A DNA stretch of 39,319 bases from an uncultured archaeon (GTDB lineage Archaea > Aenigmatarchaeota > Aenigmatarchaeia > Aenigmatarchaeales > Aenigmatarchaeaceae), in NCBI GenBank assembly GCA_964651405.1, contig CAZYZB010000001.1, positions 6,888 to 46,206 of the forward strand, given 5' to 3'. Positions 1 to 39,319 of this stretch are shown piece after piece. Position numbers and translations under genes: made by a program. How positions within the stretch are numbered: position 1 is the first letter of the stretch; every line of letters begins with the position of its first letter. The notes under the pieces were generated by a model. The model worked only from the letters and a program-made list of their open reading frames with translations. It did no database searches and was not told the origin of the DNA.

Positions 1-3000
1 GGTCCTATTCCTCTTCCCGCTAGAGCTATGGCAGCATCTTTGTTATAGACTATTGCAAGGTCTGCAGACTTTTTGATGAATTCCAACTTTTCCTTTTCTT
101 CATCTGTCAGCTCTGCTCCTTTGAGCCACTTCTTAACAATATTCTGAGCTTCCTCCCTATGAGGCTTGAGAACAGCTATTAGCTTTGATTGGCATATCCT
201 GCATCTCAAGTCTTCGATGTCTTTTACAGTTTCTGTGATCGAGTACTTGCCACAGTTAATACAGAGCAGTCTTACTTTTGAATTCAAGAGTCTGTTCTTG
301 AATATCTTAAAAATCTCTTTTTCTGGTCTCTCAGGTCTTGCCACATCCTGCAGCTCATATCTGAATCCCATCTCAGCTAGTGGTGATAGACCTTCTAAGC
401 TTTGAATCTTAATTTCTTTGTCTTGTATCTTCTGTATAATTTCCTTTGCCTTTTCTATATCAAGCTTTTCTATGAATAACTCTTGCATAGTTTCCTTATG
501 TATCGGTGAGTTCCAATAAGCGTCTATCATCCTATCAATGTTTATCGATTCGAAGCTAGCTTTCTTGCTTATTGCCCCAAATCTTTTGGCTACATGAATA
601 AACCTAAGCTTAAACAAAGAAGATCGCGGCAAAGACTTTTCAAGAATAACTTCAATGTCTTCAGGCTTGTAATTAAGTAAAACCTTTTTGACGTCATCGA
701 CGCTACAGCCCTTAATTATTATTCTATAAGGGTCTGTCTTGCTAGTTATTATCTCGCCATAATCTGCAGAAAGTATGGCAGATATGAAACGGGACAATGT
801 TTCATTGACCAAGCTGCCGAACAAGGAATGCAAGACAACATACTCATTGAACTTTTCTATCAAAATGTTCTTTTCATCAGGTAAAGGATATTTCTTTATC
901 TGGTTTTTCAGAATTTGGACCATTTTTACTGCTGTTTGCGAAGAGATCGGATAAGAATTTTTAAGTCTTTCAATAATTTCATTGTTTTTCATATTTTCCA
1001 TAAGCATTTTTTTAATTTCTCTCCTAAGTGCTCCAACTTCTTGAGCAACGTCAAATGGAACAGGTATCAATTCTCCTTCCCAAGCAGGTATTGCAGACTC
1101 GATGTCATCTACTGATTCGACAAAGACTTTATCATTTTCTATTGATAGAATCTTCCAAGGTCTTCCTTTAACAATAAAACTGGATCCTACATCTCCATGA
1201 GAGGCTATGAATTCCTCGTCTAAGGTACCGACAAAGCTGTTCGATGTCGTATCCAATACTTTATAGCTTTTTTGATTAGGAATAACAGATAGATTTTCAA
1301 AATAATACTCAAATGCTCTTCTTCTCCTTTTAATTCCATTGTCTGAAAATATCAATCTTAGTTGATTAGTTAAAAAATTTACAAGAGAGTTAAAATCTTC
1401 TTCTCTTAAACTTTTGAATGGATAAGCCTTTCTTATCAAATCAAATGTTATTTTAGGGTCTATATTATAATCTTCTATTGTCAAGCCGATTAGTTGTTGT
1501 GTTAGAACATCCAAGGAATTTCTATGTATTTTTAACTGCTCTAGTTCTCCTTTCAGCGCCTTTCTAGCAATGACAACAGACTCGAATATATCATCTCCTT
1601 CACTTGAGATTATAAAACTTTTTGAAACCTTGCCTACACCATGACCAGAACGGCCAGACCTTTGCAAGAACTGTGTGACTGTTCTTGGTGATTGATACTG
1701 CAAGACTAGATCAATGCTACCGATATCTATGCCAAGTTGCAAAGATGAAGTGCAGTTATGTACAATAAATCCATTTGCTATAAAATTTGAATTTTTTGTG
1801 TTTAAAACATCATAAACTTTACAAATTTTGCCCTCTTCAATTTTTCCAACATTATCCCAAAAAATATCTGAATTAACAAGTAATTTTAATATTTTGTAGA
1901 TTTTTCCATACTCAACATAAACCTTTATCAAATTTAGAAGCTGTTTTCTGGAAATATTTCTTTCACCAATTTCATATCTATAAGGATTCAATTTGTTTTT
2001 AGTTTGCATAAAATATGTACTTACATTTACCTCATTTCGAAGGTTTTTTAATAAATTACCAATAGATGGTATTACATCTTCATTACAGTATCCTTTACCC
2101 AATACATTCATCTTTAATTTATTTTTCCATATTTTAGATTTTATAATAAAGTTTCTTAGATTTTCACCACCAAGTATAGCAACTGTATAATCATCTTTTT
2201 TATTAGTATGTCTTATTGATGAAATAATATCTAATGTTAACAATAGGAGTTGTATATCCTGAGCCATTTTCTTGCTATAAGTTGTAAATAGTATTGAATA
2301 AGTTCTATCATAAGAATTTTGAAAACAACCGTCACCATCAAAATATCCGTTTAAAAAATCAATTTGATGTTTTTTTGGGAGTTGAAAGATAATTTTTGGT
2401 ATCTCTACAATTCTAGCTTTTCTCCCAACCTTAACCCCTATATTTTTAAGAGTATTACATAACCATGTTGCATGAGTTTGTAAAACCAAACAATTCTGTC
2501 CTTTTAATATTGTGCTATTGATAGCAAATTCATCTTTTAAAATTTTCTTATATTTTATAAGAAGTTCTCTATTTTTATTAAAAAGCCTTAGCATATCTTT
2601 CCTTGTAACAGTTCCATCTGCAAGAAGAAATCCTATCAATCTGCAAAAAGCCGGTGAAATTTTTTTAGGTATTATATGTCTTGTATAATTTCTACTGCCT
2701 ATTAAAACAATTTCATTATAAAGTTCTTCCGAATCAATATTGAGTCTTTTTACAATTTTTTCTAGTCTTTCTATAGATTGATTTGTTTTTTTACCTGCCA
2801 GAAAATGCCTTAATTTATGTAAGCCTATTCCAGTTTCTACTGAAAAATCATCATATTTTTTATATTTTTCTTTTATAGCCCGTTTAATTTTATTAAAAAG
2901 TTTATCAGATATTTGTACATAAAGGTTGTCAGGAAGTATAAAATAGAAACTTTTCTCTTTTGATTCAAATGGATTTTGCCTAATTATTGCAACATTCTGT

Positions 3001-4211
3001 CCAATTTCAAGGTTCTCTGCTTTTATCCATTCTAAATTTCCATTATTAATTGTAAGAAATTGATGTTCCTTTGTGCATTCTAATTCAAATCCATGCTTTG
3101 TAATGATTTTTATAGTTCTTTCTATGCCAGTTTCGATAATTTTTGGTGTTTTATCTAGTTCTAACTTTAAATTGGTATTAAGAGAAGCTACTTTTAGATT
3201 ATCTTCATGAATATCATTAATAGTTTTCCATGAGCCGTCAGCAAGAAGAATATCAGTATCACCTGAAATGCAAATAATGCTTTTTAATTTCTCTTCTTTG
3301 AAATCCTTTTCAGCCTGTATCCTAACATCCTTGCTTAACGAAGAATGGTGAATCTCGTGTTGCAGATTCTTGTCAAACATCCTTAGTCTTGAAGATAGAA
3401 TCTCTGCAGCCTCTCTGGTGTTAGTAAAAACTAGAGTAGAGTGATGCTCTAAAATCAAATCTCGGATTCTTCTTAATCTTGCTACTACAGAGCTCCCGAT
3501 AAATATTTTTTCAGCTATTATTTTATCTTCCTTATTAGGATAAGGACTTTCAACTTTTACCTGAACATCTTTAGGAGAAATGGCATTAACTATCTCATAG
3601 CTCTTATCAGAGAAAATGAATCTTGCAGCAATCTCTGGAGAGCCTACAGTAGCAGATAGTGCTACTATCTGCGGCTCGCCGCAATATCTTTTTAATCTTT
3701 CTAGTGATACTGTTAGCTGGACTCCCCTTTTACTATTCACAATCTCATGGATCTCATCAATGACAATATATTTTATGTTTTTCAGATGCTCTTTAAATCT
3801 CTTTCCTACTAACATAGCACCGATTTGCTCTGGCGTAGAAATTAAAATTTGAGGTGGATGCTCTAATTGCATTTTCCTTTCATATTGAGTTGTGTCACCA
3901 TGTCTTATTGAAATTTCAACATCAAGTTTATTACACCACCAAATCAGTCTATCCATTAGATTTCTGTTCAATGCTTTCATTGGTGTAATATACAAAAGAG
4001 CAATTGGCTTGTGCTCTTTCTCAACTAATTTATTAAACAAACCAAGCATCACAGATTCTGTCTTTCCAGAACCTGTTTCAGCAATTACAAGAACATTCTT
4101 TCCATCAAGAACTTTTGGGATTGCTAATTCTTGGACATAAGTAGGTTTTTCAAATCGAGATACGGCTAGCTCTTTTATTCTATTATCTAATATGTTGAAT
4201 ACATTTGACAT
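1..4211 (-). CDS. lhr: Lhr-type DEAD/DEAH-box (DExH) ATP-dependent helicase, intein-interrupted; the 3' end runs off the window
   Basis: I translated by hand a continuous minus-strand frame from the ATG at 4211-4209 to position 1. It is absent from the ORF track because no stop lies in the window. The N-terminus reads MSNVFNILDNRIKELAVSRFEKPTYVQELAIPKVLDGKNVLVIAETGSGKTE, with motif I (AETGSGKT) at ~4059-4082 and DEIH motif II at ~3744-3758. After the intein come CTSSLQLGIDIG (motif V) and QRSGRSGH (motif VI). A long Lhr/DEAD-associated-like C-terminal region follows, with a CINCG...CRICQ zinc ribbon at ~190-270. Confidence 0.88.
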   Translation of the reverse strand, partial: MSNVFNILDNRIKELAVSRFEKPTYVQELAIPKVLDGKNVLVIAETGSGKTESVMLGLFNKLVEKEHKPIALLYITPMKALNRNLMDRLIWWCNKLDVEISIRHGDTTQYERKMQLEHPPQILISTPEQIGAMLVGKRFKEHLKNIKYIVIDEIHEIVNSKRGVQLTVSLERLKRYCGEPQIVALSATVGSPEIAARFIFSDKSYEIVNAISPKDVQVKVESPYPNKEDKIIAEKIFIGSSVVARLRRIRDLILEHHSTLVFTNTREAAEILSSRLRMFDKNLQHEIHHSSLSKDVRIQAEKDFKEEKLKSIICISGDTDILLADGSWKTINDIHEDNLKVASLNTNLKLELDKTPKIIETGIERTIKIITKHGFELECTKEHQFLTINNGNLEWIKAENLEIGQNVAIIRQNPFESKEKSFYFILPDNLYVQISDKLFNKIKRAIKEKYKKYDDFSVETGIGLHKLRHFLAGKKTNQSIERLEKIVKRLNIDSEELYNEIVLIGSRNYTRHIIPKKISPAFCRLIGFLLADGTVTRKDMLRLFNKNRELLIKYKKILKDEFAINSTILKGQNCLVLQTHATWLCNTLKNIGVKVGRKARIVEIPKIIFQLPKKHQIDFLNGYFDGDGCFQNSYDRTYSILFTTYSKKMAQDIQLLLLTLDIISSIRHTNKKDDYTVAILGGENLRNFIIKSKIWKNKLKMNVLGKGYCNEDVIPSIGNLLKNLRNEVNVSTYFMQTKNKLNPYRYEIGERNISRKQLLNLIKVYVEYGKIYKILKLLVNSDIFWDNVGKIEEGKICKVYDVLNTKNSNFIANGFIVHNCTSSLQLGIDIGSIDLVLQYQSPRTVTQFLQRSGRSGHGVGKVSKSFIISSEGDDIFESVVIARKALKGELEQLKIHRNSLDVLTQQLIGLTIEDYNIDPKITFDLIRKAYPFKSLREEDFNSLVNFLTNQLRLIFSDNGIKRRRRAFEYYFENLSVIPNQKSYKVLDTTSNSFVGTLDEEFIASHGDVGSSFIVKGRPWKILSIENDKVFVESVDDIESAIPAWEGELIPVPFDVAQEVGALRREIKKMLMENMKNNEIIERLKNSYPISSQTAVKMVQILKNQIKKYPLPDEKNILIEKFNEYVVLHSLFGSLVNETLSRFISAILSADYGEIITSKTDPYRIIIKGCSVDDVKKVLLNYKPEDIEVILEKSLPRSSLFKLRFIHVAKRFGAISKKASFESINIDRMIDAYWNSPIHKETMQELFIEKLDIEKAKEIIQKIQDKEIKIQSLEGLSPLAEMGFRYELQDVARPERPEKEIFKIFKNRLLNSKVRLLCINCGKYSITETVKDIEDLRCRICQSKLIAVLKPHREEAQNIVKKWLKGAELTDEEKEKLEFIKKSADLAIVYNKDAAIALAGRGIG
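1755..3272 (-). mobile_element. Full-length 506-aa class-1 intein with a LAGLIDADG homing-endonuclease domain, inserted just before helicase motif V
   Basis: It is in frame with no stops (1518 nt). Block A is CISGDTDILLADGSW, with Cys1 at 3272-3270. Block B TxxH is present (ECTKEHQF). The two LAGLIDADG motifs are LIGFLLADGTV and FLNGYFDGDGCF. The C-terminal blocks read VYDVLNTKNSNFIANGFIVHN, followed by the +1 Cys (1754-1752). Removing the intein joins ...KEEKLKSII to CTSSLQLGIDIG. Confidence 0.88.
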
Positions 4212-4336
4212 TTCTAGCCGCTAATAATAAGCTATTTTTCAAAGTTTTTAAATAAATACAGTGTAAATGAAGCATATATATTTCTGAATCCATTCTTAGA
4301 GTGTTGTTTAAATTTCTAATATTTTATAAATTATTT

Positions 4337-4666
4337 ATGGTTAAGATAAATCTTGGAAAATTAAAATTAGAAATCAGATGGAAAACAGACCAAGATAGAT
4401 TAAAATACGCATTAAAAAGATATGAAAATTCTGTTAAGGGCAAATCATTTAGTGATTATGAAAAGTTAAATTTTGCTAAAAAAGCTTTGGATTACGAAGG
4501 AGCATTTAAGCTTCCTGAAGCACATATGCAAGATTTTACTTCGGCTCTAATGCTCGGGGTTGTAAGAAGTAGATATTCACCTGAATATGAAGAATTATTA
4601 GCTGAAAAATTAGTTAATGGAAAGCTAACTTTAGATGATTTTTCTATACAACCTGTGAAATCATGA
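4337..4666 (+). CDS. Hypothetical small soluble protein (109 aa from the ATG; the track ORF starts at GTG 4301)
   Basis: The ORF is in the track. The first 12 track codons are a hydrophobic low-complexity stretch, and ATG 4337 (MVKINLGKLKL...) is the more plausible start. I recognise no motif. Confidence 0.45.
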   Translation: MVKINLGKLKLEIRWKTDQDRLKYALKRYENSVKGKSFSDYEKLNFAKKALDYEGAFKLPEAHMQDFTSALMLGVVRSRYSPEYEELLAEKLVNGKLTLDDFSIQPVKS

Positions 4667-4724
4667 TAATGATAATAATGGAAATATATATGCTGGTCGC
4701 TAACAACATTTTTTAAATAATTTA

Positions 4725-4982
4725 CTAAGTTGGATATCCTCTAACTATTATTTTGCTATGGTATAAAATCAAGAATATACCGACTATGATCATGTAAGAA
4801 TAAACAAAACTTACTCCAAACTGGAGAATATCATCGCCATACATTTCTGGATAAGTTATAACTAAAATTAAACCAGAAGCTCCAATGAACAAGGAAACTA
4901 TTCCAGACCATAAAAGAATTCTCTCTGCGATATCTTCGACAGTAGTAGATATTGTCTCTGTTTTATCTTTTGGTGAGTTCAT
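4725..4982 (-). CDS. Small membrane protein with two predicted TM helices
   Basis: The 85-aa ORF has two hydrophobic stretches (ILLWSGIVSLFIGASGLILVI and VSFVYSYMIIVGIFLILY). It is the last gene of the long minus-strand operon. Confidence 0.55.
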   Translation of the reverse strand: MNSPKDKTETISTTVEDIAERILLWSGIVSLFIGASGLILVITYPEMYGDDILQFGVSFVYSYMIIVGIFLILYHSKIIVRGYPT

Positions 4983-5018
4983 TTATTCCATATAGAAATT
5001 AGAGTTCTTAACTTAAAG

Positions 5019-5462
5019 CTATTCTAATAAAGAATAATCTTCCTTTTCCTCACTAGAACTCTCTATAGGACTTGAAAGATTTTGTCCAAAACTGCTTAGT
5101 TTTTCCTCTAAAGATAAGGTTTTTTCATTTATTTTTTCAATCATAGAATTTATGTCTTCCCTATGCTTGTTTATCTTTTCTTCTAAGGTTAATACAGAAG
5201 AAACAGATCCTATACCTTCTAATATTCTTGAACATGCTGTTTCTAAATTTTCAATTTTTATGATTACACTGCTATCTATTCCTGCTAAAGACTTTCTCTT
5301 TTCTAGATAAAGCCAAAGCGCTATAAAATCCATTACTATTAAAAATATCACAGTCTCTAAGATTTGATATCCGCTTATCTGAAGGTACAAGCTAATTATA
5401 GTCGCAATAATTAGAACCCAAAAAGCTGTTTTATACATGAGAATATTGTTTGCATAAAACAA
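5019..5462 (-). CDS. Membrane protein with two N-terminal TM helices and a cytoplasmic coiled-coil/acidic tail
   Basis: The 147-aa ORF has TM-like AFWVLIIATIISLYLQI and VIFLIVMDFIALWLYL, followed by a heptad-like E/K/S-rich tail. The track start is TTG 5462, and ATG 5438 (MYKTAFW...) is an alternative. Confidence 0.6.
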   Translation of the reverse strand: MFYANNILMYKTAFWVLIIATIISLYLQISGYQILETVIFLIVMDFIALWLYLEKRKSLAGIDSSVIIKIENLETACSRILEGIGSVSSVLTLEEKINKHREDINSMIEKINEKTLSLEEKLSSFGQNLSSPIESSSEEKEDYSLLE

Positions 5463-5469
5463 TTTATAC

Positions 5470-6228
5470 TTACTTTAGACTTCTTAGCAATCTAGATAAA
5501 AAGCTCTCTTGGATATATTTTTCTCCTGCTAGGAAAGATGCAAGCTTAAACATTTCTTTGCTTGCAGCTGTATTTGGCTTGTACAAAGCTATTGGCATTT
5601 TTAATGCAAGACTTTTATAAACATTAGTGTCAAATGGAATTGTAGATATTACTGGCAGTTTTGTTAATTCTTCTATTTCATGTTTTGTCATTTCATGTTT
5701 CTTTTTATGGACCATGTTAAGGACTATACCCAATTCTTTTACCCCAAACTCTTTTGCAGCTTCTTGGCATCTTATTACATCCATCACAAATGGAACATAT
5801 GGGTTTGTTATATAAAGAAGCTCGTCACTTGCTTTGATTGTTGCCATAGCTTCTCTGCCTAAGCCAGGACTGCCATCAAGAATTATAACGTCATTCTTAT
5901 TGAAAATATCCTTCAAGCTATTCCTTAACTCAGTTACGTCAATTCCTTCCAAGTCGCTTAGCGATAATGATGCAGGAATTATATTCATCCCGCTGAAGTG
6001 ATGGTGAATGGAATCTTCAATACAGTTTTCTCCTCTTAAAACCTTATTCAGAGTTACAGGGCAGTAGTACATGCCCAAATAAAGGCTTAGATGGGACGTT
6101 GTGACGTTACAGTCCACTAAAGTAACGTTCTTTTTATGGTGCTTTGCAAGAATCGCTCCTAAGTTAAGACTAACAGTAGTCTTACCTACTCCACCTTTGC
6201 CACTAACAACTCCTATTATTCTTACCAA
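5470..6228 (-). CDS. minD: MinD/ParA-family deviant-Walker-A ATPase (paralogue 1) with a C-terminal amphipathic tail
   Basis: The sequence VRIIGVVSGKGGVGKTT carries the KGGxGKT deviant Walker A with the signature Lys, and VIILDGSPG is the Walker B. The start is TTG, preceded by GGTG (plus-strand cacc at 6234-6237) at 5 nt spacing. The C-terminus is ESFLSRLLRSLK. The switch region reads VDCN instead of DxD. Confidence 0.85.
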   Translation of the reverse strand: MVRIIGVVSGKGGVGKTTVSLNLGAILAKHHKKNVTLVDCNVTTSHLSLYLGMYYCPVTLNKVLRGENCIEDSIHHHFSGMNIIPASLSLSDLEGIDVTELRNSLKDIFNKNDVIILDGSPGLGREAMATIKASDELLYITNPYVPFVMDVIRCQEAAKEFGVKELGIVLNMVHKKKHEMTKHEIEELTKLPVISTIPFDTNVYKSLALKMPIALYKPNTAASKEMFKLASFLAGEKYIQESFLSRLLRSLK

Positions 6229-6240
6229 AATAACACCATT

Positions 6241-6507
6241 TTATTTGATTTCTTGGTTGTTTTCCTTATTTTCATTAGGTTTCGACTTTTTAAAAATACT
6301 ACCAAAAAGTCCACTAGCTCCTTTCTTTAGCATAGGCAAATCCTTGCCTGGTGCTTTAACTACCTTATAGCCTCTCGGTATGTTGAAAATTGCTCCAACA
6401 GGATTTTTTGAAAAATAATATAAAGTCGTTTTTCCTCTCCTCTTCATATGAAGCCAAAATTTTTTTCCAGCTCTAGTTTTATAACAATAAGGACTAAGTA
6501 AACCCAT
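6241..6507 (-). CDS. Small basic cytoplasmic protein with a MinD-MTS-like amphipathic motif (GLFGSIFKKSK)
   Basis: The 88-aa ORF starts with ATG, is Lys/Arg-rich and has no hydrophobic segment. It sits directly upstream of, and is tightly spaced with, MinD paralogue 1. Confidence 0.6.
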   Translation of the reverse strand: MGLLSPYCYKTRAGKKFWLHMKRRGKTTLYYFSKNPVGAIFNIPRGYKVVKAPGKDLPMLKKGASGLFGSIFKKSKPNENKENNQEIK

Positions 6508-6530
6508 AATTATATCACTTTTATCTATAA

Positions 6531-6540
6531 GATATAAAAT
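6531..6540 (-). promoter_or_regulatory. Possible internal TATA-like box (ATTTTATATC on the minus strand) upstream of the 88-aa/MinD1 genes
   Basis: It lies ~28 nt upstream of ATG 6507 and overlaps the stop codon of the 420-aa gene. Confidence 0.2.
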
Positions 6541-7802
6541 TATGTTTCTTCACCAACCTCTCTTAAGAGTTTTGGTCTCTTCTCTCTTTTTCTTCTCCTC
6601 AAAACAAATAGGAAAAATACAGCCAAAAGAATTAATGCCACTACTATTATGAACGGAGAAAATGCTGGTGCAACTTGCAGTTTGAGTCTAGCATGTGCCA
6701 ATTGAAACACTACATCTTCAAAATATTTCTTTATTTCATCTAATTTTTCCTTAGCGCCTTCATAATCTTCTGAATCATAATATTCCTTTGCTCTGTTAAG
6801 ACCTTCCTTTGCCTTTTCAAAGCTCCTTTCAGCTATTGTTGTGTTTAAACCTTCTGACTTTGCTTCAGTAATCATCCTATCTAGCTCATTTATAAGATAA
6901 TCATAGTTTAAGATCTTCTGATAAACATCATCTTTAATTGATATCCCATACGATGTTATGTTCAAGTTTATAATTCCATATTCTGCTATCTTGTCGCTTA
7001 ATAATTCAAAATTCAAAGGATATGTGCCTGGAGAAATATCTTGAGGTATAGTTAATGATATCAAGAACACTGTGGAGGCATTAACTTTAAGGTCCGGCAA
7101 TAACTTTGGGTTTATCTCGGTCGATACTAGGTTTGTAGTTGATGTTGTAAGCCTTAGATTATAAAGTGCTATCTCTCCTGTATTTTTCACGTTAATGTTT
7201 ATGAGCAAACTTTGGCCAGGATATAAATTGTAATTTTTCTGATAATCTGTGGTTATTCGAGGTATTCCAGCCTCTACTACTACATATTTCCATTCTGGAG
7301 CTGGTCCTGTATAAGGAGTGACTATTATTATTGGAGGTGGAGGAGAGACTGTATAAGTAACTGAAAAAGCTCCCCAAATTTCAGCAACCTTCGTATCATA
7401 AGGTACTCTAGCTTTTATATAATAAGTTCCGTATAATGGCGGCATGAAAACAGTCTTAAAAAATCTCTTTGCTCCTGGTGCGAGGCTGACAGAAGAATCA
7501 TAGTAATAAGCAATAGGGTCTAGCTTGGTAACATTGTAAAAATATATAGTTTCTTCTATTTTCGCTGTAGTAATTGGAAGAGAACCTATGTTGGTGAACT
7601 CTGCTGTTATATTCTGTAGTTCTGATATGTTAAGATAAGACTTGTATGCAAGGGTCACTCTTCCTAGTAAACCTTCCTTCACGCTTACGTCAGCACCTAC
7701 AGCCAATCCAGTTATGTTTAGAGCAAACCTACTAAAAATAAATACAATCAACAATGAAATGACCAGTAAAAATGTTTTGTTCATATTAATACCTTTAAAC
7801 AT
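6540..7802 (-). CDS. Type-I anchored surface protein: signal peptide, beta-sandwich (CARDB-like) domains, helical juxtamembrane stalk, TM helix and basic tail
   Basis: The N-terminal h-region is MNKTFLLVISLLIVFIF. Beta-rich segments include ININVKNTGEIALYNL. The helical region is AERSFEKAKEGLNRAKEYYDSEDYEGAKEKLDEIKKYFEDV. The TM helix is FSPFIIVVALILLAVFFLFVL, followed by RRRKREKRPK. Confidence 0.75.
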   Translation of the reverse strand: MFKGINMNKTFLLVISLLIVFIFSRFALNITGLAVGADVSVKEGLLGRVTLAYKSYLNISELQNITAEFTNIGSLPITTAKIEETIYFYNVTKLDPIAYYYDSSVSLAPGAKRFFKTVFMPPLYGTYYIKARVPYDTKVAEIWGAFSVTYTVSPPPPIIIVTPYTGPAPEWKYVVVEAGIPRITTDYQKNYNLYPGQSLLININVKNTGEIALYNLRLTTSTTNLVSTEINPKLLPDLKVNASTVFLISLTIPQDISPGTYPLNFELLSDKIAEYGIINLNITSYGISIKDDVYQKILNYDYLINELDRMITEAKSEGLNTTIAERSFEKAKEGLNRAKEYYDSEDYEGAKEKLDEIKKYFEDVVFQLAHARLKLQVAPAFSPFIIVVALILLAVFFLFVLRRRKREKRPKLLREVGEET

Positions 7803-7805
7803 AAT

Positions 7806-8429
7806 TTAGGAATATTTGTAAATTAAAAACGATGCGAGTAAAATAATGATGATAATTATTAAATAAGGATAATTGGAGTCATAATTACTTATTTCAAATA
7901 TGGCTTTTGAAGTTGGTGCGTTTGCTTTCTCTTCTGTTTTTTTGTTATTTTGACTTTCAGTTTCCTTAAAAAATAATGGATTTTCAACTTCAACTGTGAA
8001 TTTAAACAACCTTTCTTGAGATAGGCTTATTCCATTGCTAGGTAAGACAGAATTAGCACTTACTGTTATTTCATACCTTCCTGGGCTTGTAGAATTAGGA
8101 GGCTTAACTATTATGTCAACAGGGGTAGCTTTAATGCTGTCAGCCCTGTATGGCAGTTTTATATATTCCTTACCTGAGTATGAGCTTAAAATAAAATTAT
8201 TAGGCTCTATTATGATTATCCAGTTTTCAGGCATTTCCTTCGCATTTAATTCTAGTCTATAATCATTTTCAGTGTTCCAAAATAACACTCTAAACTTTGC
8301 TGAATCACCAATGCTTACTTTAGCAAAGTCATTTTTAACAACAGCGCCCATGTTTATAGCATACGCCCCTGCTGAAAGCAGTCCTAAAAATATTATCATA
8401 AAAATAAAAAATTTAACCATTTTTAACAC
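7806..8429 (-). CDS. Small anchored surface protein (signal peptide, one beta-sandwich domain, C-terminal TM helix)
   Basis: The signal peptide is MVKFFIFMIIFLGLLSAGAYA and the C-terminal TM helix is YLIIIIIILLASFLIY. The likely true start is ATG 8420, which overlaps the upstream stop by 8 nt (ATGGTTAA). The track start is GTG 8429. Confidence 0.7.
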   Translation of the reverse strand: MLKMVKFFIFMIIFLGLLSAGAYAINMGAVVKNDFAKVSIGDSAKFRVLFWNTENDYRLELNAKEMPENWIIIIEPNNFILSSYSGKEYIKLPYRADSIKATPVDIIVKPPNSTSPGRYEITVSANSVLPSNGISLSQERLFKFTVEVENPLFFKETESQNNKKTEEKANAPTSKAIFEISNYDSNYPYLIIIIIILLASFLIYKYS

Positions 8430-9765
8430 CAGTTATTGTTATTGTCCCATTATAGTAACCAGTATAAACTGCTGGGACGTTTATCCAATACCAAGTTGTA
8501 ACATTCGATTTTTGAGGGGCATTTAGTTTAATAACTTCGTCTGTTGTTTTTAAGCTGAAAGAACTTGAATAGCTGTTGCTTGTGTTACTCCAAGTTACAT
8601 TTCCAGTTCCTATGAAAGAATTTAAGGTTTCATTTACAAGATTAGTCCCTTTTATATACAAGTCCAAGTTACAGCTTCCAGCATTAACAGTTATGTTATA
8701 CTCATTATTTTCATTTCCTGGAGCAGGCTTTTGCTCTGTACTGGGATTCAGCAAACCAAATTTTATTGAAGACCAGGATAAGCTAAAATCTTCTGTACAA
8801 GAAACTATAGAGACTGTTGCATTATCTGTATGATTTCCCTGCAACTCTGGATAGGATGAATTAAATAAAACACCGATTTTCCAATAACTGTTGGTATCGC
8901 CTGTTGCATTGATAGTCCAGTTTAGTTTGCATGTTTGGCCCTTATACATAATTCCACAAGATTTCAAAGCACTAGTTGGAGTCTCTTGAATAAAGAATGG
9001 CTTGTCGCCAAAAGTTGTATTCATATCAGTATCAGGTTCATTAGATGTCAAATTATATCTAGCTGTTCCAAATATTTCTCCGCAAGGGCCGTTTCTGCAT
9101 GTTACTGTTGCATTTATTGGAAAATTATAATTTTGTATCAAGTTTGTAGTTAAAGACGTATTAGGATTTATGATATTAACTTCTAGATAGCCTGCTTCAT
9201 AACCAACATAGTACTGGACATAGTCTTCATTTAAGAGTCCAAGGTCTGCAGTTCCTGTTGAATTTATTCTTATTCTAATTATTCTGTCTGGAGAGTTGTA
9301 GTTCATTGGATTAGAAGTCATGTTACACCACCAATTTGTTGGCGTATTTGCTAAAACATTACCGGAATCACATCCGCTTGAAAACCATTGTGAATTTGCG
9401 AAATCATAAATTTGCATTGAATAGTAATCAGAAACGTTTGTCATGAAATTCATAGTAACGTTAATAAACAAAATGCTTCCATCCGCTATTTGCGAAGAAT
9501 TGTGCCAAACTTCTGCTCTATATGAGCCGTCCAATGCTTCAAGAATATCATAAGTTAAACCTTCTCCCAAAGCATTCAAGTCATTATAATCACCAGATGG
9601 ATCCCCACCAAAGGCAACATAAGGTTGACCAGACTGATTATATTGAATTACAGGGTCCAGCACGTAATAAGAATCAGAAGCTAAAACATGTTTTAATGAA
9701 AAGAAGATAATAAAAAACATTATAAAAGCTACTACTATTGACTTGTTAACTCTAATTTTAGTCAC
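8413..9765 (-). CDS. Secreted, sequon-rich, Cys-containing beta-rich protein with no C-terminal anchor
   Basis: It has a GTG start. The n- and h-regions read MTKIRVNKSIVVAFIMFFIIFFSLKHVLA, followed by SDS. It carries many N-x-S/T sites and ends GYYNGTITITGVKNG with no hydrophobic tail. Confidence 0.7.
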   Translation of the reverse strand: MTKIRVNKSIVVAFIMFFIIFFSLKHVLASDSYYVLDPVIQYNQSGQPYVAFGGDPSGDYNDLNALGEGLTYDILEALDGSYRAEVWHNSSQIADGSILFINVTMNFMTNVSDYYSMQIYDFANSQWFSSGCDSGNVLANTPTNWWCNMTSNPMNYNSPDRIIRIRINSTGTADLGLLNEDYVQYYVGYEAGYLEVNIINPNTSLTTNLIQNYNFPINATVTCRNGPCGEIFGTARYNLTSNEPDTDMNTTFGDKPFFIQETPTSALKSCGIMYKGQTCKLNWTINATGDTNSYWKIGVLFNSSYPELQGNHTDNATVSIVSCTEDFSLSWSSIKFGLLNPSTEQKPAPGNENNEYNITVNAGSCNLDLYIKGTNLVNETLNSFIGTGNVTWSNTSNSYSSSFSLKTTDEVIKLNAPQKSNVTTWYWINVPAVYTGYYNGTITITGVKNG

Positions 9766-9769
9766 TTGA

Positions 9770-10543
9770 TCACTTTCTAAGCTTTCCTACAAATCTTCGA
9801 AAGAAATTAGGCTTCCTATAATCAACACCTGCAATTTTTGATGCAATTTCAAAAAATGCTATGCTGGACGGAGAGTTTTGCTTAGAAATTGTCACAAGAG
9901 TTTTTTTGTTTGCACTTTCCATTATTTTTTCATCTTCAGGTATTATACCTATTATTGGAAGCTCAGTAAACTGTTTTATTTCATCAAGTTTAATTTCATA
10001 GGGCTTTTTTCTAACCCTATTTAATATTATTCCAAGTGGCAGAGGTCTATTTTCTAATGTATTGATTAACTGATGGCATTTAACTACGTCTACAAGAGAT
10101 GGAACATGCGGATTTGCAACAAACAAAGCTTCATCACTAGCTTGCAAGGCTATTAAACTTTCACGTCCTAGACTAGGTGCAGAATCGAGAAGGACGATGT
10201 CATAGTTAGCGAAGGCAAGTTTTAATTTTTCCTTAAAATTATTCACATCAATATTAACAATGTCTCTAAAATCTAGAGACGCTGGCACGATTTTTAAACC
10301 AGAATGATGAGTATAAACAGCGTCTTCTAACCTAGACTCATTCTTCAAAAAGCTGTTTAGTGTTACAGGATAAGAGTACAAACCAAAAAGTAGGCCTAAA
10401 TGAGAAGTAGTGAGATTGCAGTCTACAACTACAACTTTCTTATAAAACTTCTGTAGGGCTATGCCTAAATTAGATGCTACAGTTGTCTTTCCGACACCGC
10501 CTTTGCCTGAGCAAACATCAATTATTCTTACCATGTTTATCAT
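9770..10543 (-). CDS. minD: MinD/ParA-family deviant-Walker-A ATPase (paralogue 2) with a C-terminal amphipathic tail
   Basis: The sequence MINMVRIIDVCSGKGGVGKTT carries the deviant Walker A, and IVLLDSAPS is the Walker B. By eye it is roughly 45 percent identical to paralogue 1. The C-terminus is KPNFFRRFVGKLRK. The switch region is again VDCN. Its start overlaps the upstream gene by 26 nt (17 nt if ATG 10534 is used). Confidence 0.85.
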   Translation of the reverse strand: MINMVRIIDVCSGKGGVGKTTVASNLGIALQKFYKKVVVVDCNLTTSHLGLLFGLYSYPVTLNSFLKNESRLEDAVYTHHSGLKIVPASLDFRDIVNIDVNNFKEKLKLAFANYDIVLLDSAPSLGRESLIALQASDEALFVANPHVPSLVDVVKCHQLINTLENRPLPLGIILNRVRKKPYEIKLDEIKQFTELPIIGIIPEDEKIMESANKKTLVTISKQNSPSSIAFFEIASKIAGVDYRKPNFFRRFVGKLRK

Positions 10544-12914
10544 GAAGATTTTTTATCGCATTTGGGAATTCTGAAGAAATCAATTTTTTATAGTCATTTT
10601 CATTTCTAAAGTTTGTTGGAACTACAACTTTCCTCTTTCTAAGATCGTCCTTAACATCAAAGAGGAAGTCCTTTATATCATCTCTTTTAGTTTTTCTAAT
10701 CTTTACTTTTTTAAGGATTATTGCCACAGAAAAACAAATTATAGCAAAAATTATTAAAGTCATATTGGAATCTAATTTTGGTAAAATGAATCTTCCGGAC
10801 GGTGTAGGAGTGTTTTCAGCTATAGTTTCATTTTTGTCAACCACAGTAAGTCCAAATATTTTCTCTTGTCTTATTTCATCATTATAAACTGCTAGACTAA
10901 CGCTATAAGTTTGCTTTCCAGCATCTTCTGGAATTGAGAAGTAAATATAAACCTTATCTTCTTCATTTTCTCCTATCCTTTCTATATAGTTAGTCATGCT
11001 GTAGAAGTTGCTCGATATGCCGCTCAAGGATATGTTCAAGCCTAGCAAACTTGCTTGACCGGTGTTTACTATTGAAATTTCCTGAGTAAAGTTTTGACCT
11101 TGCTTTAATTTAATCGTATCTGGGGCAATAACTTCAATGTTCCTACTTTTAAGAACATTGAAGTTCTTACTGTCGCTAAAACTTATGTAAGGAGATTTTT
11201 CTGAACTTAAAACTAAAGTATAATTATCTTCACTTTCTGGAGCTTTAAAGTCAAATGAAAAAACTCCATTATTGTCAGACGTTGTCTCCATCTTAATTCC
11301 AGAATTCTTAATATACGCCTTAACAGTGGCATTTACAACAGCGTCTCCATCATCATCTTTTAACACTCCCCTTACTTTTACAGGACTTTTTATGTAATAG
11401 TTTTGACTGTCTAGGTTGTAATTAGCTTTTATTGCCTTTCTTTCTCCAACTATAAAGGCTGAAAGACTGCTTAAGTTTACTTCAGCTAGATTCCTCACTA
11501 TATCGATATCACTTCCAATCTCAACCCACTTGTCACTGCAAGTTTTTCTTCCAGAATTCCAATTAGAACATCTAAAAACAACTATACTCTCTTCATTAAG
11601 CAAGTTTTTCTCTTCATATTCCATTTCTATGTCAACCTGATTGTAAGTCAAGGCTACTTCATAACTGAATAAACCGGCACTTCTTATTCCTGGTACAAGC
11701 GATTCGTCTGAATAAAAATATTTTATAGGGTCATTGAAATTATTTACCAAAGCTCCTTCCAAATAAAGTGTTGATTGAGGGAATGCTATTTGGACATCAT
11801 ATGTGTTTGGTGGCAAATATCCAGAATAGTGACCAATACTGTCTGTAGAGAGCTTTAATTTTTCTATCCCATTTGAAAAGAACTTTATCTGCGTGCTGAT
11901 ACCTTTATTGTCATTGTCAGTTATCTTACCTCCTACATAAACAATGTAATCTATTGACTTTGTGGTTGAATATGAGCTGCTCCCGTAACTTAAAATGGCT
12001 TTTATATCATAAGTTCCTGCACCAAATGCAGGAGTAGTTATCTTAACATTGTAAAGGTCCCCACCTCTATCTATACTTAATATGTTTAAGTTTGTGGAAG
12101 ATATCTGAACATTTAGATTATTTCTATTAACATCTATAATGTTTGTCCCTTCTTTGGCTCTTAAGGTAATTGTTATGTTTTCATTACCTTCAACCCAGCT
12201 TTTACTTAAACTAACAATATCAAAATCAATCTTCTTTTTAACTTCAATGTTATCGCTATCTGTTACTTTGGCTCTATCATAAAATGCATTAACTTTTAGG
12301 CTGTAAGTTCCTTCTGTAGAGGGTGGGTCTAACTTTAATATCCAACCTCTTCCATTCGCATAAGTATTATCTACTGTAAAATCTTTGAACTGGTCATTCA
12401 AGGTGACGTTAAATTCTACACCACTAGATATTTTTACACCATCTTTCATTACAATAAAATCTATTTCCATTAAGTTGCCAATATAGGCAGGCTTTGGATC
12501 GATGATATTTATGTAGCCTGTAAGTTCTGAAACCTTAAAAATCGCATAAGCAGTAGTTATGGTACTTTCATTGTTTTCACAAAATATATCTAAGTTATAC
12601 TGTCCAGTTCTATCAAGATAGATGTTGTCAATTAACAAATTGCAAGCACTGCTCGTGCAGCTAAAGTTCCAAGGTCCGTTTGGAGTAAGATTTACAGGTC
12701 CTGTGATGTTTGTATAAACTCTATTTATTGTTTTAGCTTCATCATCATAGCAGTTTAATGCTATTACAGCATCATCTATAGTGACGTTCTCGCCTTCTCT
12801 TAACCAGAGTGTTGCAGACGGCGAAATGTTTATATTTTCAATCACAGGCATTGCTGAAACTAATCTAATCATAAATAAAAACAAAATTAATGATAAAAAT
12901 ATAATTTTATTCAT
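10518..12914 (-). CDS. Large type-I anchored surface protein with Ig-like and carboxypeptidase-regulatory-like beta-sandwich domains, a TM helix and a ~65-aa cytoplasmic tail
   Basis: The signal peptide is MNKIIFLSLILFLFMIRLVSA. CarboxypepD_reg-like segments include VRGVLKDDDGDAVVNATVKAYIKNSGIKMETTSDNNGVFSF. The TM helix is MTLIIFAIICFSVAIIL, followed by a basic tail. An ATGA overlap couples it to the upstream wHTH gene. Confidence 0.75.
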   Translation of the reverse strand: MNKIIFLSLILFLFMIRLVSAMPVIENINISPSATLWLREGENVTIDDAVIALNCYDDEAKTINRVYTNITGPVNLTPNGPWNFSCTSSACNLLIDNIYLDRTGQYNLDIFCENNESTITTAYAIFKVSELTGYINIIDPKPAYIGNLMEIDFIVMKDGVKISSGVEFNVTLNDQFKDFTVDNTYANGRGWILKLDPPSTEGTYSLKVNAFYDRAKVTDSDNIEVKKKIDFDIVSLSKSWVEGNENITITLRAKEGTNIIDVNRNNLNVQISSTNLNILSIDRGGDLYNVKITTPAFGAGTYDIKAILSYGSSSYSTTKSIDYIVYVGGKITDNDNKGISTQIKFFSNGIEKLKLSTDSIGHYSGYLPPNTYDVQIAFPQSTLYLEGALVNNFNDPIKYFYSDESLVPGIRSAGLFSYEVALTYNQVDIEMEYEEKNLLNEESIVVFRCSNWNSGRKTCSDKWVEIGSDIDIVRNLAEVNLSSLSAFIVGERKAIKANYNLDSQNYYIKSPVKVRGVLKDDDGDAVVNATVKAYIKNSGIKMETTSDNNGVFSFDFKAPESEDNYTLVLSSEKSPYISFSDSKNFNVLKSRNIEVIAPDTIKLKQGQNFTQEISIVNTGQASLLGLNISLSGISSNFYSMTNYIERIGENEEDKVYIYFSIPEDAGKQTYSVSLAVYNDEIRQEKIFGLTVVDKNETIAENTPTPSGRFILPKLDSNMTLIIFAIICFSVAIILKKVKIRKTKRDDIKDFLFDVKDDLRKRKVVVPTNFRNENDYKKLISSEFPNAIKNLHDKHGKNN

Positions 12915-13126
12915 TTTTTTGACCTCGATATTGTATAAACATTCGACTTTCCAACTTTGTGGAATTCTAACTTCCCTTGATTCTTTAGAGCTTCTAGATA
13001 ACCAGTGATTATGTCTCTTCTTACTCCTAATTCTTTAGCAATCTGAGAAACTGATAATAGCTTAGAACTTAAAAGATCTATAATCTTCTTTTCAAAATCA
13101 TTAGCGGTTATAGATTCTTCTGACAT
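12911..13126 (-). CDS. Small winged-helix-turn-helix DNA-binding protein, a putative locus regulator
   Basis: The 71-aa protein has an HTH (LSVSQIAKELGVRRDIITGYLEALKNQGKL) followed by a wing (EFHKVGKSNVYTI). It is preceded by the only sizeable intergenic gap in the operon (13127-13207), which contains a TATA-like box. Confidence 0.7.
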   Translation of the reverse strand: MSEESITANDFEKKIIDLLSSKLLSVSQIAKELGVRRDIITGYLEALKNQGKLEFHKVGKSNVYTISRSKK

Positions 13127-13158
13127 ATTGCTGCCATATAGAAATAATATAAAACTAT

Positions 13159-13170
13159 TATATAAACTTT
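13159..13170 (-). promoter_or_regulatory. Internal BRE/TATA-like box AAAGTTTATATA upstream of the wHTH gene
   Basis: The 12-mer is identical to the one at 15431-15442, here read on the minus strand. It lies ~36 nt upstream of ATG 13126 in the 81-nt gap. Confidence 0.4.
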
Positions 13171-13207
13171 ATTATAATCATGTATATACTATGTTGCAGC
13201 TATATTG

Positions 13208-13951
13208 CTAAAGAAGAAGCTTTAAACTGTCTAGAATACTATGAAATATTCTTATTATACCTTGTTCTTTTTTCATTTCTAAAGTCTTTTCAGAATAATA
13301 TTTTCCGTTTTCAGCAACAACTGCTAGTTTTAAATCTTTAGGCTCAAAAAAAGTAGGATAATAGTTAATTGATACAGTCTTTACAGAACCTTTTCTCATA
13401 TAATCTATTGCTTTTTGTTCGAATATCCATCCAAGAACATATTTAGAAGGAATTACTATGATATTTTTTGCGTCGTTTTTGCTCTTTAGATCAAATATAA
13501 TGTGGTCATCATAGGTCCTAAAGTTCATAATTTCAAAGTTGTCTTCAGGAACTAAAGCTTCATTTATTTGAAATTCCTTTTTTTCATTCTCGATAATCTC
13601 GTTTCCAGCGTAAATTCTTAGTTTTGAATCATACTTTACCGGAGAGCTTGCATACCAATAAACATCAAAAATTTTCCTATCTCCTGGCATAAGAGTTTTT
13701 TCTTGGCTCCAACCATTAAAAAGTAGTTTATCACTTTTATATATGGAAATTCTTGCTCTTGCATTATATGCTATGCTTCCCACGTTAGAGAACTCTGTGG
13801 AGAACTTGACAACATTTGAAGAGATATTGACTCCCTCATGAACTACTTCACCTTTAATATCTTCATTTATGTCAACTTCTATCATGGATGAGAAAACAAT
13901 TTTAGCTAAGATTAGAATAAATAAAACAGCTATTAAAATTATTTTTTTCAA
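13208..13951 (-). CDS. Secreted beta-sandwich protein with a signal peptide and no C-terminal anchor
   Basis: It has a TTG start. The signal peptide is (M)KKIILIAVLFILILAKIVFS. The body is beta-rich, including FSTEFSNVGSIAYNARARISIY. Confidence 0.65.
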   Translation of the reverse strand: MKKIILIAVLFILILAKIVFSSMIEVDINEDIKGEVVHEGVNISSNVVKFSTEFSNVGSIAYNARARISIYKSDKLLFNGWSQEKTLMPGDRKIFDVYWYASSPVKYDSKLRIYAGNEIIENEKKEFQINEALVPEDNFEIMNFRTYDDHIIFDLKSKNDAKNIIVIPSKYVLGWIFEQKAIDYMRKGSVKTVSINYYPTFFEPKDLKLAVVAENGKYYSEKTLEMKKEQGIIRIFHSILDSLKLLL

Positions 13952-13955
13952 TAAA

Positions 13956-14471
13956 TCACGTTAATGCCTTTAAAAAATCATATTTTGGCCTTTTAATGAC
14001 AACATCTATTTCTCCTGTGTAATTTCCAACTTTTGCAGATTCTGTGTACAAGCCAACTTCAACTACAGTGCTTTCATTCTCATCTAAAACAAAATTATTT
14101 TTGCTAAAATTTACTAGTGGGGTTATGTTTCCATAAGTCTTTAAACTTATTTTATTGTAGCCTTCATTAAGATTTTTTATGTTTATATATCTTTTTATAT
14201 AACTTCCATTCCCAGGGGCAACGCCAAATCTTAGGTTCCAGGGGTCTGTGACAAATCCTATATCAAAATTCTCTTCTTGAGAAGGAACAATGCTTACGTC
14301 TGTTGGATATCTTATTACTTTATAATTAAAAAAAGCGTTAGAGTAGTTTAAAATAACTCTGTTGCTTACAAAGTCTTTTGGTGCAGGAGGTTCAATTGTT
14401 ACGACAAATAAAAAAGTAATAAGTATAGCTGCAATTATAATTACAATAACTTCTTTCTTCAATGAACCCAC
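13956..14471 (-). CDS. N-terminally anchored single-domain beta-sandwich protein
   Basis: The N-terminal TM helix is VIVIIIAAILITFLFVV, followed by a ~140-aa beta-rich domain. The track start is GTG 14471. TTG 14462, with GGTGG 5 nt upstream and a TTGA overlap with the preceding stop, is an attractive alternative. Confidence 0.65.
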   Translation of the reverse strand: MGSLKKEVIVIIIAAILITFLFVVTIEPPAPKDFVSNRVILNYSNAFFNYKVIRYPTDVSIVPSQEENFDIGFVTDPWNLRFGVAPGNGSYIKRYINIKNLNEGYNKISLKTYGNITPLVNFSKNNFVLDENESTVVEVGLYTESAKVGNYTGEIDVVIKRPKYDFLKALT

Positions 14472-15427
14472 CTATAGATTATAATTGCAAGTATTATGAT
14501 GAAAACTATAAATATCCATGTTGGAAATTCTTCTGCTTCAGGCCTAGCCATTAAAGCTGCCGCAGTTATAGGTACTGTCGAGTTTTTATATGCAGTACCT
14601 GTTGTATAACTTACAAATGTAAATACATTATAGTCCCCTAAAGAGAGGTCTTTAGCAGGTAAAAAGCTTTTAAGAGTTTTTACTTCCTTAGGTTTTAAGA
14701 TTTCTCTAGGTGATTGAATCTCAGTTATAAAGTTGCCATCATTATCATAGACTTTTTGGGTCGCTGTGGCTGTTATTGTTGTTGTCCCTTTGTTTTGAAA
14801 GTAAGTGTCTATAGCTAGATCGTCATTCCTGTATCCTCCTGGTAATGTGTCCAAAATTATCCCATCTCTTATAGCATCTCCAGGAACTTTGAAGAGAATG
14901 CTAACAGAAATCATTGCAATAATTCTAGTTCCAATCCTTCCTTCTCCGGCAGGAGTTGCTGACGGGTTAGGGTTTACTTTAATCAGGTGGTATCCAGGTT
15001 CAGCGTCTTTAGGAACTTCTAACAAGAAGTTTACTTCTTTCCACCCTTTTATAGCTTCATAGTTTGTTTTTATAGTTTCATTCTGAGGTCTAATTTCTAC
15101 TGGGTTGCTCAAAAGTTTTATCCATTTAATAGAACTTTCTTCAGAATAATTAAAAATGAAATTACCATAATGGTTGTTGAAGAAATCTATTGTGCCTTCT
15201 TCAGGTTCCAGATAAATCAGTAAAGGATCTTCTGATACAGTTACTACGTAAAACTTAACAAGATTGGTCGTACCTCTTTCTAACTCCCCTAAATTTACTA
15301 TTGATGGTGAGACGCCAACAAAAAATCTGTCATCTGCAAGAGAATTATAGGCAAAAAATGTAAAAAATAGCATAAATGCAAGCATAAAAGCATAAAATTT
15401 CATAAAAATTATTGAACAGTTAAACAT
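14459..15427 (-). CDS. Type-I anchored surface protein (signal peptide, two beta-sandwich domains, C-terminal TM helix); first gene of the 13-gene operon
   Basis: The signal peptide is MKFYAFMLAFMLFFTFFAYNSLA (alternative ATG 15403). The C-terminal TM helix is WIFIVFIIILAIIIY. A divergent promoter region lies upstream. Confidence 0.7.
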   Translation of the reverse strand: MFNCSIIFMKFYAFMLAFMLFFTFFAYNSLADDRFFVGVSPSIVNLGELERGTTNLVKFYVVTVSEDPLLIYLEPEEGTIDFFNNHYGNFIFNYSEESSIKWIKLLSNPVEIRPQNETIKTNYEAIKGWKEVNFLLEVPKDAEPGYHLIKVNPNPSATPAGEGRIGTRIIAMISVSILFKVPGDAIRDGIILDTLPGGYRNDDLAIDTYFQNKGTTTITATATQKVYDNDGNFITEIQSPREILKPKEVKTLKSFLPAKDLSLGDYNVFTFVSYTTGTAYKNSTVPITAAALMARPEAEEFPTWIFIVFIIILAIIIYRWVH

Positions 15428-15430
15428 AAT

Positions 15431-15442
15431 AAAGTTTATATA
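15431..15442 (+). promoter_or_regulatory. BRE/TATA-like box AAAGTTTATATA for paralogue A
   Basis: A purine-rich BRE-like AAAG is followed by TTTATATA, lying 30-40 nt upstream of the GTG 15472 and ATG 15481 candidate starts. It sits in the 44-nt divergent intergenic region. Confidence 0.4.
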
Positions 15443-15454
15443 TGGGCTTTACAA

Positions 15455-15462
15455 ATTTATAA
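15455..15462 (-). promoter_or_regulatory. TATA-like box (TTATAAAT on the minus strand) for the 13-gene operon
   Basis: It lies ~30 nt upstream of ATG 15427 on the minus strand, which is consistent with a leaderless or short-leader archaeal transcript. Confidence 0.3.
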
Positions 15463-15471
15463 GCAATCGAA

Positions 15472-16356
15472 GTGAATCGTATGTTTGAAAAAATAGTATA
15501 TTTTGTTTTATTTTTAGTTATCGCAGTTGTTTTCATATTTTTAGCAGCGCCAATACCAGTCTTAGCAGCATATAACACAACTGACATAGACATTAACATT
15601 TCTGAATTGTCGCAAATAACCCTGATGCCAACTTATTTGAACTGGACGCAGATAATTACAGGAACAACAGGTGGTCATAAAAACATAACTGTAAAGAACA
15701 TAGGCTCAGTAAATGTCTCGCAGATTTATGCGTACGTTAATACATTGCTAAATGAAACTACAAGACCCTATGGTTCTTCTGATGCATCAAAATATTCAGC
15801 CGGTGGCGTACTAACAATTAGAAATGAGACCGATGCAAAGTATTATTACCTAGGAAAGTTAGAATGGAACTGGACAGAAGACATACCAACTCATGATTGG
15901 TCAGATTTGACTAACATTACTTCATGGGGGTATTTCAGAAATCTAACAGATTCTTATGTTTGGGCAATTGGTGGAACTAATGGTACTTGTAATAATACTC
16001 TAGTCCAATTGGCATTGGAAAATGACAAAGATACAGGTGTTTCAGAAACAAGGTACCCGAGAACCAGTAACATAACTAATAACGGTGCTGATGCAAATTG
16101 GTCTTATTTCAGTGTTGTCGGTGAACCTTTATACGGATACTGCATAGCAGTTTACAAGGATTGCCAAAAGATATACATTTATAATTTCGATGAAAGAACA
16201 AGTCCAAACTTTCAGACATGTACAGAAGCTGACCATCTATACTATGGGAACTTAACTCCAGGAGACACAATCATACTAAAAGTTGATCCTTGGGTTCCTT
16301 GGGGAACTCCAGCAGGAAACTTAACTCAAACAACTTTAACAGTAGTAGGCTCTTAA
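15472..16356 (+). CDS. Secreted sequon-rich protein, tandem paralogue A (candidate surface or filament subunit)
   Basis: The Sec-type signal ends ...APIPVLA, followed by AYNTTDIDINISE. The likely start is ATG 15481 (the track uses GTG 15472). By eye it is ~90 percent identical at nucleotide level to paralogue B in the N-terminal half, and near-identical over the last 141 nt. Confidence 0.75.
   Translation: MNRMFEKIVYFVLFLVIAVVFIFLAAPIPVLAAYNTTDIDINISELSQITLMPTYLNWTQIITGTTGGHKNITVKNIGSVNVSQIYAYVNTLLNETTRPYGSSDASKYSAGGVLTIRNETDAKYYYLGKLEWNWTEDIPTHDWSDLTNITSWGYFRNLTDSYVWAIGGTNGTCNNTLVQLALENDKDTGVSETRYPRTSNITNNGADANWSYFSVVGEPLYGYCIAVYKDCQKIYIYNFDERTSPNFQTCTEADHLYYGNLTPGDTIILKVDPWVPWGTPAGNLTQTTLTVVGS
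16216..16356 (+). repeat. Near-identical 141-nt 3' block shared by the tandem paralogues (copy 1)
   Basis: The block acatgtacagaagctgaccatctatactatgggaacttaactccaggagacacaatcatactaaaagttgatccttgggttccttggggaactccagcaggaaacttaactc... has only about 3 mismatches against 17150-17290. Confidence 0.85.
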
Positions 16357-16390
16357 TAAAAGTGTTTCATAAACTAAACAAAGAAGAATA

Positions 16391-24499: not shown

Positions 24500-26409
24500 G
24501 TTAGTCTTTTAAGACTACTAAGTATTTCAGCTTTTCTCTGTGATTCTGACTTGTTAATTTTATTTATCTTTTTTGCTTTAGTTGGTTTTGGTACTTTAGG
24601 CTTGGCTTTTTTTGGCTTGAACACCTTTTTAGGATAAATCTTCGGTTTTCTTTCTTTTTTCTCAATAACCTTTTTTTGAACTTGTTTTTTCTTCACTTCT
24701 TTTTCAATTTTTTTAATATTTTCTGGAGTTTCAGTAATTTCTTCTTCATCTACTATTTCATTTTTTTTAGTAGTTTCACTTTTCTTAGGTTTTTCAGTTT
24801 CTTCCTTTTCTTCATGTTCCTCCTCAGCTTTTTTTGTCTTAGGAGATTCAACCTCCTCTTCCTTTTCAGAGGTCTTTAAAAATTCTCCAACTTTTTTCCA
24901 TTCATCTTCTAAGCTGAGTCTTATTTCTTCTAATCTTTTCAAGTTTGCATCTTTGATGTTTGTGAATTCATCTTTTGATATTTTTCCTCTTTCATGCTGC
25001 TCTTCTAAGGATTCTAAAAGTAATTTTATATCTTCTCTTTCTTTTCTAAGATTGATTATATCCTCAGGTAATTTTAGTTCTGCTATGGGGAGAACCTTCT
25101 TTATGTCTTCGATTTGTTTTTTAATCAGCATGTTGTCTTCTTTGAAAGCGTCCAGATCCTTTTTGGTTATATATCCTTCAAACTTTACGTTCAAAGAATC
25201 AATATTTTTTATTACATCCTTTAAGCTTTCGTTGAAATCTTCTTGTTTAGATTTTATTATTAAAAGATCTTGTAAACCTCTGTTAAGGTCTATGAACATC
25301 TTTTCTGTTTTAGTTCCTATTCTTTCTATATACTTCATTACCTCGTTTATCTCTTCCAATTTTTTCTGAACTTGTTGATTTACATTTGTCAAATTTTCAA
25401 TTCCACCGATGCTCTTAAGTAATTCAAAAACTTTATTTATTTTTTCTCCAGCATCTTCTGCTTTCTTGCTAAGCTTTTCTAATTCAAGTTGATTTTTTTC
25501 GAAATTCTCGTTATATTCTCTGAATTTTTTCTGAATCTCTTGTGGTTTAACTTCGGATATTTCATCTTCTATTCTTTCCATTTTTAATGAGACTTCTTTT
25601 AGTTCAGCATCTGCTTGGAAGACCATTGACCTTAACTCTCCTATATTCTCAGAAAGGCCTCTAGCAGTTTCATCAGTTACCTTACCACTTTCTCTTACTG
25701 TATCAATCATTACCTTTAATTTTTCTATTTCTACACTGTAATCAGTGTCATTTGTTTTATTTTTTTCTGCACCTGAAGATTCAGGAACACTTTCAGCTGA
25801 TGCTTCAGGTAAAGGCTTCGCTCCTTCTTTTTTACCAAATATAGATTTTAATAGTCCACCAGATTTTTTCTCTTTCGAATCTTCTTTTCCTTCTTCTGTT
25901 TGGCCTTCTGATTGTTCTTTTACTTGTTGAGCTAATCTTTCTATTACCTCAGGAGTTATTTCAGTAATTTCTTCTTCCTTTTCCTTAGATTTTTTATCTT
26001 TTACTGGCGGATCATCAGTTGTAGGCTGTTCTGTATATTGTTTAGGTTGTTCAATAGATCCAGATTCTTTCTTCTTTCCAAATATTGATTTAAAGAAACC
26101 TCCTTTCCTTTCTTCCTTTTTAGGTTCTTCATGCATCTCTTTTTCCACTACTTCTTCAACTTTTTTTAAATGTTCCTCAACCTCTTTTGGTTCCACTTCT
26201 TCATTTTCTTCTTCCTCAATCTCTTCTTCAGTTTCTTTTTTCTTTTCAATCTTAGAATCGTTTTTTAGCATTTTATTATATTTTTCTTTCAAATCCTTGT
26301 ATTGCTTTTCAGAAATATTTGCCTTTCTGTACTCGCTTTCTAAGTGTAACAATGAATTCCTTACATCTTCTTTTGGTTCTTTATTAGGTTCTTCAGCTTT
26401 CCTTTTCAT
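24496..26409 (-). CDS. Highly charged (K/E-rich) 637-aa cytoplasmic coiled-coil protein with two MinD-MTS-like amphipathic motifs and two SHOCT-like motifs
   Basis: Its ATG lies 1 nt after the giant gene's stop (TAGaATG), so it is probably co-translated with it. It has no hydrophobic segment. The amphipathic motifs are GGFFKSIFGKKKES and GGLLKSIFGKKEGA. A central ~250-aa heptad-rich region is followed by a Lys-rich C-terminal tail. Confidence 0.75.
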   Translation of the reverse strand: MKRKAEEPNKEPKEDVRNSLLHLESEYRKANISEKQYKDLKEKYNKMLKNDSKIEKKKETEEEIEEEENEEVEPKEVEEHLKKVEEVVEKEMHEEPKKEERKGGFFKSIFGKKKESGSIEQPKQYTEQPTTDDPPVKDKKSKEKEEEITEITPEVIERLAQQVKEQSEGQTEEGKEDSKEKKSGGLLKSIFGKKEGAKPLPEASAESVPESSGAEKNKTNDTDYSVEIEKLKVMIDTVRESGKVTDETARGLSENIGELRSMVFQADAELKEVSLKMERIEDEISEVKPQEIQKKFREYNENFEKNQLELEKLSKKAEDAGEKINKVFELLKSIGGIENLTNVNQQVQKKLEEINEVMKYIERIGTKTEKMFIDLNRGLQDLLIIKSKQEDFNESLKDVIKNIDSLNVKFEGYITKKDLDAFKEDNMLIKKQIEDIKKVLPIAELKLPEDIINLRKEREDIKLLLESLEEQHERGKISKDEFTNIKDANLKRLEEIRLSLEDEWKKVGEFLKTSEKEEEVESPKTKKAEEEHEEKEETEKPKKSETTKKNEIVDEEEITETPENIKKIEKEVKKKQVQKKVIEKKERKPKIYPKKVFKPKKAKPKVPKPTKAKKINKINKSESQRKAEILSSLKRLT

Positions 26410-26410
26410 T

Positions 26411-27526
26411 CTACTTCATCTTTTCAATTCTTTTCTCAATGGATTCTAAATATGTCTCTGCCATCTTAAATGCAGCTGTTTTTACTTTATCCTTTACAAT
26501 ATTTAATTCAACTTCTATATCATAAGTATCTATTTTATTGGTTTTCATCTTTCCTATTACAGCATCAACAGCTTCTATCCTCTTATTCAATTTTATGTAT
26601 GTGTCAATTTCTTCATCTGTTAATGCAAATGGTGAGTGCAACAAAGGTCTAAAACTAAGGAACCACGGTCTTCCATTGTTATATTCTGGGTTCTGGAATA
26701 GGCCGGTTCCGATGGTAAGCCTAGTGACCTTAGATGCATAATCCACGCCGTACTTTGATTTTACTCTTCCTATGTCACCTTCATACTTTGTTCTCAACTG
26801 TATTTCGTTTGCTATGTTAGCTCTTATTGCACCCTTGAAGTCTAACAACACCTGTGATATTAGGAATACGCCGATGCCCCACTTTCTGAATTCTCTACAT
26901 GCTCTTTCTATTGCTATATAGCCGCCTTTACCTCCATACTTTGGCAACAATCTGTGGACTTCGTCGTATACAAGTAAGAGCTTAATTTGTTTAGACTCTC
27001 CTGGTCTCATATCGAATATTGCCTGTATGCTTCTTCTGACGAAATGATCAAGTTTTTCAGCAGGCAGTCTGTTCATTACAAATACTGTTATTTCTCCTGG
27101 AATCATGTACTTCTTTATGTCAATCTGCATGTCCGGGTCTTCAACTAAAATTATGTTTGTCTTAAAGCTTCTGACATCTGTTGGCTTCAATCCGAACTTC
27201 GGATATAAGTCAATCATTGCCTGTAATTTACATGGTTTCATGAAACCTGTCCATTGTGCTGTAGGATCAAAGACTATGATAGGTACTTTTCTCTTCAAAA
27301 GTTCTTCTGAACATACTTGTGCAGAAACGGACTTACCGGAACCTGTTCCTCCTGCGGCTATCGAGTGCATTACAAGCTGTGGAATGTTTATGTAGGCTTT
27401 TACATCAGTTTCTGCAACTCTACCGACTTCTATTGCATCTGGACCTGCTTTTGGAAGTGTGTTAAAGTCAAGAGGAGCTACGTATCTTGCTTTTGCTATC
27501 TTAGATGCTCTATAAGATGAGTACCA
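26411..27526 (-). other. Cytoplasmic HerA/FtsK-superfamily (DUF87-like) P-loop ATPase domain of the giant protein
   Basis: The Walker A is HSIAAGGTGSGKSVSAQV (GTGSGKS at ~27329-27349), followed by IIVFDPTAQWTGF. The Walker B is KLLLVYDEVHRLLP (~26944-26990). GIGVFLISQ plus the IRANIANEIQLR region is typical of HerA/FtsK-type ATPases. This domain contains no N-x-S/T sequons. Confidence 0.75.
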
Positions 27527-30500
27527 TCTCATGAATATTATTATGAGTGGAACTCCTACCAGCAGGACAACATAAGTTAGCCAATTAAGGAATACAGATC
27601 TTAATATTAATAATGGCCAAGGTAAACTGCTTACATCAAAATTATCAGTTGATGTTGCAAACTTCTTTCCATACCAATATGACGCATTAGCTTCAAGTAT
27701 GTATTTATCTTCTGGAGTTTTTGCCGGTATGTTAATAGTGCTTCTATAAGTTGCTACATCTTCTACTGCTAGTGTTTCTTTTGAACTCGTTACAATATAT
27801 GATTGATTGTTCAATGCATACACACTGTAAGTAACGGTTATATCCTCTACCTTTGCTGTCTCACCCATATTCATTAAAGATATTTCAAACGAAAGATTTG
27901 AGCCAGGACTAACTTCTTTTGACAAAATCTTTACCTTAACATCGAGCAAAGGTTCTATTAAGGCCTGAACATTAACTGTTACAGGTGTTCTATGAGTTAC
28001 AGCACCTGCCTTAACTACTATCTCACCTGTGTAGATTCCAGGGATTGTTTTTGTTGATGCCGCAGCTTTTATTTCTATTACTTCTGTTGATTTACGTCCT
28101 ATAGTTAAAACTGGCTTTTGTATAGTTAACAACTTGAAAACAGGTCCTTCTGCAACAACTGTTGCTGATACTGAAGTTTCTAAATTATTTGTTACATCTA
28201 CTGAAAATGTCTTTTCCTCTCCAGGTGCTAGTGTAGTTTCTATCAATGTTGACTTTACTTCTAATGGTACTGGTGTTACTGGTACACTTGGTACTCCTCC
28301 GGCTCCTGCAGCTCCTCCTCCACCTGCTCCACCAGCACCTCCTGCGCCCGCTCCTCCGCCTGCGCCCCCTCCACCACCTCCACCTCCTCCGCCTGGTGGT
28401 GTTGGAGGTATTGGAATATACGGGCAATCTGTTGGACAGTTTGTTGTGCTTTCACCATAACTTGAATCACACTCTCCATTTCCACAAATATACTCTGCTA
28501 ATATGTAAGCTCCATTAAGTGTTGTGTTGACACTAACGCTCAGACTGGTTAGGTTTACAGAACCGTCTGAATTATCATATCCAACATTACTTATTCTCGT
28601 CCAAAGAGTATTTTGTGCTGTAGTAATTTTTGGTGTCCAATTAGCATTATACCTATAAATTCCTAAATGTTGAGGATCATATATTGGAATGCTGCAACCA
28701 CCGCTTGCACAATCTGAAAAGTCTATTACTATTTTTGCAGACGAATACGGTAAGGAGTTGCTTATGTAAATTCCTTTTAATGCGCTTATTGTAGTTCTAA
28801 CTCTCGGAATGTTGCCTAATGATATTGGGTTATAATAACTGACTGTTATGTTATATCCATAAAGCTTTAGAGTATTCAAAAAGTTTGTAGCATGCGTGCT
28901 TATCTCTAGATTATAGTTCTTTGCATCAATGGTTTCATTATAATAGCCAGTTGATGAATTTGATGTGAAATTAAACCTTAAGGAGTTTGTTCCTAGATCT
29001 AGGAACCTAAAGTTGAAAAGCAATGGATTCTCGCTGGCACTCTCTACATCCTTTGCATAGCCGCTAAATATCACAGTTGGATAAATCTCAAATATAGTAG
29101 TAGTTGAATTACAATTTCCTGACAGATCACATGCTCTCGCATATATGGTGTAATTTCCTAGCTGAGAAGTGTTTGTGAAATTAAATTCATAAATATAAGT
29201 TTCAATGGAAGTTGAGATCAATGCTAGGTTAATTGTTAAATTAGAACTGTCAGGATAGATTATGTTTGAGGTTAAATTCTTAAGAATTCCAGATTCGATT
29301 ATAATCTCCCTTATGTTAAGAGTTGTGTTCGCAGGTATTCTGACTGGTATGCTTATGTTTATTTTAGGAGCAGTAGAGTCATTATAGACAATAGAGTTAT
29401 ATTTTACATCCGACCTCGTATTGTTGTAAGTGCCATTGTGACTTGCTGTTACATTTAAATTATAGGCTCTTTCTAAAGCAAAGTTTGGTGCTGTGAAGTT
29501 TACTAGCCATAGATTCTGAGGCGAGTCAAATGACGAGCTAGCAACAGTTACGTTAGATATAGTGTCATTAAACAACTTTATTACAAATGTTGTGTTTGAG
29601 TTTACTATGGTTCCATTTTCCGTTACATTAACCTTTACCTGTATCACATTGCCTGGATTTACTCCAAGCTTTGGATTTGTTTCATTTGGGTATATTATCT
29701 TTACATTGTATGGAGTTACAAACAAACTCACGAAAGTTGATTTTTCTTTTTGAGAGGCATTTTCTCTTAGAGCTCCTGTAAGGTTAGTAGTAATGTAACC
29801 AGTATAATTAGTGTCGTATACTATGCTTGGAGAGGAATAATTAATCTTAATAGTTTTCATTTCTCCATAGCTTATATTAGTGAAATTACCAAGTGTCAAA
29901 TAAGGTGCTATTGTTCCGTTGACAGTTATTTCTAAAGGTACTTGAGAGTTTCCGGTGTTAGTAATATTTATTTCTCCATATATTCCTGTTTCATTGTCAA
30001 GTATTCTCTTGTATATTTCTGTTGGCTGATGAATCCAAGACGTGTTTGCAGGAACAAGTATGCTAACTGGTAAAGTGGTTGAAAAGTTTTGAGATTGTAT
30101 ACTATCAAACCAATTAACAGAAATTGTTCCAGTATGAGTGCCGGTCGGATAATTATAAGGAATTATGAAAGTTATGTTAACGTAAGTTATGTTGCCTATA
30201 GGCAGTTGAGATATGTTTTGAGGGTTAAGAGTAACATTAAAGTTCTGACAAACTATGCCTGATATACAGTTCAAAGAAATATTTGTAGCATTGTCATTAC
30301 CAATAGACCTTAATGTTATATTTATAGTTTCGTTGGTTGCAGCAAAGATCAATCTGTTTATTTCATTCTCTACTATGTCTATGAAAGGATTACGTGTAAC
30401 ATTTAATTCAAGTGTTGCTTTACTTGAATTGAAAGTGTTGTTTAAGTTAGTCCAATTAGCATTAAAATCAACATAATAAATTCCAGGCTGGGTTGCATTT

Positions 30501-33500
30501 GAAACAGTAATTGTGGTTGTATTATATTGAGAAGCATTTCTGACTAATATTGCGTATGAATAATTATTTGGTGAGGCAGTTACGTTGATAGAGCTGTTTA
30601 TTGAAGCATTTATGTTCGTTGCTCTTGAACCTCCAATGTTGCTTACAGAGAAGTTTATTACAAAACTTTGGCCCCACTCTTGTGTTATGTTTGTTATTTT
30701 TATCAAGGTTGCATTGGGTGTTATTTGAATTATTGTTGTATCAGAGCTTGTGATATTATACGGAGAAGTACATGTTATAAGCGATGCTGTATCATTAGCA
30801 CAAATTATAATTTGGTGAGTCCCTGCTATCGGATAAACGTAAGTTGTATTATAAATATTACTCGAGTAATTTTGCAGTAGCATTATAAAACTAGAACTGT
30901 TCGGAGGAGTTATATTTACCCAAGCTTTATCAACTGCTATGTTATCAGTTATTCTTGCTTGTATAGAAACATTTTCATAGCCAAATTCAAACTGCATCGG
31001 ATTTATATTAATATCAGTTATTATCGGTGGGATATCTCTTGTATCTAAAGTAAGATTAATAACTTTACTTGATGGAGTTCCAGAAGATGTTAATGTTATT
31101 GTGGCATTCCACAGCTGCTGAACTGCATTTGTAGGAGTTATCCAACCTATTAACAAATCTTTTCTTGCTTGTTTCTCTAACTCAAATGCGTATGGGAATG
31201 TTGTGTTTTCTATTGTTAGATACCCGTTATCTCCGGTGTTAAATGTCTCAAATTGCAATTTAACATTTCCTATATTGCTAACATTTATGTATCCTATGGT
31301 ACCATTTGTGTTTGGTGGAGCGCTTATCGTGCCAAAAGATTCAGGTATTCTTTCCCATGAGTTATTTGTTGGAACTGTTATATTCATGAAGACATATTTT
31401 TCACCAGCGTTGCTTGATGAAACATTTATGTAAGACCAATAATTTCCTGGAGGCTGTCCTGCAGGAACTTGTATTTTAACTACTACTGAAGCATTGCTAC
31501 CAGGCTCTAATGTTCCAGGTTTTTCTGGTATAAATGTTACAATACAAGATGGACATGCATAAACAATGTTTCCTGGCTGATTTTGTGGAAGCAATGAAAC
31601 CATTATACTCGTTACTCTGTAGTTTCCACCAGAGAGAGCCGTAAAGTTACCTACAGTGGTTTCTTTATCATGCGGAGTAGTTTGATATATTGAAGTCGGT
31701 GAAACATCAAGTATTGGATTTGAAGAAACCAATATATCTGTTAAGTTCATTGTTTCATTTAATGTCAAGTCAGGATTTCTCCAACTACCAACAGTGTATG
31801 CTTTAATTAGGCTAGGGATAGTTTTTGTTGGAACAGTTACATTGAATATCCAAGAGCATACTTGATTAGCATAAAGTGTGCCGCAATATTTATAAGAGTC
31901 ATTATAAGATATTGATCCAGATGGATTTTCTTGGTGAGTAAGATTTACATTGTAAGCAGTTGCTGGACCTAAATTTGTGAAATTAGTATACACAGTAAAG
32001 GTATAACCATGGGTTTGATTGACTCCAAATGCAGTAATGCTTAGAGGAGATTGCTGAACGAAACCATTTATTTTACCCCACACACTTAAGTTTCCAGCAT
32101 AGCTGCTATTTATGTTATACTCTGGTCCAGAGTCTTTTGCAAATATACTAACATTATAAAACCCTTCTATAGGGGCAGTATAATTAGCACTATATATTGC
32201 CCTATAAAATCCAAACCCTGTTTCAGGAATAGTGATATTGCTCATGTAAACAATAACTGTTCCATTTGGCGCTGTTATATTAGCCCAAACAGAATCTATT
32301 TCATAATTATCTTCAACTTTTGCTGTTATATTCGTTATATTCAAATTAGCTTCTATGCTTTCATTTGGTATCATTGAAATATTGTAAATTTTAGGAGCTT
32401 CTATATCTTTTATCCAAAGAGTTTCAACATCATTTGGTATATTTGCTGTATAGAATTGAGTATCGTTGTTACCGATAGTGCAATTAAATGTAATATTTCC
32501 TTTTTGAGTTGGTATAAAATTATAGTTAGCATAACCAGTAGAATTGGTTTGATATGTTCCGTTAAATGTAAAGTCTGATGCTGGCTCCCACTTATAAGAA
32601 AAGTTAATGGCGTAATCTGCTATGCCTGAAGATGAAGCTTGATCTTTAACAAAACATGTTGGATAAAACATGTTTGGATAAGATACTATACCAGTTGGTG
32701 ATATCCATTCAACAGCAGATATACCAGTTATGTTAATACTCACATTTTTACTTCCGTCATCATAATAAGGCTTAATTGCTACTGCCATTATTTGATGTGG
32801 ACCTGTTTTTTGTTGAATGACAGTTGGTAAAGGCATAGTTGTATCGTTACCTTCTGCCAACTGAATAGTTTCATTATACCATTTGATTGTTGGATTAATT
32901 ATGCTAAAACTTTCCTCATTTTCTGTTGTTCCATTTGCCCTTAAAACTATGAATGTAGACTTTGGACAAATCAAACCACTCGCACCACAATGATCAGTAT
33001 CAGGAGGAGATATTATTGTTGTATTAAGAATTCCTTTAACTGTTATTGATGTGTTGTTTGTTTGAGAATTTTCATTTTGTGAATTGGTTGCATTAATGTA
33101 AATAGTATATGGTCCAGGAGTGAATGTATCATCTGGATTGAAGTTAATCAAAGAGCACCAGCCTGTAATATTTGTTGTACAGTTTCCTAGCAAACTAGTT
33201 GAGCTATAGAAGTAAACAGATGAATTATCAGCATCTCCTATGTCAGCATCTTTAGTGTGAGCAGTTATATTTGTCTGGTGAGGGTTGAAAGAATCATTTC
33301 TATATATACTATCATATTGTCTTATTATTTGATCAATTATCAAAGGTCGTGAGAGAATTACCCAGCTTTCTCTCTTTGATATGGATGCATTATAATAAAC
33401 TGTTGTGTTATCTTCTATTTTGCAAGTTAAATTATACCAGCCAGCACTTTCAGTTGAGGTATACCAAGTTTTATTAGCATAACCGTTTGAGTCAGTTGAT

Positions 33501-36500
33501 ACATTGTCTAGTGAATTACCATTCTTGAAGAAATAAACTGTATAGTTTGACAACGGTTGAGTTGTATTACCGTCTATAACATGGCATTTAATATCAACTG
33601 CTGCACCTGCTGAATATGCAGAACCGTTTGAAGGTATTATAGAGTCGATATCGCTCCATCCATAAATATAAACTGAAGTGCTATTACTGTTGTTATCATA
33701 ATATTGCCTAGTTACGTTTGAGTAAATTGTTTCAGAACCACGCTTATAGTTTATAGGTATACTCCAAGTTGTGTTATATCCGTTTGATAAAAGATTCCAA
33801 GTAGAATTATACCAACTAACATTTGCACCTGTAACTCCCTGATTACATTCATTACTTACGCTCGAATTTAATTCTGCTGTTCTATTTCTATTTAGTATAG
33901 CTCCTGTTTTTGGATAATTCAATGAAATATTTAATTGTCCGTAAACGATAAAACTTGCATTAGTAGAATTAATAATCTGATAACAGCTAAAGCCATTCTT
34001 TTCAACAGTTCCTGTCTTCCAATATTGCAATCCAACTGAAGAACTGCAATTAGGATTATAGTTTATGCTGCAATTACCATTCGAGGATGTGCAATTAAAA
34101 GCAGAAGAATAACTAGAGCCATCTTCAGTGATATAAATTGTTCCATTGGCGTTCGTTGGGTAAGTTTGATTATCGCTGTCGTAGATTCTAAATTCTAAAA
34201 ATGCAATGTTGTTGTTAATTCTTCTTACGCTAGAATTACTTGAAGTAGTGTTTATAGTTAAAGTTACATTGTCTCTTTCTAAAGTTATGTTATTAGATTC
34301 AGTCTCATCTTTGTAACCGAACGGATCTGTTGTGTTAAACTTGTAATACAAGCGTGGGGATTGAAGCGCATAGTCGTCGCAACTAAGCCTATAAGTAAAT
34401 GATATATCCTTTCCAATTCCTTGATCCTGTTTCATCTCAATCAAGTACCATGTTACATTATCATAACTTTTCCATAAACTAACATTGTTCATGTTGAGGT
34501 CTTGATCTGTTAAGGTTACCTTAAACTCGTATAACTCTCCCCAACCTCCAATAGTTTTGGGAGTTTCTGTGCCAGGAATTACAACACGAGGATTGTACAA
34601 ATCAGGCCTATAGCCAAGATAGAATGCATTATATTTTAAAGTAGAATTGCTAGCATAATAATTCTTGCTAGCTGACATACTTATATTGTACCAACCTCTT
34701 GAAAATGGTATTTTTGTACAATTATACCATCCTAAATTTTCCATCCAACCATTGTTGTCTATTTTTGTACAATCATAGTATACTCCGGATTGGTGAGTAT
34801 ATCTATACGTAACAGTTGCATTTTCTATGTAACTACATTCGTCATTTAAAGTTCCATTGGCAGGTACAGGATCTCCGAAAATGTATCCTTGACCAGAAGG
34901 ATTTACTATTGATGGTGCTAAATAAGATTTTAATGCAAATGTGTAATTTGTACTGTTCTTATATTTGTAACATGCATCATTGTAAACTCCTCCAAACCAA
35001 TTTTGCGTGCCAGTCTTGTAATCGCACTTAGCTTGACCAGCTGGTATGTCTTGTGGGAATTTATAGGTTAAATTACTATCATCATCTGAGCTTGAAATTT
35101 TTTGACCAGCAAAATTAGTTCCGTTAGTAGTTACCCAGAAACTACCATTTACACCAGAGCCTATAGCTATATTTCCACGGTCAAAATCTGTAATCTTTAA
35201 ACTTAGATTTATGTAATCTGTTCCATTTCTCCAAACTTCAGTGTTCCCACTCATAAATGTTAAGTTAACATCATTCTTCTCTAATGAAAAGTTCTTTGGT
35301 TCTATTGTAGTTTCATATATTGTATCTCCAAACAAAGGACTATTTCCATCGTCTGTAGCATTGAATTTGAATTCCCAAATATGAGGATAAGGATCAGATT
35401 GGCTCGCTTCGCAAGCTCCTTTTGACCAACTTAAAGTTATTGTTGTGTTTATGGCAGGAGACTCGATGTTTGTTTTGTTAGCTTGTAACCAACTGCCTAT
35501 TCCAAACCTTCTTACGTAAAGTGTGGCATTAATGTAATCGTAATCATCATCGTTAACAGTCGCATTGAAATAAAATCTTTCTCCCCAACCGCCTATTTCT
35601 CCGCCTTGGGTAGAAACTATAGAGGTGTTTAAGATTGACGGCTTTGTTTCTATAAAGAATGAACCATTAACTCTAACAGATTTATTATTAAAGTAATCCT
35701 TTGTGACGTTTACGATAATATTATACCATCTAGCTCTCATGTCTGAGGTATTTCTATTACATCTATAAACCCCAGTTGTTGATAGTGGTTGAACTATTTC
35801 TGTGCAATTGTAAGTGTCATTTGTTACATTGTTTATAGCTTGCATAGTTATGCTGCTTACATTAATTTCTACGTTACAATCATCCTTAATCGCTTCATCT
35901 GTTGGAGGAACTCCAGCATTTATTGTTAAGTTTTGCTCGTCTCTTAGAACAGTCTGATCATTATAAAAGTTAGGAGACCTGTAAGCATATGGAGTATAAT
36001 TTAAATCAGCGTATATTTCTAAAGTGTAGTTTGTTGTATTTTGTTGTACATAGCAATTATCTGTTATAATACCCTTCCATTTTTGTGGTCCAGGCGAGTT
36101 GTAATTACAATCTGGATTAAAGTAATATAATACATGGCCTGAAGAATTAGTTGAGTTCATTTGAGATAAGAAAACACTTTCACTTTTTGTTATATAGAAT
36201 GTCACATTAGAATTATTAGCTGGAACATTTTTGTCTGTATCATTTACACCAAGGATTAATAAATCTACATTGTTTGAAGAACTGTCTGATCTGTTTACTT
36301 TGGTGTCGTTTCCCCAAATATAATAAATTACTGCATCATCTTTAGTTATGTTTGGTCCTTGTACAGCTGAGGTATTTCCTATATTTGTGCCATCATATAT
36401 TTGCCATCTAAACCATTTTGTATTAGTAGAATTGTCGATCTCTTCACATATGAAATCGCTCACGTTTATGCTGCAGAGGCCAATCCCATTGTTTATCGTC

Positions 36501-39319
36501 ACATTGCCTCTGTTAATCCAGCTGTTTCCATCATTTTTGCTTATGAATAAAGTACAAGTTACATTATCCAGTTGAGTGTCATTAACATTTACACTATAAT
36601 TAAATTTAGTTCCCCAGCCTTCAATAGAAGGACTGACATTTAAATTTGAATACTCAGTTGCAGTATTATTCAAATAAGTCCAGTTTACAAGCAAAGTTGA
36701 ATTATCATAGTAATAAGTTTTACTCGAGTTTACCCTTATACTGTAATAACCACCCATGTGCAGGCTCGTGTTCCATGTATTGTTGTATTGACCGCTGCTT
36801 AATTCTTGTGCAGGCGATGGTTGCAATAGCTCATATATTAAATTTGGATTTCTTTTTTCATGACTCACATTTGCACTTGTTATTGCTAAACTACATTCAT
36901 CTGAAATATTTGATGTAACATTTACTGTGAGACCAGCGACTATCATAGAACTTTGCGGAGGATAAATTATTGAGTTCTTTAATTGACCGTAAATATATGT
37001 GGTTTTATTATCGGTTTGACTAACTCCATAACAACTATCATTTAATGCTATCTTCCACCATTGTCTTCCTGCTGAAAAATTACAATCTGGTTCAAAGCTA
37101 TAATTAAAGTAACCATCACTCTTAGTCTTGATATTAGTGTAGTTAAAGAAGTTATCTCCATTTGTTGTGAACTGAACAGTTCCATTAACATTTTCAAAAT
37201 TAATTTCACCTTGTAGGTCGTCTATAAATTTAACTCCTAAATAAGTAGTTCCAGTTCCTTCTCTGCCAATTGAATCTCCATCACCGAATAAAGATACTAT
37301 GTTAGGAGAAGTTGGATCAACTGCTATTGAGAATGTATTATTACCTTGATTCGTGTAGTTAAAATTGTCTGAAACATTAAACTTGAAGAATTTATTTCCA
37401 ACGTCACTATATGTTCTGTTACAATCGAAGCTTATGCCACTAAATGCCAAATAAGCGTCTGTGCAGTTTCCTGTAGAAGGAACACATATCTTTGAACTAT
37501 AATAATCCCAATTGCCAGTAAGGTTTAACCATAATGAAACATTCAACGTGCTGCCAAGCTCACCGTCTTTATCATTATCTTCTGCATTTGTTGCAAATGT
37601 CCAAGAGTCTCCCCACGAATAATACCCAGCAGAAGTTGTGGGCGCATCTAAAGTTAATACTGGTTTTGATGTTAAGTAATAAGAATTAATCGTTAGGTTA
37701 GTTTCAGATGAAGTATAATATTGTTTTTCTGCCTTTGTTGTCACGTTAACATAACCATAGTTCCATGCTGGCGGATTTGTACCATGGGTTGTGTTTCTAA
37801 ATGTGCAGTTATAAACTCCTCCACCTTCATATATTATTGCTCCTTGAGGACTCTGATCATTAACACAATCTTTTTCTTGTGGTGTAGCTAAAAGCTGTTG
37901 TGACTTGAATGTTACATTAGCATTTGTAATCGGTCTACACTCATCAGTTATGTTAGCTCTAACGCCTACATTTTCTATTCCTTTCAGGAACAAGTGTCCA
38001 TTCAATGGTTCTAGGAAATTAACTCTTAAATCTATAGTTGTTACGTTTATGCTGAAATTAGTACTGTTTGTAATCTTGTAAGCTGAAGATGTTATTATGC
38101 CAGCTTTCCATTTTTGTGGTCCAACTTCAAAATTACATCCAGGATCGAATTGTCCAGAGCTTGTATTTATATAGCCTTGAGATGTTGAAGAGCCTACTTG
38201 TATAAAGCTACTTGCAGTATCATTAGTTACCCACATATTGCCTGTAAATCCGATTGTTGGGTAAACTCCTTTATCTCTATCGAATACTCTTACACTTAAT
38301 GTCTGAGAGCCAGAACTTCTGTTGACAATCGTACCATTGCCTTCTATATATTCCAATAAAATATCATCTTCTCTGACTGTAAATGCTCCATTAGCAGTTT
38401 CATTAATATTCTGTGGGAGCTGCGGATCTGGAGAAGTTTCACTCACGTTGAATTTAAATGCATGAGGTCCTAGTCCAGGATTATTGAATGCAGGCCATCC
38501 ATAGATTATGAAAGTTACGATTGTATTATTCCCCTGTATAGTTGTGTTTGACATGGCAGTTGCATTTGGTTGTGCCCATTCTCCTGACGGAACAGTTTGA
38601 CTAGAATTTACAAAAAGTTTTACAGTCATCGTGTCGTTGTCCTCATCTGAAGCATTAACTCTGAATATCCACCTTTCTCCCCAACCACCATCATCTTGTA
38701 TTCCTGTTGAGTTGTAAGATTGTACTACAAAGTTACTTGTTAGCACTGGTTTGGTTTCAACCCAGAAGCCTCTTTGGTTTGCTTGATAAGTTTCGTTAGT
38801 TTCATTATAATTATAATTCTGTCTAGTGGCATTCAATTTTACATCCCAGCCTTGAGCTAAGAAACCACTTGTATTTAGACTACAATTGTAACTTCCATCA
38901 CCGACGTTTACTATTGGGTTACAATAATTAATCGCAGCACCTCTTATTGCAGAAAAGTTAACATTAGCATCAGTTACTACAAAATCACATTCATCGCTAA
39001 TGTTTCCTATAATTGGAATGTTTTCTCCGTCTGGATATTCTCCTCTCAGATATTTCTCTCCGTTTGGTGATGTTATTGTGAGTAATCTTAAATCACCAGT
39101 GACATTCAATGTGAAGTTGGTTGCTGTTGCATTCAAATCCCGATAACAGCTGTCAGTCGTACCAGCTATCCAGTAATGCCTGTCAGCAGTGTGTGTGCAG
39201 TTTGGATCAAACCAATAACTGGCATTTCCCAAAGAGTCAGTAGTACTGATGTTCTCAAGCCTGTAGGCAGAAGACTCGTTAGTGACCCAAAAGCTGACAT
39301 TGACGTTGTTAGCATAAGT
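26411..39319 (-). CDS. Giant (>4,300 aa) sequon-rich surface protein fused through one TM helix to a C-terminal cytoplasmic HerA/FtsK-superfamily ATPase; the 5' end lies outside the window
   Basis: The track ORF starts at an internal TTG (39232). I translated 39233-39319 in the same frame (TYANNVNVSFWVTNESSAYRLENISTTDS) and found no stop. That stretch also matches the internal repeat pattern, so the gene continues upstream. A 12.9-kb open frame in AT-rich DNA cannot arise by chance. Confidence 0.9.
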   Translation of the reverse strand, partial: TYANNVNVSFWVTNESSAYRLENISTTDSLGNASYWFDPNCTHTADRHYWIAGTTDSCYRDLNATATNFTLNVTGDLRLLTITSPNGEKYLRGEYPDGENIPIIGNISDECDFVVTDANVNFSAIRGAAINYCNPIVNVGDGSYNCSLNTSGFLAQGWDVKLNATRQNYNYNETNETYQANQRGFWVETKPVLTSNFVVQSYNSTGIQDDGGWGERWIFRVNASDEDNDTMTVKLFVNSSQTVPSGEWAQPNATAMSNTTIQGNNTIVTFIIYGWPAFNNPGLGPHAFKFNVSETSPDPQLPQNINETANGAFTVREDDILLEYIEGNGTIVNRSSGSQTLSVRVFDRDKGVYPTIGFTGNMWVTNDTASSFIQVGSSTSQGYINTSSGQFDPGCNFEVGPQKWKAGIITSSAYKITNSTNFSINVTTIDLRVNFLEPLNGHLFLKGIENVGVRANITDECRPITNANVTFKSQQLLATPQEKDCVNDQSPQGAIIYEGGGVYNCTFRNTTHGTNPPAWNYGYVNVTTKAEKQYYTSSETNLTINSYYLTSKPVLTLDAPTTSAGYYSWGDSWTFATNAEDNDKDGELGSTLNVSLWLNLTGNWDYYSSKICVPSTGNCTDAYLAFSGISFDCNRTYSDVGNKFFKFNVSDNFNYTNQGNNTFSIAVDPTSPNIVSLFGDGDSIGREGTGTTYLGVKFIDDLQGEINFENVNGTVQFTTNGDNFFNYTNIKTKSDGYFNYSFEPDCNFSAGRQWWKIALNDSCYGVSQTDNKTTYIYGQLKNSIIYPPQSSMIVAGLTVNVTSNISDECSLAITSANVSHEKRNPNLIYELLQPSPAQELSSGQYNNTWNTSLHMGGYYSIRVNSSKTYYYDNSTLLVNWTYLNNTATEYSNLNVSPSIEGWGTKFNYSVNVNDTQLDNVTCTLFISKNDGNSWINRGNVTINNGIGLCSINVSDFICEEIDNSTNTKWFRWQIYDGTNIGNTSAVQGPNITKDDAVIYYIWGNDTKVNRSDSSSNNVDLLILGVNDTDKNVPANNSNVTFYITKSESVFLSQMNSTNSSGHVLYYFNPDCNYNSPGPQKWKGIITDNCYVQQNTTNYTLEIYADLNYTPYAYRSPNFYNDQTVLRDEQNLTINAGVPPTDEAIKDDCNVEINVSSITMQAINNVTNDTYNCTEIVQPLSTTGVYRCNRNTSDMRARWYNIIVNVTKDYFNNKSVRVNGSFFIETKPSILNTSIVSTQGGEIGGWGERFYFNATVNDDDYDYINATLYVRRFGIGSWLQANKTNIESPAINTTITLSWSKGACEASQSDPYPHIWEFKFNATDDGNSPLFGDTIYETTIEPKNFSLEKNDVNLTFMSGNTEVWRNGTDYINLSLKITDFDRGNIAIGSGVNGSFWVTTNGTNFAGQKISSSDDDSNLTYKFPQDIPAGQAKCDYKTGTQNWFGGVYNDACYKYKNSTNYTFALKSYLAPSIVNPSGQGYIFGDPVPANGTLNDECSYIENATVTYRYTHQSGVYYDCTKIDNNGWMENLGWYNCTKIPFSRGWYNISMSASKNYYASNSTLKYNAFYLGYRPDLYNPRVVIPGTETPKTIGGWGELYEFKVTLTDQDLNMNNVSLWKSYDNVTWYLIEMKQDQGIGKDISFTYRLSCDDYALQSPRLYYKFNTTDPFGYKDETESNNITLERDNVTLTINTTSSNSSVRRINNNIAFLEFRIYDSDNQTYPTNANGTIYITEDGSSYSSAFNCTSSNGNCSINYNPNCSSSVGLQYWKTGTVEKNGFSCYQIINSTNASFIVYGQLNISLNYPKTGAILNRNRTAELNSSVSNECNQGVTGANVSWYNSTWNLLSNGYNTTWSIPINYKRGSETIYSNVTRQYYDNNSNSTSVYIYGWSDIDSIIPSNGSAYSAGAAVDIKCHVIDGNTTQPLSNYTVYFFKNGNSLDNVSTDSNGYANKTWYTSTESAGWYNLTCKIEDNTTVYYNASISKRESWVILSRPLIIDQIIRQYDSIYRNDSFNPHQTNITAHTKDADIGDADNSSVYFYSSTSLLGNCTTNITGWCSLINFNPDDTFTPGPYTIYINATNSQNENSQTNNTSITVKGILNTTIISPPDTDHCGASGLICPKSTFIVLRANGTTENEESFSIINPTIKWYNETIQLAEGNDTTMPLPTVIQQKTGPHQIMAVAIKPYYDDGSKNVSINITGISAVEWISPTGIVSYPNMFYPTCFVKDQASSSGIADYAINFSYKWEPASDFTFNGTYQTNSTGYANYNFIPTQKGNITFNCTIGNNDTQFYTANIPNDVETLWIKDIEAPKIYNISMIPNESIEANLNITNITAKVEDNYEIDSVWANITAPNGTVIVYMSNITIPETGFGFYRAIYSANYTAPIEGFYNVSIFAKDSGPEYNINSSYAGNLSVWGKINGFVQQSPLSITAFGVNQTHGYTFTVYTNFTNLGPATAYNVNLTHQENPSGSISYNDSYKYCGTLYANQVCSWIFNVTVPTKTIPSLIKAYTVGSWRNPDLTLNETMNLTDILVSSNPILDVSPTSIYQTTPHDKETTVGNFTALSGGNYRVTSIMVSLLPQNQPGNIVYACPSCIVTFIPEKPGTLEPGSNASVVVKIQVPAGQPPGNYWSYINVSSSNAGEKYVFMNITVPTNNSWERIPESFGTISAPPNTNGTIGYINVSNIGNVKLQFETFNTGDNGYLTIENTTFPYAFELEKQARKDLLIGWITPTNAVQQLWNATITLTSSGTPSSKVINLTLDTRDIPPIITDININPMQFEFGYENVSIQARITDNIAVDKAWVNITPPNSSSFIMLLQNYSSNIYNTTYVYPIAGTHQIIICANDTASLITCTSPYNITSSDTTIIQITPNATLIKITNITQEWGQSFVINFSVSNIGGSRATNINASINSSINVTASPNNYSYAILVRNASQYNTTTITVSNATQPGIYYVDFNANWTNLNNTFNSSKATLELNVTRNPFIDIVENEINRLIFAATNETINITLRSIGNDNATNISLNCISGIVCQNFNVTLNPQNISQLPIGNITYVNITFIIPYNYPTGTHTGTISVNWFDSIQSQNFSTTLPVSILVPANTSWIHQPTEIYKRILDNETGIYGEINITNTGNSQVPLEITVNGTIAPYLTLGNFTNISYGEMKTIKINYSSPSIVYDTNYTGYITTNLTGALRENASQKEKSTFVSLFVTPYNVKIIYPNETNPKLGVNPGNVIQVKVNVTENGTIVNSNTTFVIKLFNDTISNVTVASSSFDSPQNLWLVNFTAPNFALERAYNLNVTASHNGTYNNTRSDVKYNSIVYNDSTAPKINISIPVRIPANTTLNIREIIIESGILKNLTSNIIYPDSSNLTINLALISTSIETYIYEFNFTNTSQLGNYTIYARACDLSGNCNSTTTIFEIYPTVIFSGYAKDVESASENPLLFNFRFLDLGTNSLRFNFTSNSSTGYYNETIDAKNYNLEISTHATNFLNTLKLYGYNITVSYYNPISLGNIPRVRTTISALKGIYISNSLPYSSAKIVIDFSDCASGGCSIPIYDPQHLGIYRYNANWTPKITTAQNTLWTRISNVGYDNSDGSVNLTSLSVSVNTTLNGAYILAEYICGNGECDSSYGESTTNCPTDCPYIPIPPTPPGGGGGGGGGGAGGGAGAGGAGGAGGGGAAGAGGVPSVPVTPVPLEVKSTLIETTLAPGEEKTFSVDVTNNLETSVSATVVAEGPVFKLLTIQKPVLTIGRKSTEVIEIKAAASTKTIPGIYTGEIVVKAGAVTHRTPVTVNVQALIEPLLDVKVKILSKEVSPGSNLSFEISLMNMGETAKVEDITVTYSVYALNNQSYIVTSSKETLAVEDVATYRSTINIPAKTPEDKYILEANASYWYGKKFATSTDNFDVSSLPWPLLILRSVFLNWLTYVVLLVGVPLIIIFMRWYSSYRASKIAKARYVAPLDFNTLPKAGPDAIEVGRVAETDVKAYINIPQLVMHSIAAGGTGSGKSVSAQVCSEELLKRKVPIIVFDPTAQWTGFMKPCKLQAMIDLYPKFGLKPTDVRSFKTNIILVEDPDMQIDIKKYMIPGEITVFVMNRLPAEKLDHFVRRSIQAIFDMRPGESKQIKLLLVYDEVHRLLPKYGGKGGYIAIERACREFRKWGIGVFLISQVLLDFKGAIRANIANEIQLRTKYEGDIGRVKSKYGVDYASKVTRLTIGTGLFQNPEYNNGRPWFLSFRPLLHSPFALTDEEIDTYIKLNKRIEAVDAVIGKMKTNKIDTYDIEVELNIVKDKVKTAAFKMAETYLESIEKRIEKMK
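27527..27622 (-). other. Single TM anchor of the giant protein
   Basis: The sequence is PWPLLILRSVFLNWLTYVVLLVGVPLIIIFM, followed by the positive-inside cluster RWYSSYRASKIAKAR. Confidence 0.7.
28291..28400 (-). repeat. GC-rich low-complexity tract encoding a Pro-rich plus poly-Gly/Ala linker
   Basis: The region encodes PYIPIPPTPPGGGGGGGGGAGGGAGAGGAGGAGGGGAAGAGGVPSVPVTPVP. Locally it is strongly GC-rich in an AT-rich window, and imperfect GGN/GCN triplet repeats are visible. Confidence 0.9.
33700..39319 (-). repeat. At least six diverged ~1.0-1.1 kb (about 330-360 aa) super-repeats in the distal ectodomain of the giant protein
   Basis: A landmark motif of the form [FY]-[DEN]-P-x-C-[NS]...W-[KF]...C-Y recurs at ~39210, 38140, 37090, 36110, 35020 (variant KCDYKTGTQNWFGG) and 34050. 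Each is followed by D-E-C, Y-[NR]-C and G-W-G-[ED]-x-[WF]-x-F...D-x-D motifs. Confidence 0.7.

Follow-up and report, generated by a model that had tools for sequence, protein, structure and literature searches.

We assign this stretch of DNA, with high confidence, to a SPEARE-centered cell-surface locus of an archaeon of the Aenigmatarchaeota (DPANN). The window, that is, the whole analyzed stretch of 39,319 nucleotides, holds between positions 4725 and 39319 a set of 22 densely packed genes, almost all of which encode envelope or membrane-peripheral proteins (Table 1). The closest relatives are Aenigmatarchaeota MAGs (module identity of 70 to 76%), which agrees with the first-pass annotation, made from the sequence alone, in so far as it spoke of an episymbiotic archaeon. 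That annotation had proposed an undescribed attachment and translocation apparatus. Its reading of the region as a coherent envelope gene set stands, whereas the novelty of the centerpiece does not: by direct homology to NAR1_1133 and BNXNv_0298, the giant HerA fusion protein is a member of the SPEARE family, which was published in Hamm 2019 (PMC6642349) and re-analyzed in PMC10266531, and for which both adhesion and transfer of DNA or effectors were proposed earlier (PMC6642349, PMC10266531). An Aenigmarchaeota homologue of SPEARE was already listed in Hamm 2019 (PMC6642349). What appears to be new relative to the searched literature is a conserved set of partner genes, together with a pair of secreted paralogues and an operon specific to Aenigmatarchaeota.

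Gene content and layout of the locus

Seven products of the 13-gene operon carry an N-terminal signal or anchor by topology, four of these seven have a C-terminal transmembrane (TM) helix too, and two further products are small 2-TM proteins; the MinDs and the winged-helix protein were assigned by Pfam and NCBIfam. The four sites of coupling or overlap given in the first-pass annotation were confirmed by reading the sequence directly: ATGA at 12911-12914 (g798/wHTH71), ATGGTTAA at 8413-8420 (g450/g207 junction), TAGaATG at 26407-26413, and an overlap of 26 nt at 10518-10543 (ends of g798 and MinD2). The second of these sites places the start of g207 at the ATG at 8420. The three K/E-rich proteins of the locus have K+E fractions of 0.39, 0.27, and 0.36. 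Sequons far exceeded the numbers expected from composition in the giant (255 versus 86), g1967 (117 versus 45), parA (16 versus 4), parB (13 versus 4), and g450 (22 versus 10).

TABLE 1 Features of the SPEARE-centered locus (positions in the window)
Feature	Position	Strand	Description or basis
Giant SPEARE-type protein, C-terminal 4,302 residues	26411-39319	minus	N-terminus beyond window edge and contig end
Poly-Gly/Ala linker repeat of the giant	28294-28390	minus	Imperfect 18/24-nt tandem repeat; joins ectodomain to conserved 620-aa base module
Two CARDB-like beta-sandwich domains of the giant (residues 3683-3896)	27632-28273	minus	AF2 pLDDT 86; alignment
Single TM helix of the giant (residues 3903-3921)	27557-27613	minus	Topology and AF2 model
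HerA/FtsK-superfamily P-loop ATPase domain of the giant	26618-27436	minus	Pfam DUF87/HerA_C; Foldseek; profile
C-terminal helical hairpins of the giant	26414-26617	minus	AF2 model and NAR1_1133 alignment; the SPEARE "coiled coil at the tip" (PMC10266531)
cc637, K/E-rich cytoplasmic coiled-coil protein	24496-26409	minus	Translationally coupled to giant gene
cc100, small K/E-rich coiled-coil protein	24197-24499	plus	SHOCT-like motif as in cc637
cc135, small K/E-rich coiled-coil protein, basic tail	23775-24182	plus	Sequence
g154, 3-4-TM protein, 154 aa, HExxH (HELSH)	23224-23688	minus	Weak Peptidase_M50B (E 0.02), DUF3267
g1967, second giant type-I membrane glycoprotein, 1,967 aa	17291-23194	minus	Sequence, Pfam, topology
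parB (tandem paralogue)	16391-17290	plus	Secreted; 70% identical to parA
parA (tandem paralogue)	15472-16356	plus	Secreted
13-gene operon	15427->4725	minus	Intergenic gaps of -26 to +81 nt
g322	14459-15427	minus	Signal/anchor beta-sandwich; operon gene 1
g171	13956-14471	minus	Signal/anchor beta-sandwich; operon gene 2
g247	13208-13951	minus	Signal/anchor beta-sandwich; operon gene 3
wHTH71, small winged-helix regulator	12911-13126	minus	Pfam HTH_5/PF0610-like_N; position conserved
g798, type-I membrane protein	10518-12914	minus	Several beta-sandwiches including CarboxypepD_reg; TM 716-734; basic cytoplasmic tail
MinD2, archaeal MinD-type ATPase	9770-10543	minus	TIGR01969, 214.7 bits versus cutoff 201.75
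g450, secreted, sequon- and Cys-rich	8413-9765	minus	Sequence, topology
g207, signal peptide, beta-sandwich, and C-terminal TM	7806-8420	minus	Sequence, topology
g420, beta-sandwiches, helical stalk, and TM	6540-7802	minus	Miniature of g1967 base module
g88, small basic protein	6241-6507	minus	C-terminal GLFGSIFKK amphipathic motif
MinD1, archaeal MinD-type ATPase	5470-6228	minus	TIGR01969, 208.3 bits versus cutoff 201.75
g147, 2 TM and cytoplasmic coiled coil	5019-5462	minus	Near operon end
g85, 2 TM helices	4725-4982	minus	Last operon gene

The profile searches recommended by the first-pass annotation matched no characterized system. Families recognized by Pfam and NCBIfam were limited to MinD/ParA, the CARDB/NPCBM_assoc/CarboxypepD_reg/MG2 beta-sandwiches, a small wHTH, and DUF87/HerA_C, and there was no match to T2SSE, T2SSF, Peptidase_A24, VirB, archaeosortase, or S-layer families in the window. 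The N-termini look like signal peptides or anchors of the ordinary Sec type. A type IV pilus or archaellum is ruled out by these Sec-type N-termini and by the lack of T2SSE, T2SSF, and Peptidase_A24; a Peptidase_A24 gene was seen in one distant locus only (L002), about 9 kb off. Besides, a membrane-anchored Ig-like cluster with a cytoplasmic ATPase and without classical secretion genes is also found in the predicted arCOG01314 secretion system, which comprises a MoxR ATPase, vWA, DUF4350, and Ig-like "S-layer" proteins (Makarova 2015, PMC5898192), but no MoxR, vWA, DUF4350, or DUF1616 domain occurs in the window, and this system was rejected. Thus, the first-pass description was borne out in its gene content (the envelope-dominated set, the two giants and tandem secreted paralogues, the operon, the three K/E-rich proteins, and the HExxH membrane protein), its sequon richness, its lack of pilus, T4SS, archaeosortase, and S-layer genes, and its membrane-tethered HerA/FtsK-type ATPase fused to the larger giant.

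The giant SPEARE-type protein and its ATPase

In the giant, a Gly/Ala linker joins the sequon-rich beta-sandwich ectodomain to two further beta-sandwiches next to the membrane, after which come a TM helix, a HerA-like ATPase, and helical hairpins at the C-terminus. Its last 201 aa are 42% identical to NAR1_1133 (E 4e-61), the founding SPEARE of Ca. Nanohaloarchaeum antarcticus, and its last ~600 aa are 35% identical to BNXNv_0298 (E 1.7e-112), in which the two beta-sandwiches, the TM, the ATPase, and the helical tip follow one another in the same way. On this sequence homology we place the giant in the published SPEARE family, and it shows the whole architecture of that family: an Ig-like ectodomain of huge size, a single TM close to the C-terminus, a P-loop domain that is cytoplasmic and conserved, and a helical tip. 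The downstream coiled-coil gene that accompanies BNXNv_0298 is present here too. Ca. Nha. antarcticus makes its SPEARE, and proteomics found the ectodomain and the cytoplasmic parts in different size fractions (PMC6642349). Whereas the SPEARE proteins of Nanohaloarchaeota are 5,998 aa (NAR1_1133), 9,409 aa (SVXNc_0300), and 8,880 aa (BNXNv_0298) in length (PMC6642349, PMC10266531), the phylum here is Aenigmatarchaeota and two orthologues of the giant, on JGI Ga0315279_10000018 and ENA ERZ27249349 k141_53488, have called lengths of 14,402 aa and 13,738 aa; if these calls are right, they exceed SVXNc_0300, the largest in cultivated archaea according to PMC10266531. Furthermore, the SPEARE literature searched makes no mention of the partner of ~2,000 aa, the two MinDs, the tandem paralogues, or the 13-gene operon.

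The ectodomain is of an Ig-like adhesion type, as indicated by an NPCBM_assoc match, a beta-sandwich model, and homology to the CARDB-type domains of g420 and g1967. A self-BLAST of the ectodomain revealed no repeats at E 1e-5, and short motifs recur in it with a spacing of ~345 aa. Serine protease, laminin-G, toxin-like, and restriction-endonuclease domains, which belong to the original SPEARE definition (PMC6642349) and are disputed in PMC10266531, are absent from the visible 4,302 aa and from two relatives of ~4,700 aa. The "ResIII" signal was traced to a weak Pfam match on the P-loop domain. The module matched 806 clusters (50% identity) at E<=1e-30, and it is C-terminal in most of the best 150 matches, in proteins of up to 7,878 aa. 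Ectodomain length varies from 0.3 to 14 kaa among relatives of the giant, and short forms of ~720 aa, with an ectodomain of ~270 aa, are common; they keep the membrane-proximal beta-sandwiches, which are homologous to g420, and have the same partner genes. The adhesin part is thus an add-on, and the core may have a more general role.

HerA and FtsK ATPases are hexameric DNA translocases. Fold and profile searches identify the predicted motor as HerA-like rather than VirB4-like: the best Foldseek matches were the HerA hexamers 4d2i, 9x1m, 8wiv, and 8xau (E ~1e-13), the profile matched HerA among PDB sequences (E 1e-9), and neither VirB4 nor T4CP occurred within the top 50 structural matches of the ATPase domain. 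Walker A (AGGTGSGKS) and Walker B (VYDEVH) were invariant in the family alignment of 27 sequences, and both are thus intact, as in the HerA translocases (Sulfolobus HerA 4D2I, HerA-NurA, and SIR2-HerA) that gave the best structural and profile match. Unlike these, the domain here has no NurA, Sir2, or DUF4297 partner, its N-terminal HAS barrel is replaced by the TM helix and ectodomain, and the NCBIfam HerA models score 18 to 39 bits versus cutoffs of 800 to 970. HerA-based antiphage defense, or a mobile-element module, would accord with the presence of SIR2-HerA and DUF4297-HerA complexes among the top structural neighbors and with a partial HerA match in PADLOC (46.6 bits). However, no Sir2, DUF4297, or nuclease effector is encoded nearby (a nuclease gene was found neither in the window nor in syntenic loci), no phage families were matched, GC content is level throughout the window, and the same gene order recurs in chromosomal contigs of 381 kb and 437 kb, so that we regard such a function as extremely improbable.

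In print, giants of this kind have been viewed as a "straw" through which a VirB4/TraG-like ATPase secretes effectors into the host in a T4SS-like manner (La Cono, Reva and colleagues 2023; PMC10266531). Some homologues do show faint Pfam matches to TrwB_AAD_bind, AAA_10, and T4SS-DNA_transf. FtsK-type ATPases drive protein secretion in T7SS as well. Nevertheless, we consider such an injector decidedly unlikely, since the domain falls with HerA in the searches described above, the NCBIfam TraC, TraD, and TraB models reach 15 to 19 bits versus cutoffs of 366 to 800, and the window contains no PF03135, VirB6/8/9/10, or relaxase by Pfam/NCBIfam; besides, the sequence of BNXNv_0297, the "second VirB4", shows it to be a SPEARE paralogue of the short form. 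The Ced/Ted systems of Crenarchaeota (CedB) are alike in outline, with a membrane-tethered HerA/FtsK-class ATPase implicated in archaeal DNA transfer, and the NCBIfam model "CedD DNA-translocating ATPase" matched weakly, at E 2.7e-8 with 33 bits versus a cutoff of 600. In contrast to Ced/Ted, there is no CedA-like polytopic partner here by Pfam/NCBIfam, and Ced proteins have no giant ectodomain. Membership is ruled out by the sub-cutoff CedD score and the missing homologous membrane partners.

Partner genes and their conservation across DPANN

We sampled 80 species-representative GTDB genomes from at least eight DPANN lineages and found that a cc637 homologue lies immediately downstream of the ATPase module in 76 of the 80 loci. 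Among the 46 loci with enough flank for these counts, a g1967-like gene for a protein of ~2,000 aa was present in 32 and a MinD in 21, and the linked loci come from genomes labeled Aenigmat-, Nanohalo-, Alti-, Undin-, and Nanoarchaeia. In Ca. Nanohalovita, the cc637 homologue (518 aa, E 1.6e-15) is also located directly downstream of the module. Some MAGs have two loci. The first-pass annotation had asked whether synteny is conserved, and gene order is indeed kept in relatives, the full order of the window being found again in L086 and L088. No earlier description of the partner set (coiled coil, ~2,000-aa protein, and MinD) was found in the literature searched, which takes in few subscription journals.

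cc637 has two amphipathic GG[FL][FL]KSIFGKK motifs as well as a SHOCT-like motif, and its basic tail is rich in Lys and Pro. The SHOCT-like motif is common to cc637, cc100, cc135, and the tail of g1967 and is strongly conserved across DPANN; true SHOCT (PF09851) membership was rejected at a best match of 18.4 bits (E 0.0018) versus the cutoff of 27. Sub-threshold Pfam matches to the GvpG C-terminus recur in the same set of proteins. Synteny of cc100 extends to L006-L008, L010, L016, L018, L020, L029, and L086. The HExxH protein g154, kept at the same position in 21 loci, is a candidate intramembrane zinc protease as judged from its sequence; a homologue of g154 was not found in the vicinity of the BNXNv locus.

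The second giant, g1967, has beta-sandwiches of the NPCBM_assoc and MG2 families behind its signal peptide, followed by a helical stalk, a TM helix (1871-1889), and a cytoplasmic coiled-coil tail; a DUF2341 or LamG head domain was sought and gave no match. Its homologues in 32 loci have a constant length (1,850 to 2,150 aa) and are evenly conserved over the whole chain, a pattern that would fit a structural envelope protein as well as one for host contact. The locus might then be a general envelope island for the cell's own surface coat and its anchoring, in which g1967 is S-layer-like, the paralogues are lattice subunits, and the ATPase and MinDs serve coat insertion or patterning. Nearly all products are, like archaeal S-layer glycoproteins, glycosylated surface proteins that are built of beta-sandwiches and anchored at the C-terminus, the core is very widespread in DPANN, and the short forms are almost without ectodomain, all of which would suit a coat. 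On the other hand, no S-layer family was matched by Pfam or NCBIfam, Nanohaloarchaeota and Aenigmarchaeota are reported to carry separate S-layer genes, S-layer biogenesis is not known to involve a fused HerA-type translocase, and the variation in SPEARE ectodomain length between relatives is unlike a lattice protein. On balance, we think an envelope island unlikely, while giving it more weight than the injector.

MinD/ParA ATPases position envelope machines; for instance, MinD4 of Haloferax positions the motility machinery, and TadZ/CpaE serve Tad pili. MinD1 and MinD2 resemble such positioning ATPases in their model scores, in their deviant Walker A (SGKGGVGKTT in both), in their C-terminal amphipathic helices (SFLSRLLRSLK in MinD1 and the basic NFFRRFVGKLRK in MinD2), and in their linkage to an envelope machine, although, unlike the MinD4/TadZ type, they have no archaellum, chemotaxis, or pilus genes linked to them here. 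MinD1 is the orthologue of the MinD located behind the g1967-like gene in other DPANN lineages (50 to 57% identity). The small basic protein g88, which adjoins a MinD gene in L087 and is found in L017, is a candidate MinD partner. A tRNA-Ala predicted by ARAGORN inside MinD2 was without Rfam support and was discarded.

The locus could also be read as a module for cell division or chromosome segregation, with a tethered FtsK/HerA pump, site selection by MinD, and CdvA-like coiled coils at the septum: MinD1 and MinD2 both score above the cutoff of the archaeal MinD model, the ATPase is of the FtsK-HerA superfamily, cc100 is weakly CdvA-like (E 0.006 to 0.0085), and the core is nearly universal in DPANN. 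We judge such a module to be very unlikely, because a giant, variable, glycosylated ectodomain is out of place in a division DNA pump, multiple paralogous loci are possible per genome, the CdvA match of cc100 is far under the 30-bit cutoff, and FtsZ, SepF, and ESCRT genes are not linked in the loci compared.

Synteny of the tandem paralogues and of the 13-gene operon holds within Aenigmatarchaeota, at identities of 30 to 99%. The genes g322-g171-g247 keep their order in L086 and L087, which come from sediment samples, and in L088; in L017 these genes follow immediately after SPEARE-cc-MinD, as the operon does there at ~30% identity. g420 aligns with residues 1526-1897 of g1967 (E 6e-107). For g147 and g85, no homologues were found among the loci compared, and the small 2-4-TM proteins of the locus are not conserved beyond close relatives.

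In both paralogues, parA and parB, a Sec signal peptide and an extended N-terminal segment precede a beta-sandwich with four conserved Cys, and their family has 120 members only, every named one of which is of Aenigmatarchaeota type. The AF2 model (pLDDT 92) shows N-terminal residues 26-48 as extended, with lower confidence. It had no significant structural match in PDB or BFVD, and the weak top Foldseek matches were TasA 8aur (E 0.014, prob 0.51) and CanA 9h8b (prob 0.69), with TM-scores of 0.2 to 0.4. Donor-strand fibers (TasA 8AUR, Pyrodictium CanA 9H8B, and archaeal bundling pili/threads) are likewise built of small, secreted, glycosylated beta-sandwiches with an extended N-terminus and need no assembly ATPase, but the matches of the paralogues are insignificant (E >= 0.014), and no sequence or Pfam relation to TasA/CanA-type subunits was found.

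A possible host-contact apparatus

Taken together, gene content and sequence features would be compatible with a putative host-contact apparatus in which an adhesin is combined with a HerA-type translocase and is scaffolded and positioned from the cytoplasm; we rate the chances of this interpretation as even. To our knowledge, no host is known for Aenigmatarchaeota. In such an apparatus, the giant would be exported by Sec, N-glycosylated, and held in the membrane by its single TM helix, while the cytoplasmic HerA-like domain would form a ring, as HerA ATPases do, and thereby gather several of the giant ectodomains in one long stalk for adhesion. At the base of the stalk, the ring might act as an ATP-driven polymer translocase, for which DNA is our best guess as a substrate. 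cc637, the small coiled-coil proteins, and the g1967 tail, with their common SHOCT-like motif, might form a scaffold under the membrane, and the membrane-binding MinD1 and MinD2 might position or concentrate the complex; we infer both the scaffolding and the positioning solely from gene linkage and sequence motifs. The conserved, fixed-length g1967 would itself be a stalk and a structural partner of the first. A surrounding surface structure would be added in Aenigmatarchaeota by the operon's bitopic beta-sandwich proteins together with the secreted paralogues, and the paralogues may self-assemble into fibers so that a dedicated assembly ATPase is not needed. Such an apparatus would serve to contact a host cell and to move macromolecules across the membrane of the symbiont. 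Against transfer, one TM helix per protomer cannot alone make a DNA-sized channel, the locus offers only small 2-4-TM proteins, and no channel protein for translocation was identified at the locus.

A bolder generalization, which we put forward tentatively and regard as doubtful, is that the four-gene core (a SPEARE-type TM-HerA ATPase, a SHOCT-like coiled coil, an anchored protein with a fixed length of ~2,000 aa, and MinD) is a DPANN-wide, HerA-driven, and MinD-positioned envelope machine. As a new class of archaeal system, different from type IV pili, Ced/Ted, and T4SS, it would mediate contact between cells and the transfer of macromolecules, and in Aenigmatarchaeota it would be elaborated with self-assembling donor-strand fibers, formed by the paralogues, and with bitopic beta-sandwich proteins arranged in a ring.

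A central question about archaeal symbiosis is by what means DPANN archaea attach to their hosts and obtain what they are unable to make. The most conspicuous candidates, SPEARE proteins, have been treated until now as lone giants in Nanohaloarchaeota, whereas our comparison places the SPEARE motor module as one part of a gene set conserved across many DPANN lineages. The partner genes also provide a set of markers by which the system can be sought in metagenomes. Furthermore, the partners, namely, the coiled coil, the fixed-length second anchored protein, and MinD, are concrete candidates for how the symbionts may grip their hosts, and they are testable in cultivable pairs of nanohaloarchaea and haloarchaea.

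Gene Content of the Locus

Open reading frame (ORF) listing and translation agreed with the gene set that the first-pass annotation had described for the 22-gene locus (giant proteins, paralogues, operon, K/E-rich proteins, and HExxH protein), and the four gene junctions cited there were confirmed by direct sequence reading. Hydropathy and sequon counts likewise bore out the topologies and sequon richness: N-x-S/T sequons were 2- to 4-fold above expectation (giant, 255 versus 86; second giant anchored protein g1967, 117 versus 45; secreted paralogue parA, 16 versus 4). Pfam and NCBIfam yielded for the locus only MinD/ParA (MinD1 and MinD2 both exceeded the NCBIfam TIGR01969 cutoff), beta-sandwich families (CARDB, NPCBM_assoc, CarboxypepD_reg, and MG2), a small wHTH, and DUF87/HerA_C. 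As had been claimed, no pilus, archaellum, type IV secretion system (T4SS), archaeosortase, or S-layer family was among these matches. That the genes form a general envelope or S-layer island is a minor, though real, possibility.

Features of the window and of related loci
Feature	Coordinates	Strand	Remarks
Lhr-type DEAD/DEAH helicase	3-4220	minus	Runs past left edge
Operon	15427 to 4725	minus	13 genes
parA and parB	15472-16356 and 16391-17290	plus	Tandem; mutual identity 70%
g1967	17291-23194		1,967 aa; ORF listing and translation
Giant ORF	26411-39319	minus	4,302 codons in window, continues past its edge; ORF listing and translation
Imperfect 18/24-nt tandem repeat	28294-28390		Encodes poly-Gly/Ala linker of giant
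K/E-rich proteins			Three
g154			154-aa membrane protein, HELSH motif
Orthologous giant, relative L086	20684-20900		Fetched flank
Orthologous giant, relative L088	20082-20885		Fetched flank
Orthologous giant, relative L001	1-6109		Fetched flank
BNXNv_0297, locus L085	10001-11887		Ca. Nanohalovita

The Lhr helicase is split by a LAGLIDADG intein at protein residues 324-822, within its Helicase_C domain. An ARAGORN call of a 100-nt tRNA-Ala within the MinD2 coding sequence (10083-10182, minus strand) is most likely a false positive; no Rfam tRNA was obtained at gathering score. Since related loci are embedded in 381-kb and 437-kb contigs, the window belongs to the chromosome of an Aenigmatarchaeota archaeon. 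We consider a defence or mobile element extremely improbable.

A SPEARE-Type Giant Protein and Its Motor

SPEARE proteins, originally described by Hamm in 2019 (PMC6642349) and treated as "giant membrane-anchored extracellular proteins" in cultivated nanohaloarchaea (PMC10266531), carry a signal peptide, an Ig-like ectodomain of great length, a single transmembrane helix (TM) close to the C terminus, a conserved P-loop domain in the cytoplasm, and a coiled-coil tip (PMC10266531, PMC6642349), and the window giant shows this architecture from the ectodomain to the tip. The last 201 residues of the founding SPEARE, NAR1_1133 (taken from the Hamm 2019 supplement), aligned with it end to end (42% identity, E 4e-61), and for BNXNv_0298 of Ca. 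Nanohalovita haloferacivicina (8,880 aa) the C-terminal ~600 residues aligned with residues 3700-4298 of the window protein (35% identity, E 1.7e-112). This C-terminal homology establishes, at the sequence level, that the giant is a SPEARE family member. The Hamm 2019 supplement (PMC6642349) already includes an Aenigmarchaeota homologue, so the presence of SPEARE in the phylum has been noted since 2019. Contrary to the initial proposal, the centrepiece is thus not undescribed; both its type and the suggested role, adhesion plus transfer, are published. Neither the 4,302 residues within the window nor two relatives of ~4,700 aa showed any of the domains that gave SPEARE its original name (protease, laminin-G, toxin, and endonuclease), in agreement with the 2023 re-analysis (PMC10266531).

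Orthologous giant genes, of which only flanks were fetched, encode 14,402 (L086), 13,738 (L088), and 8,615 (L001) aa as called in the source collections; SVXNc_0300, with 9,409 aa described as the largest protein in cultivated archaea (PMC10266531), is well below the first two. In some relatives (L001, 1-11203; L031) the giant gene is split into consecutive ORFs, which could reflect frameshifts, assembly errors, or decay. Short motifs ([FYW]x[FYP]x[PQ]xC...W[KW] and GGWGE) recur over giant residues ~35-1760 with a spacing of ~345 residues, possibly the trace of divergent super-repeats that each comprise several Ig-like domains; self-BLAST of the giant gave no repeat matches. Because of the linker tandem repeat, the other frames contain spurious ORFs (28134-28518) and GC content peaks locally.

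In the AlphaFold2 model of the conserved 620-residue base module (alignment A1; mean pLDDT, 86), two beta-sandwiches are followed by a long TM helix, a RecA-like domain, and helical hairpins at the C terminus. A Foldseek search of the PDB matched the module with the HerA hexameric translocases 4d2i, 9x1m, 8wiv, and 8xau (E ~1e-13), with no VirB4 or coupling protein among the top 50 matches, and a profile-versus-PDB sequence search also assigned the motor to HerA; NCBIfam gave HerA, CedD, TraB, TraC, and TraD matches, all far below threshold. Thus, the motor has a HerA fold, and the published "VirB4/TraG-like" label is right at the superfamily level only; a T4SS-like effector injector, as published (PMC10266531), appears unlikely. 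Walker A and Walker B were invariant in the family alignment, and the catalytic site is intact. Exhaustive HMMER searching found 806 clusters at E<=1e-30; in most of the best matches the module was C-terminal, and these proteins ranged up to 7,878 aa. The literature presents BNXNv_0297, downstream of the nanohaloarchaeal giant, as a second VirB4/TraG ATPase carrying a PF03135 N-domain (PMC10266531). By sequence it is a short-form SPEARE paralogue with a signal peptide, two beta-sandwiches, a TM, and the same ATPase as the giants; PF03135 was not among its precomputed Pfam matches.

Partner Genes across DPANN and in Aenigmatarchaeota

With the ATPase end as query, 549 relatives were found, the named ones almost all DPANN and the closest 70-88% identical. 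A scan of one genome per species gave at least 564 loci, the best 80 of which have Aenigmatarchaeota MAGs at the top (70-76% identity) and also cover genomes labelled Micr-, Nanohal-, Undin-, Woese-, Alti-, and Parvarchaeota and Nanoarchaeia. The module occurs in five loci (L075, L077, L081, L083, and L084) labelled Nanoarchaeia, Nanoarchaeota, or Parvarchaeota; the mismatch with Hamm 2019, who reported no SPEARE in Nanoarchaeota or Parvarchaeota (PMC6642349), may reflect changed taxonomy behind the labels. Short module-bearing contigs binned as a Halanaerobiaceae bacterium (L072) and Heimdallarchaeota (L079), 47-62% identical, have probably been binned wrongly and come from DPANN. Two family loci can occur in one MAG (L008 and L082; L075 and L077; L011 and L080), e.g., a giant form alongside a short form of ~728 aa, both having their own coiled-coil partners.

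All ORFs of 80 species-representative loci were translated and compared with the window proteins. The giant form is the rule among the closest relatives, because in 71 of 78 loci the module-bearing ORF runs up to the point where the fetched DNA begins, and in 56 loci it measures 1,500 aa or more. A homologue of the coiled-coil protein cc637 lies next on the same strand in 76/80 loci, and also in Ca. Nanohalovita (518 aa, E 1.6e-15). Among the 46 loci with at least 8.5 kb of downstream DNA, 32 have a g1967-like protein and 21 a MinD; MinD proteins of more distant lineages are 50-57% identical to MinD1. Gene linkage extends across DPANN. Short-form loci are built in the same order on a smaller scale: an ATPase of 722 aa, then a coiled-coil protein of 527 aa, a 306- to 344-aa protein (signal peptide, beta-sandwich, helix, TM, and coiled-coil tail), and MinD. 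The third of these is the counterpart of g420 and of the last 370 residues of g1967, and the two membrane partners apparently lengthened outward in parallel. The g1967 homologues are steady in length (1,850-2,150 aa) and evenly conserved, unlike SPEARE ectodomains (~0.3 to ~14 kaa).

Across DPANN, cc637 homologues have a strikingly conserved end motif, L-x-[DE]-L-E-[DE]-[ST]-[FY]-[KR]-K-G-[LF]-I-S-[KR]-E-A-Y-E-K-T-K-K, internal in window cc637, with variants in the coiled-coil proteins cc100 and cc135 and the g1967 cytoplasmic tail; its Pfam matches, SHOCT and GvpG-C, were sub-threshold only. GG[FL][FL]KSIFGKK occurs twice in cc637, and GLFGSIFKK occurs in g88. The C termini of MinD1 and MinD2 are amphipathic basic helices. 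A division or segregation module is quite improbable. g154 weakly matched M50B/zincin-like membrane proteases, and this candidate protease could be behind the separation of SPEARE ecto- and cytoplasmic parts seen in proteomics (PMC6642349).

Contexts of three paralogue-family members retain the complete gene order of the window, with proteins 40-99% identical: the giant comes first, then cc637, small coiled-coil genes or MinD, g154, g1967, and one or two paralogues, followed by g322-g171-g247-wHTH-g798-MinD2-g450-g207-g420-g88-MinD1. L087 keeps the operon together with g1967 and one paralogue but has a PAS kinase in place of the SPEARE side, and in L017 (~30% identity) g322-g171-g247 and g798 lie directly behind SPEARE-cc-MinD. 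The link between operon and SPEARE core recurs in independent arrangements; the genes are therefore not scattered in relatives, and the coherence first proposed for the locus holds. In L088 (1188-2347), a HEPN/nucleotidyltransferase toxin-antitoxin pair interrupts the conserved operon just after the MinD2 orthologue. Window 6409-26626 shows a divergence mosaic against the near-identical L086: g322 to g450 are 93-99% identical, paralogues 87-89%, g1967 78%, g420 73%, and small coiled-coil proteins ~60%, a pattern suggesting that certain surface and scaffold genes evolve faster or have recombined.

Among 5.8 billion proteins the paralogue family counts only 120 members, the named ones all Aenigmatarchaeota-type, and it has no sequence or Pfam relative beyond itself. 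In its confident AlphaFold2 model (pLDDT 92, pTM 0.81), a signal-peptide helix leads into an extended segment (residues 26-48) and then a beta-sandwich that carries four conserved cysteines; the model had no significant structural match in PDB or BFVD. The weak, nonsignificant top matches (TasA fibre, Pyrodictium cannulae CanA, and chaperone-usher pilins) are all donor-strand fibre subunits. That the paralogues might be such subunits is no more than a lead, which, if correct, would account for the missing assembly ATPase gene.

Proposed Mechanism

We propose that the HerA-like domains would assemble as a ring, that the giant ectodomains would be bundled into an adhesive stalk, and that the motor would translocate a polymer, probably DNA. 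The coiled-coil proteins may form a scaffold, the MinD ATPases may position the complex, and the operon proteins and paralogues may build a surrounding structure. Main weaknesses of this proposal are that no channel protein was identified in the locus and that short forms have the same partners, which shows that the core function does not need a giant adhesin. In the searchable literature, outside which most subscription journals lie, we found no description of the conserved four-gene core; nor, with few subscription journals covered, of the HerA (not VirB4) assignment of the SPEARE motor, the SHOCT-like motif network, the fixed-length second protein, or the Aenigmatarchaeota-specific paralogues and operon.

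What the first reader, a model, noticed from the sequence alone, without database searches (positions are those of the whole stretch)
5470..10543. Two paralogous MinD/ParA ATPases both carry Asn at the catalytic Asp position and keep MTS-like tails
Both proteins retain the deviant Walker A with the signature lysine (SGKGGVGKTT). In the switch region, E. coli MinD reads V-I-D38-F-D40-I-G-L-R-N-L and archaeal MinDs read D-x-D. Here both read V-D-C-N (N codon at 6106-6108 in paralogue 1 and at 10415-10417 in paralogue 2). In MinD and Soj, mutating this Asp (MinD D40A, Soj D44A) yields ATP-bound dimers that hydrolyse poorly. A shared D-to-N change in two diverged paralogues therefore suggests selected slow-hydrolysis or scaffold-like behaviour. 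Both end in amphipathic basic tails (ESFLSRLLRSLK and KPNFFRRFVGKLRK) that resemble the MinD membrane-targeting sequence. Each gene follows a type-I anchored surface protein with a basic cytoplasmic tail. The 798-aa gene overlaps MinD2 by 26 nt, and the 420-aa gene precedes the 88-aa gene and MinD1. This hints at a duplicated anchor-plus-ParA cassette, analogous in logic to TadZ/CpaE or FlhG positioning of envelope machines.
Basis: partly seen in the sequence, partly recalled or inferred. Interest (0 to 1): 0.68.

Follow-up and report, generated by a model that had tools for sequence, protein, structure and literature searches.

The report
DPANN MinD ATPases lacking catalytic aspartate
Two membrane-binding MinD-type ATPases of a tiny symbiotic-type archaeon carry asparagine where MinD normally has its catalytic aspartate, but this is the inherited norm for nearly all DPANN archaeal MinDs sampled rather than a special feature of these two genes, which sit in a conserved gene cluster for anchored cell-surface proteins.

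Summary
Both ORFs (5470-6228 and 9770-10543, minus strand) are archaeal MinD family members. They keep the deviant Walker A and have Asn exactly in the E. coli MinD D40 column. Both end in cationic amphipathic helices.

The interpretation needs correcting. The D-to-N change is not a shared event in two paralogues. It is ancestral and near-universal in the DPANN MinD radiation: 481 of 501 distinct relatives carry N. This includes a second DPANN-wide group found in housekeeping contexts, once right after ftsZ. Solved euryarchaeal and bacterial MinDs have D.

Specific to the window's subfamily (Aenigmatarchaeota) are three things:
- a coupled change of two more active-site-neighbouring residues (N45 to H, E146 to aromatic or His);
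- the motif DCN-x-TTSH;
- recurrent linkage of three paralogue clades to genes for large, C-terminally anchored NEW3/CARDB surface proteins.

MinD1 always follows a conserved, very basic 88-aa protein. MinD2 overlaps the 798-aa anchor gene.

Most likely these are ATP-dependent, slowly or conditionally hydrolysing membrane-bound organisers of the surface-protein complex. That function is inferred, not shown. I rate it a new variant of a known kind, of moderate interest.

The parts
5470..6228 (-). MinD1: 252-aa archaeal MinD-family ATPase of the N40/H45/Y146 type
   Evidence: TIGR01969 score 208.3 against a cut-off of 201.75. AF2 pLDDT 92.8; best Foldseek matches 1hyq, 1g3q and 1ion. Orthologues are 57-94% identical.
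6106..6108 (-). AAC codon for Asn41 of MinD1, in the E. coli MinD D40 column
5473..5505 (-). C-terminal amphipathic cationic helix of MinD1 (SFLSRLLRSLK), MTS-like
   Evidence: muH 0.78, reached by 1.4% of shuffles. Predicted helix 243-251. 91% of close homologues have a comparable tail.
6241..6507 (-). 88-aa protein with net charge +16, no TM segment and no Pfam hit. It lies immediately upstream of MinD1 in the relatives that have it. Candidate adaptor or partner.
   Evidence: 36 orthologous ORFs were found; in the loci inspected each lies directly upstream of a MinD1-clade gene. Conserved motif MGLFGPF..Y..K.G.KFWLH..GK..YYFSKDP..LP.GYEVVENP.TG.PFLRKK..GF. The AF2 model has low confidence.
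6540..7802 (-). 420-aa type-I anchored surface protein with a CARDB/NEW3-like Ig domain, a helical stalk, a TM segment and a 20-aa cytoplasmic tail
   Evidence: Pfam CARDB and NPCBM_assoc hits. TM segments at 10-28 and 382-400. The tail motif RPKLLR..EET is conserved in 30 orthologues.
7806..8429 (-). 207-aa secreted protein with a C-terminal TM anchor
8413..9765 (-). 450-aa secreted or N-terminally anchored protein, rich in glycosylation sequons (22 N-X-S/T)
9770..10543 (-). MinD2: 257-aa archaeal MinD-family ATPase of the N40/H45/H146 type
   Evidence: TIGR01969 score 214.7 against 201.75. 44% identical to MinD1. It forms its own clade, whose 10 locus-derived members each follow a 798-aa-type gene.
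10415..10417 (-). AAT codon for Asn43 of MinD2, in the E. coli MinD D40 column
9773..9805 (-). C-terminal amphipathic cationic helix of MinD2 (FFRRFVGKLRK)
   Evidence: muH 0.80, net charge +5
10518..12914 (-). 798-aa type-I anchored surface protein with a CarboxypepD_reg domain, a membrane-proximal Ig-like domain, a TM segment at 716-734 and a 64-aa cytoplasmic tail. It overlaps MinD2 by 26 nt.
   Evidence: The orthologue in L005 overlaps its MinD2 by 17 nt.
12911..13126 (-). 71-aa winged-HTH protein. In some relatives this domain is fused to a D-x-D-type MinD.
   Evidence: Pfam HTH_5 and others. Fusion proteins of 315-328 aa occur in L024, L037-L039 and L085.
13208..15427 (-). Three secreted or anchored proteins (322, 171 and 247 aa) that travel with the cluster
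   Evidence: Synteny in L005, L007, L024, L037-L039 and L085
4725..5462 (-). Two small membrane proteins downstream of MinD1: a 147-aa protein with 2 TM segments and a coiled coil, and an 85-aa protein with 2 TM segments
   Evidence: The 147-aa protein is conserved in about 12 loci. A small TM protein commonly follows N-type MinDs (34 of 66 cases).

Best explanation
Shown: both genes are genuine members of the archaeal MinD family. They belong to a DPANN-wide lineage in which the second Asp of the Walker A'/switch-I D-x-D motif (the MinD D40 catalytic residue) is constitutively Asn. The signature Lys, the P-loop Lys, the first Asp, the Walker B Asp and the switch-II Asp remain nearly invariant.

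Shown: the window's subfamily, typical of Aenigmatarchaeota, has in addition replaced N45 by His and E146 by an aromatic residue or His. It is encoded in a tightly packed, syntenic 13-gene cluster in which nine products are secreted or membrane-anchored.

Inferred mechanism:
1. The proteins bind ATP and form sandwich dimers.
2. They attach to the membrane through their C-terminal amphipathic helices.
3. Lacking the general-base Asp, they hydrolyse ATP slowly, or only when a partner acts.
4. They therefore behave as long-lived membrane-bound platforms rather than fast oscillators.
5. These platforms organise, cluster or position the neighbouring anchored surface proteins. Contact is probably through the conserved cytoplasmic tail of the 420-aa protein, the tail of the 798-aa protein, and the very basic 88-aa protein that precedes MinD1 in every locus where it was found.
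For: Family membership and column assignment.

Asn is under purifying selection and is not a compositional artefact. 481 of 501 distinct relatives have N. Both Asn codons are used (AAC 54, AAT 35) across loci of 24-58% GC, and the neighbouring Asp residues are retained.

K11, K16, D38, D120 and D152 are nearly invariant, so nucleotide binding and dimerisation are maintained.

Tail amphipathicity is conserved: 91% of close homologues and 67% of representatives, against 27% of internal control windows.

Synteny:
- g450-g207-g420-g88-MinD1 occurs in about 36 loci, and HTH-g798-MinD2 in about 10.
- A third 'solo' clade lies next to orthologues of the window's 1967-aa NEW3 surface protein in 29 of 42 loci.
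- In a Nanoarchaeota contig, NEW3 proteins, an N-type MinD and a 13,605-aa protein are adjacent.
- Gene overlaps and gaps of 3-36 nt suggest co-translation.

The 420-aa tail motif RPKLLR..EET is conserved.

Effect of losing this Asp:
- B. subtilis MinD D40A has negligible ATPase activity, forms a trapped dimer, binds membrane about 10-fold more tightly and forms static clusters (PMC13246001).
- Get3 D57N binds ATP without hydrolysis (PMC12506534).
- ATP-dimer crystal structures of E. coli MinD (D40A), H. pylori Soj (D41A) and McdA (D38A) all use this mutation.
Against: No biochemistry exists for any N-type MinD. Asn can still hydrogen-bond a water molecule, and another residue or a partner may supply the base.

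The signature lysine is strictly conserved, which is also what a working ATPase would show.

The same Asn occurs in housekeeping DPANN MinDs that are not linked to surface-protein genes. The Asn therefore cannot be an adaptation to this cluster.

Only about half of the N-type MinD loci have a large C-terminally anchored protein within three genes upstream (45 of 89).

Physical interaction with the tails or with the 88-aa protein is untested. The 798-aa tail is not more conserved than the rest of that protein.
Confidence: 0.45

Rival explanations
1. These are ordinary cycling ATPases. In the DPANN lineage Asn, together with conserved Thr/Ser residues in N-x-T-T-S/P and E146 or H45, positions the attacking water well enough. 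Alternatively, a partner peptide completes the site. The proteins would then work as normal dynamic MinD/ParA-type positioning ATPases, and D-x-N would be a lineage signature with little kinetic meaning.
For: N is universal even in housekeeping DPANN MinDs, one of them adjacent to ftsZ. All other catalytic-site residues, including the signature Lys, are conserved. The coupled change at columns 45 and 146 (H with aromatic in 214 sequences, N with acidic in 166) looks like a remodelled but maintained active-site shell.
Against: In every tested relative, loss of this Asp abolishes or strongly reduces hydrolysis. This includes the exact D-to-N change in Get3. The window proteins have also lost E146, so no obvious alternative acidic base remains.
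Confidence: 0.3
2. The ATPases act in cell division or chromosome/nucleoid organisation, as MinD or ParA do. Their position inside the surface-protein cluster would then reflect co-regulation or genomic hitch-hiking rather than a functional link.
For: They are annotated as 'cell division ATPase MinD' by family models. A related DPANN MinD follows ftsZ. A wHTH DNA-binding domain is fused to a D-type MinD in the same cluster in some relatives.
Against: Three separate paralogue clades each keep their own surface-protein neighbours across dozens of species, with overlapping or nearly abutting genes. Archaeal divisome positioning has been assigned to the unrelated Dip/Arco GTPase system, and haloarchaeal MinDs do not act in division. 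No ParB-like or MinC/MinE-like gene lies nearby.
Confidence: 0.15
3. The proteins are degenerate or decaying paralogues, or the Asn is an artefact of AT-rich composition.
For: The window has about 33% GC, and GAY to AAY is a single G-to-A transition.
Against: N is retained in 26 loci with more than 45% GC. Both synonymous codons are used. The neighbouring Asp residues are intact. The family shows strong conservation, and the AF2 model has pLDDT 92.8.
Confidence: 0.02

Closest known systems
Euryarchaeal MinD (A. fulgidus MinD-1 1hyq; P. furiosus 1g3q; P. horikoshii 1ion); NCBIfam TIGR01969
   Same: Same family. The scores are above the curated cut-off, with 30-38% identity and TM-scores of 0.83-0.95. 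The deviant Walker A, Walker B and switch II are shared, as is the single-domain size.
   Different: The solved proteins read D-x-D...N...E. The window proteins read D-C-N...H...Y/H. The window proteins also carry a clearly amphipathic, cationic C-terminal helix and sit in a surface-protein cluster.
Engineered hydrolysis-deficient mutants: E. coli and B. subtilis MinD D40A, T. thermophilus Soj D44A, H. pylori Soj D41A, McdA D38A, Get3 D57N
   Same: The same residue is lost; in Get3 the substitution is the same (D to N). These mutants bind ATP, form locked dimers and bind membrane or partners more tightly. The Soj D44A behaviour and the equivalence of Get3 D57 to MinD D40 are taken from my own knowledge of the literature.
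   Different: Those are laboratory mutants of proteins that need hydrolysis to function. Here the state is natural, ancient and under purifying selection, with co-evolved neighbouring residues.
Haloferax volcanii MinD4 (and MinD2)
   Same: These are archaeal MinDs with a C-terminal MTS. They position envelope machines (the archaellum and chemosensory arrays), not the divisome.
   Different: The state of their D40-column residue was not examined here. They are not linked to surface-protein operons. That study reported MinD homologues only in Euryarchaeota.
TadZ/CpaE and FlhG/FleN (ParA/MinD-type organisers of envelope machines)
   Same: The logic is analogous: a MinD-like ATPase encoded with, and localising, an envelope apparatus. 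FlhG also has an MTS.
   Different: There is no N-terminal receiver-like domain and no pilus or flagellar genes. The NCBIfam score for the CpaE-like model is 31-35 bits against a cut-off of 154. The window proteins are not members of these families.

Membership tests
Archaeal MinD (NCBIfam TIGR01969 minD_arch) | Profile score above the curated cut-off over the full length | tested here: met
   Scores of 208.3 and 214.7 bits against a cut-off of 201.75
Archaeal MinD (NCBIfam TIGR01969 minD_arch) | Deviant Walker A xKGGxGK[ST] with signature Lys (K11) and P-loop Lys (K16) | tested here: met
   SGKGGVGKTT is present in both proteins. Both columns are K.
Archaeal MinD (NCBIfam TIGR01969 minD_arch) | Walker A'/switch-I D-x-D with the second (catalytic) Asp | tested here: not met
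   The first Asp is present; the second is Asn in both proteins. This is a departure in a conserved motif, not in the curated family definition.
Archaeal MinD (NCBIfam TIGR01969 minD_arch) | Walker B Asp (D120) and switch-II Asp (D152) | tested here: met
   Both residues are present. They are invariant or nearly invariant in relatives.
Archaeal MinD (NCBIfam TIGR01969 minD_arch) | MinD/SIMIBI fold | tested here: met
   AF2 pLDDT 92.8. The top Foldseek hits are 1hyq, 1g3q and 1ion, with probability 1.00.
MinD sensu stricto (membrane-binding) | C-terminal amphipathic membrane-targeting helix that binds lipid | tested here: inconclusive
   Sequence and model predict a cationic amphipathic terminal helix. 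Lipid binding itself cannot be tested with these tools.
Bacterial MinCDE system | MinC and/or MinE partner genes; score above the TIGR01968 cut-off | tested here: not met
   Scores of 85 and 120 bits against a cut-off of 212.9. No MinC or MinE domains were found in the ORFs scanned (23 of the window's ORFs, plus the last 800 aa of the giant ORF).
ParA/Soj partition ATPase | Score above the family cut-off; adjacent ParB-like or centromere-binding partner | tested here: not met
   NF041546 scores 53-58 bits against a cut-off of 180. No ParB-like gene is present.
TadZ/CpaE | N-terminal receiver-like domain plus ParA-like domain, encoded in a Tad/Flp pilus locus with a TadA/CpaF ATPase | tested here: not met
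   The proteins are single-domain, 252 and 257 aa. TIGR03815 scores 31-35 bits against a cut-off of 154. The cluster has no T2SSE ATPase or pilin genes.
FlhG/FleN | Linkage to flagellar or archaellar genes and their regulators | tested here: not met
   No such genes occur in the window or in syntenic loci.

The most novel reading that the evidence does not exclude
N-type MinDs may be a DPANN invention: naturally 'D40N-locked', ATP-bound membrane scaffolds. The Aenigmatarchaeota paralogues would then, together with the 88-aa basic adaptor, gather giant glycosylated adhesin-like surface proteins into a localised patch via their cytoplasmic tails. Such a patch could be the host-attachment site of these episymbionts. 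This would be a static counterpart of the dynamic Min and ParA systems.
Probability: 0.2. Interest if true: 0.8.

Novelty: new variant of a known kind. Interest (0 to 1): 0.52.

Why it matters
The role of MinD homologues in archaea is open. Divisome placement has just been assigned to the unrelated Dip/Arco GTPase oscillator. The only archaeal MinDs whose cellular role has been studied position motility machinery, and that study found MinD only in Euryarchaeota.

This window shows that DPANN archaea have a large MinD radiation in which the residue that experimenters mutate to freeze MinD, ParA or Get3 in the ATP state is already Asn in nature. If these proteins are slow or partner-gated, they are a natural experiment on how a Turing-type oscillator ATPase turns into a static scaffold.

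The conserved linkage to anchored giant surface proteins gives a concrete hypothesis about how ultra-small symbiotic archaea organise their cell surface. It can be tested in the DPANN-host co-cultures that exist.

If the proteins hydrolyse ATP normally, they show instead that the 'catalytic' Asp is dispensable in this fold. That would matter for how D-to-A and D-to-N mutants are interpreted.

Tried and rejected
- A genome scan with a broad 25-sequence alignment of N-type MinDs failed because no stretch was conserved enough. It worked only with the narrow DCN-TTSH subfamily, so the scan gives the taxonomy of that subfamily only.
- A homology search with the 88-aa protein returned only 7 close hits. 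Its AF2 model was too poor (pLDDT 56) for a fold search, so its fold remains unknown.
- The second cluster-member look-up gave almost no organism names.
- The exact 257-aa MinD2 product is not on record, probably because a different start codon was called.
- Literature searches for MinD in DPANN or Aenigmarchaeota found no description of the D-x-N state.
- I considered compositional bias as the cause of D-to-N and rejected it.
- I considered TadZ/CpaE, FlhG, ParA and BcsQ membership and rejected each.
- I considered a true tandem duplication of an 'anchor plus ParA' cassette. It is only weakly supported.
- The NJ tree is a rough distance tree. I use it only for clade membership, not to count D/N transitions.

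Full report
**What is in the sequence**

The window has about 33% GC. Named relatives identify it as Aenigmatarchaeota, a DPANN lineage. On the minus strand, thirteen genes run from 15427 down to 4725. They overlap by 4-26 nt or are separated by gaps of 3-36 nt. The one exception is an 81-nt gap before the HTH gene.

The gene order is: 322-aa, 171-aa, 247-aa, wHTH (71 aa), 798-aa, MinD2, 450-aa, 207-aa, 420-aa, 88-aa, MinD1, 147-aa, 85-aa. Nine products have signal-peptide-like N-termini and/or TM segments. The 798-aa and 420-aa proteins are type-I anchored, with cytoplasmic tails of 64 and 20 residues. The four cytoplasmic products are the wHTH, the two MinDs, and the 88-aa protein, which has a net charge of +16.

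**Check of the observation**

- Family: both ATPases pass the curated cut-off of NCBIfam TIGR01969, archaeal MinD (208 and 215 bits against 201.75). They fall far below the cut-offs for bacterial MinD, ParA, BcsQ and CpaE-like models.
- Paralogy: they are 44% identical to each other.
- Column assignment: HMMER aligns V-D-C-N-V-T-T-S-H-L with V-D-A-D-I-T-M-A-N-L (1hyq), V-D-G-D-L-T-M-A-N-L (1g3q) and I-D-A-D-I-G-L-R-N-L (4v03) without gaps in this stretch.
- Numbering: a MAFFT alignment with E. coli MinD puts the Asn in column D40. The E. coli sequence I used is identical to PDB 3q9l except for the engineered D40A.
- Codons: the Asn codons are AAC at 6106-6108 and AAT at 10415-10417.
- Fold: an AlphaFold2 model of MinD1 is confident (pLDDT 92.8). 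Its best structural matches are the three archaeal MinD structures.
- Tail: the last nine or so residues form a separate helix after a linker. The terminal 11-mers are strongly amphipathic and cationic.

**How common is D-x-N?**

- All 120 best 90%-identity clusters found with MinD1 read [VI]-D-C-N-x-T-[TS]-S-H.
- I took the 150 nearest representatives from a library of 1.84 billion 50%-identity clusters. Among the 143 full-length ones, column 40 is N in 130, D in 11, C in 1 and S in 1. K11, K16, D38 and D120 are invariant or nearly so.
- A second search started from a representative that keeps N45 and E146 and sits close to A. fulgidus MinD in a rough tree. It gave 120 further clusters, all with N at column 40.
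- Named members of this second group come from Aenigmatarchaeota, Undinarchaeota, Nanoarchaeota, Nanohaloarchaea and 'DPANN group'.
- Sampled contigs of the second group show housekeeping surroundings. In one Nanoarchaeota MAG the gene directly follows ftsZ.
- Pooled, 481 of 501 distinct sequences have N and 18 have D.
- The Asn is encoded by both AAC (54) and AAT (35) in loci ranging from 24 to 58% GC. It is therefore selected, not a by-product of AT richness.

The D-to-N change is thus ancestral to a very large, apparently DPANN-wide MinD radiation, and both window paralogues inherited it. Whether those MinDs hydrolyse ATP normally is unknown.

**What is specific to the window's subfamily**

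Across the pooled set, columns 45 and 146 covary. His at 45 goes with an aromatic residue or His at 146 in 214 sequences. Asn at 45 goes with Glu or Asp at 146 in 166 sequences.

The window proteims are N/H/Y (MinD1) and N/H/H (MinD2). Besides D40, they have therefore lost the other acidic residue of that neighbourhood. In a distance tree, the N/H/non-acidic sequences form one superclade. It contains a MinD1 clade, a MinD2 clade and a third 'solo' clade.

A scan of GTDB species genomes with the motif [VI]DCN[VLI][TS]TSH gave 252 confirmed loci. The best 80 are essentially all Aenigmatarchaeota.

**Gene neighbourhood**

- The block 450-207-420-88-MinD1 recurs in about 36 loci whose MinD1 is 50-73% identical. 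The HTH-798-MinD2 unit recurs in about 10.
- Every one of the 36 homologues of the 88-aa protein that I inspected lies directly upstream of a MinD1-clade gene. The family has a sharply conserved N-terminus (MGLFGPF) and a G-F-rich, Lys-flanked C-terminal segment.
- The 'solo' clade has its own conserved neighbours. In 29 of 42 loci these include an orthologue of the window's 1967-aa NEW3/MG2 surface protein (37% identity over the full length), typically two genes upstream (24 loci). A small TM protein commonly lies just downstream.
- In a Nanoarchaeota contig, an N-type MinD overlaps a NEW3-domain protein gene and precedes a 13,605-aa ORF.
- The 420-aa protein's short tail carries a conserved RPKLLR..EET motif. 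It is among the four best-conserved windows of that protein. The 798-aa tail has recognisable motifs but is not more conserved than the rest of the protein.
- The 798-aa and 420-aa proteins share only a membrane-proximal Ig-like domain. 'Duplicated cassette' therefore overstates the case.
- In some relatives the wHTH is fused to a D-x-D-type MinD inside the same cluster. D-type and N-type paralogues thus coexist, which argues that the two states are functionally distinct. The window retains only the wHTH.

**Mechanism**

It is established that removing this Asp blocks hydrolysis while preserving ATP binding and dimerisation.

- B. subtilis MinD D40A has negligible ATPase activity. It behaves as a trapped dimer, binds membrane about ten-fold more tightly, and forms static membrane clusters (PMC13246001).
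- Get3 D57N, the same chemical change, binds ATP without hydrolysing it (PMC12506534).
- ATP-dimer structures of E. coli MinD, H. pylori Soj and McdA use the same mutation.

From this I infer that N-type MinDs are long-lived ATP-bound dimers on the membrane, or are gated by a partner. In this cluster they would serve as cytoplasmic organisers of the anchored surface proteins, with the 88-aa protein and the conserved tails as the likely contacts.

This is inference. No N-type MinD has been assayed, and the strict conservation of the signature lysine fits a working ATPase equally well. Because housekeeping DPANN MinDs share the Asn, it cannot be an adaptation to this cluster.

**Comparison and novelty**

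By the curated family model the proteins are archaeal MinDs that depart from the D-x-D motif. They are not members of the MinCDE, ParA, TadZ/CpaE or FlhG families. The analogy with TadZ or FlhG is one of logic only.

I found no paper describing the D-x-N state or MinD in DPANN. The main survey of archaeal MinDs reported them only in Euryarchaeota. Recent work assigns archaeal divisome positioning to an unrelated GTPase oscillator, which leaves the function of archaeal MinD open.

**Verdict**

It is a lineage-wide natural 'catalytic-Asp-less' MinD variant, with an Aenigmatarchaeota subfamily tied to surface-protein clusters.
- Novelty: new variant of a known kind.
- Interest: 0.52.

Noticed in passing
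window 26411-39319 (-), runs off the right end: A giant ORF of more than 4300 aa. It has sequon-rich extracellular repeats, a Gly/Ala linker, a TM segment and a cytoplasmic C-terminal HerA/DUF87 P-loop ATPase domain (PF01935, E 6.8e-11). This is a surface giant fused to an FtsK/HerA-type ATPase.
   Followed up: partly
window 17291-23194 (-): A 1967-aa NEW3 (x2) plus MG2 surface protein with a C-terminal TM segment and a coiled-coil tail. In 29 of 42 other Aenigmatarchaeota loci, its orthologues lie upstream of a third ('solo') N-type MinD, typically two genes upstream (24 loci). That MinD is absent from this window.
   Followed up: partly
window 12911-13126 (-); L024, L037-L039, L085: The 71-aa wHTH gene corresponds to the N-terminal domain of 315-328-aa wHTH-MinD fusion proteins in relatives. 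Those fusions keep the canonical D-x-D. The ATPase part is missing in this lineage.
   Followed up: partly
window 3-4220 (-), runs off the left end: An Lhr-type DEAD/DEAH helicase interrupted by an intein with a LAGLIDADG homing-endonuclease domain.
   Followed up: no
MinD columns 45 and 146 (E. coli numbering); window MinD1 H46/Y147, MinD2 H48/H149: These two positions covary strongly across 501 relatives. His with aromatic/His occurs in 214 sequences, and Asn with Glu/Asp in 166. This suggests the two residues are in contact and were remodelled together.
   Followed up: partly
L008 8800-16759 (Nanoarchaeota contig, ERZ650341 NODE_4): A called gene of 13,605 aa lies immediately downstream of an N-type MinD (IDCNISTSH). 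Upstream of that MinD is a run of NEW3-domain proteins.
   Followed up: no
L091 4813-6789 (Nanoarchaeota, GCA_018221045.1): ftsZ is followed after 114 nt by an N-type MinD (N40/N45/E146 group). This may link that group to cell division.
   Followed up: no
window 15472-16356 and 16391-17290 (+): Two tandem paralogous secreted proteins (294 and 299 aa) with no Pfam match. They are divergently oriented to the cluster.
   Followed up: no
window 24496-26409 (-) and 23775-24499 (+): A 637-aa K/E-rich coiled-coil protein and two small coiled-coil proteins, one with a weak CdvA-like hit (E 0.0085). K/E-rich coiled-coil proteins also follow the 'solo' MinD in other genomes.
   Followed up: no
L022/L023 (JAWCME01) and L025/L035 (JAWBTN01): Two separate copies of the 88-aa-plus-MinD1 module occur in the same MAG. 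The module may be duplicated within genomes, or the bins may mix strains.
   Followed up: no

Follow-up and report, generated by a model that had tools for sequence, protein, structure and literature searches.

The closest described counterparts of the protein analysed here are the SPEARE proteins, giant membrane-anchored surface proteins of nanohaloarchaea that were published in 2019 (Hamm et al. 2019, PMC6642349). In that study, proteomics demonstrated that a family member is expressed, relatives in Aenigmarchaeota and versions of 655 and 717 aa were already noted, and a cytoplasmic restriction-enzyme domain was proposed to degrade DNA. Peptides of the ectodomain and of the cytoplasmic part were recovered in different gel size fractions; therefore, the mature protein may be cleaved, in which case the ectodomain and the motor would no longer be covalently linked. 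A later analysis (Reva/La Cono 2023, PMC10266531) re-annotated the cytoplasmic domain as a VirB4/TraG-like secretion-type ATPase with a coiled-coil tip, did not find an endonuclease domain, and disputed the domains from which the name SPEARE is derived; it also described a second VirB4-like ATPase encoded downstream in the SVXNc and BNXNv strains.

The window, by which we mean the whole analysed stretch of 39,319 nucleotides, encodes a protein of the same design as NAR1_1133, SVXNc_0300 and BNXNv_0298, namely a huge adhesin-like extracytoplasmic region and one helix near the C-terminus, followed on the cytoplasmic side by a conserved P-loop ATPase and, at the end, a coiled coil. Aligned with NAR1_1133 of Nanohaloarchaeum antarcticus, as given in SI Fig. 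S18 of Hamm 2019, the cytoplasmic domain shows 38% identity over 359 aa (E 2e-100). The sequence-only reading that preceded this analysis knew of no characterised fusion of such a motor to a giant adhesin, a claim that does not stand, as the same architecture, with this 38% identical domain, had been published as SPEARE (PMC6642349). The window protein has the homologous C-terminal P-loop domain, the mostly extracytoplasmic layout with one helix and the occurrence in DPANN archaea that characterise the family. Serine protease, laminin-G and restriction endonuclease domains were not found, and the Pfam matches comprise DUF87, HerA_C and NPCBM_assoc only; because the name-giving domains are disputed (PMC10266531), we do not count their absence against SPEARE membership. 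The window protein differs from the nanohaloarchaeal proteins in lineage, being derived from a non-halophilic member of the Aenigmatarchaeota, a tiny symbiotic DPANN archaeon, and in the details of its ectodomain, which consists of sequon-rich repeats of roughly 350 aa and contains no Pfam-detectable laminin-G, protease or WD40 parts. The downstream gene also differs, encoding a coiled-coil protein here and a second VirB4-like ATPase in SVXNc and BNXNv.

Layout of the giant protein and its family

The giant SPEARE-family gene occupies positions 26411..39319 of the minus strand, to which all coordinates below refer, with its stop codon at 26411-26413 and its frame open to the window edge. The start listed by the ORF tool is a TTG at 39232, and the frame continues open to 39319, which gives 12.9 kb without any stop and a protein of more than 4,302 aa; residue numbers follow the 4273-aa numbering. 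The N-terminus and any signal peptide it may carry fall beyond the window. Other full-length family members begin with a signal peptide; the apparent Met start of the relative P0126 is not a signal peptide. P0126 is collinear with the window protein over the whole length (41% identity), P0121 over 4,301 columns (51% identity), and P0122 with the C-terminal 2,345 residues (57% identity). Because these collinear orthologues come from independent assemblies, a chimeric join can be ruled out, and we regard the fusion of ectodomain and ATPase as genuine and not an assembly artefact. That adhesin and ATPase form one polypeptide, as the sequence-only reading proposed, is thus borne out by the orthologues and by the hydrophobic helix found just before the ATPase in 142 of the 144 family representatives obtained by clustering at 50% identity.

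The extracellular region (27626..39319), a glycosylated and adhesin-like ectodomain exceeding 3,900 aa, contains 252 N-glycosylation sequons and 59 Cys. Its first 1,900 residues form about six tandem repeat units, beyond which further beta-sandwich segments follow; NPCBM_assoc is the Pfam match in this region. A Cys-rich motif, CGNGECDSSYGESTTNCPTDCP (28421..28486), is where the conserved C-terminal module begins; in the partial relatives P0002, P0005 and P0021, it likewise stands ahead of the linker. The linker itself, YIPIPPTPPGGGGGGGGGGAGGG...VPSVPVTPVP (28265..28420), is flexible and rich in Pro, Gly and Ala. Short forms of about 720 aa have an equivalent P/G linker and, at the position of the Cys motif, a different Cys-rich segment. 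The membrane-proximal region of about 213 aa (27626..28264) is conserved with short family members, as judged by visual inspection of P0052, P0058, P0041 and P0059, and probably comprises two beta-sandwich domains.

The hydrophobic segment LPWPLLILRSVF-LNWLTYVVLLVGVPLIIIFM (27530..27625; residues 3870-3901) is the single Kyte-Doolittle peak to exceed 1.8 across 4,302 aa and is modelled by AF2 as a long helix; by hydropathy, it is the sole membrane helix within the window part of the protein. The flank that follows, RWYSSYRASKIAKARY (27482..27529), carries five positive charges and obeys the positive-inside rule. Sequons are distributed in the same sense, with 252 in the 3,869 residues before the helix and none in the 372 residues after it, where 24 would be expected at equal density, and Cys residues number 59 before the helix versus 3 after it. 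These features support a topology with the ectodomain outside and the ATPase in the cytoplasm, in agreement with the earlier view of a single helix with a positive-inside flank preceding the ATPase and of a sequon-rich, Cys-containing and extracellular N-terminal part.

At least 513 family loci were found in GTDB species representatives. Among the best 80 of these, the loci with a lineage-named record are almost all from DPANN archaea (Aenigmat-, Micr-, Nanohal-, Woese-, Alti-, Undin-, Parv- and Nanoarchaeia), except for one short Heimdallarchaeota-binned contig and a further one binned as a Halanaerobiaceae bacterium; the nearest loci, at about 80% identity, belong to Aenigmatarchaeota MAGs. 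Across the family, ectodomain length spans about 100 to over 7,000 aa, reaching at least 2,000 aa in 50 of the 144 representatives. At most of 81 related loci, the frame is open through all of the fetched upstream flank (up to 8 kb), and these flanks are almost wholly occupied by the giant ORF. The C-terminal module also stands alone as proteins of roughly 720 aa. The conserved module consists of the Cys-rich motif, the Pro/Gly linker, about 210 membrane-proximal residues, the helix, a HerA-clade P-loop ATPase in which all catalytic residues are intact, and a three-helix tail. Some family ATPases bear C-terminal extensions of 150-730 aa; these were rejected as fused copies of the downstream partner, which gave no match when compared by BLAST with the fetched family proteins.

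The cytoplasmic ATPase and the downstream partner gene

The cytoplasmic P-loop ATPase comprises 372 aa, and its HerA-clade RecA-like core (26621..27481) was identified by Pfam, NCBIfam, PDB profile, AF2 and Foldseek. PF01935 (the DUF87/HerA central domain) matches with E 5.6e-10 (40.1 bits; cut-off 23.2), and PF05872 (HerA_C) with 22.7 bits against a cut-off of 22. HerA (4d2i) leads the PDB profile search with E 5.7e-11, followed by DotL (9e-4), FtsK (0.04) and TrwB (0.65). The AF2 model of the cytoplasmic domain, a monomer with a pLDDT of 90.7, retrieves HerA (4d2i) in Foldseek with E 1e-12, ahead of FtsK (4e-9) and the coupling protein TcpA (1.5e-8). The domain is thus placed by sequence profile and predicted fold in the FtsK/HerA superfamily, as the sequence-only reading had assigned it, with HerA as its nearest relative; PF01580 (FtsK), against which that reading wished the protein to be checked, has no match in it.

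All of the previously quoted motifs are present: Walker A (AAGGTGSGKS) at 3959-3968, Walker B (LLLVYDEVH) at 4085-4093, and GVFLISQ at 4121-4127. The key residues of the core are K3967 of Walker A, D3989, E4091 of Walker B, the arginine finger R4116 and the sensor Q4127. An Arg-finger-like region had earlier been assigned to IRANIANEIQLR; alignment with S. solfataricus HerA instead places the trans-acting arginine finger, R381 in that protein, at R4116 within ERACREFRKWG (CREFRKWG). K3967, D3989, E4091 and R4116 correspond to HerA K154, D176, E356 and R381, and none of the active-site residues K, D, E, R and Q varies among 40 aligned sequences (40-70% identity). Because these residues are both invariant and alignable with those of HerA, the ATPase is probably enzymatically active.

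Among known systems, HerA (S. solfataricus 4d2i; HerA-NurA; antiphage SIR2-HerA) matches the window domain best, both in profile and in predicted fold; common to the two are the Walker A motif, the residue equivalent to D176, the Glu of Walker B, the Arg finger acting in trans and the SQ sensor. Unlike HerA, the window protein lacks the N-terminal HAS barrel and has the membrane helix in its place; in the AF2 model, only about 55 residues, forming a two-strand hairpin, separate this helix from the strand that leads to the P-loop. With 39 bits, the window protein falls far below the NCBIfam HerA_Thermprot cut-off of 800. Pfam and NCBIfam scans of the window revealed no NurA, Mre11, Rad50 or SIR2 partner gene, which upholds the earlier remark that NurA, Mre11 and Rad50 are not encoded nearby. 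An antiphage HerA system and a viral packaging ATPase were also considered and rejected, as the generic HerA or terminase matches were weak and an effector partner was absent. For VirB4, no structure appears among the 16 PDB sequence matches and the 50 best Foldseek matches listed. By profile and predicted fold, the motor belongs to the HerA clade and, on the matches listed, is neither a restriction enzyme nor a VirB4 protein.

Downstream of the core, residues 4205-4273 (26414..26620) form a C-terminal tail of three helices (342-367, 373-387 and 391-408 of the AF2 model), which in this model corresponds to the coiled-coil tip described for the nanohaloarchaeal giant proteins (PMC10266531). The next gene (24496..26409) has its ATG 1 nt beyond the giant gene's stop codon. 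This partner gene encodes a charged, all-helical cytoplasmic protein of 637 aa, and a homologue lies directly downstream at 76 of the 81 related loci; at locus L001, where the family member is the short form P0052, the downstream 527-aa gene is such a homologue (30% identity, E 1.5e-25). The AF2 model of the partner is all helical (pLDDT 73, pTM 0.28), and neither Pfam, NCBIfam, PADLOC, PHROGs and PDB sequence and profile searches nor Foldseek with this model gave a significant family or fold match. A match to DotF (E 0.006) falls within a coiled-coil stretch and was discounted as bias. We found no discussion of this coiled-coil partner gene in the literature. At about 19 loci, the partner is followed by an archaeal MinD gene, and the window itself contains two MinD genes.

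Other anchored surface proteins encoded in the window also have coiled-coil cytoplasmic tails. A G-x-I-S-x-x-x-Y/F motif recurs in cytoplasmic tails (5 observed versus 0.3 on shuffling, for a pattern defined post hoc); its identification as SHOCT was rejected, as Pfam gave no SHOCT match even at E <= 10.

Possible modes of action

We consider it about 60% probable, taking both parts jointly, that the giant protein belongs to the SPEARE family, as a representative from the Aenigmatarchaeota (DPANN), and that it operates through an ATPase ring in transport or remodelling. According to this proposal, a signal peptide encoded outside the window would send the ectodomain through Sec, and the helix would stop transfer. 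The cytoplasmic ATPase domains would then form a ring, as is expected from the superfamily and in keeping with the invariance of the trans-acting Arg finger, and this ring would gather several ectodomains where the symbiont touches its host cell. The hydrolysis of ATP and the coiled-coil partner would then jointly serve to transport a macromolecule, either DNA or protein, or to reshape the zone of contact at the symbiont membrane. That six ectodomains would stand above a hexameric, pore-like motor can reasonably be inferred from the superfamily. Six single helices could not line a channel alone, and therefore a separate channel component would be needed; no candidate for it was identified.

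The general arrangement of an N-terminal anchor followed by a cytoplasmic ring ATPase is likewise found in membrane-anchored translocases, including FtsK/SpoIIIE, VirD4, TrwB, TcpA, DotL and the Ced ATPase. FtsK/SpoIIIE, the coupling proteins and the Ced ATPase resemble the window domain in fold and only weakly in sequence; unlike the window protein, they have small or no ectodomains and 2-5 helices, and they have defined channel or pilus partners that are absent from the window. The gamma (KOPS-binding) domain and the multi-helix N-terminus of FtsK are missing from the window protein, which has one helix only. Pfam and NCBIfam scans of the gene-like ORFs of at least 100 aa and of four shorter ones detected no T4SS channel, pilus, relaxase, nuclease or Ced genes in the window.

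The proposal made for the nanohaloarchaeal giant proteins (PMC10266531), in which the ectodomain plays the part of a 'straw' and effectors are driven into the host by a VirB4/TraG-like ATPase, the motor of a type IV secretion-like system, accords with the weak similarity of the window domain to the coupling proteins DotL and TrwB, and also to TraD and TraC, with the Foldseek match to TcpA, and with weak precomputed matches of some family members to T4SS-DNA_transf or TrwB_AAD_bind. The HerA matches are, however, consistently stronger than those to T4SS ATPases. The window protein lacks the VirB4 N-terminal domain and matches neither T4SS-DNA_transf nor TrwB_AAD_bind in Pfam (PF03135, PF02534 and PF10412 gave nothing at E <= 0.01); VirB6-, VirB8-, VirB2- and relaxase-like genes are absent from the window, and the gene next downstream encodes the coiled-coil protein and not the second VirB4-like ATPase of nanohaloarchaea. 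We regard a secretion motor of this type as unlikely.

HerA and FtsK are dsDNA translocases, and the nearest structures to the window domain are HerA hexamers. Both facts would suit the import or processing of host DNA, either through Ced-like uptake by a tethered HerA-type translocase or through degradation of incoming DNA by a restriction domain, as was proposed for SPEARE (PMC6642349). There is also a weak match to the NCBIfam model of the DNA-translocating ATPase CedD (E 2.3e-8), although its 33 bits compare with a cut-off of 600, and both a gene for a CedA-like polytopic channel in the window and the HAS barrel of HerA are missing. A nuclease domain is absent from the window protein, just as no endonuclease domain was found in the earlier reanalysis (PMC10266531), and ResIII matches occur only in the precomputed lists of relatives, beside DUF87, where we read them as P-loop similarity. 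DNA import or processing appears to us no more probable than the secretion motor.

Somewhat less probable than either is a device that transports nothing, in which an ATP-driven ring, the partner and MinD-type ATPases cluster, position or reshape the adhesin and so control attachment from the inside out. The presence of one membrane helix and the absence of a channel partner point in this direction, as do the retention of a cytoplasmic coiled-coil partner at nearly all loci, the neighbouring MinD genes and the coiled-coil cytoplasmic tails of other anchored surface proteins in the window. The MinD linkage is nevertheless limited to about a quarter of the loci, and we know of no member of the FtsK/HerA superfamily that acts as a pure clustering switch. 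Finally, the reading of the fusion as an artefact, in which a chimeric assembly, a missed stop or a frameshift joined an adhesin gene to a separate TM-ATPase gene, could appeal to the low-complexity poly-Gly linker (28265-28420), a type of sequence prone to mis-joins by assemblers, and to the stand-alone short forms, but we give it a negligible chance and consider it already refuted as far as sequence comparison allows, in view of the stop-free frame, the end-to-end collinear orthologues from independent samples, the layout common to the whole family with its many long ectodomains and open upstream frames, and the partial relatives P0002, P0005 and P0021 that read through the same Cys-motif/linker junction.

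Implications for DPANN archaea

The window brings no new kind of system, the design having been described in 2019 and 2023. What this analysis adds is the placement of the ATPase in the HerA clade, the spread of the family across DPANN archaea beyond nanohaloarchaea, the definition of a conserved C-terminal module that also occurs by itself, and the tight coupling of the giant gene to a downstream coiled-coil partner. In its boldest form, the ring proposal would make the conserved module and this partner, often followed by MinD, the core of a DPANN-wide trans-envelope machine, distinct from T4SS, Ced and T7SS, in which an ATPase ring bundles several giant ectodomains into a fibre or tube extending to the host and drives the passage of macromolecules, DNA and protein among them, from one partner cell to the other; we offer this extension tentatively and hold it to be improbable as a whole.

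DPANN archaea require physical contact with their hosts, and SPEARE-type giant proteins are the most conspicuous candidates for a role in attachment and exchange. The active site of their ATPase is strongly constrained, the trans-acting Arg finger included. The survey yields concrete targets for cultivable nanohaloarchaeal systems, namely the equivalents of K3967, E4091 and R4116 and the partner gene.

Continuity and topology of the giant protein

The giant ORF is read without interruption on the minus strand from the window edge at 39319 to the stop codon at 26411-26413. The ORF tool assigned it 4,273 aa, counted from an internal TTG, and residue numbers here follow that count throughout; the 29 codons upstream of this TTG are open too and carry on the repeat pattern, so the protein exceeds 4,302 aa, and the N-terminus falls beyond the window. 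About six units, each roughly 350 aa long, are arranged in tandem at the start of the ectodomain, and the sole Kyte-Doolittle peak above 1.8 in the protein is the hydrophobic stretch LPWPLLILRSVF-LNWLTYVVLLVGVPLIIIFM (residues 3870-3901), directly followed by RWYSSYRASKIAKARY, a positive-inside flank. The 3,869 residues before this helix contain 252 N-x-S/T sequons, 59 Cys and 11.7% Asn, whereas the 372 residues after it contain no sequon (24 expected at equal density), three Cys and 3.2% Asn. Together with the flank, this asymmetry assigns the large part to the cell exterior and the C-terminal domain to the cytoplasm, the topology that had been claimed from the sequence-only reading.

The same reading proposed that adhesin and ATPase are fused in one polypeptide. 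When the last 449 aa were searched against 1.84 billion representative proteins, 889 relatives were recovered (359 at E <= 1e-30), and many of the 150 best are themselves giants with the ATPase at the extreme C-terminus (e.g., 4,179, 4,309, 5,201, 6,873 and 7,665 aa). In our local analysis of 144 representatives, a hydrophobic helix was found just upstream of the ATPase in 142; the length before the helix ranged from <100 to >7,000 aa (at least 2,000 aa in 50), and median sequon density was 4.5 per 100 aa before the helix versus 0.1 after it. Three orthologues from independent assemblies are collinear with the giant protein from end to end: P0121 with 51% identity over 4,301 columns, P0126 with 41% over the whole length, and P0122 with 57% over the last 2,345 residues. 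Additionally, the frame stays open across the entire fetched upstream flank (up to 8 kb) in most of 81 species-representative genome loci. Within the reach of sequence comparison, these collinear orthologues and the family-wide architecture exclude a chimeric join of adhesin and ATPase; at this level, the comparative evidence for a genuine fusion is decisive.

A HerA-clade ATPase with an intact active site

Pfam detected DUF87 (the HerA central domain, PF01935; E 5.6e-10) and HerA_C (PF05872) in the giant protein, both above gathering scores. NCBIfam matches were all sub-threshold, beginning with HerA_Thermprot (39 bits vs 800) and the DNA-translocating ATPase CedD (33 bits vs 600) and followed by antiphage HerA, TraB, TraC and TraD, and PADLOC and PHROGs indicated just weak HerA or terminase similarity. 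A family profile built from 40 sequences and run against all PDB sequences yielded 16 hits at E <= 1, with S. solfataricus HerA (4d2i; E 5.7e-11) on top, then other HerA proteins and YjgR, and, at lower ranks, the coupling protein DotL (9e-4), FtsK (0.04) and TrwB (0.65); no VirB4 structure was among them. AlphaFold2 modelled the last 409 residues with confidence (mean pLDDT 90.7, pTM 0.86), and Foldseek matched the model in the PDB to HerA hexamers first (E 1e-12), followed by FtsK (~4e-9) and TcpA, a coupling protein (1.5e-8); VirB4 is absent from the 50 best matches. The earlier assignment of this domain to the HerA/FtsK superfamily is borne out by the Pfam, PDB profile and Foldseek results together.

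The active-site residues are invariant in the family alignment. Mapping onto HerA, for which we used the printed alignment of HerA and mutational results summarised in PMC4351679, equates K3967 with K154 (Walker A), D3989 with D176, E4091 with E356 (Walker B), R4116 with R381 (the trans-acting arginine finger) and Q4127 with the SQ sensor. The arginine finger therefore lies within ERACREFRKWG and not in the IRANIANEIQLR segment, to which it had first been assigned. Between the membrane helix and the strand leading into the P-loop, the AlphaFold2 model has nothing but a two-strand hairpin of ~55 residues; unlike HerA, with its N-terminal HAS barrel, the giant protein is thus modelled without that barrel and with a membrane anchor in its place. 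The C-terminal tail is predicted as three helices (residues 4205-4273).

An autonomous module, its partner gene and their neighbourhood

On long contigs, complete relatives about 720-730 aa in length (P0041, P0052, P0058, P0059 and others) have a common layout. A signal peptide is followed by a short Cys-rich segment and then by a Pro/Gly linker; ~210 residues resembling a pair of beta-sandwich domains lead on to a membrane helix, the ATPase and a helical tail. The end of the giant protein presents its parts in the same order, all on the minus strand, namely the Cys-rich motif CGNGECDSSYGESTTNCPTDCP (28421-28486), a 52-residue Pro/Gly/Ala linker (28265-28420) and a membrane-proximal region (27626-28264), then helix, ATPase and tail. 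It follows from this shared order that 26411-28490, the segment singled out by the first reading, is almost exactly this module, and the giant form may be seen as a long adhesin added in front of the module.

Just 1 nt past the stop codon of the giant gene begins the partner gene (24496-26409, minus strand), which encodes a highly charged, all-helical protein of 637 aa. In 76 of the 81 related loci, the ATPase gene is directly followed by a homologue of this gene's central region, with a predicted start mostly 0-100 nt from the ATPase gene stop; at locus L001, the gene downstream of the short form P0052 is such a homologue (30% identity, E 1.5e-25). The partner protein has no relative in Pfam, NCBIfam or PDB, and AlphaFold2 models it as long helices (pLDDT 73, pTM 0.28), for which Foldseek gave no significant match. 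The MAG CAYGBE01 encodes both a giant (L009) and, at 728 aa, a short form (L071), each with a separate coiled-coil partner gene, which suggests paralogue-specific pairing.

Two archaeal-type MinD genes (5470-6228 and 9770-10543, both minus strand; TIGR01969 above cut-off) are located further downstream, each amid secreted or C-terminally anchored beta-sandwich proteins, and such a gene occurs in the downstream flank of the ATPase gene in ~19 related loci, mostly right after the partner gene. The 100-nt tRNA-Ala reported by ARAGORN within MinD coding sequence (10083-10182, minus strand) is probably a false positive, since Rfam detected neither tRNA nor other RNA family in the whole window. A second large surface protein (17291-23194, minus strand; 1,967 aa; NPCBM_assoc and MG2 domains) has a C-terminal membrane helix and a coiled-coil cytoplasmic tail without ATPase, and some of its segments are ~30% identical to portions of the giant ectodomain. 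The motif G-x-I-[ST]-x-x-x-[YF]...K is repeated in cytoplasmic coiled-coil segments of several cluster proteins, with sites in the partner gene (two copies), in the 17291-23194 tail (both minus strand) and in small plus-strand ORFs at 23775-24182 and 24197-24499; the count of 5 compares with 0.3 on shuffling for a pattern defined after the fact. The motif has a SHOCT-like look, but an assignment to SHOCT was rejected, there being no Pfam SHOCT hit. A polytopic membrane protein of 154 aa (23224-23688, minus strand) carries HELSH, an HExxH-like motif, in its first helix and is a possible membrane metalloprotease; Pfam gave no hit, and tblastn matches occur in 7 of the 81 loci. Tandem, similar, sequon-rich proteins of ~295 aa with an N-terminal hydrophobic leader (15472-16356 and 16391-17290, plus strand) lie on the opposite strand to the remaining cluster and have no family match and no relatives in the 81 loci. 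An Lhr-type large helicase (3-4211, minus strand, running off the left edge; DEAD, Helicase_C, WH_Lhr and DEAD_assoc domains) has its Helicase_C domain split by an intein with a LAGLIDADG homing endonuclease.

Membership in the SPEARE family and possible functions

The initial statement that no characterised case of such a fusion was known does not hold: SPEARE proteins of Nanohaloarchaeota had already been reported by Hamm et al. 2019 (PMC6642349). These proteins reach 8,553 aa, are mainly extracytoplasmic, have a membrane helix near the C-terminus and are most conserved in the cytoplasmic C-terminal region. Versions of 655 and 717 aa are also known, relatives were seen in Woesearchaeota, Aenigmarchaeota, Micrarchaeota and Altiarchaeales, and protein production was shown by proteomics (PMC6642349). 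The C-terminal 358 residues of the Ca. Nha. antarcticus SPEARE, printed in the supplement of that paper, are 38% identical to the domain of the giant protein (359 columns, E 2e-100), which makes the giant protein a member of the published family; DPTAQW, VYDEVHRLL, REFRKWG, SQV..DF, IRANI and FRPLLHSP are common to both. Hamm et al. took the cytoplasmic part for a type III restriction enzyme (PMC6642349), an annotation whose likely source is the precomputed ResIII (PF04851) hits that accompany DUF87 in relatives of the giant protein. Because they recovered peptides of the ectodomain and of the cytoplasmic part from separate size fractions of the gel (PMC6642349), the mature protein may be cleaved, perhaps close to the flexible linker. 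We found no discussion of the partner gene in the SPEARE papers.

Our scan of one genome per GTDB species returned at least 513 ATPase loci. Among the best 80, almost all are DPANN where the record names the lineage: the nearest are Aenigmatarchaeota at ~80% identity, and further loci are labelled Micrarchaeota, Nanohalarchaeota, Woesearchaeota, Altiarchaeota, Undinarchaeota, Parvarchaeota, Nanoarchaeia and Ca. Haiyanarchaeum. The exceptions among these 80 are two short contigs, binned as Heimdallarchaeota and as a Halanaerobiaceae bacterium. For the window itself, an Aenigmatarchaeota genome is the most probable source. That the family constitutes a distinct DPANN-wide trans-envelope transfer machine seems improbable to us.

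To our knowledge, characterised FtsK/HerA-superfamily ATPases all act as rings in which the arginine finger reaches the site of the neighbouring subunit, and the strict conservation of R4116 argues for an oligomeric, active enzyme here as well. What the data establish is the architecture, the topology, the intact active site and the linkage to the partner; beyond these, ring formation by the ATPase domains would gather several ectodomains, and the protein with its coiled-coil partner may operate as a contact-site motor, for macromolecule transfer or for remodelling of the contact zone. Six single helices are not enough to build a conduit, and we found no channel partner. We give SPEARE-family identity and architecture combined with such a motor a probability of about 0.6 as a whole; of this, the identity and architecture are nearly certain, and the mechanism carries far less confidence.

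In a new analysis of giant proteins of 9,409 and 8,880 aa, Reva, La Cono and co-workers (2023) recognised a membrane helix followed by a 'VirB4/TraG-like ATPase' and, at the end, a coiled coil, and proposed a T4SS-like 'straw' through which effectors are injected into the host (PMC10266531). We consider such effector export unlikely; the window contains no pilus, relaxase or T4SS channel gene. It also contains no nuclease, NurA, Mre11 or Rad50 gene, the absence of the last three having been correctly noted from the start. DNA uptake or processing, set beside the sub-threshold CedD match, is likewise unlikely. A purely organising or regulatory role of the ATPase is less likely still. The literature searched contained no functional study of SPEARE proteins later than these two papers.

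The contact-site motor with a coiled-coil partner remains our preferred explanation. The original observation is correct and the architecture genuine, and the protein is an Aenigmatarchaeota member of an already published kind. What this analysis adds is the placement in the HerA clade, a corrected position for the arginine finger, the distribution of the family over DPANN, a C-terminal module that is autonomous, and a coiled-coil partner gene that is nearly universal; these are useful refinements and not a new category of system.
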